From a virus, in IMG/VR virus record IMGVR_UViG_3300002461_000488, positions 1-37,307 of that record: a stretch of 37,307 nt of DNA; one strand, given 5' to 3'. Positions within the stretch are counted from its first letter, which is position 1; the number at the start of each line of letters is the position of its first letter. The notes beneath the pieces were generated by a model. It worked only from the letters and a program-made list of their open reading frames with translations, did not search any database and was not told the DNA's origin. Shown in pieces: positions 1 to 37,307 of this stretch. The translations under genes and the position numbers were made by a program.

Positions 1-58
1 GTTTTTATTATAAAGATATACCTTTAAGAGATATATTATTTAATTTAAGATTAGAATA
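1..58. repeat. 58-nt terminal duplication, identical to 37250..37307 (circular-contig overlap)
   Basis: Base-by-base comparison of the two window ends gives 58/58 identity. An ORF stays in frame across the junction. Confidence 0.95.
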
Positions 59-149
59 TACAACATATAAAAATAATATTGATTTTCAATTTCAGTTAAG
101 TGAAATTAATATTGAAGAATTAAGAAAAAAAATTAATAAAGTTATATAA
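3..149 (+). CDS. 3' part of the junction-spanning ORF (same gene as 36970..37307); hypothetical acidic protein
   Basis: Frame continuity checked by hand: FYYKDIPLRDILFNLRLE is encoded at both ends, and the TAA stop is at 147-149. Confidence 0.6.
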   Translation, partial: FYYKDIPLRDILFNLRLEYTTYKNNIDFQFQLSEINIEELRKKINKVI

Positions 150-158
150 GGAAATAAA

Positions 159-701
159 ATGAAAGCAGATTTTTTAATATTAGATACTGAAACAACAGGT
201 TTAGATAATAATGCTGAAATTGTAGAAATTACAATTATAGATAATTTAGGTAATATTTTAATAAATGAATTAATTAAACCTAAAAACAAAATACCACAAG
301 AAGTAATTAATATACACGGTATAACTAATGAAATGGTAAAAAATAAAAACAATTGGGATTTTTGGAAAAATAAAGTTGAAAATATTTTAAATAATAATGT
401 ATGTTATATTTATAATAAAGGTTATGATGTTAGACTTATGGAGCAATCATCAAAACAATATAATTTAAATTTTAATACTAATTGTGTTTTTAAATGTGCA
501 ATGAATGAATACTCAATATATAATAATGAGTGGAACCCATACCATAATAATTATAAATGGATAAAATTAACAAATGCTTATGAACACGCAATAAAAAATA
601 AAAAACTTACTCCATTAAATATTGTAGCCCATAGAGCATTAGGTGATTGTATTATGACATTAGAAGTAGTTAATTTTTTAAAAGAAAGAGGTTTAATATG
701 A
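159..701 (+). CDS. DnaQ-like DEDDh 3'-5' exonuclease (Pol III epsilon family)
   Basis: ExoI motif LILDTETTGL near the N-terminus and ExoIII motif HRALGDC near the C-terminus. RBS aaggaaat lies upstream of the ATG. Confidence 0.85.
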   Translation: MKADFLILDTETTGLDNNAEIVEITIIDNLGNILINELIKPKNKIPQEVINIHGITNEMVKNKNNWDFWKNKVENILNNNVCYIYNKGYDVRLMEQSSKQYNLNFNTNCVFKCAMNEYSIYNNEWNPYHNNYKWIKLTNAYEHAIKNKKLTPLNIVAHRALGDCIMTLEVVNFLKERGLI

Positions 702-904
702 ATTTAATTAAAATATATGGTGATTTAAAATATCAATTAGCAAATATTGAAAATAATATATTTCAATGTGGTGGAACTAAACAAGATATTACTTATGAAC
801 TTAAAACAGCAAGATTAATACACATAATAGAATATAGATTTAAAATACTTAATTGGAAACCAATTAACAAACAAAGATTTAGAGAAAAAATAGAACTATT
901 ATAA
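698..904 (+). CDS. hypothetical protein (68 aa)
   Basis: ATGA start/stop overlap with the upstream gene suggests translational coupling. No recognisable motif. Confidence 0.5.
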   Translation: MNLIKIYGDLKYQLANIENNIFQCGGTKQDITYELKTARLIHIIEYRFKILNWKPINKQRFREKIELL

Positions 905-996
905 TATAATTAATACTGTTACTTTTATATATAAAAAATATAGAGTAACGGTGTTGTATTTATATTTAAAATATTATAACTTTTTATAATTAAATC

Positions 997-1029
997 AAGC
1001 CATTATTTTTATGATGGCTTTTTGTTTTT
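997..1029 (+). terminator. rho-independent terminator
   Basis: Hairpin AAGCCATTAT / ATGATGGCTT followed by a T-rich run. Confidence 0.6.
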
Positions 1030-1072
1030 ATTTTGATATAATTTATTTAATAAAAATATAAAGGCAAATTAT

Positions 1073-1579
1073 ATGACAACAATAGTTATAGATAAAAAGA
1101 ATAAAAAAATGTTTGCTGACACAAAATTAACATTGGATAATATAAGTGCAACAGAAACAATAAAGATATTTAAAGAGGTTTTAAAGGACGGTTCAGAGGT
1201 TATTATTGGTATTGCTGGTGCTTATCTTAATGGGCTTAAATTAAAGGATTATTTGGTGGAAGTAGGATACCCTAATCAAGATAAAAAACTTAAACCTAAT
1301 TTTTATGATTTCACAAATGAAGATCCAAACAGTTCAGATAATGATTTTGAATTAGTTATTTTATATAAAAATAAAAAAATAATTAGTTATAGTTTAAATT
1401 TAATACCAATGGAAATAATAGAAGATCATTATTGTATTGGTAGTGGTGGAGATTATACAAAAGCAATTTTAATATATCAAAAAGATAATAACATTAAAAT
1501 TGATATTATAAGTGCTATTAAATCTGTAAGTAAAATTGATAAATCAACAAATGATAAAATAATGGTATTAAAATTATGA
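1073..1579 (+). CDS. HslV/proteasome beta-like Ntn-hydrolase peptidase
   Basis: N-terminal MTTIV, which would expose Thr after Met removal as in HslV. Also IKIFKEV (Lys33 region), VIIGIAGAY (like GFAGG) and CIGSGGDYTKAIL (like IGSGGPYA). No HslU-like ATPase gene is present. Confidence 0.7.
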   Translation: MTTIVIDKKNKKMFADTKLTLDNISATETIKIFKEVLKDGSEVIIGIAGAYLNGLKLKDYLVEVGYPNQDKKLKPNFYDFTNEDPNSSDNDFELVILYKNKKIISYSLNLIPMEIIEDHYCIGSGGDYTKAILIYQKDNNIKIDIISAIKSVSKIDKSTNDKIMVLKL

Positions 1580-1725
1580 AAACAAAAAAGAAAGAATTTA
1601 AAAAAAGAAACCCAGTAGTTATACAAATAATAAAAATGGGTTGGGGTTCTGGTGTTCATATTAAAACAAATAAAACTTTAAGAAGAAATTTAAAACAAGA
1701 ATTAAAAAAGGGTAACTATGAATAA
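1576..1725 (+). CDS. small basic protein (49 aa), not in the supplied ORF track
   Basis: Hand translation: MKTKKKEFKKRNPVVIQIIKMGWGSGVHIKTNKTLRRNLKQELKKGNYE. ATGA overlap with the upstream stop, and it overlaps the next start. Confidence 0.4.
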   Translation: MKTKKKEFKKRNPVVIQIIKMGWGSGVHIKTNKTLRRNLKQELKKGNYE

Positions 1726-2371
1726 ACTTCCAAATGATATTTTAAAAATAATGAATGATAATATGGATTATTTATTAGAGCCAGTAAGTTTTGAACCATT
1801 AAAAATAATTAATAAAGAAAAATATTATTTATGTTTTGATGTTGGTTTGACTGGTTATTTTTCAATTATAAAATATATTAAAGGTAATTTTTTTAAAGTA
1901 ATACACAGTGAAAAAATACAAATTGAATTAAAAGAAGATAAACTATATAAAACAGACTCTAAAACAAAAAGTAAAGCAATTGTAAAAAACCAAGTTTGTT
2001 TTAAATCTAATTATGAAAGAATTAAATATTTATTAAATAAGTATTCAATTAAACCAAATGATTGCTTGGCATTTGCAGAACAATTAACACCTCGACCTTT
2101 TCATAGTAAAGTATCTATATTTAGTTTAGGAGATACTGGTGGTGTTTGTCGTTCAATATGTGAAGTATTAAATATTAAGTATTTAGTTATTCCACCAAAG
2201 ATTTGGAAAGATGGTATTGGTGTTACAAGTGAGAAAGAAACAAGTATAGAGTTTTTTAAACAAAATATATTAATAAGTGAAGAAGTTAAACCATTTTTTA
2301 ATTTACATAAAAAACTTAATCATAACCAAGTTGAAAGTGTTTTAATTGCATATTGGTATTATAAACTTTAA
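1718..2371 (+). CDS. putative RuvC-like Holliday junction resolvase
   Basis: CFDVGLTG (first acidic motif), AFAEQ, and C-terminal NQVESVLIAYWY resembling the D/E-x-x-A-x-A motif of RuvC-fold nucleases. Confidence 0.4.
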   Translation: MNKLPNDILKIMNDNMDYLLEPVSFEPLKIINKEKYYLCFDVGLTGYFSIIKYIKGNFFKVIHSEKIQIELKEDKLYKTDSKTKSKAIVKNQVCFKSNYERIKYLLNKYSIKPNDCLAFAEQLTPRPFHSKVSIFSLGDTGGVCRSICEVLNIKYLVIPPKIWKDGIGVTSEKETSIEFFKQNILISEEVKPFFNLHKKLNHNQVESVLIAYWYYKL

Positions 2372-2373
2372 AA

Positions 2374-2744
2374 CTACACACTTTTTAAAATTAATTACAC
2401 ATTTATTACACAACTACACACTCAACGTGTAGGTTTTTGTGTAGGTTTTTTTTCTTGTAAGTTATTGATTTTATTATATATTTATATCTTTATATACTAC
2501 TACTACACACTACACAATAAAAGATAGATATAAGAGAGATAAAAAGAGTTAAATAAATATTAATTATATAAATATCTCTTAAATACCCCCTGTCTATATT
2601 TATCGAAAAAGTGTGTAGTTAGTTCAAAAATGCTATTTTTCTTAATAAAATCAACGATCTAGACTACACGTTTAGGTGTGTAATTAGTATTTTAAAGCGT
2701 GTAGTTGTGTAGGAATTAATTAAAAACGTGTAATAAATGTGTAG
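2374..2744. repeat. iteron array: about 15 copies of CTACAC(A/G) / GTGTAG (variants TTACACA / GTGTAA); putative origin or operator region
   Basis: Forward copies start at 2374, 2395, 2406, 2414, 2503, 2510 and 2664. Reverse copies start at 2427, 2439, 2611, 2676, 2699, 2707, 2728 and 2739. They flank an A/T-rich core. Confidence 0.7.
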
Positions 2745-2780
2745 AAATATATATAAATATGTAGGAATTTATAAAAAATA

Positions 2781-2809
2781 TTGACTTTTCAATTTTTACC
2801 ATTATAAAT
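2781..2809 (+). promoter_or_regulatory. class-A promoter (TTGACT + 12-mer variant TTACCATTATAA)
   Basis: TTGACT at 2781-2786 and the 12-mer at 2796-2807, with one mismatch to the consensus. Confidence 0.55.
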
Positions 2810-2845
2810 ATATATAAGGTAAGTATATTTTATAAGAAGAAAAAA

Positions 2846-3520
2846 ATGATTGATTTAAACACTATAACAACAGATAAATTTTTAAATGGAATAAACACAT
2901 TGATTAATAAACAAGAAATTGGTTTTTATAAATTATTAAATATTAAAATTACAGAAAAGCATAAAGAAATTATTAATACAGCAATTACATTAAGAAAATT
3001 AGTTAATGAAGATAGAGGGGTTGATAGTATAGAACAATACCAGCGACTTAATCCTGAACAAATAGACCTTAAAGCAATGATTGGTGAGTATATGTTCAGT
3101 AAATTATTATATATTATATCGACCAATGAAAAACAAAACCATATTGAAGTTATAACCCCTCCGTTTGCAGAAATGATTTTAAATAAAAAGAAACAAGATA
3201 TTGAAATAATTAAATATACAGATTATAAACAACAAGAAATTATTGATTACAAAACATTTGATATAAAAAGCCAATTTAAAAATAACAAAAATAATAATTT
3301 AAATATTAATATAAAAAGTTTTGATAGAATGAAAAAGCAAAGTAAGTTTTTTATATATGCAGAAATTGATGGAACACAAAACGATTTTACAACTAATAAT
3401 AATGTAAACTTTTATTTTATAAATAATGATTGGTATGAACAAAACTCTATTGAAGTATTAATATCAACATTTAAGAAATTTACACCATATAGATCTTTAC
3501 CATTAAAATTATTTAATTAA
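2846..3520 (+). CDS. hypothetical protein, weak PD-(D/E)XK-like pattern
   Basis: GEYMFSK ... IDYKTFDIKSQ ... FFIYAEIDG. Has its own class-A promoter and lies next to the iteron array. Confidence 0.5.
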   Translation: MIDLNTITTDKFLNGINTLINKQEIGFYKLLNIKITEKHKEIINTAITLRKLVNEDRGVDSIEQYQRLNPEQIDLKAMIGEYMFSKLLYIISTNEKQNHIEVITPPFAEMILNKKKQDIEIIKYTDYKQQEIIDYKTFDIKSQFKNNKNNNLNINIKSFDRMKKQSKFFIYAEIDGTQNDFTTNNNVNFYFINNDWYEQNSIEVLISTFKKFTPYRSLPLKLFN

Positions 3521-3533
3521 TTTATAAAAGTCA

Positions 3534-3562
3534 TTGACATTTATAAAATACCAGTATAAAAT
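3534..3562 (+). promoter_or_regulatory. class-A promoter (TTGACA + ATACCAGTATAAAAT)
   Basis: TTGACA at 3534-3539, a 17-nt spacer to TAAAAT, and a conserved TACCAGTATAA core. Confidence 0.65.
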
Positions 3563-3592
3563 ATAAATACATTAACAAAGGAGAAATCAAAA

Positions 3593-3781
3593 ATGCCACA
3601 TTTAAATTATGTATATAAAGTAAAGAAAGAAGATCGTAATGATTTTCAAGCACAATTTATGATACCACAAGATTTGTGGTTAGAATTTAAAAATGCTTGT
3701 AAAAATGCTGGAACTACACCAAGTAAAGAATTAAGAAATAAAATTCGTGAAACTTTACATTTAGAGGTAGTAGTTAAGTAA
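3593..3781 (+). CDS. ribbon-helix-helix (Arc/CopG-like) DNA-binding protein
   Basis: Beta-strand FQAQFMIPQDL followed by helices WLEFKNACKNAGTTPSKELRNKIRETL. RBS aaggag. Confidence 0.65.
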   Translation: MPHLNYVYKVKKEDRNDFQAQFMIPQDLWLEFKNACKNAGTTPSKELRNKIRETLHLEVVVK

Positions 3782-3862
3782 GTTTAGTAGGTTAATAGTT
3801 TTAAAGGTTTCTATTTAAAAAACCTTTATAAAAACAAAACCATTATAATATAGGAGATAAAA

Positions 3863-5983
3863 ATGGAAAAAAATAATAATAAGTTGGATTTATTAAAACA
3901 ACAGTCAATCGATGTAAGTGTAAATTTTTTACATAATTTAAGTAAAACAGAAAACTTTAATGAAATGAGCCGTGAGCAAATAAGAAGTGCTTGTAATAGT
4001 GCTGTTAAAACTCAAATTGGTAGAACAAATGAAGTTGAGTTATGTTCTTTTATTGAAGAAGCCCTTGATGCAATTATAATAATTGTTAAAGATTTAAATA
4101 AAGATTGTATTCTTACAAATAGATTAAGCAATGGTAAAACTATTGTTGAAATGACAGAAAAAGAATATTTAGAAACAGATGAGGGTTCTATTGATATTTT
4201 TGCAACTGAATGGGAAAATGCAAATATTAAAAAAGAAACTTTTAAAGAAGTTAAATTTAATTCAATGCTTGAAGAAGAAATTAAAGAAAAATCTATTGCT
4301 ATAAGAAAAGAAAAACAATTAAATTCAAAAACTGATCGTTTTGGTTTTAAATGCTTGGGATATAAAGATGATAAAAATTATGTTTGGAGCAATTTTAAAC
4401 AAGCATTATTTGTTGTTACACAAAAAGATTTGGCAAAAAACAATTATATAAATATGTTTGGTTTAAATTTTTTAGAGGCTACATATTCAAAATATAATCA
4501 TAAAGGCGAGTATGTTGGAATAGATACAACAAAACTATCTGGCGATATTATTGATGGTTGTGTTAATGCTGGTGTATTTAATTTAAGAAATATGTATGGT
4601 TTTGGTATATTTGTTGATCCACAAAATAAAGATCATTTAATTATTAATGGTGAAGAGATATGGGGAACAAATCCAGAATTTAAAGGCGATAGAGTATTTG
4701 GTAAAAATGTTTTTGCTAATATTAAAGATTTAGATTTTCCAAGTAATATTGAAGTTGCAACAAAAGAAGAAACAAAAGAATGGTATGATTTAATTGGCAC
4801 TTGGAATTACAAAAGAGGATTACAAGATCAATTATTAGTTTTTGGTTGGTCAATAGTTGCTCCTTTCTCTGGTGTTTTAAATTGGAGAACACATTTTAGT
4901 TTAACAGGAGAACAAGGAACTGGTAAATCAACATTACAAACAGGAATGGGTAATTTTATGGGTGAGTTTGCTTTGGTATTTGATGGACAATCAAGCGAGG
5001 CTGGTATTAGGCAAAAAGTTGGATCAAGTAGTTGTGCTGTGTTAATTGATGAGGCTGAGGCTAATTCAACAAAGATTGCACAAACATTAACATTTTTTAG
5101 AACAGCAAGTAGTTCAGGTATAGTTGCAAAAGGAACAAGTGATCAAACTGGTATGGATTTTATTCTTAAATTAACTGGTATGATTGGTGGTATTGTTGCA
5201 CCAGCATTAAATCCAGCAGATTTAAGCCGTTTTTTAAGAATTGAATTATTACCAAAAGGAGAGAAAGTACACCCATTATTATTTGATATTGAAAGACAAA
5301 ATGAAATTGGTAAAAAAACAATTATGTTTATCATTAAAAATTACAAAATGTTTAAATCTGTATGTAAAAAAGTAAGAAAAAACTTATTGGCTGATTATGA
5401 TAATTCAAGATATGCTGACAGTTTTACTACTTTAATTTCCGGTGCATACATTGGTTTAAATCAAAATGATAATGACTCTGATATTGCTGAATTTATGAAA
5501 CATTTTAATTTTGAGAAAGAAAAAATACAAATGTCTAATAAAGATCATAATAACTTATTAAACAAAATACTTAAAACAAGTTTTAGAAGTGAGGTTGGTA
5601 TGTATTCTGTTATTGAAATGATAAACGGATTATTTAATAAAGATAACGATATTGAAATGAAAAAGGATTTAAAAAGAACATTGGGACGTAATGGTATGAA
5701 AGTTGAAGAAACAGAGGGAAGTTTTAAATTGTTTATGTCAACCAAAGATGATAACTTTATTAAGATATTTAGAGGTAGTAAATTTGATGCTGGTGATATT
5801 ACTTCTGTTATTACTCGTGTTGATGGTAGTGAGTTATTAAAGGATAGTATAATGATAGGTGGAACAAGATCACAAAGATCAACAGTTGTTGTTATTGATT
5901 TACCTAAAAAAGATTATTCATTTAGAGAAGAAGACACAAAAGTAATAACAGTTATTGAAGATGATGAAATACCTTTTAATTAA
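3863..5983 (+). CDS. P-loop replicative NTPase, primase/helicase-like (SF3/D5- or DUF927-type)
   Basis: Walker A GEQGTGKST and Walker B AVLIDEAE in the central region, with a large N-terminal domain. RBS taggagataa. Confidence 0.55.
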   Translation: MEKNNNKLDLLKQQSIDVSVNFLHNLSKTENFNEMSREQIRSACNSAVKTQIGRTNEVELCSFIEEALDAIIIIVKDLNKDCILTNRLSNGKTIVEMTEKEYLETDEGSIDIFATEWENANIKKETFKEVKFNSMLEEEIKEKSIAIRKEKQLNSKTDRFGFKCLGYKDDKNYVWSNFKQALFVVTQKDLAKNNYINMFGLNFLEATYSKYNHKGEYVGIDTTKLSGDIIDGCVNAGVFNLRNMYGFGIFVDPQNKDHLIINGEEIWGTNPEFKGDRVFGKNVFANIKDLDFPSNIEVATKEETKEWYDLIGTWNYKRGLQDQLLVFGWSIVAPFSGVLNWRTHFSLTGEQGTGKSTLQTGMGNFMGEFALVFDGQSSEAGIRQKVGSSSCAVLIDEAEANSTKIAQTLTFFRTASSSGIVAKGTSDQTGMDFILKLTGMIGGIVAPALNPADLSRFLRIELLPKGEKVHPLLFDIERQNEIGKKTIMFIIKNYKMFKSVCKKVRKNLLADYDNSRYADSFTTLISGAYIGLNQNDNDSDIAEFMKHFNFEKEKIQMSNKDHNNLLNKILKTSFRSEVGMYSVIEMINGLFNKDNDIEMKKDLKRTLGRNGMKVEETEGSFKLFMSTKDDNFIKIFRGSKFDAGDITSVITRVDGSELLKDSIMIGGTRSQRSTVVVIDLPKKDYSFREEDTKVITVIEDDEIPFN

Positions 5984-6001
5984 TTAGTATAAAAATAATA
6001 A

Positions 6002-6025
6002 GCCCCATTTAATGGGGTTTTATTT
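6002..6025 (+). terminator. rho-independent terminator
   Basis: GCCCCATT / AATGGGGT hairpin followed by T-rich sequence. Confidence 0.7.
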
Positions 6026-6098
6026 ATTACATAAAGGGATTGTATTTTGTATTAGTTGTGATATAATTTACTGTATATACAATAAGAGTTAGGAATAT

Positions 6099-6440
6099 AT
6101 GAAACAAAAACAATTTGATACTAATATTATATTTAGAACAACATTAACATTAAAAGATAAGTTTAAACAATGGTGTAAAGATAATAACACAACAATAAGT
6201 AAAGAGTTTAATAATCATATGGAGTCTATAATTAATAATAGACCAAGATTAAAGGATATGAAAGTTGAAACAATAAACGGTACTTACATAGGTAAAGGAC
6301 ACCCATTACATAGTTATTATGTAACAGATGAACAGTATGATAAGTTTAATACTCTGTATGGTAGTAATGTTGATAACTGTAATGATGAAGAGTTAAAGGC
6401 TTTATGTTTAGAGATAAAGCAAGCAAATGGTAATAGATAA
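6099..6440 (+). CDS. RHH-domain protein (paralog of 3593..3781) with C-terminal extension
   Basis: IIFRTTLTLKDKFKQWCKDNNTTISKEFNNHMESII parallels the RHH of the 62-aa protein, sharing a TT-x-SKE segment. Confidence 0.55.
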   Translation: MKQKQFDTNIIFRTTLTLKDKFKQWCKDNNTTISKEFNNHMESIINNRPRLKDMKVETINGTYIGKGHPLHSYYVTDEQYDKFNTLYGSNVDNCNDEELKALCLEIKQANGNR

Positions 6441-6454
6441 TAGAGAGGTTTAAT

Positions 6455-6832
6455 ATGTATAACAACTATAATAACTACGATGATAATGTAATGGAAGAAG
6501 AACTATTTAATAATAATAGTAAGCAATTAAGTAAGAGTTCAAAGACTATGGAAGAAACAACTAATGATATGTTAAAGTTGTTTGTTCGTGAGAATAAGAC
6601 AACAGTATTAAAAGATTTAACTGTTGGTTATGTTATGTTTATGAAAGATATAAACAACTCAAAGTTATATATTGATAGTGTTAATACATTAAAGAATAAG
6701 TACAATGCCTTTATGATAGATGTATATTATGATTACAGAAATATTAATAAGAGTATAAGTGAGGCTGGTTATCTTCGTTATGCTAATGGTAAGTTGAATG
6801 AGTTACTTAAACAAAGATACTTGGTTAGTTAA
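6455..6832 (+). CDS. hypothetical protein (125 aa)
   Basis: ORF with RBS gagagg upstream. No motif recognised. Confidence 0.5.
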   Translation: MYNNYNNYDDNVMEEELFNNNSKQLSKSSKTMEETTNDMLKLFVRENKTTVLKDLTVGYVMFMKDINNSKLYIDSVNTLKNKYNAFMIDVYYDYRNINKSISEAGYLRYANGKLNELLKQRYLVS

Positions 6833-6884
6833 TCAATGCACAATGTTGGTGCATATATAAAAATAAAACATTATATAAATTTTT

Positions 6885-6937
6885 AGGTTCTCCCGCAAGG
6901 GTAAAACATTAAAGCGGTGGAACAGCGTCGAGGTTAT
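6885..6937. other. GC-rich island immediately upstream of the terminase genes; candidate cosN region
   Basis: aggttctcccgcaagggtaaaacattaaagcggtggaacagcgtcgaggttatc stands out in an otherwise A/T-rich intergenic region. It occupies the position that cos holds in lambda-like GpA-terminase phages. Confidence 0.35.
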
Positions 6938-6998
6938 CTTTTTACGAGTTTTTAAAATTTAGTTTACTTTACTTTTTAGTTTACTTTTTCCAAGAAAT

Positions 6999-7070
6999 AA
7001 AAAAAACCATCAATAGGAGTTGATGGCTTCTTTCATAGGGAGATAACAATGAAATTATTTTAATAATCTC
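6999..7070 (-). ncRNA. candidate ~70-nt antisense small RNA carrying an anti-Shine-Dalgarno stretch
   Basis: It lies between a near-consensus minus-strand promoter (7077-7105) and a minus-oriented intrinsic terminator: CCATCAA/TTGATGG hairpin at 7007-7026 plus an 8-nt U run from A8 at 6999-7006. No plausible ORF. Confidence 0.35.
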
Positions 7071-7076
7071 AATTTA

Positions 7077-7105
7077 ATTATATTGTATATACATAAAAAA
7101 GTCAA
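7077..7105 (-). promoter_or_regulatory. minus-strand sigma70-like promoter TTGACT-17nt-TATAAT
   Basis: The reverse complement of 7077-7105 reads TTGACTTTTTTATGTATATACAATATAAT. The spacer contains the GTATATAC palindrome. Confidence 0.6.
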
Positions 7106-7218
7106 TCATATTTTTAAAATATATTTAATTTACTTTACTTTACTTTTAAACTTTCTATTTAAGAAATTTTTGATATAATTCTTTTAAGTATATACAATAA
7201 AATATAAAGGTTTTTAAA

Positions 7219-7806
7219 ATGACAATTAAACAAGATAATAAAAAATTTTGTAATCAAGTAGAATTTGCAAAAATTATAGATAAAACTAAACAATATGTAA
7301 CTACTTTAAAAAAAGAAAGTAAATTAGTATTTAAAGGTAAATTAATTGATGTTGATGAAACATTAAAACTTTTAGAAAAATTAAGTGATCCAGCCAAAAA
7401 GAAAACAAATTTTATAAAAGATATACCAAAAGATATTAAAGGAGATTTAACAGAAGAAGAAATAGAAAATATTTTAGAAAATGAAGATCCAAATGATTTT
7501 AACCAATCTAAAAGTCGTAAAGAATATTATTTATCAAAAATTTCACAATTAAATTTTTTAAAAGAAAGTGATAAACTTATTGAAAGAGAACTTGTAGAAT
7601 TACAATATTTTAATGTTTCAAGATTATTAAGAGATAAAATATTTAATATTAAATATAGAATAGCAAATCAATTATCTATTATGTCTGATCCAGTTGAAAT
7701 TTCTAATTTATTAGATAAAGAATTTAGGCTTGTGTTTAGTGAAATAGTTGATGAAGTAGAAAAACAACTTAAAGAATTAGAAAATGATTATGATAAAGAC
7801 GAATAA
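7219..7806 (+). CDS. terminase small subunit (Nu1-like, N-terminal HTH)
   Basis: N-terminal HTH-like NQVEFAKIIDKTKQYVTTLKK, coiled C-terminal half, and a position directly upstream of and overlapping TerL. Confidence 0.65.
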   Translation: MTIKQDNKKFCNQVEFAKIIDKTKQYVTTLKKESKLVFKGKLIDVDETLKLLEKLSDPAKKKTNFIKDIPKDIKGDLTEEEIENILENEDPNDFNQSKSRKEYYLSKISQLNFLKESDKLIERELVELQYFNVSRLLRDKIFNIKYRIANQLSIMSDPVEISNLLDKEFRLVFSEIVDEVEKQLKELENDYDKDE

Positions 7807-9781
7807 ATTAAAAGGTAAATATAATAAAACTTCTTTTTTAGAAAGTTTTAAAAATGGTTTAAAACCAGATGATCCGATTACTGTTTCACAATTTACAGAA
7901 AAACATATTTACTTGCCTGAGAATAGTGCAATGCCTGGTTTAATTAATTTAGATATAACACCATATTTTAGAAAACCTTTGGACGATTTAACACCAGGTA
8001 ATAAAATTAAAAAAATAGTTGTTATTGGTTGTGTTCAAATAGGTAAATCAAATTTAGGTTTATGTTTTGGTTTATCTATGATGAAAATAAGCCCTGGTAA
8101 TACTATGTTTGTATTGCCTCGTATTGGAGATGCAGAGGACTTTTCAACAGAAAGATTGACACCAATGATTAAAGCAAGCCCTATACTTGCTGATTTAATT
8201 AAAATGACTGGTAAAAGCCCAGATAATAAGGTTGCAAAGAAAACATATAAAGGTGGTTTTATATTTTTTGCTGGTGCTCAAAGTGCGGCCTCTTTTAGAA
8301 GTAAACCTATTCGTTTTTTATATATGGATGAAATTGACGAATACCCTCCAGATTGTGAGGGACAAGGATCACCTATTGCTTTGGCTGAAAATAGAACTGT
8401 TTCTTTTAAAGATACTAAAAAAATTGTTTATACTTCAACACCTACGGATGAAAATTCTTTAATTAATAAAGAGTATGAGAAAGGAACAAAAGAAAGGTAT
8501 TATTGCCCTTGCCCAAAATGTGGTGGTTTTCAATCTCTAAAATTTTTAACTAATTTAAAATATGAAACTGTTGATAATCAAGATAAAGAATTAGTTAAAG
8601 ACTCTGTTTATTATGAGTGTGAATTTTGTCAACATAAAATTAAAGAAGTTTATAAAAGAGATATGTTAGTTAATGGAGAATGGAGGGCTGATAAACCTGA
8701 TGCTGATTTTCCATCTTATCGTTTAAATGCTTTGTATAGTCCTTTTATTACTTGGGATGATACTGTTAAAAAATATTTACTTGCAAAAAAAGAAAAATCA
8801 GAAATGAAAACTTTTGTAAATACTTATCTTGGTGAGATTTATGAAGAAGAACAATCAAAATTAGATTCTTTTAAATTATATCAAAGAACTAAAAATAATA
8901 TTTTAAAAGAATTAGAATTAGATCCAAGAGTAATTTGTTTGACTGGTGCAGTTGATACACAGGATGACCGTTTAGTTATTGATATTAAAGGTTGGGGTAA
9001 AAATGAGGAATGTTGGACAGTTTATTATAAAGAAATTTACGGTAATACTGAAAAAGATGATAATGTTTGGAATACAATTAAAGAAATTGTAGAAAGACCA
9101 TTTAAACATCCAAGTGGTATTGATTTGTATGTTCGTTATTGTGCTATTGACGCTGGTGGACACAGAACACAAAAGGTTTATGATTTCTGTTCTAAAAATC
9201 CTAAATTTAAAGCAATTATGGGATCAAGAACAAAACAAAAAACTTTATTAAGTGTTCCAAGAAAACAAGATATTATTTATAGAGGAACACATAGAAAAGA
9301 TGGTATTGATTTAAGTTTTGTTGGTACAGAAATAGCAAAAGAAGAAATTTATTATCGTTTATCAATAGAACAAGAGGGTGCTAAATATATACATTTTAAT
9401 AAAGATTTAGATCAAAGATATTTTGATATGTTAATTAGTGAAAAATGTATAACTGTTTATAAAAAAGGTTATCCTTTTAAAGAATGGAAATTACCAAGTG
9501 GTGCAAGAAATGAATCATTAGATACTTTTGTTTATAATTTTGCTATTGCAAGAGCATTATGTCATATAGAACTATTAGATGATAAAGTTTATGAAGAACA
9601 GTATAAAGAAATGTTTGGAGATTTTGGAAAAACTTTTCTTAAAGAAGAAAAAAACGAAGAAGATTTAATAAAAGAACAAAATATTAAAAAAATAGAAACT
9701 ATTAATAAACTTGCTAAAAAAACTAAAAATATTGGTGGTTTTAAAAATGGTGGTGGATTTATGAAAAAATATAATAAATAA
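7784..9781 (+). CDS. terminase large subunit, lambda GpA family
   Basis: TPYFRKPLDDL, Walker A-like GCVQIGKS, Walker B FLYMDEIDEYP, and a Zn-ribbon CPCPKCGG...CEFCQH. The start could be 7784 or 7790. Confidence 0.85.
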   Translation: MIMIKTNKLKGKYNKTSFLESFKNGLKPDDPITVSQFTEKHIYLPENSAMPGLINLDITPYFRKPLDDLTPGNKIKKIVVIGCVQIGKSNLGLCFGLSMMKISPGNTMFVLPRIGDAEDFSTERLTPMIKASPILADLIKMTGKSPDNKVAKKTYKGGFIFFAGAQSAASFRSKPIRFLYMDEIDEYPPDCEGQGSPIALAENRTVSFKDTKKIVYTSTPTDENSLINKEYEKGTKERYYCPCPKCGGFQSLKFLTNLKYETVDNQDKELVKDSVYYECEFCQHKIKEVYKRDMLVNGEWRADKPDADFPSYRLNALYSPFITWDDTVKKYLLAKKEKSEMKTFVNTYLGEIYEEEQSKLDSFKLYQRTKNNILKELELDPRVICLTGAVDTQDDRLVIDIKGWGKNEECWTVYYKEIYGNTEKDDNVWNTIKEIVERPFKHPSGIDLYVRYCAIDAGGHRTQKVYDFCSKNPKFKAIMGSRTKQKTLLSVPRKQDIIYRGTHRKDGIDLSFVGTEIAKEEIYYRLSIEQEGAKYIHFNKDLDQRYFDMLISEKCITVYKKGYPFKEWKLPSGARNESLDTFVYNFAIARALCHIELLDDKVYEEQYKEMFGDFGKTFLKEEKNEEDLIKEQNIKKIETINKLAKKTKNIGGFKNGGGFMKKYNK

Positions 9782-9845
9782 AGTAAATATGGATTTTTAA
9801 ATATTTTTAAATTAAGATATAATATTAGAAAAAAAAGAGGATAAT

Positions 9846-10415
9846 ATGAATAATGTAAAATTTCCAGATCAAATATATCAAAGTGACAGTATTATTTGTG
9901 AAGATTATTATGAAGATTTTTTACCAAGTCAAAATTGGGTAATGGAATATGCTTTAATTAATGGAACAAATAATAAAATAATTTTAACACAACCATTATT
10001 TGTTACAGCAAATATTTTAACTGATAAATATGATATAAATGTCACAAGTATTCAAAGTTCAATTTTTGAAATTGGTATTTATACATTAAATGCTATTTTT
10101 ACAAATACTTTAACAAGTGAAAGACAAACAAGAAGTATAAAAAGAGTTCAAATATTAGAAGATTTAATAACAGCAATAACAGTTGATGATAGAAGTTGGG
10201 CAGAAAAAGCACTCGATAATGTCATTGCTGTAATTGAAAAAACAGCAAATCCTCAACAAAAAATGTATGAAATAGACGGTAGAAAGTTAGAAGTTTTTAG
10301 TTTAAAAGAATTATTTGAGTATAAAACTATATTACAAAATGAAGTTAATAAAATTAATAGTAAAAAAAGTGGAAAAGGAAGAGGTAAAATATATTTAAAA
10401 TTTACAAATAAGTAA
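9846..10415 (+). CDS. hypothetical protein between TerL and portal
   Basis: ORF with RBS agagga. The position matches the gpW slot of lambda but the protein is much larger. No motif recognised. Confidence 0.5.
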   Translation: MNNVKFPDQIYQSDSIICEDYYEDFLPSQNWVMEYALINGTNNKIILTQPLFVTANILTDKYDINVTSIQSSIFEIGIYTLNAIFTNTLTSERQTRSIKRVQILEDLITAITVDDRSWAEKALDNVIAVIEKTANPQQKMYEIDGRKLEVFSLKELFEYKTILQNEVNKINSKKSGKGRGKIYLKFTNK

Positions 10416-10522
10416 AAATTATATATAGTAATAATTAATTAATTGTTTTTTTGGTTAAAAATAGTTAATTATTTATGGTATTTTGTTAAAATTGTTAAAA
10501 AAAGTTAAATAAGGGGAATTTT

Positions 10523-12151
10523 ATGAGTAAAGAAAATAAAAACACTTTTCTAAATAGATTAGGAAGTTTTGTAGGTTTTGGTAAAAAAGAAGAAAAAATA
10601 TTAAAAAAATCATTTAATATTGCTAAAAATAATAGATTAAATAATAGTTTTAATGTATCTAAAAGTGATATTAACAGTGATGTATATACAGACGGTTACA
10701 GATTAATGGTTATTGCTCGTAATTATGAGAAAAATAATCCATTTGTAAGAAAATTTTTAAATGTTATGGTTTCAAATGTTATTGGTGCTACTGGTTTTAC
10801 TTTATTTGTAAGAGGTGCTGATTATAAACCTGAAACTGTTGATAATAAAACAATATATAAAGCATATATTGATGAATATGCTAATAAAGTTGTTCAAGAT
10901 TCATTTTGGGATTGGACAAAAAAAGGGAATTGTGATCAATCTGGTGTTTTATCATTACAAGAAATTGAGGAATTAATGGTAAGACAACTTATTCGTGATG
11001 GAGAGTTTCTTATTGTAAAACATAAAGGTGGTAAAGAATTAAATAAATGGGGTTTTAAATTACAACTTATTAATAATGAAAGATTTGACCGTTATTTATC
11101 TGGAACTAATCCAAAAAATGGTAATAAAATAGTTATGAATGTTGAATTAGATGAAAACAATAAAAGAATTGCTTATTATTTTAGTAAAGTTATTGTTTCA
11201 GTAGTTCCAGGAATGCAACAACCAAGTTCAAAAAAACAAACAGATTTTGGTAATTATATTAGAGTTGAGGCAAATGATTGTTTACATATTTTTAAAGCAA
11301 CAGACGCAGAACAATTAAGAGGTTATAGTCATTTAGTGGCTGGTTTAGAAACATTAGAACATTTGGAGGGATACCAAGAGGCTGAACTTGTTAATGCTCG
11401 TGCAAGTGCTGGTAAAATGGGTTTCTTTATTAGTAATGGACAGAATGTTGAACAATTAGATATTGCAGATTATGAAACAGAACAAGGCGAGTTTATTAGT
11501 GAAGTAGAACCTGGAACTTTCCACGTTTTACCTAATGGATATGATTATAAAGAGAATAATCCAAATTATCCTCAAACATATGATAAATTTGTTAAAGTTA
11601 ATTTAAGAACTGTTGCAAGTGCTTTTAATATTTCTTATGAAGAATTAGCAAATGATAGAGAAAATGTTAATTTTTCAAGTATTCGTGCTGGTATGATTTC
11701 TGATCGTGAGATATTTAAATCATTACAAACTTTTTTAATTGAAAATGTTTTAGATAATATTTATGAAGAATGGTTAAAAAATTCATTACTTAATAAAGCG
11801 ATTATTTTTCCAAATGGTGCTGTTTTATCTTTTGATAAATTTGATAAATTTAAAGTACATCAATGGAGAGGTAGAGGTTTCCCTTATGTAAATCCAGAAC
11901 AAGATATAAATGCAAGTATCAAGGCTGTTGCATTTGGTTTATCAAGTAGACAAAGAGAGGCTGAAAAATTAGGTATTGATATACAAGAAATATTTGATGA
12001 ATTGGCTTGGGAAAAACAACTTGCTGAAAGTAAAGGTATTAACTTATCAAATGCTGAAAACGTTTTAAGTGCTGGTAATACAGAAAATCCAGCAGATAAA
12101 GAAAATCAAAATAATGATAATACAAACAATATTAATAATGTAAAAAAATAA
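10523..12151 (+). CDS. portal protein, lambda family
   Basis: NNPFVRKFLNVMVSNVIGATGF and NVNFSSIRAGMISDRE resemble lambda gpB-type portals. Size and position fit. Confidence 0.8.
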   Translation: MSKENKNTFLNRLGSFVGFGKKEEKILKKSFNIAKNNRLNNSFNVSKSDINSDVYTDGYRLMVIARNYEKNNPFVRKFLNVMVSNVIGATGFTLFVRGADYKPETVDNKTIYKAYIDEYANKVVQDSFWDWTKKGNCDQSGVLSLQEIEELMVRQLIRDGEFLIVKHKGGKELNKWGFKLQLINNERFDRYLSGTNPKNGNKIVMNVELDENNKRIAYYFSKVIVSVVPGMQQPSSKKQTDFGNYIRVEANDCLHIFKATDAEQLRGYSHLVAGLETLEHLEGYQEAELVNARASAGKMGFFISNGQNVEQLDIADYETEQGEFISEVEPGTFHVLPNGYDYKENNPNYPQTYDKFVKVNLRTVASAFNISYEELANDRENVNFSSIRAGMISDREIFKSLQTFLIENVLDNIYEEWLKNSLLNKAIIFPNGAVLSFDKFDKFKVHQWRGRGFPYVNPEQDINASIKAVAFGLSSRQREAEKLGIDIQEIFDELAWEKQLAESKGINLSNAENVLSAGNTENPADKENQNNDNTNNINNVKK

Positions 12152-12205
12152 TAATTGATTATTAAATAATAATAAAATATAATTTTAAAAAGAGGAATTA
12201 TTAAA

Positions 12206-14209
12206 ATGAAACAAATTGAGAAAAATTTTAAATCATATGGTGTTAGAGCATATGAGATTTCTAAAAGTAATATAGATACTGAAAGTAGAACTATAACAGT
12301 AAGTGCATCAAGTGAAACACCATATAAAAGATATGATGAAGAATTAGGAGAATACTGGGAAATTTTAGGACATAATAAAGAAGAAGTTGATTTATCAAGA
12401 CTTAATAATAAAAGTGCTTTTTTATATGAACACGATCCAAAAAGACAAATAGGTGTTAATGAAAGTGTTTATTTAAATGAAACTTTAAAACAAATTATAG
12501 CAAAAGTTAGATTTAGTAAAAATGATTTTCCAAATGAAGTATTTAATGATGTAATTGATGGTATTCGTTCTAAAATTTCCATTGGTTATAAAATAAATAA
12601 AGCAATTATTGTTGGATATGATGAAAATAATATACCAATAGTTAGAGTTATTGATTGGACTGGTATGGAAATTTCAAGTGTTTCAACACCAGCAGATGAT
12701 TCTATTGGAGTAATTAGATCTATAAGTAATGAAGAACAAAAAACAAGTATTAAACTTATGGTAGAAGTTAAAGATGAATTACCAAATGAAATAAAAAATG
12801 AAGATAATTTAAATCCAAAACTTGGAGAAGAATTACCTAATTTAGAAGTTGAAAAAGAAAAAAATAATGAAAAACTTGATATTGAAAATAAAAAAAGCGA
12901 TAATAATTTAAATATTGTTATAGAAATTATTGACAATAAAAGTAAAAATAGCGAAAATATAAAAAATGGAGCAAATAATATGAACTTACAAGAAATTTTT
13001 AAAAAGGCTGAGGCTTTTGGAGTAGAGGATAAAGTTGTTAATTCTTTTTTAAGAACTGGTAAAACAGAAGAAGAATTTGACAATTTCGTTAAAGAACACA
13101 ATTCACAAAAAACAAAAGGAATGAATATGGACCAATTAGGATTAAATACACAAGATAAAGAAATTAAGGAATATAATTTATTCCGTGCTATTAATAGTTT
13201 GATTTCTGGACGTGATTGCCAAGAGTTAGAAATGTCTCGTGAAATCGCTAAAAAATCTGGACAAGAAATCCAAGGTTTGGCTTTACCTTTATCTTTCATT
13301 AAAGCAAGTGCTTTAAAATCAATTAAACACCGTGCTTATAATACAGCAGGAGCAGACGCAAGTGGTGCAAGTAATTTAGTTGCTGAAATATTAGACGCTA
13401 CAAACTTTGTTGATATTTTAAGACCACAATTAAAAAGTGCGGCTCTTGGAGTTAGAACAGTTTCAGGTTTAGTTGGAGATTATGCAGTTCCAGTTAAAAC
13501 TTCTGGTATGTCTAATACTTGGGTTGGAGATTCTGGTGCTTCCACTGAGTCAAGTGCAGTTTTTGATAAGAAAGTTTCTAAACCAAAAATGTTAGTTTCT
13601 GAAACACAATTGTTTGAGTTATCAATGAAACAAATGACACCTGATGCACAATTCCTTGCAATGGACGATATGATTAAAGCAAGAGCAGTTGAATTAGATA
13701 GAGTAGTTTTTTGGGGTTCTGGTGCAAGTAACCAGCCAAATGGTGTAGGTAATACAGCAGGTGTTCCAGTAATTGCAATGGGTACAAACGGTGGTGCTAT
13801 TACTCGTAATGCTTTAATTGATTTAATGAGTGCATTAGGTAATGTTGATGCAAACGTTGATGGTGCAAGATTTGTATCAAACTTTAAAATTAAAGCAGCG
13901 TTAATGAAATTACAAGCAGATGCTGGTTCTGGTTTATTTGTATGGGACGAGTTCAAGGATATGTTCCAAATTACAAACAACATACCAAGCAACCTTGTTA
14001 AAGGTACTTCTGGTGCTGTATGTTCTGGTTTAATTCTTGGTGACTTCTCTGATGTATGTATTACTGAGTGGGGTGTTCCAGAGTTGATTGTTGACCAATT
14101 CACATTGGCAAAATACGGTAAAGTAAATATCTATATGAGACAAGCAACTGACGTTTTAGTACGTAGACCAGCAAGTTTTGCAGTAATCAAAGATATTACC
14201 ACAGCATAA
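12206..14209 (+). CDS. fused prohead protease (S78/HK97-type) - K/E/N-rich linker - HK97-fold major capsid protein
   Basis: The N-terminus has FLYEHDPKRQIG and SKISIGY (His/Ser protease motifs). The C-terminal ~400 aa resemble an HK97 capsid protein (ILRPQLKSAALGVRTVSG...WVGDSGA). An in-frame ATG at 12980 is preceded by aatggag. Confidence 0.8.
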   Translation: MKQIEKNFKSYGVRAYEISKSNIDTESRTITVSASSETPYKRYDEELGEYWEILGHNKEEVDLSRLNNKSAFLYEHDPKRQIGVNESVYLNETLKQIIAKVRFSKNDFPNEVFNDVIDGIRSKISIGYKINKAIIVGYDENNIPIVRVIDWTGMEISSVSTPADDSIGVIRSISNEEQKTSIKLMVEVKDELPNEIKNEDNLNPKLGEELPNLEVEKEKNNEKLDIENKKSDNNLNIVIEIIDNKSKNSENIKNGANNMNLQEIFKKAEAFGVEDKVVNSFLRTGKTEEEFDNFVKEHNSQKTKGMNMDQLGLNTQDKEIKEYNLFRAINSLISGRDCQELEMSREIAKKSGQEIQGLALPLSFIKASALKSIKHRAYNTAGADASGASNLVAEILDATNFVDILRPQLKSAALGVRTVSGLVGDYAVPVKTSGMSNTWVGDSGASTESSAVFDKKVSKPKMLVSETQLFELSMKQMTPDAQFLAMDDMIKARAVELDRVVFWGSGASNQPNGVGNTAGVPVIAMGTNGGAITRNALIDLMSALGNVDANVDGARFVSNFKIKAALMKLQADAGSGLFVWDEFKDMFQITNNIPSNLVKGTSGAVCSGLILGDFSDVCITEWGVPELIVDQFTLAKYGKVNIYMRQATDVLVRRPASFAVIKDITTA

Positions 14210-14223
14210 TATTAAATAATAAG

Positions 14224-14257
14224 AAAAACCCCTAATTTAGGGGTTTTCTTTTTTTAG
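14224..14257. terminator. bidirectional terminator AAAAACCCCTAATTTAGGGGTTTT
   Basis: CCCCT/AGGGG stem flanked by an A-run and a T-run, between convergent genes. The same element recurs at 17164 and 22545. Confidence 0.75.
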
Positions 14258-14265
14258 TAAATTAT

Positions 14266-14442
14266 TTATATCCATTTACCTTTTGTATTTTTAATTATAT
14301 ATTCATTTTGTTGAATAATAATTGAGTTAAGTTTTAAATTAATTTCTTGATATTGTTTTATTGTAAATAATAATGAAAAATTTAAATAAACAACAAATGT
14401 AATAACTAAAACAAATAAACTTAAAATAATTTTTTTAAACAT
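14266..14442 (-). CDS. small membrane protein (58 aa), third gene of the antisense cassette
   Basis: Hand translation: MFKKIILSLFVLVITFVVYLNFSLLFTIKQYQEINLKLNSIIIQQNEYIIKNTKGKWI, with one N-terminal TM segment. ATGTTTAA overlap with the upstream ORF. Not in the ORF track. Confidence 0.5.
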   Translation of the reverse strand: MFKKIILSLFVLVITFVVYLNFSLLFTIKQYQEINLKLNSIIIQQNEYIIKNTKGKWI

Positions 14443-14530
14443 TTTTATACCCCTTTTTTAATGATAATCTTAATTCTTCTTTTCCCATTTCTTTTAAAAT
14501 GTTTTTAATCCATAAATATATTTTTTTCAT
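14435..14530 (-). CDS. small basic peptide (31 aa)
   Basis: Hand translation: MKKIYLWIKNILKEMGKEELRLSLKKGYKNV. RBS aaggagat lies 5 nt upstream. Confidence 0.45.
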   Translation of the reverse strand: MKKIYLWIKNILKEMGKEELRLSLKKGYKNV

Positions 14531-14539
14531 AATATCTCC

Positions 14540-14635
14540 TTATTTTTTATATTGTTGAAAATAAATTAAAACCATAATACTTACTATATCAATAACAACT
14601 AAAACCTTTAATAAATAAACATATTGCTCTATCAT
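14540..14635 (-). CDS. small hydrophobic peptide (31 aa)
   Basis: Hand translation: MIEQYVYLLKVLVVIDIVSIMVLIYFQQYKK. RBS aaagga upstream, and first gene after the class-A promoter. Confidence 0.45.
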   Translation of the reverse strand: MIEQYVYLLKVLVVIDIVSIMVLIYFQQYKK

Positions 14636-14662
14636 AATAAATCCTTTTTAACTTATAATTAT

Positions 14663-14691
14663 ATTTATACTGGTAATTTTATAAAAGTCAA
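14663..14691 (-). promoter_or_regulatory. class-A promoter on the minus strand
   Basis: The reverse complement reads TTGACTTTTATAAAATTACCAGTATAAAT. Confidence 0.6.
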
Positions 14692-14713
14692 TAAAAACTT
14701 TAAAAAAGATTGA

Positions 14714-14741
14714 TTGATTTTATTATTTATTATGATATAAT
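14714..14741 (+). promoter_or_regulatory. class-B promoter TTGATT-16nt-(TG)aTATAAT restarting the structural operon
   Basis: TTGATT at 14714-14719 and TATAAT at 14736-14741. Nearly the same 30-mer occurs at 17795-17822. Confidence 0.6.
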
Positions 14742-14767
14742 TTTTTATATATCAATAAAGGATTAAT

Positions 14768-15010
14768 ATGGATACAGTAAAAGTAAAACTTTTAACACAC
14801 ACAATTTATGATTTAGAAGTAAAAGAACCAGGAGATGTTTTAGAGGTTTCAAAAGCATTTGGTTTAGGTTTAGTTCATACTAAACAAGCAGAACTTGTTA
14901 AAGTAGATAAAAAACAAGTTGGAGAAGAAGTTAATTTAAAAAACACAGAAACAACAGAAGTTGAAAATAAAGAACAAGTTCAAGTTGTTACTAAAAGAAA
15001 AGGTAAATAA
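14768..15010 (+). CDS. small head-associated protein (FluMu N-terminal-domain-like?)
   Basis: VKVKLLTHTIYDLEVKEPGDVLEVSKAFGLGLVHTKQAELV resembles small Mu-like head-module proteins. Position follows the capsid gene. Confidence 0.4.
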   Translation: MDTVKVKLLTHTIYDLEVKEPGDVLEVSKAFGLGLVHTKQAELVKVDKKQVGEEVNLKNTETTEVENKEQVQVVTKRKGK

Positions 15011-15015
15011 TTATT

Positions 15016-15336
15016 ATGTCAAGAACACCATTTTATATAAATGAAGATTTAGATATTTTCTTTAAAGGTGCTTTTTCAGAGGACTGTATTTTAGTAAGTA
15101 ATCGTAATAATATTATTGATTGCTTATATACTGAAAGGTTTGGTTTTATTAATGGATTTGACCAGGATGTTAATGGTGTTTCTATTACTGTAACTTTAAA
15201 AAATTCAGATATTGAAACAAACCAAATTAAAAAAGGTTATTTATTAAAAATAAGAAATATTGATTTTATGGTTAGAGAAGTTAGAAGAGATGGTAATGGT
15301 ATTTCTGTTTGTGAATTAGAAAAAATTAAAGATTAA
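15016..15336 (+). CDS. putative head-tail connector/adaptor protein
   Basis: Assigned from size and position only. Confidence 0.4.
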   Translation: MSRTPFYINEDLDIFFKGAFSEDCILVSNRNNIIDCLYTERFGFINGFDQDVNGVSITVTLKNSDIETNQIKKGYLLKIRNIDFMVREVRRDGNGISVCELEKIKD

Positions 15337-15364
15337 AAAATAATAATAAGAGAAAAGGCTTGGT

Positions 15365-15640
15365 ATGGAACTAAAAAGAAAAAGTGTAAAGAAAAAACAA
15401 ATTAAAGTTGAATATATAAAAATTAATAATTGTAATTGTTTATTATTCACATTAGAAAAACCTTTTTATCAAATAATAATGGGTGCTACAAATACTGTAA
15501 GTTTTTGTGAAATAGAAAAAATAAGAGAAAAAGTTTGTGCTATATTTCAAAACTCAACTCGTGAATATGTTTATTGTTTAGAAGATGATATTAAATTACA
15601 AGTTGAAAAAATGGAAAATGATTTTTTAGGAATTAAATAA
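15365..15640 (+). CDS. hypothetical Cys-rich protein in the connector block
   Basis: ORF whose stop overlaps the next start (ATAATG). No motif recognised. Confidence 0.4.
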   Translation: MELKRKSVKKKQIKVEYIKINNCNCLLFTLEKPFYQIIMGATNTVSFCEIEKIREKVCAIFQNSTREYVYCLEDDIKLQVEKMENDFLGIK

Positions 15641-16113
15641 TGGCTACAATAAGTATTAGACAGCAAATTAAAAATAAACTTGTTGAAATTTTAACTGGTT
15701 TAACAGTTAATAGTAAAAATATAAATGTTTTTTTAAATGATCCTTATGCTTTGGAAGAAGATGATTTACCAGCAATTTGTATACAAACAGTAAATAACAC
15801 TATTATACATAACACGGTTGGTTATCCAAGAACACAAGAAAGAATACTTAATATTGATATAACTTGTATTTATCAAGCAACAAACGATTTAGACGATATA
15901 ATTGAAGAGTTTACAACAGTAGTTGAAACGGCTTTAAATCAAGATGAAGATTCAATTATATTAAATAGTAGTGGGAATATAATAACACAAACTAAAATTG
16001 ATAATATTGATTTTAGAGATTTTTCAGAAATTGCTACTAAAACAGCAGGAACTATAATTAGTTTTGTTGTTGAGTATATTTGTGTTGAAAATGAACTAAA
16101 AGCAGATATATAA
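15640..16113 (+). CDS. putative tail completion/terminator protein (DUF3168-like)
   Basis: The N-terminus IRQQIKNKLVEILTG...DDLPAICIQ resembles the DUF3168 pattern. It lies directly upstream of the tail tube gene. Confidence 0.45.
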   Translation: MATISIRQQIKNKLVEILTGLTVNSKNINVFLNDPYALEEDDLPAICIQTVNNTIIHNTVGYPRTQERILNIDITCIYQATNDLDDIIEEFTTVVETALNQDEDSIILNSSGNIITQTKIDNIDFRDFSEIATKTAGTIISFVVEYICVENELKADI

Positions 16114-16208
16114 TAAAAATATTGAATATATATTTATATTTAGTTATACTATATTTGATTTTTAAGAAAATAAAACTTAAAATATAAAAAACAATGGAGT
16201 AATATATT

Positions 16209-17147
16209 ATGGCAAAAGCAAGTGGATCAAGAGTTAAATTTAACATAGGTAAAGAAACTACTATGGGAACACCAGCGACAGCAATGCAGACTTTAAAATC
16301 TGTGGTTGTTGGCGAGAGTTTAAATTCAAGTGCAAGTGAATTACAATCACAAGCAATTACAGAAATTAGAGATATTTCTGGTTTAAGAAATGGTTTGTAT
16401 TCAGTTTCTGGTACTTTGGGTGTTGAAATTGCAACAGAGGGAACAGAAATATTTTTTGAAGGTCTTTTAGGTGCAAAAACAGTTACTGGGGCAAGTGCAC
16501 CATACACTAAAACTTATAGAAGAGCATCAATTATACCAAGTTATACTATTGAACGTGTATATACAGGAACAACACCTTTAATGACACAAGTTTATTCTGG
16601 TGTAAAAGTTAATCAAATGAACTTTACATTTGAACCAGGATCATTAGTAACAGCATCAACAGATATTATAGCAATGAAGTCAGAAAAAGGTACAGCAGTT
16701 ATAGACGCTACACCAGAAGAATTTGTACATATTCCTTATGCTGGTATAGATGCTAATTCTATTAAAATTAATGGTGTAACTACAAAAGTAATTAAAGGTA
16801 CTTTAACTATTACTAATAATTTAGAGGCTACAAACGTTTTAGGTTCTCAATTTGCAGATGATGTAGTTGAGGGAAAAGGCGAAGTAATGGGTGAGTTTGA
16901 TTTGTATTTTGAAAATAGAGTACATTATGATTTATTTGATACTGAGGCTGTTTTTGAAGTTGAAATAGTTTTAACAAGAGGAACAAAAACAATAACAATT
17001 ACTATACCTAATGCTAAATTTTCTGGAAATAGAGATATACCAGTTGCAACAGATAAAGCCCTTATTGCTACATATACTTTTAAAGGTATACAAGATACAG
17101 CAATAAACGGAGCAGTTGAAATATTTGTAGTTAATGATAATGCTTAA
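16209..17147 (+). CDS. major tail tube protein
   Basis: Position lies between the connector genes and the chaperones. Abundant-protein codon pattern, strong RBS aatggag, and a beta-rich S/T/G/V composition. Confidence 0.6.
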   Translation: MAKASGSRVKFNIGKETTMGTPATAMQTLKSVVVGESLNSSASELQSQAITEIRDISGLRNGLYSVSGTLGVEIATEGTEIFFEGLLGAKTVTGASAPYTKTYRRASIIPSYTIERVYTGTTPLMTQVYSGVKVNQMNFTFEPGSLVTASTDIIAMKSEKGTAVIDATPEEFVHIPYAGIDANSIKINGVTTKVIKGTLTITNNLEATNVLGSQFADDVVEGKGEVMGEFDLYFENRVHYDLFDTEAVFEVEIVLTRGTKTITITIPNAKFSGNRDIPVATDKALIATYTFKGIQDTAINGAVEIFVVNDNA

Positions 17148-17163
17148 TTAAAGCAATAAAAGA

Positions 17164-17188
17164 AAAAACCCCAATTTGGGGTTTTTCT
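17164..17188. terminator. bidirectional terminator AAAAAACCCCAATTTGGGGTTTTT
   Basis: CCCCAA/TTGGGG stem with a flanking A-run and T-run, between convergent genes. Confidence 0.75.
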
Positions 17189-17201
17189 TATTTATTTATA
17201 T

Positions 17202-17291
17202 TTAAATTTTTGTTACAGCATACATACATAAAACAGTCCAAGAACCAAATACAATTATATATAATAAAAAATTTTTAATTTTATTTTTCAT
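17202..17291 (-). CDS. hydrophobic micro-protein (29 aa)
   Basis: Hand translation: MKNKIKNFLLYIIVFGSWTVLCMYAVTKI. RBS aaagga lies within the end of the upstream gene. Not in the ORF track. Confidence 0.4.
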   Translation of the reverse strand: MKNKIKNFLLYIIVFGSWTVLCMYAVTKI

Positions 17292-17296
17292 AATTA

Positions 17297-17728
17297 TTAT
17301 CCTTTATAACTTTTAGGGTTTAATATTTCACTTACAAAATTTACTGTTTCATTATTTTTATTAATAATTAATAATTCTTTATTTTTTTCTTTAAATTCTT
17401 CAAAATTTTTAAGTTTTCTATATTCAACAGTATTACCCATTTTTATAGCATTTTCTATACCACAAGCCATACCAGAACTAATACCTAAATCTGTATATAC
17501 AATTGTTTGATGAATTATTTTTCTAAACTCAAAACCAGCCTCAATACCAAAATTTCTTTCTTCTAAAATATTATCATCTAATATTTGTGTATAAAGTAAA
17601 TGTGATAAGTAAGGTGCCTCACCATTATATAAACACTCTTTCATACACTCACGAGCATAAAGTACATTATACTCTTGTTGTTTTACATTTTTATTGAAAA
17701 ATGGACTTTCTATTATTACTAATTTCAT
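17297..17728 (-). CDS. conserved phage protein, nucleoside 2-deoxyribosyltransferase-like fold family (DUF4406/DUF7768-type?)
   Basis: IIESPF...YARECMKECLYNGEAPYLSHLLYTQILDD...ERNFGIEAG...VYTDLGISSGMACGIENA matches a recurrent phage family as I recall it. RBS aaggagat. Confidence 0.5.
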   Translation of the reverse strand: MKLVIIESPFFNKNVKQQEYNVLYARECMKECLYNGEAPYLSHLLYTQILDDNILEERNFGIEAGFEFRKIIHQTIVYTDLGISSGMACGIENAIKMGNTVEYRKLKNFEEFKEKNKELLIINKNNETVNFVSEILNPKSYKG

Positions 17729-17759
17729 ATTATCTCCTTTTTTAATTAGTTATTTTTAA

Positions 17760-17785
17760 TTTACCAGTATAAAAATAAAAGTCAA
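17760..17785 (-). promoter_or_regulatory. class-A promoter on the minus strand with the 12-mer inverted
   Basis: The reverse complement reads TTGACTTTTATTTTTATACTGGTAAA. The 12-mer has the opposite orientation to the 14663 and 22996 copies. Confidence 0.55.
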
Positions 17786-17794
17786 TAACAAAGA

Positions 17795-17822
17795 TTGATT
17801 TATTTATTTGTTATGATATAAT
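17795..17822 (+). promoter_or_regulatory. class-B promoter TTGATT-16nt-TATAAT
   Basis: TTGATT at 17795-17800 and TATAAT at 17817-17822. Confidence 0.6.
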
Positions 17823-17853
17823 TTTTAAATATAATACCAAAAAGGAATTAAAA

Positions 17854-18285
17854 ATGGCACAATGGAAAAATGTTAAAAAAACATATCAAGTACAACAACA
17901 AATTTGGATTAAAGTTCCAAAAAATGCTGATGATTTTAAAGAAGAAAATATTAAAACAAAATTTGAAAATATTGATTGTTTTGAGTTTTTATTTCAACAA
18001 TTTAATAAAGAACAAATTTTAGACCTTGTTATAAATAATGGAGAAACAGAAAAAGAAACTGTTAAAAAACAATTTGGTAAATTTATAGATAATATTATTG
18101 ATTGGAAAAATATAAAAGTTAAAGATATTTTAAAAGATGATAATGAAGAATTATTAGATTTTGATAAAGAGGCTATTGATGAATTTTTTGCTGTAAATTT
18201 TTGGGTTATTCAATTTTTCATACACCAAGTAAATGAATCTGTTTCTGAAAGAAAGAATATTTTAACTACTCAAAAAAAAACATAA
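17854..18285 (+). CDS. tail assembly chaperone (G-like)
   Basis: Acidic 143-aa protein upstream of the tape measure gene. It ends just after an A9 run. Confidence 0.65.
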   Translation: MAQWKNVKKTYQVQQQIWIKVPKNADDFKEENIKTKFENIDCFEFLFQQFNKEQILDLVINNGETEKETVKKQFGKFIDNIIDWKNIKVKDILKDDNEELLDFDKEAIDEFFAVNFWVIQFFIHQVNESVSERKNILTTQKKT

Positions 18286-18650
18286 GTGATTATTACAATA
18301 ACTTATTAGAAATACCAGAAGATAAAATAAACGATCCTATATATGCCCCTTATTTAAAAGATATGGGGCTTTTCGACATTGAATTAACAGCAGAAAATCA
18401 ATCATTAGTTGAATTATATAATAGAGTTATAGATCCTACAAATCAATCAATCGATTGGCAAAGTTATATGATGTTTTGTTATTTGGAAGATTTTCCAAAT
18501 TGGAGAGATAATCAAGATATTATTTTACATATAAGAGATGTTTTAAATAATTATAGAAATAAAAGAAGTGAACAAAAGGTTGATAATAACAGTAAAAGTT
18601 TGAATAATGGAAGTAGTTTTGAAAAGATTAAAAAAGTAAATTACGATTAA
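17854..18650 (+). CDS. tail assembly chaperone GT-like fusion via -1 programmed frameshift at A_AAA_AAA (18273-18279)
   Basis: The -1 frame was checked by hand and is open from 18279 (NISDYYNNLLEIPEDKINDPIYAPYLKDM...) into the 18363..18650 ORF, which has no RBS of its own. Confidence 0.6.
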
Positions 18651-18661
18651 AGGATTATTAT

Positions 18662-19354
18662 ATGGCAACAAGTGGAACAACAAGAATAAATACAAAAATA
18701 AAAGGTTTATTAACAACTGATGGATTTAAAAAATATGCTCAAAGTATTCAAAGAGAAAAAGACAGAGCATATAAACAAGCAATACCACAAGCAGTAAAAG
18801 AAACTAAAAAAGAATTAACAAGTAAAGCAAGAGGTTCTTTTAAAGTTCAAAGTAAAACTTTTGCTGGAATGTTTACGGCTAAAAAATATGATAGTAAAAA
18901 AGATAAATTACCAGCCGTTTTATTTTTTACAAGATCAAATTATTTTTCAATATTTGAATTTGGTGGTAATATTAAACCTAAAAAAGCAAAAGGTTTATTT
19001 ATTCCTTTCCCAATTGACGGTAAAAGCCCATATCAAAAAAGAAATGGTAAAAAGAATTTTAAAACATTATTAGAGAATTTAAAAAAACAAGGTAAAACTT
19101 TTTGGAAAAAAGTTAACGGTAATTTAATTTTATATGCAATTATTGATAAAAGTAATAGTAAAAGTTTAACTAAATATAGAAAAAGTTATAAAACAAGAAA
19201 TAGTTTAAAACAAGTAAAGAGTGGTACACCAATTCCAATGGGTGTTATGAAAAAAAGTGTATCAATTCAAAGAAGATTTGCTTTTTCAAGTATAGCAAAT
19301 CAAACATATATACCAAAAGTTATTAATTCTTTTGAAAGTAATATTAATTTATAA
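18662..19354 (+). CDS. basic hypothetical protein inserted between the chaperones and the tape measure gene
   Basis: 230-aa K/R-rich ORF. RBS aaagga. Confidence 0.5.
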   Translation: MATSGTTRINTKIKGLLTTDGFKKYAQSIQREKDRAYKQAIPQAVKETKKELTSKARGSFKVQSKTFAGMFTAKKYDSKKDKLPAVLFFTRSNYFSIFEFGGNIKPKKAKGLFIPFPIDGKSPYQKRNGKKNFKTLLENLKKQGKTFWKKVNGNLILYAIIDKSNSKSLTKYRKSYKTRNSLKQVKSGTPIPMGVMKKSVSIQRRFAFSSIANQTYIPKVINSFESNINL

Positions 19355-19403
19355 CTTTAAAATCAAAAATTTTTTAACTATAATAAAATAAAAGGTAAAT
19401 AAA

Positions 19404-22400
19404 ATGGCAAGTAATAGATCGCAAATTTATATAGATACGGTTGATAATTCAAGTAAAGTTATACAAGACATTGCCAAACAAATACAGGCATTGCAAGGTA
19501 GTTTACAAACTATGGGTAATAGTTCACAAAGTGGATTTAACCAAATGAATAATAGTTTAAACAGACAAATTGGATTATTAAGTAGTATTAATTCACAATT
19601 CCAAAATTTAGGTGGTACTTTAATGTCAACGGCTGGTAGAATGCTTTCTATTGCTGGTGCTGTTTTACTTGTTAAAAATGCTGGCGAAGAATTAATAAGT
19701 TTATTTAAACAAGGTGTAGAAATAAATATACAAACAGAAACTACTAAAATTGGTATTGCTGGTTTAGTAGCAACACTTTATGACTTTAAAAAAGGTACAG
19801 AAGAAATTACAGGAATGGATAAATTAAATACTTCTCTTGTTTTAACAGAGAGTATTATGAAAAGATTACGTATTAGTGCTATTGAAACTGGGGCAAGTTT
19901 TGATGAGGTAGTTGAGGGTTATCGTAATGCAGTTGGTGGAGGTGCAAGGCTTGGTATTGACCCATTACAATTAGAAAAAATATCAACACAAGTAGCAAAT
20001 GCGGCCAAAGGTTTTGGATTAGATAAAGGACAGACTGGACAAGAAACAAGAGCCTTATTTACTGGTAAAATTGATAAAACAGCAACCATTGGTATGAACT
20101 TGGGATTTGGCCCAGGTGGTGCTTATCAAAAAGAATATAAAGAGGCACTTAAAAAAGGTGGCGATGATTTTGTTAAATTTTTAGAGGGTAGATTAGAACA
20201 ATTTGCTAATGCTGGTAAAATTTATGCTAATACTGTTGGTGGTATTTTTGATCAAATTGGAGATACTGTAAAATTATATAAAGGAGATATTGCAAGTGGT
20301 TTAAGTGCAGAATTATTAAAATTAAAACCTATTGCAGATAGTTTATTTAAAAAAGGAGATTTTAACTCTGATTTAGATGGATTAACAGCAACACTACAAA
20401 CAATTGGTCAAATTATTGGCGAGAATTTAGTTGGTGCTTTTAAAAGTGTTATTGATGTTGTTTTTGAAATTTCTGATTATCTTAGTCAAGATCAAACTTT
20501 AATTAATTCTCTAATAGAGGGTGTTGGATTATTTGGAGATATATTTTTAAGTGTTGCTGATATTGTAGGTTCAGTATTTGGACTATTTGGCGATATTGTA
20601 ACTTCTGTTGCAAGTCTTGTTGGTATTACACAAGAAGAGGGTAAAGAATTAAACGGTATAGAATTAACAGTAAAAATTATAACTGGTGCTGTTGCAAGTT
20701 TAGGTATAGCATTTGGTTTAGTTAAAGATATTGTAAGTGTTCTTGCAAGTTCAATACGTTTAATTTTAGGTGGTGCTATTGATTTTGTTATGACAACTTT
20801 TAATAATTTTGTTGGTGCAGTTGGAAGAACAGCAGGCCGTTTAGGTTTAGATAATGTAGCAAAAGATTTAGATGCTTTTCAACAAAAAGTTGCTAAAAAT
20901 AAAGAGAGTGCTATGCAAACTATTATTGGTGCTGATAATAAATTATTAAATTTACCAGGTATTGATGCAAGTGCTGGCGAAAAATTAAATGCTTTATTTA
21001 ATAATACAGTAAAAGCATTAGATAAAGGTGCTGAGGCTTTTGATAAAGCAAATAATAAAGAAAATTCAAATGTTAAAAAATATTTAGAAAATATGAAAAT
21101 TAACAGAGAAAAGGCTGGAAAAATAGATCCTCGTATTGCTGGTGTTAATTTTTCTTCTAATGCAAAAGGTGGAAAAGATGAAGATGGTAAAGGTGCTGGA
21201 AGTAAAGGCAATGATATTACTAATGAACTTTTAAAAGGTTATCAAAAAGAATTAGAGGCATTTCAAAAAGGTAATGATTTTAAAAGAAAAGAAAACGAGT
21301 TATTTTATCAAAACTATAAAAAGACAGTTGAACAATTTTATAATGAAAAAGAAACATTAGATGAGGCTGACTATAAAAAACAAGTTGAAACATATAATAA
21401 AGAAATTGCAGTAGTTAACCAAGTTTTAGGAACAAGAAAAACTAAAAAAGAAAATGAGGCAATGGAAGTTAAACTATTAGAATTAATTAATAAAAGGGCT
21501 AATGCTGAAAAAGAATATAATTTAAGAGTTCAAGAAACTATATTTGCAAGAGAAAAAGATTTAAGAAAATTACAAGAAACTATTGATAATTTTAAATCTG
21601 GTATTGCTGAATTAACTGGTAATAAATTTAAATCAAGTAAAATTGTTTTAGATATTGAAATAGGTAAATTAAATTTAGAAAATGCTAATAATCCAGAAAT
21701 GTTAAAATTAATTCCAATTTATGAAGAATTGAAAAAATTTAAAATTGAACAAGAACAACAAAATGCTTTATTAAGTTTAAGTGAAAGTAATTTAAACTTT
21801 TTAAAAGAAAGTGGATCTTTAACAACAATAGATTATTACAAAGAAATTGGTAAATTAAATGTTTCAAGATTAAAACAATATCAAGAAGAATTGGCACTAA
21901 TTGAAAAGTTGGCACCAGGAGAACAAGATAATGTAAGAATTAAAGAATTACAAAATTTAATAACTCAAACAAGTGCTAATTTAAACCCATTGGCAAAAGA
22001 AATATCAAAAACATTTCAAGATAGTTTTGGTACATTTTTTAGTGATGTAATTGGTGGTACAAAATCTGTAAAAGACGCATTTAAAGATATGGTAGGAAAT
22101 ATTGAACAAATGATTTCAAAACTTGTTGCTCAAAAACTTACACAACAAATATTTGGTGGTGGAGATTCTGGTGGTGGTTTATTAGGTGGCTTACTTGGTG
22201 GTTCAAGTGGTGGAGGTGGTGGTGACTTCTTTGGACAAATTGGTGGTTTTGTTTCTTCTTTATTTGGGGCCGCAACTGGTGGATTTATGGAGGCTGGTGT
22301 TCCAAGAAAAGTTGGAGAGGGTGGAACAGAAATTTTTATACCAAGCACAAGTGGTTATATGATGAATGCAAGTAGAAGTGCTGAATTATTAAATGGTGGT

Positions 22401-22529
22401 CGTTCTGGTGGTGTAACTAATATTAATGTTTCATTACAAACACCTAATGCAACAAGTTTTAATAATTCTGAGGGACAAGTTGGAGCAATGTTAAATAATG
22501 CTTTAAGAAAAGCCCAAAGAAATATGTAA
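19404..22529 (+). CDS. tape measure protein
   Basis: 1041 aa with hydrophobic G/A/V-rich central segments, long coiled-coil regions, and a C-terminal Gly-rich tract GGGDSGGGLLGGLLGGSSGGGGGDFF. Confidence 0.85.
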   Translation: MASNRSQIYIDTVDNSSKVIQDIAKQIQALQGSLQTMGNSSQSGFNQMNNSLNRQIGLLSSINSQFQNLGGTLMSTAGRMLSIAGAVLLVKNAGEELISLFKQGVEINIQTETTKIGIAGLVATLYDFKKGTEEITGMDKLNTSLVLTESIMKRLRISAIETGASFDEVVEGYRNAVGGGARLGIDPLQLEKISTQVANAAKGFGLDKGQTGQETRALFTGKIDKTATIGMNLGFGPGGAYQKEYKEALKKGGDDFVKFLEGRLEQFANAGKIYANTVGGIFDQIGDTVKLYKGDIASGLSAELLKLKPIADSLFKKGDFNSDLDGLTATLQTIGQIIGENLVGAFKSVIDVVFEISDYLSQDQTLINSLIEGVGLFGDIFLSVADIVGSVFGLFGDIVTSVASLVGITQEEGKELNGIELTVKIITGAVASLGIAFGLVKDIVSVLASSIRLILGGAIDFVMTTFNNFVGAVGRTAGRLGLDNVAKDLDAFQQKVAKNKESAMQTIIGADNKLLNLPGIDASAGEKLNALFNNTVKALDKGAEAFDKANNKENSNVKKYLENMKINREKAGKIDPRIAGVNFSSNAKGGKDEDGKGAGSKGNDITNELLKGYQKELEAFQKGNDFKRKENELFYQNYKKTVEQFYNEKETLDEADYKKQVETYNKEIAVVNQVLGTRKTKKENEAMEVKLLELINKRANAEKEYNLRVQETIFAREKDLRKLQETIDNFKSGIAELTGNKFKSSKIVLDIEIGKLNLENANNPEMLKLIPIYEELKKFKIEQEQQNALLSLSESNLNFLKESGSLTTIDYYKEIGKLNVSRLKQYQEELALIEKLAPGEQDNVRIKELQNLITQTSANLNPLAKEISKTFQDSFGTFFSDVIGGTKSVKDAFKDMVGNIEQMISKLVAQKLTQQIFGGGDSGGGLLGGLLGGSSGGGGGDFFGQIGGFVSSLFGAATGGFMEAGVPRKVGEGGTEIFIPSTSGYMMNASRSAELLNGGRSGGVTNINVSLQTPNATSFNNSEGQVGAMLNNALRKAQRNM

Positions 22530-22544
22530 TATTTTAAATAAAAG

Positions 22545-22571
22545 AAAAACCCCTAATTTAGGGGTTTTTTT
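22545..22571. terminator. bidirectional terminator AAAAACCCCTAATTTAGGGGTTTTTTT
   Basis: Same core sequence as the 14224 copy, between convergent genes. Confidence 0.75.
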
Positions 22572-22582
22572 ATTTAAGTTTT

Positions 22583-22966
22583 TTAATCAATTATTTTCCA
22601 TATTTCTAAATTATCTATTTCTATATTAACTCTTTGTATTACTGTATTTAAATTATTATTTAATAAATTTTTAATAAGTGAAACTTTATATTTATTTATA
22701 CTTGTTTCAGTTAATAATTCTTTTTGTAATCTAAAAAAAGAATTAAAAAATTTATAATCCCATAAACCAAACTCAATATTATTTAATTTATTACTAAATT
22801 CAGTATAAGAAAAATTATCATTATTTATAAATTTTTGTAAATCTTCCAATTGTTTTAAAGTTATCTTTAAAATTTTACTTTTTTGTGTTTCTTTTCTAAA
22901 AACTTGATTTTCAGTTTTATCAAACTGTGTATTAAAATAAAAATCATCATATCTTGTATTTCTCAT
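22583..22966 (-). CDS. hypothetical protein (127 aa), antisense accessory gene
   Basis: RBS taggag, its own class-A promoter and a terminator. No motif recognised. Confidence 0.55.
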   Translation of the reverse strand: MRNTRYDDFYFNTQFDKTENQVFRKETQKSKILKITLKQLEDLQKFINNDNFSYTEFSNKLNNIEFGLWDYKFFNSFFRLQKELLTETSINKYKVSLIKNLLNNNLNTVIQRVNIEIDNLEIWKIID

Positions 22967-22995
22967 ATAAACTCCTATTTATGTTATATTTTTAT

Positions 22996-23023
22996 TTATA
23001 CTGGTAATTTTTAAAAAAGTCAA
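22996..23023 (-). promoter_or_regulatory. class-A promoter on the minus strand
   Basis: The reverse complement reads TTGACTTTTTTAAAAATTACCAGTATAA. Confidence 0.6.
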
Positions 23024-23110
23024 GTTTAAATTAATAAAAATACATAATATAGAAAATAAAGATTTATTTTTGTATAATTTATGATATAGTATTTTAAAAG
23101 GATAAATAAA

Positions 23111-23995
23111 ATGGCTGATGTATTTTATAATGTAGTATTACCAGATCAATATTCCTATGGTGCAACTTTTGGCCCAAGGTTTAAAACTAATATTGTGATG
23201 GTTAATTCAGGAAAAGAACAGAGAAATGCAGACTGGCAAGATGCATTGTGGGAAATATCAATAAATTATACAACAAAAAGAAAAGAAGAAGTACAAGATA
23301 TTGAAAATTTATTTTTACAAACAAAAGGCCCTTTAATTCCTTTCTTATTTAATAGTAAAAAAGATAATGAAGTTACTTTAACACAAGGTATAGCAAATAG
23401 TGATGGAGTATTAAAAGGTCATCCAAAGTTTAGATTATTTAAAACTTATGTTTTTGAACCAAGTTTTACTAAATATAATAAAAGAATTTTTAAACCCGTT
23501 CCAGCAAGTGTACAAGTTTATAATAATGGTGTATTAACTGGTTGGACTGTTGATTATTTAAACGGTACTGTTGAATTACCTGTAATTTCAAGTAAAGAAA
23601 TAACAGCAATAACAAAAGCAACTAATGGACAAATTACAGCAATTGGACACGGTTTTACAACAGGTAATAAAATTTATTTAGATAATATAACTGGAATGAC
23701 ACAATTAAATAAAATGGTTGTAACTGTTGTTAGTGTTATTGATGCAGATAATTTTACAATAAATATTAATACTTTAAGTTATTCAACTTTTACATATACA
23801 GCATTAACAAGTTATGCAAAAAAATATATAACTGGAACAGAAAATATAACTTGGTCTGGTCAATTTTATTTACCAGTTCGTTTTAAAGAAGATGTTATAA
23901 CTACAAGTTATGATACTTTTAATTCTTTATCTGTTTCTGTAACACTTGTAGAATTAAGATTAGATGAAGTAAATGAAGAACAATTGGACGATTAA
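23111..23995 (+). CDS. distal tail protein, DUF2460 / RcGTA g12-like
   Basis: N-terminal LPDQYSYGATFGPRFKTNIVMVNSGKEQRNADW matches the DUF2460 (TIGR02217-type) signature as I recall it. Confidence 0.7.
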   Translation: MADVFYNVVLPDQYSYGATFGPRFKTNIVMVNSGKEQRNADWQDALWEISINYTTKRKEEVQDIENLFLQTKGPLIPFLFNSKKDNEVTLTQGIANSDGVLKGHPKFRLFKTYVFEPSFTKYNKRIFKPVPASVQVYNNGVLTGWTVDYLNGTVELPVISSKEITAITKATNGQITAIGHGFTTGNKIYLDNITGMTQLNKMVVTVVSVIDADNFTININTLSYSTFTYTALTSYAKKYITGTENITWSGQFYLPVRFKEDVITTSYDTFNSLSVSVTLVELRLDEVNEEQLDD

Positions 23996-23998
23996 TAT

Positions 23999-24880
23999 AT
24001 GCTTACAATATCAAATAATTTAAGAAATAGAACAATTGGTAATCAAGTTTTAACATTAGGAACTTGTATTAAAATTGTTTTAAAAAATGGTAAAAAACTT
24101 GGTTTTACAACTCATACAAGTAATGTAAGATTTATAGAAGAACCAGAATTAATATATTATAGTAAAGGTTTTACACCTACGGCTATTTCAAAAAATAATG
24201 AAATGTCTGTCGATAATGCTGATGGTCAAATGATTATTGATAACACAAATGTTTTACAAAGTGATTTAGAAAGTGGTATTTATAATAATGCTTATTATGA
24301 ATTATGGGATTTTGATTGGACTTTAAAAACAAATGGTTATTATTCTTATAATGATAGATTAAGAGATATTAACGGAACAATTGGAGAAGTAAAAAGAGAT
24401 AAACTACAATATACAACAGAATATAGATCTCTTGCTCAATATCTTGCAACTACAATAATTGATTTATATAAAGCATCTTGTAATGCAAATTTTGGAGATG
24501 CTCGTTGTGGTAAAGATTTATCAACATTAACTTTTACTGATTCTGTTGGTGCAGTTATAAAAAGTAATGAGTTTATTGTAAATACATTAACACAAGTTGA
24601 TAATTTTTATAATAATGGAATTGTTGAATTTACAAGTGGAGATAATATAGGTAAAAAATATAAAATAAAATCTTGGATAAATTCAACAAAAACAATTATT
24701 TTACAAATGCCAATGAATTACCAATTACAAGTTGGAGATACAGCAATTTTTGTTGCTGGTTGTAATAAAGATAAAACAGATTGTAAATTTTTTGGTAACT
24801 ATGTTAATTATAGAGGTTTTATGGAAATACCAGGTTTAGATTTTATATCAACTGGTGGTGGTACAAAAATTAATTATTAA
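23999..24880 (+). CDS. tail hub protein, DUF2163 / RcGTA g13-like with BR0599-type C-terminus
   Basis: C-terminal CNKDKTDCKFFGNYVNYRGFMEIPG matches the C..C..F.N..N(F/Y)RGF..IPG signature. Confidence 0.7.
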   Translation: MLTISNNLRNRTIGNQVLTLGTCIKIVLKNGKKLGFTTHTSNVRFIEEPELIYYSKGFTPTAISKNNEMSVDNADGQMIIDNTNVLQSDLESGIYNNAYYELWDFDWTLKTNGYYSYNDRLRDINGTIGEVKRDKLQYTTEYRSLAQYLATTIIDLYKASCNANFGDARCGKDLSTLTFTDSVGAVIKSNEFIVNTLTQVDNFYNNGIVEFTSGDNIGKKYKIKSWINSTKTIILQMPMNYQLQVGDTAIFVAGCNKDKTDCKFFGNYVNYRGFMEIPGLDFISTGGGTKINY

Positions 24881-24891
24881 AAGGTTAAGTT

Positions 24892-25380
24892 ATGAATAAA
24901 AGTAAACGTGATGTTTTTGTTAATGAAAGTTTAAAATATGTTGATGTTGGTTTTGAACATCAAGGAAGAAATTTATTAAAACATAAAATTATAAAAAAAG
25001 AAGATAAGAAAAAATTTAAACTTGATTGTGCTGGTTTAGTTATTGAAACAATGAGTGATACAAATTTATTACAAGATGGTCAAGATTTAATATTTACAAA
25101 TTATTCTCGTATTCCTGACGGTTCTTCTCTTGTAAGTCATTTAAATAATAATTGTGATATTAAAAATTGGGAAACATTACAAAAAGGAGATATATTACTT
25201 ATGGCTTTTGGTGGTAATGCAACACACTTGGCAATATATTTAGGAGATTATTTAAATATTGGAGCAGATTATATTATACATAGTTATATTTTAAGTCGTA
25301 AAGTTATTATACATAGATTTGACAGCCAGTGGAAAGAAAAAGTTGTAGGTATTTATTCTTTAAAAAATATTGATAATTAA
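24892..25380 (+). CDS. NlpC/P60 (C40) peptidase, RcGTA g14-like
   Basis: LDCAGLV (catalytic Cys) and THLAIYLG (His). Its position matches the GTA-type tail module. Confidence 0.7.
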   Translation: MNKSKRDVFVNESLKYVDVGFEHQGRNLLKHKIIKKEDKKKFKLDCAGLVIETMSDTNLLQDGQDLIFTNYSRIPDGSSLVSHLNNNCDIKNWETLQKGDILLMAFGGNATHLAIYLGDYLNIGADYIIHSYILSRKVIIHRFDSQWKEKVVGIYSLKNIDN

Positions 25381-25438
25381 AAACTATCAAATTAAGAAAT
25401 TTTTAAATATAATTATAAAGAAATAAAGGAAGATTATT

Positions 25439-28400
25439 ATGAGATTAGTTGGTGGTGTAGTTGGTGCAGTGATAGGAGCATACTTTGGCAACCCTTATGC
25501 TGGTTACGCTATTGGTAGTGCTATCGGTGGTGCTTTTGAACCACCACAAAAATTTAAACAAGAGGGTCCAAGATTAACTGATTTGAAAGTTACTAATTCT
25601 TCTTATTCCATTGGAAAACCAAAAGTATTTGGAACTTATAGAATGTCAGGTAATTTAATTTTTTCAACAGCATTAAAAGAAACTGTTAATGTAGAAACAC
25701 AAGAACAAGGTAAAGGTGGTGGTGGAACTGAAACAGAAACTACAACATATACTTATCGTGCAACTTGCGCTTATGCTTTATGTGAGGGTATTATTTCTGG
25801 TGTTCGTCGTATTTGGTGGGAGGGTAAATTAGTTTATGATTATTCACAAAACAATAACGGTTTTATAGGTAATATTGGTGGATATATTAAGGTTTATAAT
25901 GGAACTGAAACACAACTACCAGATCCATCAATTGAGGCTGAATTAGGTGTAGGAGAAGTGCCAGGATACAGAGGAACAGCATATATAGTATTTACAGATA
26001 TGCAATTGGCTGAATTTAATAATCGTATACCTAATTTTACATTTGAAGTAATAAGATCACCTAATAATGTTAATACAGGTAAATTTGATATTATTGATGT
26101 AAGTGCTGATTTATCAAGTAAAAATACTGGTTATTTAGAATATAATGAAGTAAATCGTTTTATATATTTAAATGTTAATAATGCAAGTCCTAATCCTGAA
26201 TTATATAAATTAGATCCATATAATAATACTATTGTTGCAAGTAATTTAACATTACCAAATAATTCATCATATAATGATGTAGTTAAAAGTATGAAAATAA
26301 ATATATTACAAAATGGTGATTTAGTTATTGGTAATAAAAATATTTCTGGTTTTGGTACTGGTTGGTATGTATTAGATCAAGATAGTTTACAAATTAAACA
26401 AATTATAGATTATAGAAATATACCAGACTGGACAGGATATACAACAGCAAGTTTTAGAGCACCACCAAACTTACAATCTTATAAAGATGGTGATATTGAT
26501 TTTTATGTTGGTTGTTCACAAAATGCAAGTCTTGGTTTTCAATTTTTTAAATTTACAAGTTTTAATGGTAATTTTGCAATTAACGATTGGTCATTGGCTA
26601 TTAGTAATCCAGCAGTTAACATAGGAACATTACCACAATCAAGTTTAACTTATGGAAATATTTTTAATGTTGATAAAGTTACTAATAAAGTATATTGGAC
26701 TGTTTCAACACAAAATTATCAAAGTTCTGGGAATAGAGCACTTGTTTTAAGTTGTTTTGATATGAGTAGTAAATTAGTAACTGATAATTACCAATTATTA
26801 AAATCAAGTGCTACTGATAGTTTTAATGTTCAAGATATGTTTTTTGATAAAATAACAAGATGTATTTTTATTTTATATCATAATGTAACTACAAATCGTG
26901 GTTATTTTATGAAATATAATGTAGACACAAATACAATTATAAGTGACATAGTAATAACTGATGGTATGGGTAATTATCCAAGTTTAAGTGGTACTAATAA
27001 AACTGTTGGTATGGATAAAAGTTTTAGAAGATTATATTTTCCTTATTCTGTTTCAATTTCTGGAACAACAAGATATTTTATTTATTATTTAAAAGTTGAT
27101 ACAAATGATTTTGAAGTTTTAGAAACTACAAATAATTCAAGTTGGACTACAAATAATATTGGTAATACTAATAGTGCTTTTGCAACTCAATTAGGTTGTG
27201 AGTTTTATTTAGGTAATAATTCATCAACAAAAATATTAAAAAATTATGGACCAAGATTAACACTTGGAACATATCCATTAGATCAATGTGTTTTAGAAAT
27301 AATTAAAGATAGTAAATTAGATTTAAATAGTGTTGATGTAACAGAATTATCAAGTGATGTTGTTTATGGTTTTTGTATTCCTAATTCAAGTGCAATTCGT
27401 GCTTGTTTAGAACAATTATCTATTGCTTATAATTTCAATATGGTTGAAAGTGATTATAAACTTAAATTTAGAAAAAATGGAGGTAATTCTGTTAGAACAA
27501 TTAATATTAATGAATTAAGTGCTGTAAATTATTCTCCTGATATTAAATTTGATAGTGATATTACAACAGAATCAAAAATGGAATTAGAATTACCACAAAT
27601 GGTTAATTTAACATATGCAGATATAGACCGTGATTATCAAAATAATACACAAGAAAGTAAATATGAAAATGTAGACACAAACGAAATACAAAATATTGAG
27701 TTACCAATGGTATTTAATTCAAATCAAGCAAAGAAAATTGTTGATAGAATTTTATATCAACAATGGATAAATCGTTACACTTATACTTTCTCAACTAATT
27801 ATGATTATATAGAAATTGAGCCTTGTGATGTAATAACTATTGAAAGTGATACACAAAAATTTACTATGAAAATTCTTAAAAAAGAAAAGGGTGGTGGTAT
27901 TATTAAATGGACTGGTGTTGCTGAGGATAGTGCAGTTTTTACACAAATAAATAATGGTTCAAGTGGTGGAGATATTTCACAACAAATACCTGTAATATCA
28001 ACAAGTAAATTATTCTTTTTAGATATTCCAATATTACAAAACACTGATAATGATCCTGGTGTATATGTTGCATCAAATAGACAAAATAGTAATTTAACTT
28101 GGACTGGTTCAAGTGTTTATATTTCAGATCAAAGTAATGGTAATTATATTGAACAAGCAAGTTTTTTTAATGAAATAATAAGTGGAACAACAACAACAAA
28201 ATTAGATAATTTTATTTATGATAATATGACAGATGCTTTATCTTCTGTTACTGTTAAATTATTTAGAGGTACATTAGCAAGTATTAACGATGATCAATTA
28301 GATCAAGGTTATAATACTTGTTTAATAGGTGATGAAGTTTTACAATTTAAAAATGCAACATTAATTGATACAGATACATACACATTAGATACTTTTTATA

Positions 28401-28936
28401 GGGGTCGTTTTGGTAGTGAGCAATTTATATCACAACATAATATTGGTGATCGTTTTATTATACTTAATTCTTCAAGTAGAACTTTACAAAGAATAATGAA
28501 AGATCAATCACAACTTAATATTTTAAGATACTTTAAAAATGTATCATTTAAAGATAGTTTATTAAATACAAGTTATACACAATTTGTAAATACTGGTGTT
28601 GGATTAAAACCATATTCTGTAAACAATATACAAGCATTAAGATCAACAAATGGTAGTTTAAATGTAAAATTTACAAAAAGAGTTAGAGGTTTTGCACAAT
28701 TATTAGATTACAAAGATGCTTTTGATCCTGATGGAGATTATTACGAGGTTGATATTTGCACAGACAATACTTATTCTGTTGTAAAAAGAACATTAACAGT
28801 TAATGCAACAAATTTTGTATATACAACAGCAGATCAAATATCTGATTTTGGTTCAAATCAAGCAGTAATATATTTAATTATATATAAAACTAATAAAATT
28901 ATAGGTCGTGGTTATCAAAGTACAGCAGTTTTATGA
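25439..28936 (+). CDS. host-specificity / central tail fibre protein, RcGTA g15-like
   Basis: Gly-zipper N-terminus GGVVGAVIGAYFG..GSAIGGAF, then EGPRLTDLKVTNSSYSIGKPKVFGTYRMSGNLIF, typical of alphaproteobacterial phage tail proteins. 1165 aa. Confidence 0.75.
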   Translation: MRLVGGVVGAVIGAYFGNPYAGYAIGSAIGGAFEPPQKFKQEGPRLTDLKVTNSSYSIGKPKVFGTYRMSGNLIFSTALKETVNVETQEQGKGGGGTETETTTYTYRATCAYALCEGIISGVRRIWWEGKLVYDYSQNNNGFIGNIGGYIKVYNGTETQLPDPSIEAELGVGEVPGYRGTAYIVFTDMQLAEFNNRIPNFTFEVIRSPNNVNTGKFDIIDVSADLSSKNTGYLEYNEVNRFIYLNVNNASPNPELYKLDPYNNTIVASNLTLPNNSSYNDVVKSMKINILQNGDLVIGNKNISGFGTGWYVLDQDSLQIKQIIDYRNIPDWTGYTTASFRAPPNLQSYKDGDIDFYVGCSQNASLGFQFFKFTSFNGNFAINDWSLAISNPAVNIGTLPQSSLTYGNIFNVDKVTNKVYWTVSTQNYQSSGNRALVLSCFDMSSKLVTDNYQLLKSSATDSFNVQDMFFDKITRCIFILYHNVTTNRGYFMKYNVDTNTIISDIVITDGMGNYPSLSGTNKTVGMDKSFRRLYFPYSVSISGTTRYFIYYLKVDTNDFEVLETTNNSSWTTNNIGNTNSAFATQLGCEFYLGNNSSTKILKNYGPRLTLGTYPLDQCVLEIIKDSKLDLNSVDVTELSSDVVYGFCIPNSSAIRACLEQLSIAYNFNMVESDYKLKFRKNGGNSVRTININELSAVNYSPDIKFDSDITTESKMELELPQMVNLTYADIDRDYQNNTQESKYENVDTNEIQNIELPMVFNSNQAKKIVDRILYQQWINRYTYTFSTNYDYIEIEPCDVITIESDTQKFTMKILKKEKGGGIIKWTGVAEDSAVFTQINNGSSGGDISQQIPVISTSKLFFLDIPILQNTDNDPGVYVASNRQNSNLTWTGSSVYISDQSNGNYIEQASFFNEIISGTTTTKLDNFIYDNMTDALSSVTVKLFRGTLASINDDQLDQGYNTCLIGDEVLQFKNATLIDTDTYTLDTFYRGRFGSEQFISQHNIGDRFIILNSSSRTLQRIMKDQSQLNILRYFKNVSFKDSLLNTSYTQFVNTGVGLKPYSVNNIQALRSTNGSLNVKFTKRVRGFAQLLDYKDAFDPDGDYYEVDICTDNTYSVVKRTLTVNATNFVYTTADQISDFGSNQAVIYLIIYKTNKIIGRGYQSTAVL

Positions 28937-28986
28937 TTGTAATATTAAAAATATTTGATATAATTTTAAAAAAAGGAATAATATAA

Positions 28987-30069
28987 ATGAGAACATTATC
29001 AACAAATCAAGCACAAAAAGAAGTAATTATAAATGAAAATTTTAAAGCAATTGAAGCCTCACAAGTTTTTGGTTGGAGAGTACAAACAACTACTGGTTTA
29101 AGTTTTGCTTATTGGGGTGGAACATATCAAAATAGTGCTGGTGCATTAATAACAATTAGTGATGGTACTGTAACAGTAACAGAATCAACAAGTAATAATT
29201 ATATATATTTTGATCCAGTTACAAATACTGTATTAAATTCCGCAACTGTTCCAGCAACTGGTAAAATAAGAATAGCAAGAGTTACAGCAGACGCAACAAA
29301 AATAACAGCAGTTGCAGATGAAAGAAATTTTGCATTATTTCCAGTTGGAACTTCTAATAGTTTGGCTGGTGGTGGTAGTTCATTTGTTACACAAGCAGAC
29401 TGGGAAATTACAAACGTTGCTGGTAGAGTTGTTACAATAAGACAAGGTAGATCAACTTATAGTAACTCTACGGAGTATACATCAACTTTCGTTCAAAATT
29501 TAACTGGAACAACTAATTTAACATTACCAGCATCATCATCTGGTTATATAGTTGCAACAAGTGGATCACCTTACGTTGCCTCTGTAACTTCATTAGGAAC
29601 ACAAACTACAAATATGTTAGGTGTATTATATTATTATACAACTAATTCAACTAATGTAACTTTACTTGTAGATTGTACAAAAAGTGGATTACCAAGATTA
29701 CATAATGTTTTTGAAAATTTAATTGCAGTAACTGGTAATTTATCAAAAGCAAATGTATTTACAGCACCTTGGACAACACAAAACCATACGGGAAATTTAT
29801 CAAGTAGTTATAGATATGATGCTTTTTTAAGATGTTTAACAGCAGAGCAAGGTTATGGTGTTGGAGATATTATCCCTATATTAACTGGGCCAGTTGGTGC
29901 TGGTAGTGAATGTTATCCAGCAACTGTAAGAGCATATGGAACAAATGGTAATACTGTTGCAATTGTATTAGACGCAGCAATTAAAGCACAATCTTTAACA
30001 ACATTTACAATAGTTGATTTAACACCAGCAAACTGGCAAATGAGATGTAGAATATACCCAATAAGATAA
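28987..30069 (+). CDS. DUF2793-like tail fibre / receptor-binding protein
   Basis: N-terminal QAQKEVIINENFKAIE matches the DUF2793 QxQKxVxxNExL signature. The remainder is S/T/G-rich. Confidence 0.6.
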   Translation: MRTLSTNQAQKEVIINENFKAIEASQVFGWRVQTTTGLSFAYWGGTYQNSAGALITISDGTVTVTESTSNNYIYFDPVTNTVLNSATVPATGKIRIARVTADATKITAVADERNFALFPVGTSNSLAGGGSSFVTQADWEITNVAGRVVTIRQGRSTYSNSTEYTSTFVQNLTGTTNLTLPASSSGYIVATSGSPYVASVTSLGTQTTNMLGVLYYYTTNSTNVTLLVDCTKSGLPRLHNVFENLIAVTGNLSKANVFTAPWTTQNHTGNLSSSYRYDAFLRCLTAEQGYGVGDIIPILTGPVGAGSECYPATVRAYGTNGNTVAIVLDAAIKAQSLTTFTIVDLTPANWQMRCRIYPIR

Positions 30070-30091
30070 TTTAATAAATTATTTTATATTA

Positions 30092-30125
30092 AACCCATAT
30101 ATTAAATTTTTATATGGGTTTTTTA
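30092..30125 (+). terminator. rho-independent terminator
   Basis: AACCCATATA / TATATGGGTT hairpin plus a T-run. Confidence 0.7.
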
Positions 30126-30195
30126 TTTTTTATATTGTTTTTCAATCATATATACAATAAAATAAATTTATCTTTAAAAATAATGGAGTATTAGA

Positions 30196-30513
30196 ATGAC
30201 AACAAATATAGAGCGTGAATTAGGTAAATTAGAAAGTAAAATAGATAATTTAGATAAAAGACAAGATAAAGTAGAACAAGATTTTAAAAGTGAAGTTAAT
30301 ACTTTAAAAAATGATATTAAAGATTTAAAAAGAGAGTTACAAGGAGATTTTAAAGACTTAAAAAAATCTGTTGATGATATATCACTTGGAATTAATGAAT
30401 TAAAAAATTTTGATAGTAATCAAGTTGCTGGTTGGAAAACAGTAACAATTATGGCAACAATAACAACAACATTAATATCTTTTGTTTATGCAATTTATCA
30501 ACATTTTAAATAA
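30196..30513 (+). CDS. coiled-coil protein with C-terminal TM anchor (XhlA-like / holin-associated?)
   Basis: A heptad-rich N-terminal 75 aa, then WKTVTIMATITTTLISFVYAIY. Confidence 0.45.
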   Translation: MTTNIERELGKLESKIDNLDKRQDKVEQDFKSEVNTLKNDIKDLKRELQGDFKDLKKSVDDISLGINELKNFDSNQVAGWKTVTIMATITTTLISFVYAIYQHFK

Positions 30514-30520
30514 TATTTAA

Positions 30521-30551
30521 AAAAACTATCCACTTTTTAGTGGATTTTTTA
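30521..30551 (+). terminator. rho-independent terminator
   Basis: ATCCACT / AGTGGAT hairpin plus T6. Confidence 0.7.
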
Positions 30552-30582
30552 ATTTTACAGTTGATTTGTATAAATATTTTAT

Positions 30583-30612
30583 TGACTTTTCAAAAAAATA
30601 CCAGTATAAAAT
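30583..30612 (+). promoter_or_regulatory. class-A promoter
   Basis: TTGACTTTTCAAAAAAATACCAGTATAAAAT. Confidence 0.65.
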
Positions 30613-30644
30613 AAATAACATAAAATTAAAAAGGAGATAATTAT

Positions 30645-31262
30645 ATGGAAATATTAGAAAAAGAAGAAAACCAAAAGGTTTCAGTAGTTTTAAAAAATGA
30701 AATTACAAAAGAGTATTTAAATGAATTTATAAAGCAACAACATTTAATAAGAGTTGAGGCACATAAAAATAAAGAAATGGGTTTTGATTGGGGTTTAGAA
30801 GATTTTATAAATTTAATGAGAACTTTACCTCCACAAAATTACGGTACAAGAATACAAAATAGAGTTATTAAAAATTTAAAATTTCAAAAATGTAAAGCAA
30901 GTGAAGATTGTGGGGACTGTTTAGATAATTTTGGAGATAATTACGAAATAAAAACAAGTATAATTGATGGTATTAATATACATTTAAATGTAATAAAAAT
31001 TAGACCTTGGGTTAAAGTAAATTATTATATTATAGCATTTGATTGCAGACCAGAATCTGTTTTTAAATGCTATTTTTTTAGATTAAGTAAAAATGAAATG
31101 GAACAAGAATTATTAATATTAAAAGCAAATCCAAGTAATCATACACAAAAATCAAATGAAGATAATAAAAATGTAGATCTTCGATTTTCAATAGAAATAG
31201 ATAATGAAAGTTGGAAAAGGTGGGTTAATAAATATTTATCAAATGCTTCTAATATAATTTAA
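30645..31262 (+). CDS. hypothetical protein with PD-(D/E)XK-like nuclease pattern
   Basis: GTRIQNRVIKNL ... DCLDNFGDNYEIKTS ... YYIIAFD. It is a self-contained unit with its own promoter and terminator. Confidence 0.5.
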   Translation: MEILEKEENQKVSVVLKNEITKEYLNEFIKQQHLIRVEAHKNKEMGFDWGLEDFINLMRTLPPQNYGTRIQNRVIKNLKFQKCKASEDCGDCLDNFGDNYEIKTSIIDGINIHLNVIKIRPWVKVNYYIIAFDCRPESVFKCYFFRLSKNEMEQELLILKANPSNHTQKSNEDNKNVDLRFSIEIDNESWKRWVNKYLSNASNII

Positions 31263-31272
31263 AGGTTTAAAA

Positions 31273-31428
31273 ATGATAATAAAAATAAAATATGAAGAAA
31301 AAGAATATATTTTTGATTTAATAGTAGGTATAACTTATTATATATATTTTGATAAAGAAAATAATACTTTATGTAAATCAAAAATAATAAACTATAAAGA
31401 AAAATTAATAAAAACAATAAAATTGTAA
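31273..31428 (+). CDS. small protein (51 aa) co-transcribed with the nuclease-like gene
   Basis: Hand translation: MIIKIKYEEKEYIFDLIVGITYYIYFDKENNTLCKSKIINYKEKLIKTIKL. RBS aaagg. Not in the ORF track. Confidence 0.4.
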   Translation: MIIKIKYEEKEYIFDLIVGITYYIYFDKENNTLCKSKIINYKEKLIKTIKL

Positions 31429-31446
31429 AAACATAAATAAAACAAT

Positions 31447-31473
31447 AAAGTCTATTTTTAATAGGCTTTTTTA
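31447..31473 (+). terminator. rho-independent terminator
   Basis: AGTCTAT / ATAGGCT hairpin (one G-U pair) plus a T-run. Confidence 0.55.
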
Positions 31474-31538
31474 ATTTTTAACATAGTAAATTAAAATAAA
31501 TACAATTATAATAAAAAAAAAGGTATATGGTGGTTAAA

Positions 31539-31901
31539 ATGAATATAAATGAAAAAGAAAAAATAAAAGAGCAAATAGTTGTTTTAAATAATCTTTTAGA
31601 AAGTTTAAATAATTTAGATCAAAATAATTCAAGAGTTCAAGAACAAATATTATTAGTAAAAAATCAAATAATTGATTATAATTTAGAACTTGTTGAAATA
31701 AATAAACACATACCTTTAAAAACAAGATTAATAAATAACTTTTTTAAAAGTAAAACTGTTATGTTAAATTTGGTTTTAATTGCTTTTGAATTATTAAATA
31801 TATTTACTGATATATTTAAAGATAGTAATAATGAAAATTTAAGAATGTTGGCAATAATTATACCAGCATTAACAATATATTTAAGAACATTTCAAAAATA
31901 A
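31539..31901 (+). CDS. holin candidate (start probably 31539 rather than 31527)
   Basis: Two C-terminal hydrophobic segments (VMLNLVLIAFELLNIF and MLAIIIPALTIYL), directly upstream of the endolysin. The ggtgg RBS favours the ATG at 31539. Confidence 0.5.
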   Translation: MNINEKEKIKEQIVVLNNLLESLNNLDQNNSRVQEQILLVKNQIIDYNLELVEINKHIPLKTRLINNFFKSKTVMLNLVLIAFELLNIFTDIFKDSNNENLRMLAIIIPALTIYLRTFQK

Positions 31902-31910
31902 GGATTTAAT

Positions 31911-32540
31911 ATGAATTTAGAAAAATTAAAAAAAGTATTATTAGGTGTTGGAGTTAAACAAAATAATGTAGATTTATACACACCAATATTAATTAAAGAA
32001 TGGGAATGTATTGGTTTAACTGATGATGAAAAACAACTTTGGTTTTTATCAAATTGTTTAACTGAGACAGGTTATTTAACTACATTAGTTGAGAATTTAA
32101 ATTATAGTGCTCAAAGACTAATGGCAGTATTTCCATCTTTATTTAAAACATTAGATTTTGCAAAACAATATGAAAAAAATCCAGAAAAATTAGCAAATTA
32201 TGTATATGACAGTAGAGTTAGAAAAAATACTATGGGTAATAATTTTGATGGGGCTGGTTGGAAATACAGAGGAAGAGGATTTTTTCAAACAACTTGGTAT
32301 GGAAATTATAAAATATTAGCAGAAAAAACAGGTATTGATTGTCTTAATAAACCTGAATTATTAGAAATACCAGAAATTGCTGTAAAAAGTGCAAGTATCT
32401 ATTGGAAAGTTGGAAATTTAAGTAATAAACCTAATTTAAAAGAAGTTAGGAAATCAATCGCTGGTAGTTATTTTGGTTATAATGATCATATATTACCAAA
32501 TTATTTAAAATTAAAATCTGTATATAATAAAGTATTGTAA
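31911..32540 (+). CDS. endolysin, glycoside hydrolase family 19 (chitinase-like)
   Basis: NCLTETGYLTTLVENLNYSAQRL ... GNNFDGAGWKYRGRGFFQTTWYGNY matches the GH19 phage lysin signature. Confidence 0.8.
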   Translation: MNLEKLKKVLLGVGVKQNNVDLYTPILIKEWECIGLTDDEKQLWFLSNCLTETGYLTTLVENLNYSAQRLMAVFPSLFKTLDFAKQYEKNPEKLANYVYDSRVRKNTMGNNFDGAGWKYRGRGFFQTTWYGNYKILAEKTGIDCLNKPELLEIPEIAVKSASIYWKVGNLSNKPNLKEVRKSIAGSYFGYNDHILPNYLKLKSVYNKVL

Positions 32541-32568
32541 TTATTTATTTTTATGATAATATATTTAA

Positions 32569-32671
32569 AATAAGTTGACTGAGTTTGGTTTAAAGTTGAG
32601 TATACATAAAGCCTTAAAATCTTGTATAAAGTATATTTTAGGGTTCAAGAGTTCGAATCTCTTACTTATTT
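32569..32671 (+). tRNA. oversized tRNA-like gene, class-II-like; best guess Leu(UAA) with an aberrant anticodon arm
   Basis: Perfect 7-bp acceptor stem AATAAGT/ACTTATT and canonical T arm AAGAG-TTCGAAT-CTCTT. The D arm has GG in its loop. The middle section (~102 nt total) does not form a canonical 5-bp/7-nt anticodon arm by hand. Confidence 0.5.
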
Positions 32672-32679
32672 TTTACAAT

Positions 32680-32754
32680 CTGTGTTTAGGCTATTGGCAA
32701 GTCACTTCCTTTGGAGCGAAGATATAGTAAGTTCGATTCTTACAGCACAGACCA
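32680..32754 (+). tRNA. tRNA, probable Pro(UGG), with encoded CCA
   Basis: Hand-folded cloverleaf of 75 nt including CCA. Acceptor CTGTGTT/AGCACAG (one G-U), D stem GGCT/AGTC, anticodon arm CTTCC-TTTGGAG-CGAAG (C31-C39 mismatch) and T arm GTAAG-TTCGATT-CTTAC. Confidence 0.7.
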
Positions 32755-32770
32755 AAATTATATATAATAA

Positions 32771-32803
32771 GGCAATCAATAATGATTGTCTTTTCTTTTT
32801 TTT
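32771..32803 (+). terminator. rho-independent terminator after the tRNAs
   Basis: GGCAATCA / TGATTGTC hairpin plus a long T-run. Confidence 0.65.
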
Positions 32804-32836
32804 ATGATAGAATATTTTAAATAAAGGAGTTATTTA

Positions 32837-33061
32837 ATGGAAAATCAACATAGACTTATTAAAGGTTATAAAGAATTATCACAAGAACAAATTAATTTAA
32901 TGAATACAATTAAATCAAAAGGTGCTGAATTATTAATTTTAATTAAACAATTAGAACAAGATAAAGAAACTGATAAAAGGTGGGTTTCTATTGGTAAAAC
33001 AGACTTACAAACTGGATTTATGGCATTAACAAGAAGTGTAACTAAACCTGATTTTTTATAA
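32837..33061 (+). CDS. small helical protein, possibly of the Acb2/Tad1-hairpin-like family
   Basis: EQINLMNTIKSKGAELLILIKQLE ... DKRWVSIGKTDLQTGFMALTRSVTKP fits the recurrent phage motif RW.aIa.T.LQ.GfM...R as I recall it. Confidence 0.4.
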   Translation: MENQHRLIKGYKELSQEQINLMNTIKSKGAELLILIKQLEQDKETDKRWVSIGKTDLQTGFMALTRSVTKPDFL

Positions 33062-33065
33062 TACT

Positions 33066-33467
33066 ATGATATACTTAACATTAATAAAAACTCTCATTTG
33101 GGACAATAAAATAATAAGAAATATTTTTTTAGGCTTATTATTATTTATTATTTTGTATTTTTCTTATCAATCATTTTACAAATCAATTTATAATAAAGGT
33201 TATAATGAGGCTGTAAAAATAACTCAAAAAGATTTAAATAATAAATACAATATTGCAGTTGAAAAAATAAAAAAAGAAAATTTAGAACAAAGTTATACTG
33301 AAAATAAAAAATTAGAAGAGGCTCAAAAAACAAGAGATTTAATACAGAAACAGTATAACGAAACAAATAAAAAATTAAATGAATTAATAAAAAATAGTAA
33401 AAGTAATTTAGTTAATAAAGAGTGTAAAGCAGATAAAAAAGAAGTTGATTTTTTTAACGATAATTAA
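33066..33467 (+). CDS. type-II membrane coiled-coil protein, i-spanin (Rz-like) candidate
   Basis: N-terminal TM segment IFLGLLLFIILYFSY followed by a long K/E/N coiled region. Confidence 0.45.
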   Translation: MIYLTLIKTLIWDNKIIRNIFLGLLLFIILYFSYQSFYKSIYNKGYNEAVKITQKDLNNKYNIAVEKIKKENLEQSYTENKKLEEAQKTRDLIQKQYNETNKKLNELIKNSKSNLVNKECKADKKEVDFFNDN

Positions 33468-33476
33468 AAGGTTTAT

Positions 33477-33779
33477 ATGGATAAAATTATAGAAAATTTA
33501 GAACAAAAAGTATTTACAAAATATACAAAAGATTTAAGAGATTTAACTACTGATGTTAAACAAAAAATTTGTTTTGAATTTATTAAAGAAAGATTAAATA
33601 AAATTAAAGAAAGTAATTTTAAAGATAATTTAAAAAATTGGTTTTTAATTGTTGAAAATTTAAACCCAGAAATTGAAGAAGATATAGAACAATTAGAAAT
33701 GATTTTTTTAAGTTCAATAATGGAAACACAGGGTTTTAGAGTTTTTGCAAAAAAATATATTAAAGAAAATAAAAATTAA
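33477..33779 (+). CDS. hypothetical protein (100 aa)
   Basis: ORF with RBS aaagg. No motif recognised. Confidence 0.45.
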   Translation: MDKIIENLEQKVFTKYTKDLRDLTTDVKQKICFEFIKERLNKIKESNFKDNLKNWFLIVENLNPEIEEDIEQLEMIFLSSIMETQGFRVFAKKYIKENKN

Positions 33780-33790
33780 AGGTGGTTAAT

Positions 33791-34198
33791 ATGATTTGGG
33801 AAGAAGACGATGATTATGTAAATAATTATAAAATAAAAAATACTGTAAAATTTTTAAAAGAACAAATTAAAGATATTGAAGTTATTGCAGAAAAAAAAGC
33901 AACTGAATTATATTTAAATAAAAATAAATTAAATCAATTTAATAAAGACTTAAAAAGAAAAGAAGAAGAGTTAGAATGTTACAATATAATGTTTCCTAAT
34001 TATGAATATTTAAAACAATTTAGAGAAGAATTAACTATATATGATGAAGTTGAAGAATTAAAAGAAGATATAAAAAATTTACAAGGTAATATATCAATAT
34101 TAAATAAAACATTGGAATTACAAAAATCTAATTTAGATACTGAAATACAAAAAATAGTTAGGTTAAATGTAGATTTAAATTGGATTAAAAAGGATTAA
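33791..34198 (+). CDS. hypothetical coiled-coil protein (start probably the ATG at 33791 rather than the GTG at 33782)
   Basis: RBS aaaggtgg lies 6 nt upstream of the ATG at 33791. Confidence 0.45.
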   Translation: MIWEEDDDYVNNYKIKNTVKFLKEQIKDIEVIAEKKATELYLNKNKLNQFNKDLKRKEEELECYNIMFPNYEYLKQFREELTIYDEVEELKEDIKNLQGNISILNKTLELQKSNLDTEIQKIVRLNVDLNWIKKD

Positions 34199-34200
34199 TT

Positions 34201-34470
34201 ATGAAAAAATACACAATATTATTATTTACTTTTTTAATTACTGGTTGTGCAACAGTAAAGCAAGATAAAGTGGATACAATAGCACAAGAAGAGGTTAAAA
34301 AAGAATATATACTACCAAACCTTACACAATGCCAAAAACCACCTAAAATTAACGATGGAACATTAGAAGAGTTTTATACTTGGGGCTTAGATGTAAAGAA
34401 GATATTAAAAGAATGTAATCAATACAATGAAGAAAAAAAAGACTGGATAGAAAGGAACTTTAAAAAATGA
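34201..34470 (+). CDS. lipoprotein (o-spanin or exclusion-lipoprotein candidate)
   Basis: Signal peptide with lipobox LITGC. TQCQKPPKI is reminiscent of lambda Rz1 SQCVKPPPP. Confidence 0.55.
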   Translation: MKKYTILLFTFLITGCATVKQDKVDTIAQEEVKKEYILPNLTQCQKPPKINDGTLEEFYTWGLDVKKILKECNQYNEEKKDWIERNFKK

Positions 34471-34673
34471 TAGACATATTAATTAATGGGGTTATTACAG
34501 ATTACCCTCAGAGTATAGCAGAATATATACATTTAAAAGATGAAATTGTTAATTTAGAATACCACCAAGATCAATTAACAGAAAAAGGTAAAAAATCATT
34601 TAATGCTTTAAAAGAAAGTATTAAAAATTTTGAAGAAGAAAACAAAGAATATATACAAAAGGTCATATTATGA
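34467..34673 (+). CDS. hypothetical protein (68 aa)
   Basis: 4-nt overlaps with both neighbouring genes. Confidence 0.45.
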   Translation: MIDILINGVITDYPQSIAEYIHLKDEIVNLEYHQDQLTEKGKKSFNALKESIKNFEEENKEYIQKVIL

Positions 34674-34861
34674 ATTTATACACAACATTATTTTTAATTT
34701 TTTTAACATTAAAATTAACAGATTTAATACATTGGGGTTGGCTTGCAGTTTTTAGCCCTTTAATTTTTCCTATTTTAATAATTATTTTTTTATCAACATT
34801 TATGAGTAAAGAAGAATTAGATAAAAAAAGACAAGAATATTTAAAAAAATATAAAAAATAA
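34670..34861 (+). CDS. small two-TM membrane protein
   Basis: LYTTLFLIFLTLKLT and WLAVFSPLIFPILIIIFLSTF, followed by a basic tail. Confidence 0.5.
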   Translation: MNLYTTLFLIFLTLKLTDLIHWGWLAVFSPLIFPILIIIFLSTFMSKEELDKKRQEYLKKYKK

Positions 34862-34870
34862 GAGGAAATT

Positions 34871-35068
34871 ATGGCAAGGTATGATTATAAATGTTTAAAT
34901 AAAGATTGTAATAAATTTAATATTGTTTTTGAAGTTACACAATCAATCAAAGAAGATAAATTAAAAACTTGTGAATGCTGTAAAAAAGATACATTAGAAA
35001 GATTAATAACAGCACCTCCAAGTTTTACATTAAAAGGACAAGGTTGGTATAGTAATGGAACACACTAA
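34871..35068 (+). CDS. FmdB-family zinc-ribbon protein
   Basis: MARYDYKC..C ... C..CC plus the C-terminal GQGWY motif typical of the FmdB/TIGR02605 family. Confidence 0.7.
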   Translation: MARYDYKCLNKDCNKFNIVFEVTQSIKEDKLKTCECCKKDTLERLITAPPSFTLKGQGWYSNGTH

Positions 35069-36107
35069 TAAAATTAATAATATTAAACTTGGGGATTATT
35101 TTAAAATTGGTAAACACTATATATTATGTGGTGATTCAACTGATAAAAATATGGTTGGTAATTTTTTTAATAACATTAATTTAAAAGTTGATGTTATATT
35201 TGCAGATCCACCTTATGGAATGGATAAAGAAATAATTAATGATAATTTAAAAGGTAATAATCTTTTAAAGTTTAATTTAAAGTTTTTAGAAACAATAGAT
35301 AGTATTAAAAATAAAAATGCAAGTATTTATATTTGTGGACAACCACAAGTTTTATGGAACTTTTATTTTAATAGTGATTTATGTAATAAAGAAAAATACC
35401 TTTTAAAAAATGAGATAACTTGGGATAAAGGTGATGCTGGTGCTGGTGGTGTTTCTTTCATTGGTAAAGCAGATATGAAGTCATACCCAATATCAACTGA
35501 AACTATTTTATTTTTTCACTCTGGAAATTTTAATAATAATAAAGATAACTTTAATAAAGATTATGAAAACATTTTAAATTATCTTTTAAGTGAATACAAA
35601 AAAAGTAATTTAAGAGCAGTTGATTATAAAAAATTAACTAATAGTTATATGTATAATCATTATTTTAGTAAATCACAATTTACTTTAATTTCAAAAAAAC
35701 ATTATGAAATTTTACAAAACAAAACTGGTAATTTCTTAAAAGATTATCAAGAGTTATTAAATGAATATAAAAATGCAGAAAAACAAAATATAAATTATTT
35801 TAATAACTCACACGATAAAATGACTAATGTATGGAAATATGGAAGAGTTAAAGGAAAAGAAAGATATAATCATCCCACACCAAAACCAAAAAATTTAATT
35901 AAAAGAATTGTAAACAGTAGTAGTGTTGATGGTAATATTATTTGTTCTTTATTTGCTGGTTCTGGTGTTGATTATATTGCTTGTGAAGAGTTAAACCGTA
36001 TTTGTACTGGCATAGAATACGATCCAAAATGGGTTGAAGTAATATTACAAAGATTAGAAGAATTAGGTTATAAAAGAGAATATTTAGGGAATTTAAAAAT
36101 AATATAA
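35055..36107 (+). CDS. beta-class DNA N6-adenine/N4-cytosine methyltransferase
   Basis: Motif IV DVIFADPPYG is N-terminal. HPTPKPKNLI and motif I LFAGSGV are C-terminal. Confidence 0.8.
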   Translation: MEHTNKINNIKLGDYFKIGKHYILCGDSTDKNMVGNFFNNINLKVDVIFADPPYGMDKEIINDNLKGNNLLKFNLKFLETIDSIKNKNASIYICGQPQVLWNFYFNSDLCNKEKYLLKNEITWDKGDAGAGGVSFIGKADMKSYPISTETILFFHSGNFNNNKDNFNKDYENILNYLLSEYKKSNLRAVDYKKLTNSYMYNHYFSKSQFTLISKKHYEILQNKTGNFLKDYQELLNEYKNAEKQNINYFNNSHDKMTNVWKYGRVKGKERYNHPTPKPKNLIKRIVNSSSVDGNIICSLFAGSGVDYIACEELNRICTGIEYDPKWVEVILQRLEELGYKREYLGNLKII

Positions 36108-36111
36108 ATGA

Positions 36112-36139
36112 TTGATTTTTTATTATATTGTGATAATAT
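36112..36139 (+). promoter_or_regulatory. class-B-like promoter TTGATT-16nt-TAATAT (with TGTGATAAT)
   Basis: TTGATT at 36112-36117 and TAATAT at 36134-36139. Confidence 0.5.
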
Positions 36140-36145
36140 ATTAAT

Positions 36146-36320
36146 GATGACTTTAAAGATTGGTTTGGGGTAAATTTGCTCTTAATAACTCAACAGTCAA
36201 GGGTAAGAAAGACTATATCTCGTAAAGGTATAGCATACCAAAATCTTAGTATAATAACTTGGAATAAGAGTCAGTTAATATTATATGTAATTAAACCACT
36301 TTAAAAGGTGGTTTTTTTAT
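36146..36320 (+). ncRNA. candidate ~175-nt structured small RNA
   Basis: It has a promoter and an intrinsic terminator (ACCAC..GGTGG plus T7) but no ORF longer than 9 codons. It is locally GC-enriched. Hand-found helices are AAGATT/AATCTT, CTCTTA/TAAGAG, AGTC/GACT and GGTAT/ATACC. Confidence 0.4.
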
Positions 36321-36333
36321 TTTCTAAAAAGTA

Positions 36334-36364
36334 TTGATTTTTATTTTTATACTGGTAATATATT
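36334..36364 (+). promoter_or_regulatory. class-A promoter with the 12-mer inverted (TTGATT..TTATACTGGTAA TAT)
   Basis: TTGATT at 36334-36339 and the 12-mer at 36347-36358. Confidence 0.55.
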
Positions 36365-36394
36365 AAAACATATTAACTAATAGGAGATAAAAAT

Positions 36395-36865
36395 ATGGAT
36401 AATTTAGAAGAACTTTTTAAAAGAGTTAAACAATACATTTTAAATCAAGAAAATCATAAAACTTATAACAGTGATGATTTTCCAGAAATTGAAGATGAAA
36501 ATTTAGATAATAATGAATGTAGATTAATGTATATGTTGGGTTTTGAAAGAGCAAACGATCCTTTTACATATGTTATATTTACAACCATTAGACCAATAAG
36601 GTTTTTAATTGGTTACGATGAAGATATTAATAAAGAAACAGGAGAAATAACAAATAAACAATTATGTTTTCTTTTGCAAACAGATTGGGAAGAAGATCAA
36701 AGTATGGAAAACTCTAAAAAATATCATTATTTCGTAAATGATTATTTAGATTTTGATTTAAATAAAGTTAAAGATTTTTATAATAATTTATGCGATAAAT
36801 TACCAAGAAATAATTTTAATTTAGTAGAAGAAGAAATAGAAGAATTTTTTAAAGCAATTAAATAA
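36395..36865 (+). CDS. strongly acidic hypothetical protein (156 aa)
   Basis: RBS taggagataa. Many D/E residues. Self-contained promoter-gene-terminator unit. Confidence 0.55.
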   Translation: MDNLEELFKRVKQYILNQENHKTYNSDDFPEIEDENLDNNECRLMYMLGFERANDPFTYVIFTTIRPIRFLIGYDEDINKETGEITNKQLCFLLQTDWEEDQSMENSKKYHYFVNDYLDFDLNKVKDFYNNLCDKLPRNNFNLVEEEIEEFFKAIK

Positions 36866-36883
36866 AATAAATATATTAAATTA

Positions 36884-36910
36884 AAACCACTGTAAAAGGT
36901 GGTTTTTTTT
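36884..36910 (+). terminator. rho-independent terminator (near duplicate of 36293..36318)
   Basis: AAACCACTGTAAAAGGTGGTTTTTTTT compared with AAACCACTTTAAAAGGTGGTTTTTTT. Confidence 0.7.
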
Positions 36911-36920
36911 GTTCTTATGA

Positions 36921-36949
36921 TTGACTTTTTTATTATTACCAGTATAATT
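36921..36949 (+). promoter_or_regulatory. class-A promoter
   Basis: TTGACTTTTTTATTATTACCAGTATAATT. Confidence 0.65.
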
Positions 36950-36969
36950 TTAAATATAAGGAGTTAAAT

Positions 36970-37307
36970 ATGAAAAATTTTAAAGTTAAAGCAGTTAATC
37001 TTTATGGTTCTTTAAATGAAAATAAAGAATTAGTAGGTTTTGAAGAGTGGGAAGATATTATACAGAGTGAAACAAAAGAAGAATTATTAAATATGTTAGG
37101 TAATAATAATCAAGTAATAAGTATTGAAGAATTAGAAGAAGATTTTAATACTGAAAAATTTAATTTACAAAATAATATTGAAACATTAAAAGAAATTAAG
37201 GATTTAGTTGGTAAATTAATAACAAAAGAATCACATTTAGATGATTCAAGTTTTTATTATAAAGATATACCTTTAAGAGATATATTATTTAATTTAAGAT
37301 TAGAATA
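36970..37307 (+). CDS. 5' part of the junction-spanning acidic hypothetical protein (about 159 aa after collapsing the overlap)
   Basis: RBS aaggag. The ORF runs off the window end and continues in frame at 59..149. Confidence 0.6.
   Translation, partial: MKNFKVKAVNLYGSLNENKELVGFEEWEDIIQSETKEELLNMLGNNNQVISIEELEEDFNTEKFNLQNNIETLKEIKDLVGKLITKESHLDDSSFYYKDIPLRDILFNLRLE
37250..37307. repeat. Second copy of the 58-nt terminal duplication
   Basis: Identical to 1..58. Confidence 0.95.

Follow-up and report, generated by a model that had tools for sequence, protein, structure and literature searches.

The window analysed here, a stretch of viral DNA of 37,307 nucleotides, has a terminal repeat of 58 bp and is a complete, circular assembly. 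Eight predicted promoters in it carry the same short element, and these are listed in Table 1 together with the genes behind them and neighbouring features. The exact 11-mer TACCAGTATAA occurs seven times, with one further variant copy, compared with a mean of 0.048 and a maximum of 1 in 1000 dinucleotide-preserving shuffles, and it is the most repeated G+C-containing 10/11-mer of the window. The 12-mer TTACCAGTATAA is exact at five of the promoters (P14691, P17785, P23023, P36334 and P36921) and has one mismatch at the other three, as TTACCATTATAA at P2781 and as ATACCAGTATAA at P3534 and P30582. Non-coding DNA makes up 10.4% of the genome yet holds all eight copies (chance about 1e-8), and because the assembly is complete and circular they can be taken as the full set. 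A sequence-only reading of this DNA had placed the repeat inside eight TTGAC(T/A)-type promoters, which holds; its coordinates were right for five copies and off by one for three (3549, 17760 and 30599, which should be 3548, 17761 and 30598).

Table 1. Predicted promoters, sites and genes of the window (RHH, ribbon-helix-helix).
Feature	Position	Strand	Sequence features	Genes or product
P2781	2781..2807	+	-35 TTGACT 2781-2786; variant element TTACCATTATAA 2796-2807, giving -10 TATAAA	224-aa gene (replication initiator-like) adjoining GTGTAG iterons
GGTAA	2818..2822	+	Inverted TTACC half of the element, 17 nt past the TTACC of the P2781 element	
P3534	3534..3559	+	-35 TTGACA 3534-3539; element ATACCAGTATAA 3548-3559	62-aa RHH-like gene and primase/helicase gene
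gp62	3593..3781	+		62-aa basic protein (pI 9.2), RHH-like; first gene behind P3534
Primase/helicase	3863..5983	+	Terminator 6000-6020	706 aa; PHROG DNA primase, E = 8e-47
Class II promoter with palindrome	6059..6080	+	TGATATAAT 6059-6067, then GTATATAC 6073-6080 at about +1	
gp113	6099..6440	+		113-aa protein with RHH-like N-terminus; paralogue of the 62-aa protein
Promoter without 12-mer	7077..7105	-	TTGACT-17-TATAAT; GTATATAC 7085-7092 at the same spacer position	
P14691	14665..14691	-	-35 TTGACT 14691..14686; element 14676..14665 (12-mer on -)	Antisense cassette of three small ORFs: 14540..14635, 14435..14530, 14266..14442
Class II promoter (example)	14733..14741	+	TGATATAAT	Restarts structural operon past antisense cassette
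P17785	17758..17785	-	-35 TTGACT 17785..17780; element inverted, 17761-17772 (12-mer on +); extended -10 TGgTAAATT, hexamer 17763..17758	Antisense DUF7768 gene 17297..17728
P23023	22996..23023	-	-35 TTGACT 23023..23018; element 23007..22996 (12-mer on -)	Antisense 127-aa gene 22583..22966
P30582	30582..30609	+	Element ATACCAGTATAA 30598-30609; terminator 30528-30545 upstream	Multi-gene unit: 205-aa and 51-aa genes, then further downstream genes
P36334	36334..36361	+	-35 TTGATT 36334-36339; element inverted, 36347-36358 (12-mer on -); extended -10 TGgTAATAT, hexamer 36356-36361; terminator 36293-36314 upstream	Acidic 156-aa protein (pI 4.4)
P36921	36921..36948	+	-35 TTGACT, 16-nt spacer, -10 TATAAT; element 36936-36947 (12-mer on +); terminator 36883-36906 upstream	Acidic 142-aa protein (pI 4.7), gene spanning the circular junction; then DnaQ-like exonuclease 159..701 in operon

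The element has a fixed relation to the promoter. A TTGACT, TTGACA or TTGATT hexamer lies upstream of every copy (8/8), separated from the 12-mer by 8-10 nt in the six forward copies and by 7 nt in the two inverted ones. The core, TAC-CA-GTA, is a near-palindrome found 9-11 nt past the -35 in 8/8 promoters; with symmetry and position both kept, the central CA/TG and the flanking bases are the chief differences between inverted and forward copies. ACCAG is invariant among the eight copies, and spacer length and sequence vary. In forward copies the element itself gives the -10, TATAA(A/T), as had been proposed; inverted copies had been read as having their -10 just after the element, but here the element contributes TGg and the first TAA of an extended -10 (TGgTAAnnT).

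These promoters were previously described as driving stand-alone accessory units, a description that the genes behind them do not support. P2781 and P3534 head the replication initiator-like gene and an operon in which the primase/helicase gene is predicted to be co-transcribed with the RHH-like gene, the P36921 operon wraps around the circle into the exonuclease, and P30582 heads several genes. The element-bearing regulon thus includes replication operons and not accessory units only. The eight do form one class (class I), distinct from a second class (class II), TGATATAAT, an extended -10 without a -35 that drives structural genes. Class II copies lie at 6059, 14733, 1034, 7171, 17814, 23082 (as TGATATAGT) and 28956, 7/7 in non-coding DNA, and are equally stereotyped, with the free position always A. 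We infer the timing of the two classes from gene content only.

Comparison with related genomes shows how the element is conserved. Across five orthologous promoter groups compared with L052, L299, L007 and L005 (about 80% DNA identity), identity is 96% in the 11-mer, 89% in the -35, 69% in the spacer and 75% in the downstream 20 nt, making the 11-mer the best-conserved block. For instance, the P3534 element is unchanged in L052 and L299, the P14691 orthologue in L007 retains its element, the inverted orientation at P17785 is kept in L007, and the P30582 orthologue in L005 retains the element despite a strongly diverged spacer. The P2781 orthologues in L052 and L299 carry TACCAGTA. These two genomes also keep, at the same position, the GGTAA that follows P2781, a possible second half-site, and a full inverted copy occupies that position in L381.

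More distant relatives carry altered elements. L381 has TACCACTA, which loses the TAC/GTA symmetry, at 3/3 sites, including a pair TACCACTA-N8-TAGTGGTA, and L047 has TACTGATA-N12-TATCAGTA at its RHH gene promoter; both inverted pairs lie downstream of the -10. The beta-strand of the RHH-like protein also differs by lineage, being FQAQFMIP in the window, YQAQFMLP in L381 and HQAQFLIN in L047, so that in these few, partial contigs element variants travel with gp62 alleles. L048 has neither a gp62-type RHH gene nor TACCAGTA; it encodes a gp113-type RHH protein, and GTATATAC lies in the spacer of its TTGACT promoters, the DUF7768 promoter among them. The earlier argument that conservation beyond the needs of sigma-70 points to a protein operator is supported by this footprint, by the use of both orientations at a fixed place, and, at the level of sequence, by the concerted changes, the inverted pairs of diverged lineages and a presence that tracks the RHH gene.

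The candidate for such a protein is gp62. Its structure model has a strand at 18-23 and helices at 26-39 and 45-54. It aligns with its positional counterparts in L053-55 at 90% probability (hhalign), and those match the RHH proteins AvtR and ParG in the PDB and, weakly, RHH Pfam families. No direct match of gp62 to any RHH family was found in Pfam or NCBIfam, and a fold search with the monomer model returned nothing; the fold is therefore described as a candidate ribbon-helix-helix. The gene stands first behind a promoter that bears the element, which is the usual layout of an autoregulator; gp62 is a candidate for the repressor that reads it.

We propose, with about an even chance of being right, that the element is an operator embedded in the -10 region through which gp62 lowers the expression of an early regulon. 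On this view every strong early promoter of the -35 type would have the 12-mer (core TACCAGTA plus TAA) as an operator in its -10 region, and the shape of the 12-mer lets it serve as -10 on either strand, TATAAA forward and TGnTAAnnT inverted. On infection, a host sigma-70-type RNA polymerase would fire all eight promoters, yielding the replication initiator-like protein, the RHH and primase/helicase operon, the exonuclease operon, the three antisense small-gene cassettes within the structural operon and the two acidic proteins. As gp62 built up from the P3534 operon, its dimer would bind the near-palindromic core, roughly positions -19 to -12, and block access of sigma to the -10, and all eight promoters, that of its own operon included, would be turned down together. 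Repression by occlusion would let the site sit in either orientation. Structural genes would be left to the separate TGATATAAT class, which has neither a -35 nor the site.

Alternatively, the element could be nothing but a stereotyped early promoter, in which the bases before TATAA reflect a preference of the host polymerase or sigma, or an optimum of strength, with no protein involved. Being fused to the -10, the element shifts along with it, at 7 to 10 nt from the -35, and since the TGATATAAT class is equally stereotyped, uniformity may be a general habit of this phage's promoters. In L053-55 the class I promoters have a fixed block of their own next to the -10, TTATACATATAAT, and a difference in host could be the reason. 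We nevertheless consider this reading unlikely. The two inverted copies sit at the same position and use other bases for the -10, which favours a separate binder because recognition by RNA polymerase is directional, and the inverted pairs downstream of the -10 in L381 and L047 make no sense for polymerase recognition. The extended -10 is a TG at -15/-14, and we know of no sigma-70 contact that matches CCAG at -16 to -13. When 2.9 million viral contigs were searched for TTGAC-N10-WTACCAGTATAA, 46 stretches matched against about 40 by chance (a rough estimate), so promoters in general show no preference for the motif. Other lineages have add-ons of their own at other positions, in L049 TATAGTATCATA ahead of the -35 and in L300 TTGACA(G/T)ACATAAA; a host preference would be expected to look uniform, although this argument is weak.

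Quite improbable, in our judgement, is an operator read by some other protein, whether from the host or from the phage (the 113-aa paralogue or an unrecognised product). What speaks for it is that gp62 lacks a direct family match, that the genome has many unannotated small ORFs, and that the RHH protein of L053-55 seems, from sequence, tied to AGTGATT repeats found only at replication promoters, a repeat other than the class-wide block; the reader of the class-wide block could then, by analogy, be some protein other than the RHH one. A further point against gp62 as the reader is L055, which carries TATCAGTATAAT at one promoter even though it has an RHH protein of another type. However, infection would be blocked by a host repressor bound to all early promoters unless that repressor were relieved, the ORFs scanned yielded neither an integrase nor a CI-type repressor, and the lineage-specific variants track gp62 alleles. 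As for the paralogue, gp113-type proteins co-occur with GTATATAC and not with the 12-mer, as in L048. The 62-aa protein aligns with the L052 gp113 homologue (E = 2e-5), and gp113 itself matches the N-terminus of a 150-aa protein of L048 (E = 3e-8) and, weakly, RelB/ParD. The arrangement at 6059..6080, upstream of the gp113 gene, is shared by L299, L380, L381 and L048, and GTATATAC is also carried by the promoter at 7077..7105, which alone among the strong intergenic promoters of the -35 type lacks the 12-mer. These associations make gp113 a candidate reader of GTATATAC rather than of the 12-mer.

Finally, the promoters could be paralogous mobile promoter(-terminator) cassettes, related by descent and recombination and sharing no binder. 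Their layout recalls T4-type PeSL cassettes and lambdoid morons, in which a strong sigma-70-like early promoter adjoins a stem-loop terminator and drives ORFans, also inside virion modules, with gene content that varies between relatives (PMC2839356). Here, three promoters directly follow stem-loop terminators (30528/30582, 36293/36334 and 36883/36921), the three antisense units are promoter-gene-terminator inserts amid conserved structural genes, their content differs at the same positions (three small ORFs in the window, three genes in L054, two in L055), and L005 has an extra site-bearing promoter before a gene absent from the window. PeSLs are defined by promoter and stem-loop, with no operator or dedicated repressor proposed, whereas here a specific invertible 11-mer is conserved. 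Twelve identical bases are too few for homologous exchange, descent alone should have kept the AT-rich spacer as well as CCAG while in fact the spacers differ and ACCAG is nearly invariant, and selection by a reader is needed to account for the inverted copies and for the G-to-C change made in concert by the three L381 sites. We consider this reading quite improbable too, though it may explain, alongside an operator, how the sites spread if not why they were retained.

The proposal that gp62 acts through the -10 must also account for site number. For many RHH repressors at least two neighbouring sites are required, and most window promoters have a single site of 8-12 bp. The loss of the TAC/GTA symmetry in the L381 variant TACCACTA likewise speaks against the proposal. 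For Aca14, one RHH dimer on one site suffices in vitro (PMC13551039). Aca14 binds a single AT-rich inverted repeat over the -10, and both the operon that encodes it and one next to that are repressed (PMC13551039). As in Aca autorepressors generally (PMC13551039; PMC9410906), a small DNA-binding protein encoded by a phage or mobile element stands behind a strong early promoter with an AT-rich (pseudo)palindrome over the -10, and its own and other operons with the same site are repressed, or would be in the scheme proposed here. In contrast to Aca14, the window has eight promoters genome-wide, including replication operons and antisense cassettes in the structural operon; its candidate regulator is first in a primase/helicase operon rather than last in an acr operon, a known anti-CRISPR gene is absent, and the site is short, asymmetric, used in both orientations and itself gives the -10. 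Archaeal viruses have virus-specific consensus early regulatory sequences before accessory, anti-defence and regulator genes (PMC11065993). The SIRV2/Aca8 case resembles ours in its strong core promoter with flanking conservation that differs between related viruses, in being common to many small early or accessory genes and the regulator's own gene, and in its proposed role, an early burst followed by repression (PMC11065993). It differs in its archaeal BRE/TATA promoters and winged-HTH regulator, compared with a bacterial -35/-10 and an RHH candidate here, and in genes that cluster at the genome termini and are not dispersed and partly antisense. With these precedents, the claim that no described regulatory scheme corresponds to the repeat is not supported: the repeat is real, but the regulation proposed for it is a variant of a recently described kind.

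The two promoter classes have a parallel in Thermus phage P23-45, where gp39 switches promoters from -35/-10 to extended -10 and structural genes use extended -10 promoters without need of a -35 (PMC3950348). That switch is a polymerase-binding protein and not an operator, and no gp39-like protein was identified in the window. The omega repressor of plasmid pSM19035 is an RHH global regulator that binds 7-bp heptads, direct or inverted, with one dimer per short site, and controls several promoters including its own, as proposed here for gp62. Omega needs arrays of at least two heptads upstream of or over the promoter, whereas most window promoters hold one site, fused to the -10. The AGTGATT repeats of L053-55 match the omega heptad WATCACW on the other strand.

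The 12-mer is a real and statistically strong repeat. A pattern search of the window recovered all eight copies listed by the sequence-only reading, whose coordinates were off by one for three of the eight. The 11-mer within it, TACCAGTATAA, occurs seven times, against a mean of 0.048 and a maximum of 1 in 1000 dinucleotide-preserving shuffles, and is the most repeated of the G+C-containing 10- and 11-mers of the genome. All eight copies of the 12-mer are non-coding, in a genome with 10.4% non-coding DNA, and no copy was found in the coding DNA of the window. Each is preceded by TTGACT, TTGACA or TTGATT, with a gap of 8, 9, 9, 9, 10 and 10 nt in the forward copies and 7 nt in both inverted ones, which leaves a spacer of 15-17 nt before TATAA(A/T). 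The element goes with the -10, not the -35. Its near-palindromic core, TAC-CA-GTA, begins 9-11 nt past the -35 in all eight promoters and overlaps, as TAC-nn-GTA, the -10 at its upstream end. The two inverted copies give the TGg and the TAA of an extended -10 with a 16-nt spacer. An AGGAG-like ribosome-binding site and an ATG follow 25-45 nt downstream, and these predicted promoters have both the hexamers of sigma-70-type -35/-10 promoters and a gene with a ribosome-binding site. A further sequence, TTACCATTAAAA, matches the 12-mer with two mismatches 51 bp upstream of the element of P3534 (the promoter starting at 3534) and may be a weak auxiliary site or chance.

Promoters of this kind form class I. 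Class II consists of TGATATAAT, an extended -10 without a -35, in seven copies that are all non-coding and directly upstream of plus-strand genes; looser variants, TATGATAATAT and TATGATAGAAT, are also present. The predicted class II promoters drive the genes for packaging, head and tail along with a few more, and three of them restart the structural operon, one past each antisense cassette. The class I units are the 224-aa protein; the operon of a ribbon-helix-helix (RHH) protein and the primase/helicase; an operon for an acidic 142-aa protein, an exonuclease and a 68-aa protein; an acidic 156-aa protein; the 205-aa and 51-aa genes; and the three antisense cassettes, which carry three small ORFs, a DUF7768 protein and a 127-aa protein. 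Judged by gene content, class I would be the early class. The description of these units as stand-alone accessory genes was overstated, as the regulon takes in replication operons. The sole other strong intergenic promoter with a -35 lies on the minus strand and carries a different 8-bp palindrome, GTATATAC, in the equivalent spacer slot. It faces a stem-loop and T run and would yield a small RNA of ~50-70 nt between the small terminase gene and the gene at 6455..6832; the relatives L052 and L048 have a similar promoter.

Positions of predicted regulatory elements and selected genes (window coordinates, except for the last row)
Feature	Position	Strand	Remark
gp62 gene	3593..3781	+	62-aa RHH-like protein
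gp113 gene	6099..6440	+	113-aa RHH-like paralogue
Inverted 12-mer, -10 TGgTAAATT	17766..17758		
Inverted 12-mer, -10 TGgTAATAT	36353-36361		
12-mer-like TTACCATTAAAA	3497-3508		inside 3' end of 224-aa gene
Class II promoters	1034, 6059, 7171, 14733, 17814, 23082, 28956	+	7171, small terminase; 23082, TGATATAGT
Looser class II variant TATGATAATAT	32552		before tRNA
Looser class II variant TATGATAGAAT	32803		before Acb2-like gene
Palindrome GTATATAC(A)	6073-6080		~+1 of class II P6059, upstream of gp113 gene
Palindrome GTATATAC(A)	7188-7195		~+1 of class II P7171, upstream of small terminase
Palindrome GTATATAC(A)	7085-7092		spacer of minus-strand promoter
CTGTATATACA	near 10680, 16555, 17491		coding DNA
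Promoter TTGACT-17-TATAAT	7105..7077	-	
Stem-loop, then minus-strand T run	7007-7026		region 7000-7105
Bidirectional terminators	14225, 17164, 22543		close antisense units
Terminator-promoter pairs	30528/30582, 36293/36334, 36883/36921		
(C/T)GTGTAG iterons	2740-2775		upstream of 224-aa gene
G+C-rich segment	6885-6935		
TTTACTTTAC repeats	~6950-6990, ~7125-7150		region 6885-7160
DUF7768 gene	17297..17728	-	
Distal tail module	23111-28936		RcGTA type
tRNA-Pro (UGG)	32680-32754		
Terminator	32769-32792		after tRNA
Acb2/Tad1-like gene	32837..33061		
DNA methyltransferase gene	35055..36107		N6/N4
AAGTGAT(T) repeats of relatives	L053 5400-5500; L054 30-75; L055 2150-2180		

Relatives were gathered as primase homologues, which gave a graded series of contigs; the primase search of IMG/VR proteins returned relatives of <=36% identity only. 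The close relatives, at ~80% DNA identity, are L052, L299 and the IMG/VR contig L005/L007, and TACCAGTATAA is kept at their orthologous promoters, inverted copy included. Across nine orthologous pairs, identity is 96% for the 11-mer, 89% for the -35, 69% for the spacer and 75% for the next 20 nt. L005 has an extra site-bearing promoter before a gene missing from the window. In more distant lineages, the copies have changed in concert. In L381 (69% primase identity), TACCACTA stands at all three sites and TACCAGTA, the 8-bp form of the window's element, is absent, and the promoter of its 224-aa gene holds the inverted pair TACCACTA-N8-TAGTGGTA. The RHH promoter of L047 (56% primase identity) carries TACTGATA-N12-TATCAGTA, and the 224-aa-gene promoter of the window (P2781) carries TTACC-N17-GGTAA, which is kept in L052 and L299. 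Other lineages carry different promoter add-ons, placed elsewhere: TTATACATATAAT in L053-55, TATAGTATCATA just upstream of the -35 in L049-51 and TTGACA(G/T)ACATAAA, that is TATTGACA(G/T)ACATAAA, in five promoters of L300. In L049, TATAGTATCATA abuts the -35 of four promoters and is also found at the -10 of one of these. L049 and L050 were taken from assemblies of bird genomes (GCA_013565675 and GCA_013565755), where they are presumably contaminant phage DNA. In L053-55, two or three AAGTGAT(T) repeats follow the promoter of the RHH/primase operon; on the other strand they match WATCACW, the heptad of the omega repressor.

With this comparative support, it is reasonable to read the 12-mer as a putative protein operator. 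It could instead be a pure polymerase element, which we consider unlikely in view of its inverted copies and the downstream inverted pairs. Nor is there general enrichment in viral contigs, where a scan gave 46 stretches against ~40 by chance (a rough estimate), with L005/L007 as the only contig from a true relative. Scans of genome_contigs and metagenome_contigs for TTGAC-N(10-12)-TACCAGTATAA gave, among the matches listed, single and taxonomically scattered ones, with no host and no further relatives.

The candidate reader of the 12-mer is gp62, a basic protein whose gene comes first behind the site-bearing P3534, a layout kept in L052, L299 and L381. Its AlphaFold2 model (mean pLDDT 68.5) predicts a strand and two helices (E18-23, H26-39, H45-54), the RHH topology of strand-helix-helix over ~45 residues. 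The protein itself has no match in Pfam or NCBIfam, and a homologue search returned three proteins only. Foldseek with the monomer model was uninformative, with nothing below E = 1, as expected for an intertwined dimer. With hhalign, the gp62 profile matched the small proteins that L053-55 encode at this position (90% probability, E = 1.6e-6), which in turn match AvtR (E = 7e-5) and ParG (E = 6.5e-4) in the PDB and, weakly, several RHH families of Pfam. The predicted DNA-reading strand of gp62 varies in step with the element: FQAQFMIP goes with TACCAGTA (window, L052, L299), YQAQFMLP with TACCACTA (L381) and HQAQFLIN with TATCAGTA and TACTGATA (L047).

A second RHH-like protein, gp113, is encoded downstream of a class II promoter with GTATATAC at ~+1. 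The palindrome and gp113-type genes are found together in the window, L052, L299, L380, L381 and L048, and L053-55 have neither. L048, an informative case, holds gp113 and GTATATAC, which also sits in the spacer of the TTGACT promoter ahead of its DUF7768 gene, but has no gp62-type gene and no 12-mer. The palindrome can therefore be assigned to gp113 as a likely second operator system, and the 12-mer, by elimination and by its co-variation, to gp62. That a host protein or a different protein of the phage reads the 12-mer seems quite improbable; we know of no host operator box that matches it. The sequence CTGTATATACA is also seen three times in coding DNA.

In the favoured model, in which gp62 reads the 12-mer, the host polymerase would fire class I promoters at infection, gp62 would build up and bind the core at ~-19 to -12, and by occluding the -10 it would turn down the whole class, its own operon included. 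Such occlusion would be indifferent to orientation, and both strands of the element would offer a -10. The gp62 model has weak points: each promoter has a single short site, the L381 variant is asymmetric, and the contigs are few and partial. The RHH protein of L053-55 also seems tied to AGTGATT repeats at the replication promoters only, with another block class-wide. A bolder and rather unlikely reading is that the gene programme of the phage group may be run by two orthogonal pairs of a miniature RHH protein and an 8-bp operator. Every early and accessory promoter would then be recognised by gp62 through TACCAGTA, and the late operons would open with GTATATAC as the site of gp113, with both operators placed in the -20 to -12 slot and swappable between lineages, as L048 has GTATATAC where the window phage has TACCAGTA. 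Both strands of the early operator would encode a working -10 (TATAAA or TGnTAAnnT), and a 12-mer in either orientation before a newly acquired gene would bring immediate membership of the early regulon.

Cassettes resembling PeSLs or morons may explain how the sites spread. An early-type promoter adjoins a stem-loop terminator, and cassette content is variable between relatives (L054, L055 and L005 differ from the window), a layout that fits (cf. PMC2839356). We nevertheless think it quite improbable that cassette spread alone accounts for the sites, as it leaves unexplained why ACCAG persists while the spacers around it drift. Among the other candidates, a LexA-type host operator has no matching box known to us, and the Bdellovibrio LexA box, TTAC-N3-GTAA, does not fit; nor does anything speak for a site of the phage DNA methyltransferase. 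A phage sigma factor can be rejected, as none of the ORFs scanned has a sigma domain and the -35 is the sigma-70 consensus. An RNA element can be rejected because the site lies ahead of where the transcript is predicted to begin and the only Rfam match is a tRNA, and a bidirectional promoter because the opposite strand at forward sites lacks a suitable -35.

The suggestion that this scheme is undescribed went too far, as there are close precedents. In the closest, an AT-rich inverted repeat overlapping the -10 is bound by the RHH dimer Aca14, a repressor of its own operon and of an anti-defence operon next to it (PMC13551039). Also close are the archaeal viruses, in which virus-specific early regulatory sequences stand before the gene of the regulator itself and numerous small early genes (PMC11065993). 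Like Aca-type autorepressors, gp62 is encoded within the operon behind a site-bearing promoter, the repeat overlaps the -10, and similar sites lie at other operons, with full inverted pairs in L381 and L047. Unlike them, the element of the window phage controls no anti-CRISPR or proven anti-defence gene. None of the class I genes matched known anti-defence families, and the acidic proteins and DUF7768 are no more than candidates. The sole recognisable anti-defence gene, Acb2/Tad1-like, has a class II-like promoter. The window phage further differs from these precedents in its genome-wide regulon, with replication operons and with antisense cassettes inside the structural operon, in an operator that is fused to the -10 and invertible, and in its second pair of RHH protein and palindrome. 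Given these differences, we do not claim membership of an Aca family. With its two promoter classes, the layout resembles that of Thermus phage P23-45, which switches to extended -10 promoters (PMC3950348). The stoperators of mycobacteriophage L5 are numerous asymmetric repressor sites that mostly lie outside promoters and share one orientation with respect to transcription; the sites here are unlike them, as all eight are promoter sites and two run against the direction of transcription.

If the gp62 model is true, the early regulon of this uncultured low-G+C phage can be recognised in full by a single 12-mer, and the unannotated genes behind it become candidates for host takeover or anti-defence, namely the three antisense cassettes, the DUF7768 protein, a PD-(D/E)xK-like protein and the two acidic proteins. 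Such use of regulatory sequences has been proposed as "regulatory-sequence-based" discovery (PMC11065993). RHH/Aca-type logic would then extend beyond one or two neighbouring operons and cover a set spread over the genome, replication genes among them. An operator and -10 that form one unit, functional when inverted, could serve in synthetic promoters, and TACCAGTA, TACCACTA and TATCAGTA, with the small changes in a 60-aa protein, would provide a natural series for RHH-DNA recognition.

The window, a contig of ~25% G+C from an activated-carbon metagenome, has a 58-bp direct repeat at both ends and a last gene that runs across the junction, and is thus a complete circular assembly of ~37.25 kb. 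Megablast of 25 kb against GenBank phages gave no match, and the large terminase is <=35% identical to that of any deposited phage; neither comparison identified a host. The best terminase matches include roseophages and Wolbachia WO, and the distal tail module (DUF2460, BR0599, NlpC/P60, Phage-tail_3, Rcc01698_C) is of the RcGTA type; speculatively, the host may be a low-G+C alphaproteobacterium. The genome encodes a DnaQ-like exonuclease, an HslV-like protein, a RuvC-like resolvase, the 224-aa protein adjoining GTGTAG iterons, and the 62-aa protein followed by the primase/helicase. Small and large terminases (gpA type), a lambda-type portal, a protease-capsid fusion, tail tube, tape measure and RcGTA-like distal tail are present, as are an endolysin, spanin-like proteins, the Acb2/Tad1-like protein, tRNA-Pro and the DNA methyltransferase. 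No integrase or CI-type repressor was found among the ORFs scanned. In all the relatives (L052, L053, L055, L047, L381), such iterons precede the 224-aa gene; the region is the probable replication origin and the 224-aa protein the probable initiator. The G+C-rich segment with TTTACTTTAC repeats on either side, immediately before the small terminase gene, is a candidate cos and terminase-binding region for a gpA-type terminase. The Acb2/Tad1 protein has the hairpin domain of a sponge for anti-CBASS/anti-Thoeris signals, and the DUF7768 protein resembles nucleoside 2-deoxyribosyltransferase. Among the genes for these two proteins and the methyltransferase, only that for DUF7768 is under a 12-mer promoter.

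Follow-up and report, generated by a model that had tools for sequence, protein, structure and literature searches.

Three very short open reading frames lie on the - strand of a phage genome, between its capsid and head-completion genes, in a late operon that otherwise reads on the + strand. Are they genes, and if so, what are they doing there? The window, that is the whole stretch of DNA analysed here, is the 37,307-nucleotide IMG/VR virus record IMGVR_UViG_3300002461_000488. Our answer to the first question is that the segment is probably a genuine antisense accessory operon with transcription of its own, and that its place, between the capsid and head-completion genes, is a conserved slot prone to swapping. 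The phage is uncultured, low in GC and probably virulent. The answer to the second is much more tentative.

The antisense cassette and its genomic setting

The genome has a GC content of 24.6% and carries nearly all of its genes on the + strand. The first 59 bases of the window are repeated as its last 59 bases, and the record is therefore a complete circular assembly of ~37.25 kb. On the + strand lie a replication block (polymerase-exonuclease, resolvase and primase), the small and large terminase subunits and a head-tail joining protein, and a lambda-type portal (10523-12151) upstream of a prohead protease-capsid fusion (12206-14209) that ends directly before the terminator hairpin of the cassette. 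Downstream of the cassette come the head-completion genes, which encode an 80-aa DUF7210-like protein and a head-tail attachment protein, then the tail tube gene (16209-17147); tape-measure and tail genes are also present. The preliminary description of the locus had placed the cassette between capsid and connector genes. The capsid side of that placement stands, as a protease-capsid fusion, but the connector side does not, as the downstream neighbours are the two head-completion genes and the portal lies upstream.

The boundary with the capsid gene is formed by a bidirectional intrinsic terminator (14222..14257, both strands) of the form AAAACCCC-TAATTTA-GGGGTTTT, with T-runs on each side. 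Its hairpin (14224-14248, AAAACCCCTAATTTAGGGGTTTT) has a terminator score in both directions, which bears out the bidirectional terminator previously claimed at 14224-14257, and would end transcription both from the capsid gene and from the antisense cassette. Between 12 and 25 kb, 8 terminator-like sites are observed against 2.2 expected, and the chance expectation of the hairpin motif is 0. At the opposite end of the cassette is the class-A promoter that had been proposed for the minus strand (14664..14691), with the sequence TTGACTTTT-N7-TTACCAGTATAAA, a -35 element at 14691-14686 and a -10 element at 14669-14664. As TTGACT-16-TATAAA, read 14691->14664, it is near-consensus. Back-to-back with it is a + strand promoter (14714..14741), TTGATT-16-TATAAT with an upstream TG extension, which is conserved in relatives and corresponds to the predicted restart of the structural operon.

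The GC content falls to ~16% across the insert, and the GC skew turns negative there; the sign also flips across the two other inserts of this kind in the genome. DNA of such composition is consequently rich in stop codons. Three minus-strand ATG ORFs fill 361 of 403 nt, and none of 5000 shuffles reached this coverage or held three such ORFs. Exactly as listed in the preliminary description, they are ORF-C (31 aa, 14540..14635), ORF-B (31 aa, 14435..14530) and ORF-A (58 aa, 14266..14442), and each is preceded by a Shine-Dalgarno sequence (AAGGA, AAGGAG and GGGG, with AAGGAG belonging to ORF-B). The ATG of ORF-A overlaps the stop codon of ORF-B (ATGTTTAA). One strongly hydrophobic segment is found in each of ORF-C (KD19 = 2.67) and ORF-A (KD19 = 2.46), and ORF-B is basic and amphipathic with a net charge of +6, in agreement with the two single-TM peptides and one basic amphipathic peptide described earlier. 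No plus-strand gene constrains the cassette, the sole + ORF there being of 29 aa with a TTG start, and plus-strand promoter-like matches inside it occur at chance level. The picture of an autonomous antisense unit between a bidirectional terminator and divergent promoters is supported at the sequence level. A single larger gene split by frameshifts was also considered, and was ruled out by the separate Shine-Dalgarno sequence of each ORF and by the stand-alone occurrence of ORF-A elsewhere.

The same scaffold sits after the tail-tube and tape-measure genes as well as after the capsid gene. Near-identical copies of the terminator occur at 17163-17187 and 22543-22571, and copies of the restart promoter at 17795-17822 and 23063-23090; the recurrence noted earlier of the whole terminator and divergent-promoter module is evident as clear sequence similarity at 17163-17822 and 22543-23090. 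Both modules are antisense. The second (17163..17822, - strand) holds, between its terminator and divergent promoters, a 29-aa micro-ORF with one predicted membrane segment (17202-17291) and a DUF7768 or nucleoside-deoxyribosyltransferase-like gene (17297-17728), both on the - strand; a literature search for DUF7768 found no papers. In the third (22543..23090, - strand), the terminator is followed by a 127-aa orphan gene (22583-22966), a class-A promoter (23023-22995) and the + strand restart promoter. The class-A motif, TTGACTTTT-N7-TAC[CT][AG]GTA..., is found outside the cassette at 2781(+), 17785(-), 23023(-), 36334(+) and 36921(+), so that there are at least six copies with that of the cassette. 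At 2781, 36334 and 36921 it precedes + strand units, and the last two sites lie just downstream of terminator-like hairpins, with which they form composites at ~36290-36360 and 36885-36948 (+). The class-B restart promoters are sigma-70-like as well, and temporal promoter classes are therefore presumed and unproven.

The slot in related phages

Relatives were retrieved from public assemblies by way of the capsid protein and of ORF-A. Four close relatives (L001, L006, L013 and L014) were examined, with capsid identities to the window of 75-78% for L001 and L013 and 76% for the partial capsid of L006. The L014 capsid, cut short where its contig stops, looks nearly identical to that of L001 by eye. 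All four carry the cassette at the same site, with a matching promoter and terminator and with both ORF-A and ORF-C, and the TTGAC(T/A) -35 and the -10 of the cassette promoter are kept in these phages as in the window, the general form being TTGAC(T/A)-16/17-TATAA(A/T). The cassettes differ from one another by many substitutions and by frame-preserving indels. The preliminary description had named a lack of ORF conservation in homologous phages as a refutation of its claim; the claim withstands this test, with ORF-A and ORF-C retained in each of the four and ORF-A found in unrelated phages as well.

More distant relatives have capsid identities of 46-64%, and six of them (L003, L004, L005, L007, L008 and L009; 46-62%) likewise have a hairpin just 3' of the capsid gene and minus-strand cargo beyond it. 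The contigs of L003 and L004 end inside the cassette, leaving the promoter side outside their sequence, and all four of the others, which could be checked, have a TTGAC-type minus promoter back-to-back with a + restart promoter. The cargo falls into different groups, namely window/L001/L006, L003/L004, L005, L007 and L008/L009. Soluble Lys-rich small proteins are encoded in L003, L004 and L005, a 36-aa peptide with a single membrane segment plus a 91-aa protein in L007, and a lone 41-aa peptide with a membrane segment, the smallest cargo seen, in L008 and L009. Searches of Pfam, PHROGs, PADLOC and NCBIfam with the relatives' cargo gave no meaningful match. An empty site, with the flanking genes directly adjacent, occurs in none of the ten relatives examined, and all ten carry antisense cargo. 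The scaffold is thus present at this site in every relative, as far as the contigs reach, and the cargo differs, which identifies the site as a swap-prone accessory slot; judged from the genomes compared, the slot itself is ancestral.

A unit with its own promoter and terminator, a GC content below that of its neighbours and a position inside a late operon could be a lysogenic-conversion moron, expressed from the prophage and protecting or altering the lysogen in the manner of lambda bor or HK97 gp15, and moron was the term that the preliminary description had used. In that sense the term does not hold. The assembly is a complete circle, no integrase or repressor was detected among the scanned ORFs of the window, the phage encodes its own primase, polymerase-exonuclease and resolvase, and a scan of 185,579 species genomes found neither its capsid nor ORF-A. 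We regard this explanation as very improbable. Because no integrase was found and the capsid and ORF-A are absent from those species genomes, the phage is probably virulent, and the spanin-like genes here, together with the embedded Rz/Rz1 pair of another phage with ORF-A, suggest a Gram-negative host.

A search of GenBank phage DNA with the window gave no match, and in a protein-level search the nearest known phages were only 27-35% identical. A single close relative contig was found in IMG/VR, and scans of JGI metagenomes with ORF-A and with the capsid profile gave no match.

The three peptides and their predicted function

ORF-A consists of an N-terminal membrane segment and a C-terminal helix, and belongs to a family of 15 proteins that share a basic N-terminus, the membrane segment, an NF.LL motif and the C-terminal motif IIQQN..I.K.T.GKW(I). 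An AlphaFold2 model shows a continuous helix over residues 2-53 (pLDDT 92). Pairwise dN/dS values are 0.14-0.66, by which measure ORF-A is under purifying selection, and we hold it virtually certain that it is a real gene. An exhaustive HMMER search of its profile against 1.84 billion cluster representatives returned just three true clusters, along with one repetitive false match, and the family is therefore narrow and orphan.

Homologues of ORF-A occur in three phage contexts: the lineage of the window, L010, and podovirus contigs with a P22-type coat (L011, L012 and L017-L020). In L010 the gene belongs to a series of small genes that overlap and share one direction, near genes for endonuclease VII and an HslV-like protein. 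In the podovirus contigs it closes a short operon, in which a 77-aa multi-pass membrane protein is encoded as well; this operon converges with the late holin-like/Rz/Rz1 lysis genes. ORF-C is absent from both of these settings. Found in unrelated phages and without ORF-C, ORF-A thus looks like a portable accessory gene exchanged among phages. The N-terminal half of the window ORF-A is closer to the L010 allele than to the L001 allele, which suggests allelic replacement. To judge from neighbouring run accessions (SRR2794xxxx), the L004 and L017-L020 phages may share environments. The HslV-like gene of L010 was also seen to be related to that of the window.

ORF-C, the first gene of the operon, encodes a single membrane segment with a basic C-terminus, and has a Shine-Dalgarno sequence in all five phages (the window, L001, L006, L013 and L014). 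Its frame, Shine-Dalgarno sequence, hydrophobicity and invariant residues (LLK..V.ID..L.Y) are held even at 37% identity. Two of these residues, Lys10 and Asp16, lie within the hydrophobic segment, where their conservation is unlikely to be accidental. The dN/dS values of ORF-C (0.33-1.3) do not by themselves show purifying selection and are uninformative, since the peptide is short and has few synonymous sites; it is very likely a real gene. ORF-B is more variable. It is well conserved in L001 (81% identity) and L014. In L013 a 1-nt change within an A-run shifts the frame of its N-terminus, and a clean deletion removes it from L006. Its dN/dS of 0.5-1.0 is based on few changes, and purifying selection is not shown by the value alone. 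ORF-B is probably translated but appears dispensable, and we lean towards its being a real gene with rather less assurance than for the other two.

These observations bear on whether the ORFs might be incidental, with the segment serving only as a transcriptional insulator or as the source of a non-coding antisense RNA. A terminator and restart that follow the capsid and tail tube genes, the most abundant of the structural genes, stand where attenuation would be useful, and an Rfam scan, whose sole match was a tRNA, returned nothing for the cassette that would speak either way. ORF-A is, however, a conserved protein family whose dN/dS is under 1 where it occurs in other genomic settings. Indels have not closed the ORFs, even in stop-rich DNA of 16% GC, and a Shine-Dalgarno sequence is kept before every one of them. 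An insulator with incidental ORFs is hardly credible on these grounds.

Because the peptides have no homology to characterised proteins, their function is argued from size, topology, context and portability. Searches with ORF-A, ORF-B and ORF-C gave no match in Pfam, PHROGs, PADLOC or NCBIfam (for Pfam and NCBIfam even at E<=10). This covers the models of known superinfection-exclusion and defence proteins (Pfam, PHROGs and PADLOC) and those of the Hok, Fst/Ldr and TisB families (Pfam and NCBIfam). The ORF-A profile found no match among PDB sequences either, and the initial impression that the peptides resemble nothing recognised is upheld across these resources.

In the scheme that we propose, the class-A promoter (14691->14664), strong and of the host sigma-70 type, would start an mRNA of ~430 nt that stops at the shared bidirectional hairpin (14224-14248), and ORF-C, ORF-B and ORF-A would be translated in that order, the latter two by translational coupling. 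Expression would be early, a timing read from one thing, the resemblance of the cassette promoter to those that precede presumed early units at 36.3-37 kb. ORF-A would be the portable core effector and ORF-C its partner in this lineage, a pairing whose one ground is their co-occurrence in a single lineage, ORF-A being found without ORF-C elsewhere. Soon after infection both would enter the host inner membrane and act on a component of the host envelope, most likely so as to block either the entry of competitor phage DNA or a membrane-bound process such as division or envelope synthesis. They would take no part in virion assembly; the portability of ORF-A between unrelated phages speaks for a target in the host and against an assembly role tied to one phage. 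The repeated terminator and divergent-promoter scaffold would permit exchange of the cargo with late-gene expression undisturbed. As the likeliest mechanism we tentatively propose one effector, or a pair of them, expressed early and directed at the host inner membrane; to the specific function we assign clearly less than an even chance.

The functional labels offered in the preliminary description, exclusion, toxin or lysis timing, are a guess, and a canonical lysis module lies elsewhere in the genome. There, a 124-aa protein (31527-31901), whose C-terminus holds two hydrophobic stretches that we read as membrane segments, is encoded directly upstream of the endolysin gene (31911-32540), and the block also contains a spanin-like gene (33066-33467). 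The idea that the peptides are the phage's own holin was rejected on the position of this module (31527-33467); the cassette lies away from the endolysin gene, and the peptides match no holin family in Pfam or PHROGs.

The peptides might instead modulate lysis timing as antiholin-like or holin-accessory proteins, acting in the membrane on the holin or on an XhlA-like protein so that lysis is delayed or sharpened. Both ORF-A and ORF-C are small bitopic membrane proteins, and the charged C-terminus of ORF-C is holin-like. The podovirus ORF-A adjoins the holin-like/Rz/Rz1 cassette with which it converges, and an XhlA-like protein (a coiled coil with a C-terminal membrane segment) occurs in both phage types. 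In the window, however, the endolysin gene is 17 kb from the cassette and already has a holin candidate beside it in the 124-aa protein with its two putative membrane segments, and no holin or antiholin model of Pfam or PHROGs is matched. Moreover, ORF-A of L010 lies among small genes near nuclease and peptidase genes rather than lysis genes, and the promoter class of the cassette is common to presumed early units. We judge a role in lysis timing to be distinctly unlikely.

It is also unlikely that ORF-C, ORF-A or both are type-I-toxin-like peptides that form pores or depolarise the membrane to shut off the host, with late read-through from the capsid gene supplying a silencing antisense RNA. 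The 31-aa ORF-C does match the size and layout of Fst- and TisB-type toxins (one membrane segment and a basic tail) and carries the invariant Lys and Asp in its hydrophobic segment, and transcription of the capsid gene converges on the cassette over the shared terminator. The Hok, Fst, Ldr and TisB models of Pfam and NCBIfam are nevertheless unmatched, the predicted 5' UTR is short (~20 nt), and a dedicated antitoxin RNA is not evident, with + strand promoter-like matches in the cassette no more frequent than chance. The multi-gene operon is also unlike typical type I loci.

A broader form of the membrane-effector proposal is that ORF-A, with ORF-C, founds an undescribed class of portable membrane effectors, passed between unrelated phages that infect a single group of low-GC Gram-negative hosts, which we think rather doubtful. 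In one possible form, a micro-pore peptide that bears charges would be gated by a partner with a single membrane pass, and from the exchangeable antisense slot the two could control the host membrane potential and hence competitor entry or the lysis clock.

Comparison with known systems

Morons of lambdoid phages, a concept drawn from HK97/lambda comparative genomics and exemplified by lambda bor and HK97 gp15, offer one parallel. As with these, the cassette is an autonomous promoter-gene-terminator unit between late genes, with a base composition unlike that of its neighbours, and moron cargo is often a small envelope protein. It differs in that there is no sign of lysogeny here, which makes expression from a prophage, the usual rationale of a moron, unlikely, and in that the relatives include no empty site and the slot appears to be ancestral. 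Type I toxins (Hok, Fst and TisB) are peptides of similar build, some 30-60 aa long and with a single membrane segment, and the conserved in-helix charges of ORF-C are reminiscent of the TisB charge pattern; the cassette departs from them in its lack of a model match, its operon arrangement and the absence of an evident antitoxin RNA.

Small phage proteins that act on the host envelope are a functional comparison for the effector that we propose. T4 Imm and Spackle, of which Spackle is periplasmic, act in superinfection exclusion (PMC7677548), and Gp11 of Staphylococcus phage PhiNM1 is a small membrane protein that blocks division and peptidoglycan/envelope synthesis (PMC11237401). The likeness is to small, early (non-virion), envelope-acting proteins, and for the cassette peptides function, topology and timing are predicted only; the difference is that they have no sequence or family relationship to Imm, Spackle or Gp11. 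Should the cassette peptides prove to be envelope effectors, they would be additions to the few phage micro-proteins with known host targets.

For the architecture, a close counterpart is the promoter-early stem-loop (PeSL) cassette of T4-type phages. There, ORFan genes are bordered by composites of a sigma-70-like early promoter and a stem-loop terminator, through which modules are shuffled (Arbiol et al. 2010, PMC2839356; Comeau et al. 2014, PMC4122927). In both systems repeated strong sigma-70-like promoter and stem-loop motifs bracket small, non-essential ORFan cargo, and the scaffold stays while the cargo varies between close relatives; the present genome even has two + strand terminator-then-promoter composites, at 36.3 and 36.9 kb. 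The lineage here, however, is not T4-like, having a lambda-type portal and terminase, a protease-capsid fusion and a genome of 37 kb. Its cargo is antisense within a late structural operon and separates the promoter from the terminator, and a restart promoter goes with the pair. Given the different lineage and the antisense cargo in a late operon, we regard the relationship as one of analogy and not of membership.

Hotspots for accessory cargo are established more generally in phages (PMC9122126). The accessory architecture is of a known kind and what is new is the orphan micro-protein family, a well-supported result of annotation and architecture and not a new mechanism. The ORFs concerned, which fall under the 60-aa annotation cut-off, are real selected genes here, and ORF-A represents an orphan micro-protein family common to unrelated uncultured phages. 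The scaffold that carries them extends the PeSL-like arrangement outside the T4 group, where it makes exchangeable antisense slots.

Gene content of the antisense cassettes

Cassette 2, the antisense cassette that follows the tail-tube gene, carries on its minus strand a gene resembling DUF7768 and nucleoside 2-deoxyribosyltransferases (window 17297-17728), for which a literature search on DUF7768 returned no papers. The gene is kept in the same post-tail-tube slot in the window and in the close relatives L013 (1425-2243) and L014 (1419-2051), where the encoded protein is 143 aa long in the window and 272 and 210 aa in the relatives. Immediately past it on the minus strand lies a 29-aa micro-ORF (17202-17291; MKNKIKNFLLYIIVFGSWTVLCMYAVTKI) with a single predicted membrane segment, served by an AAGGA Shine-Dalgarno sequence; at that position of the cassette L014 has a 72-aa gene instead.

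The antisense cassettes downstream of the capsid gene in three more distant relatives each begin with a minus-strand gene for a micro-peptide of 36-41 aa (L007 7287-7397, L009 7031-7156 and L008 ~6985-7109), again with a single predicted membrane segment. In all three this segment closes with 'LIY', as it does in ORF-C, the 31-aa micro-protein of the window's capsid-side cassette, a resemblance that falls short of showing homology. In L008 (~7128-7168) and at the equivalent position of L009, an inverted repeat of ~40 nt (ACTATAACTTTACTGAT...ATCAGTAAAGTTATAGT) separates the 41-aa ORF from the minus-strand promoter, and it may serve as an operator or form a regulatory hairpin.

Contig breaks and genome ends

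All six podovirus contigs with a homologue of the orphan-family protein ORF-A (L011, L012 and L017-L020) end 160-716 nt upstream of that homologue. These 5' contig breaks lie beside a direct repeat rich in AT (ATAATATCATATAAATATATAATATCATATCATATAAATATATAAT in L019) and may mark either the end of a genome or a repeat at which assembly fails. The ends of the window are themselves identical (1-59 and 37249-37307), which indicates that it is a circular, complete assembly of ~37.25 kb.

Other genes and plus-strand composites

An HslV-family peptidase-like protein is encoded on the plus strand at 1073-1579 (phrog_1040, E=4.8e-18), and L010, another phage contig with an ORF-A homologue, also carries a relative of this gene. 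Between a tRNA-Pro gene (32680-32754) and a spanin-like gene, the plus strand encodes a 74-aa protein with a match to the Acb2/Tad1 hairpin domain (32837-33061; PF24729, E=4.5e-18), which is likely to be an anti-CBASS/anti-Thoeris nucleotide sponge. Two composites on the plus strand (36280-36360 and 36885-36948), each a terminator (AAACCAC..GGTGGTTTTTTT) and then a sigma-70-type class-A promoter (TTGA[CT]TTTT...), enclose a 156-aa orphan gene, and their arrangement around it resembles that of the PeSL (promoter-early stem-loop) cassettes known from T4-type phages.
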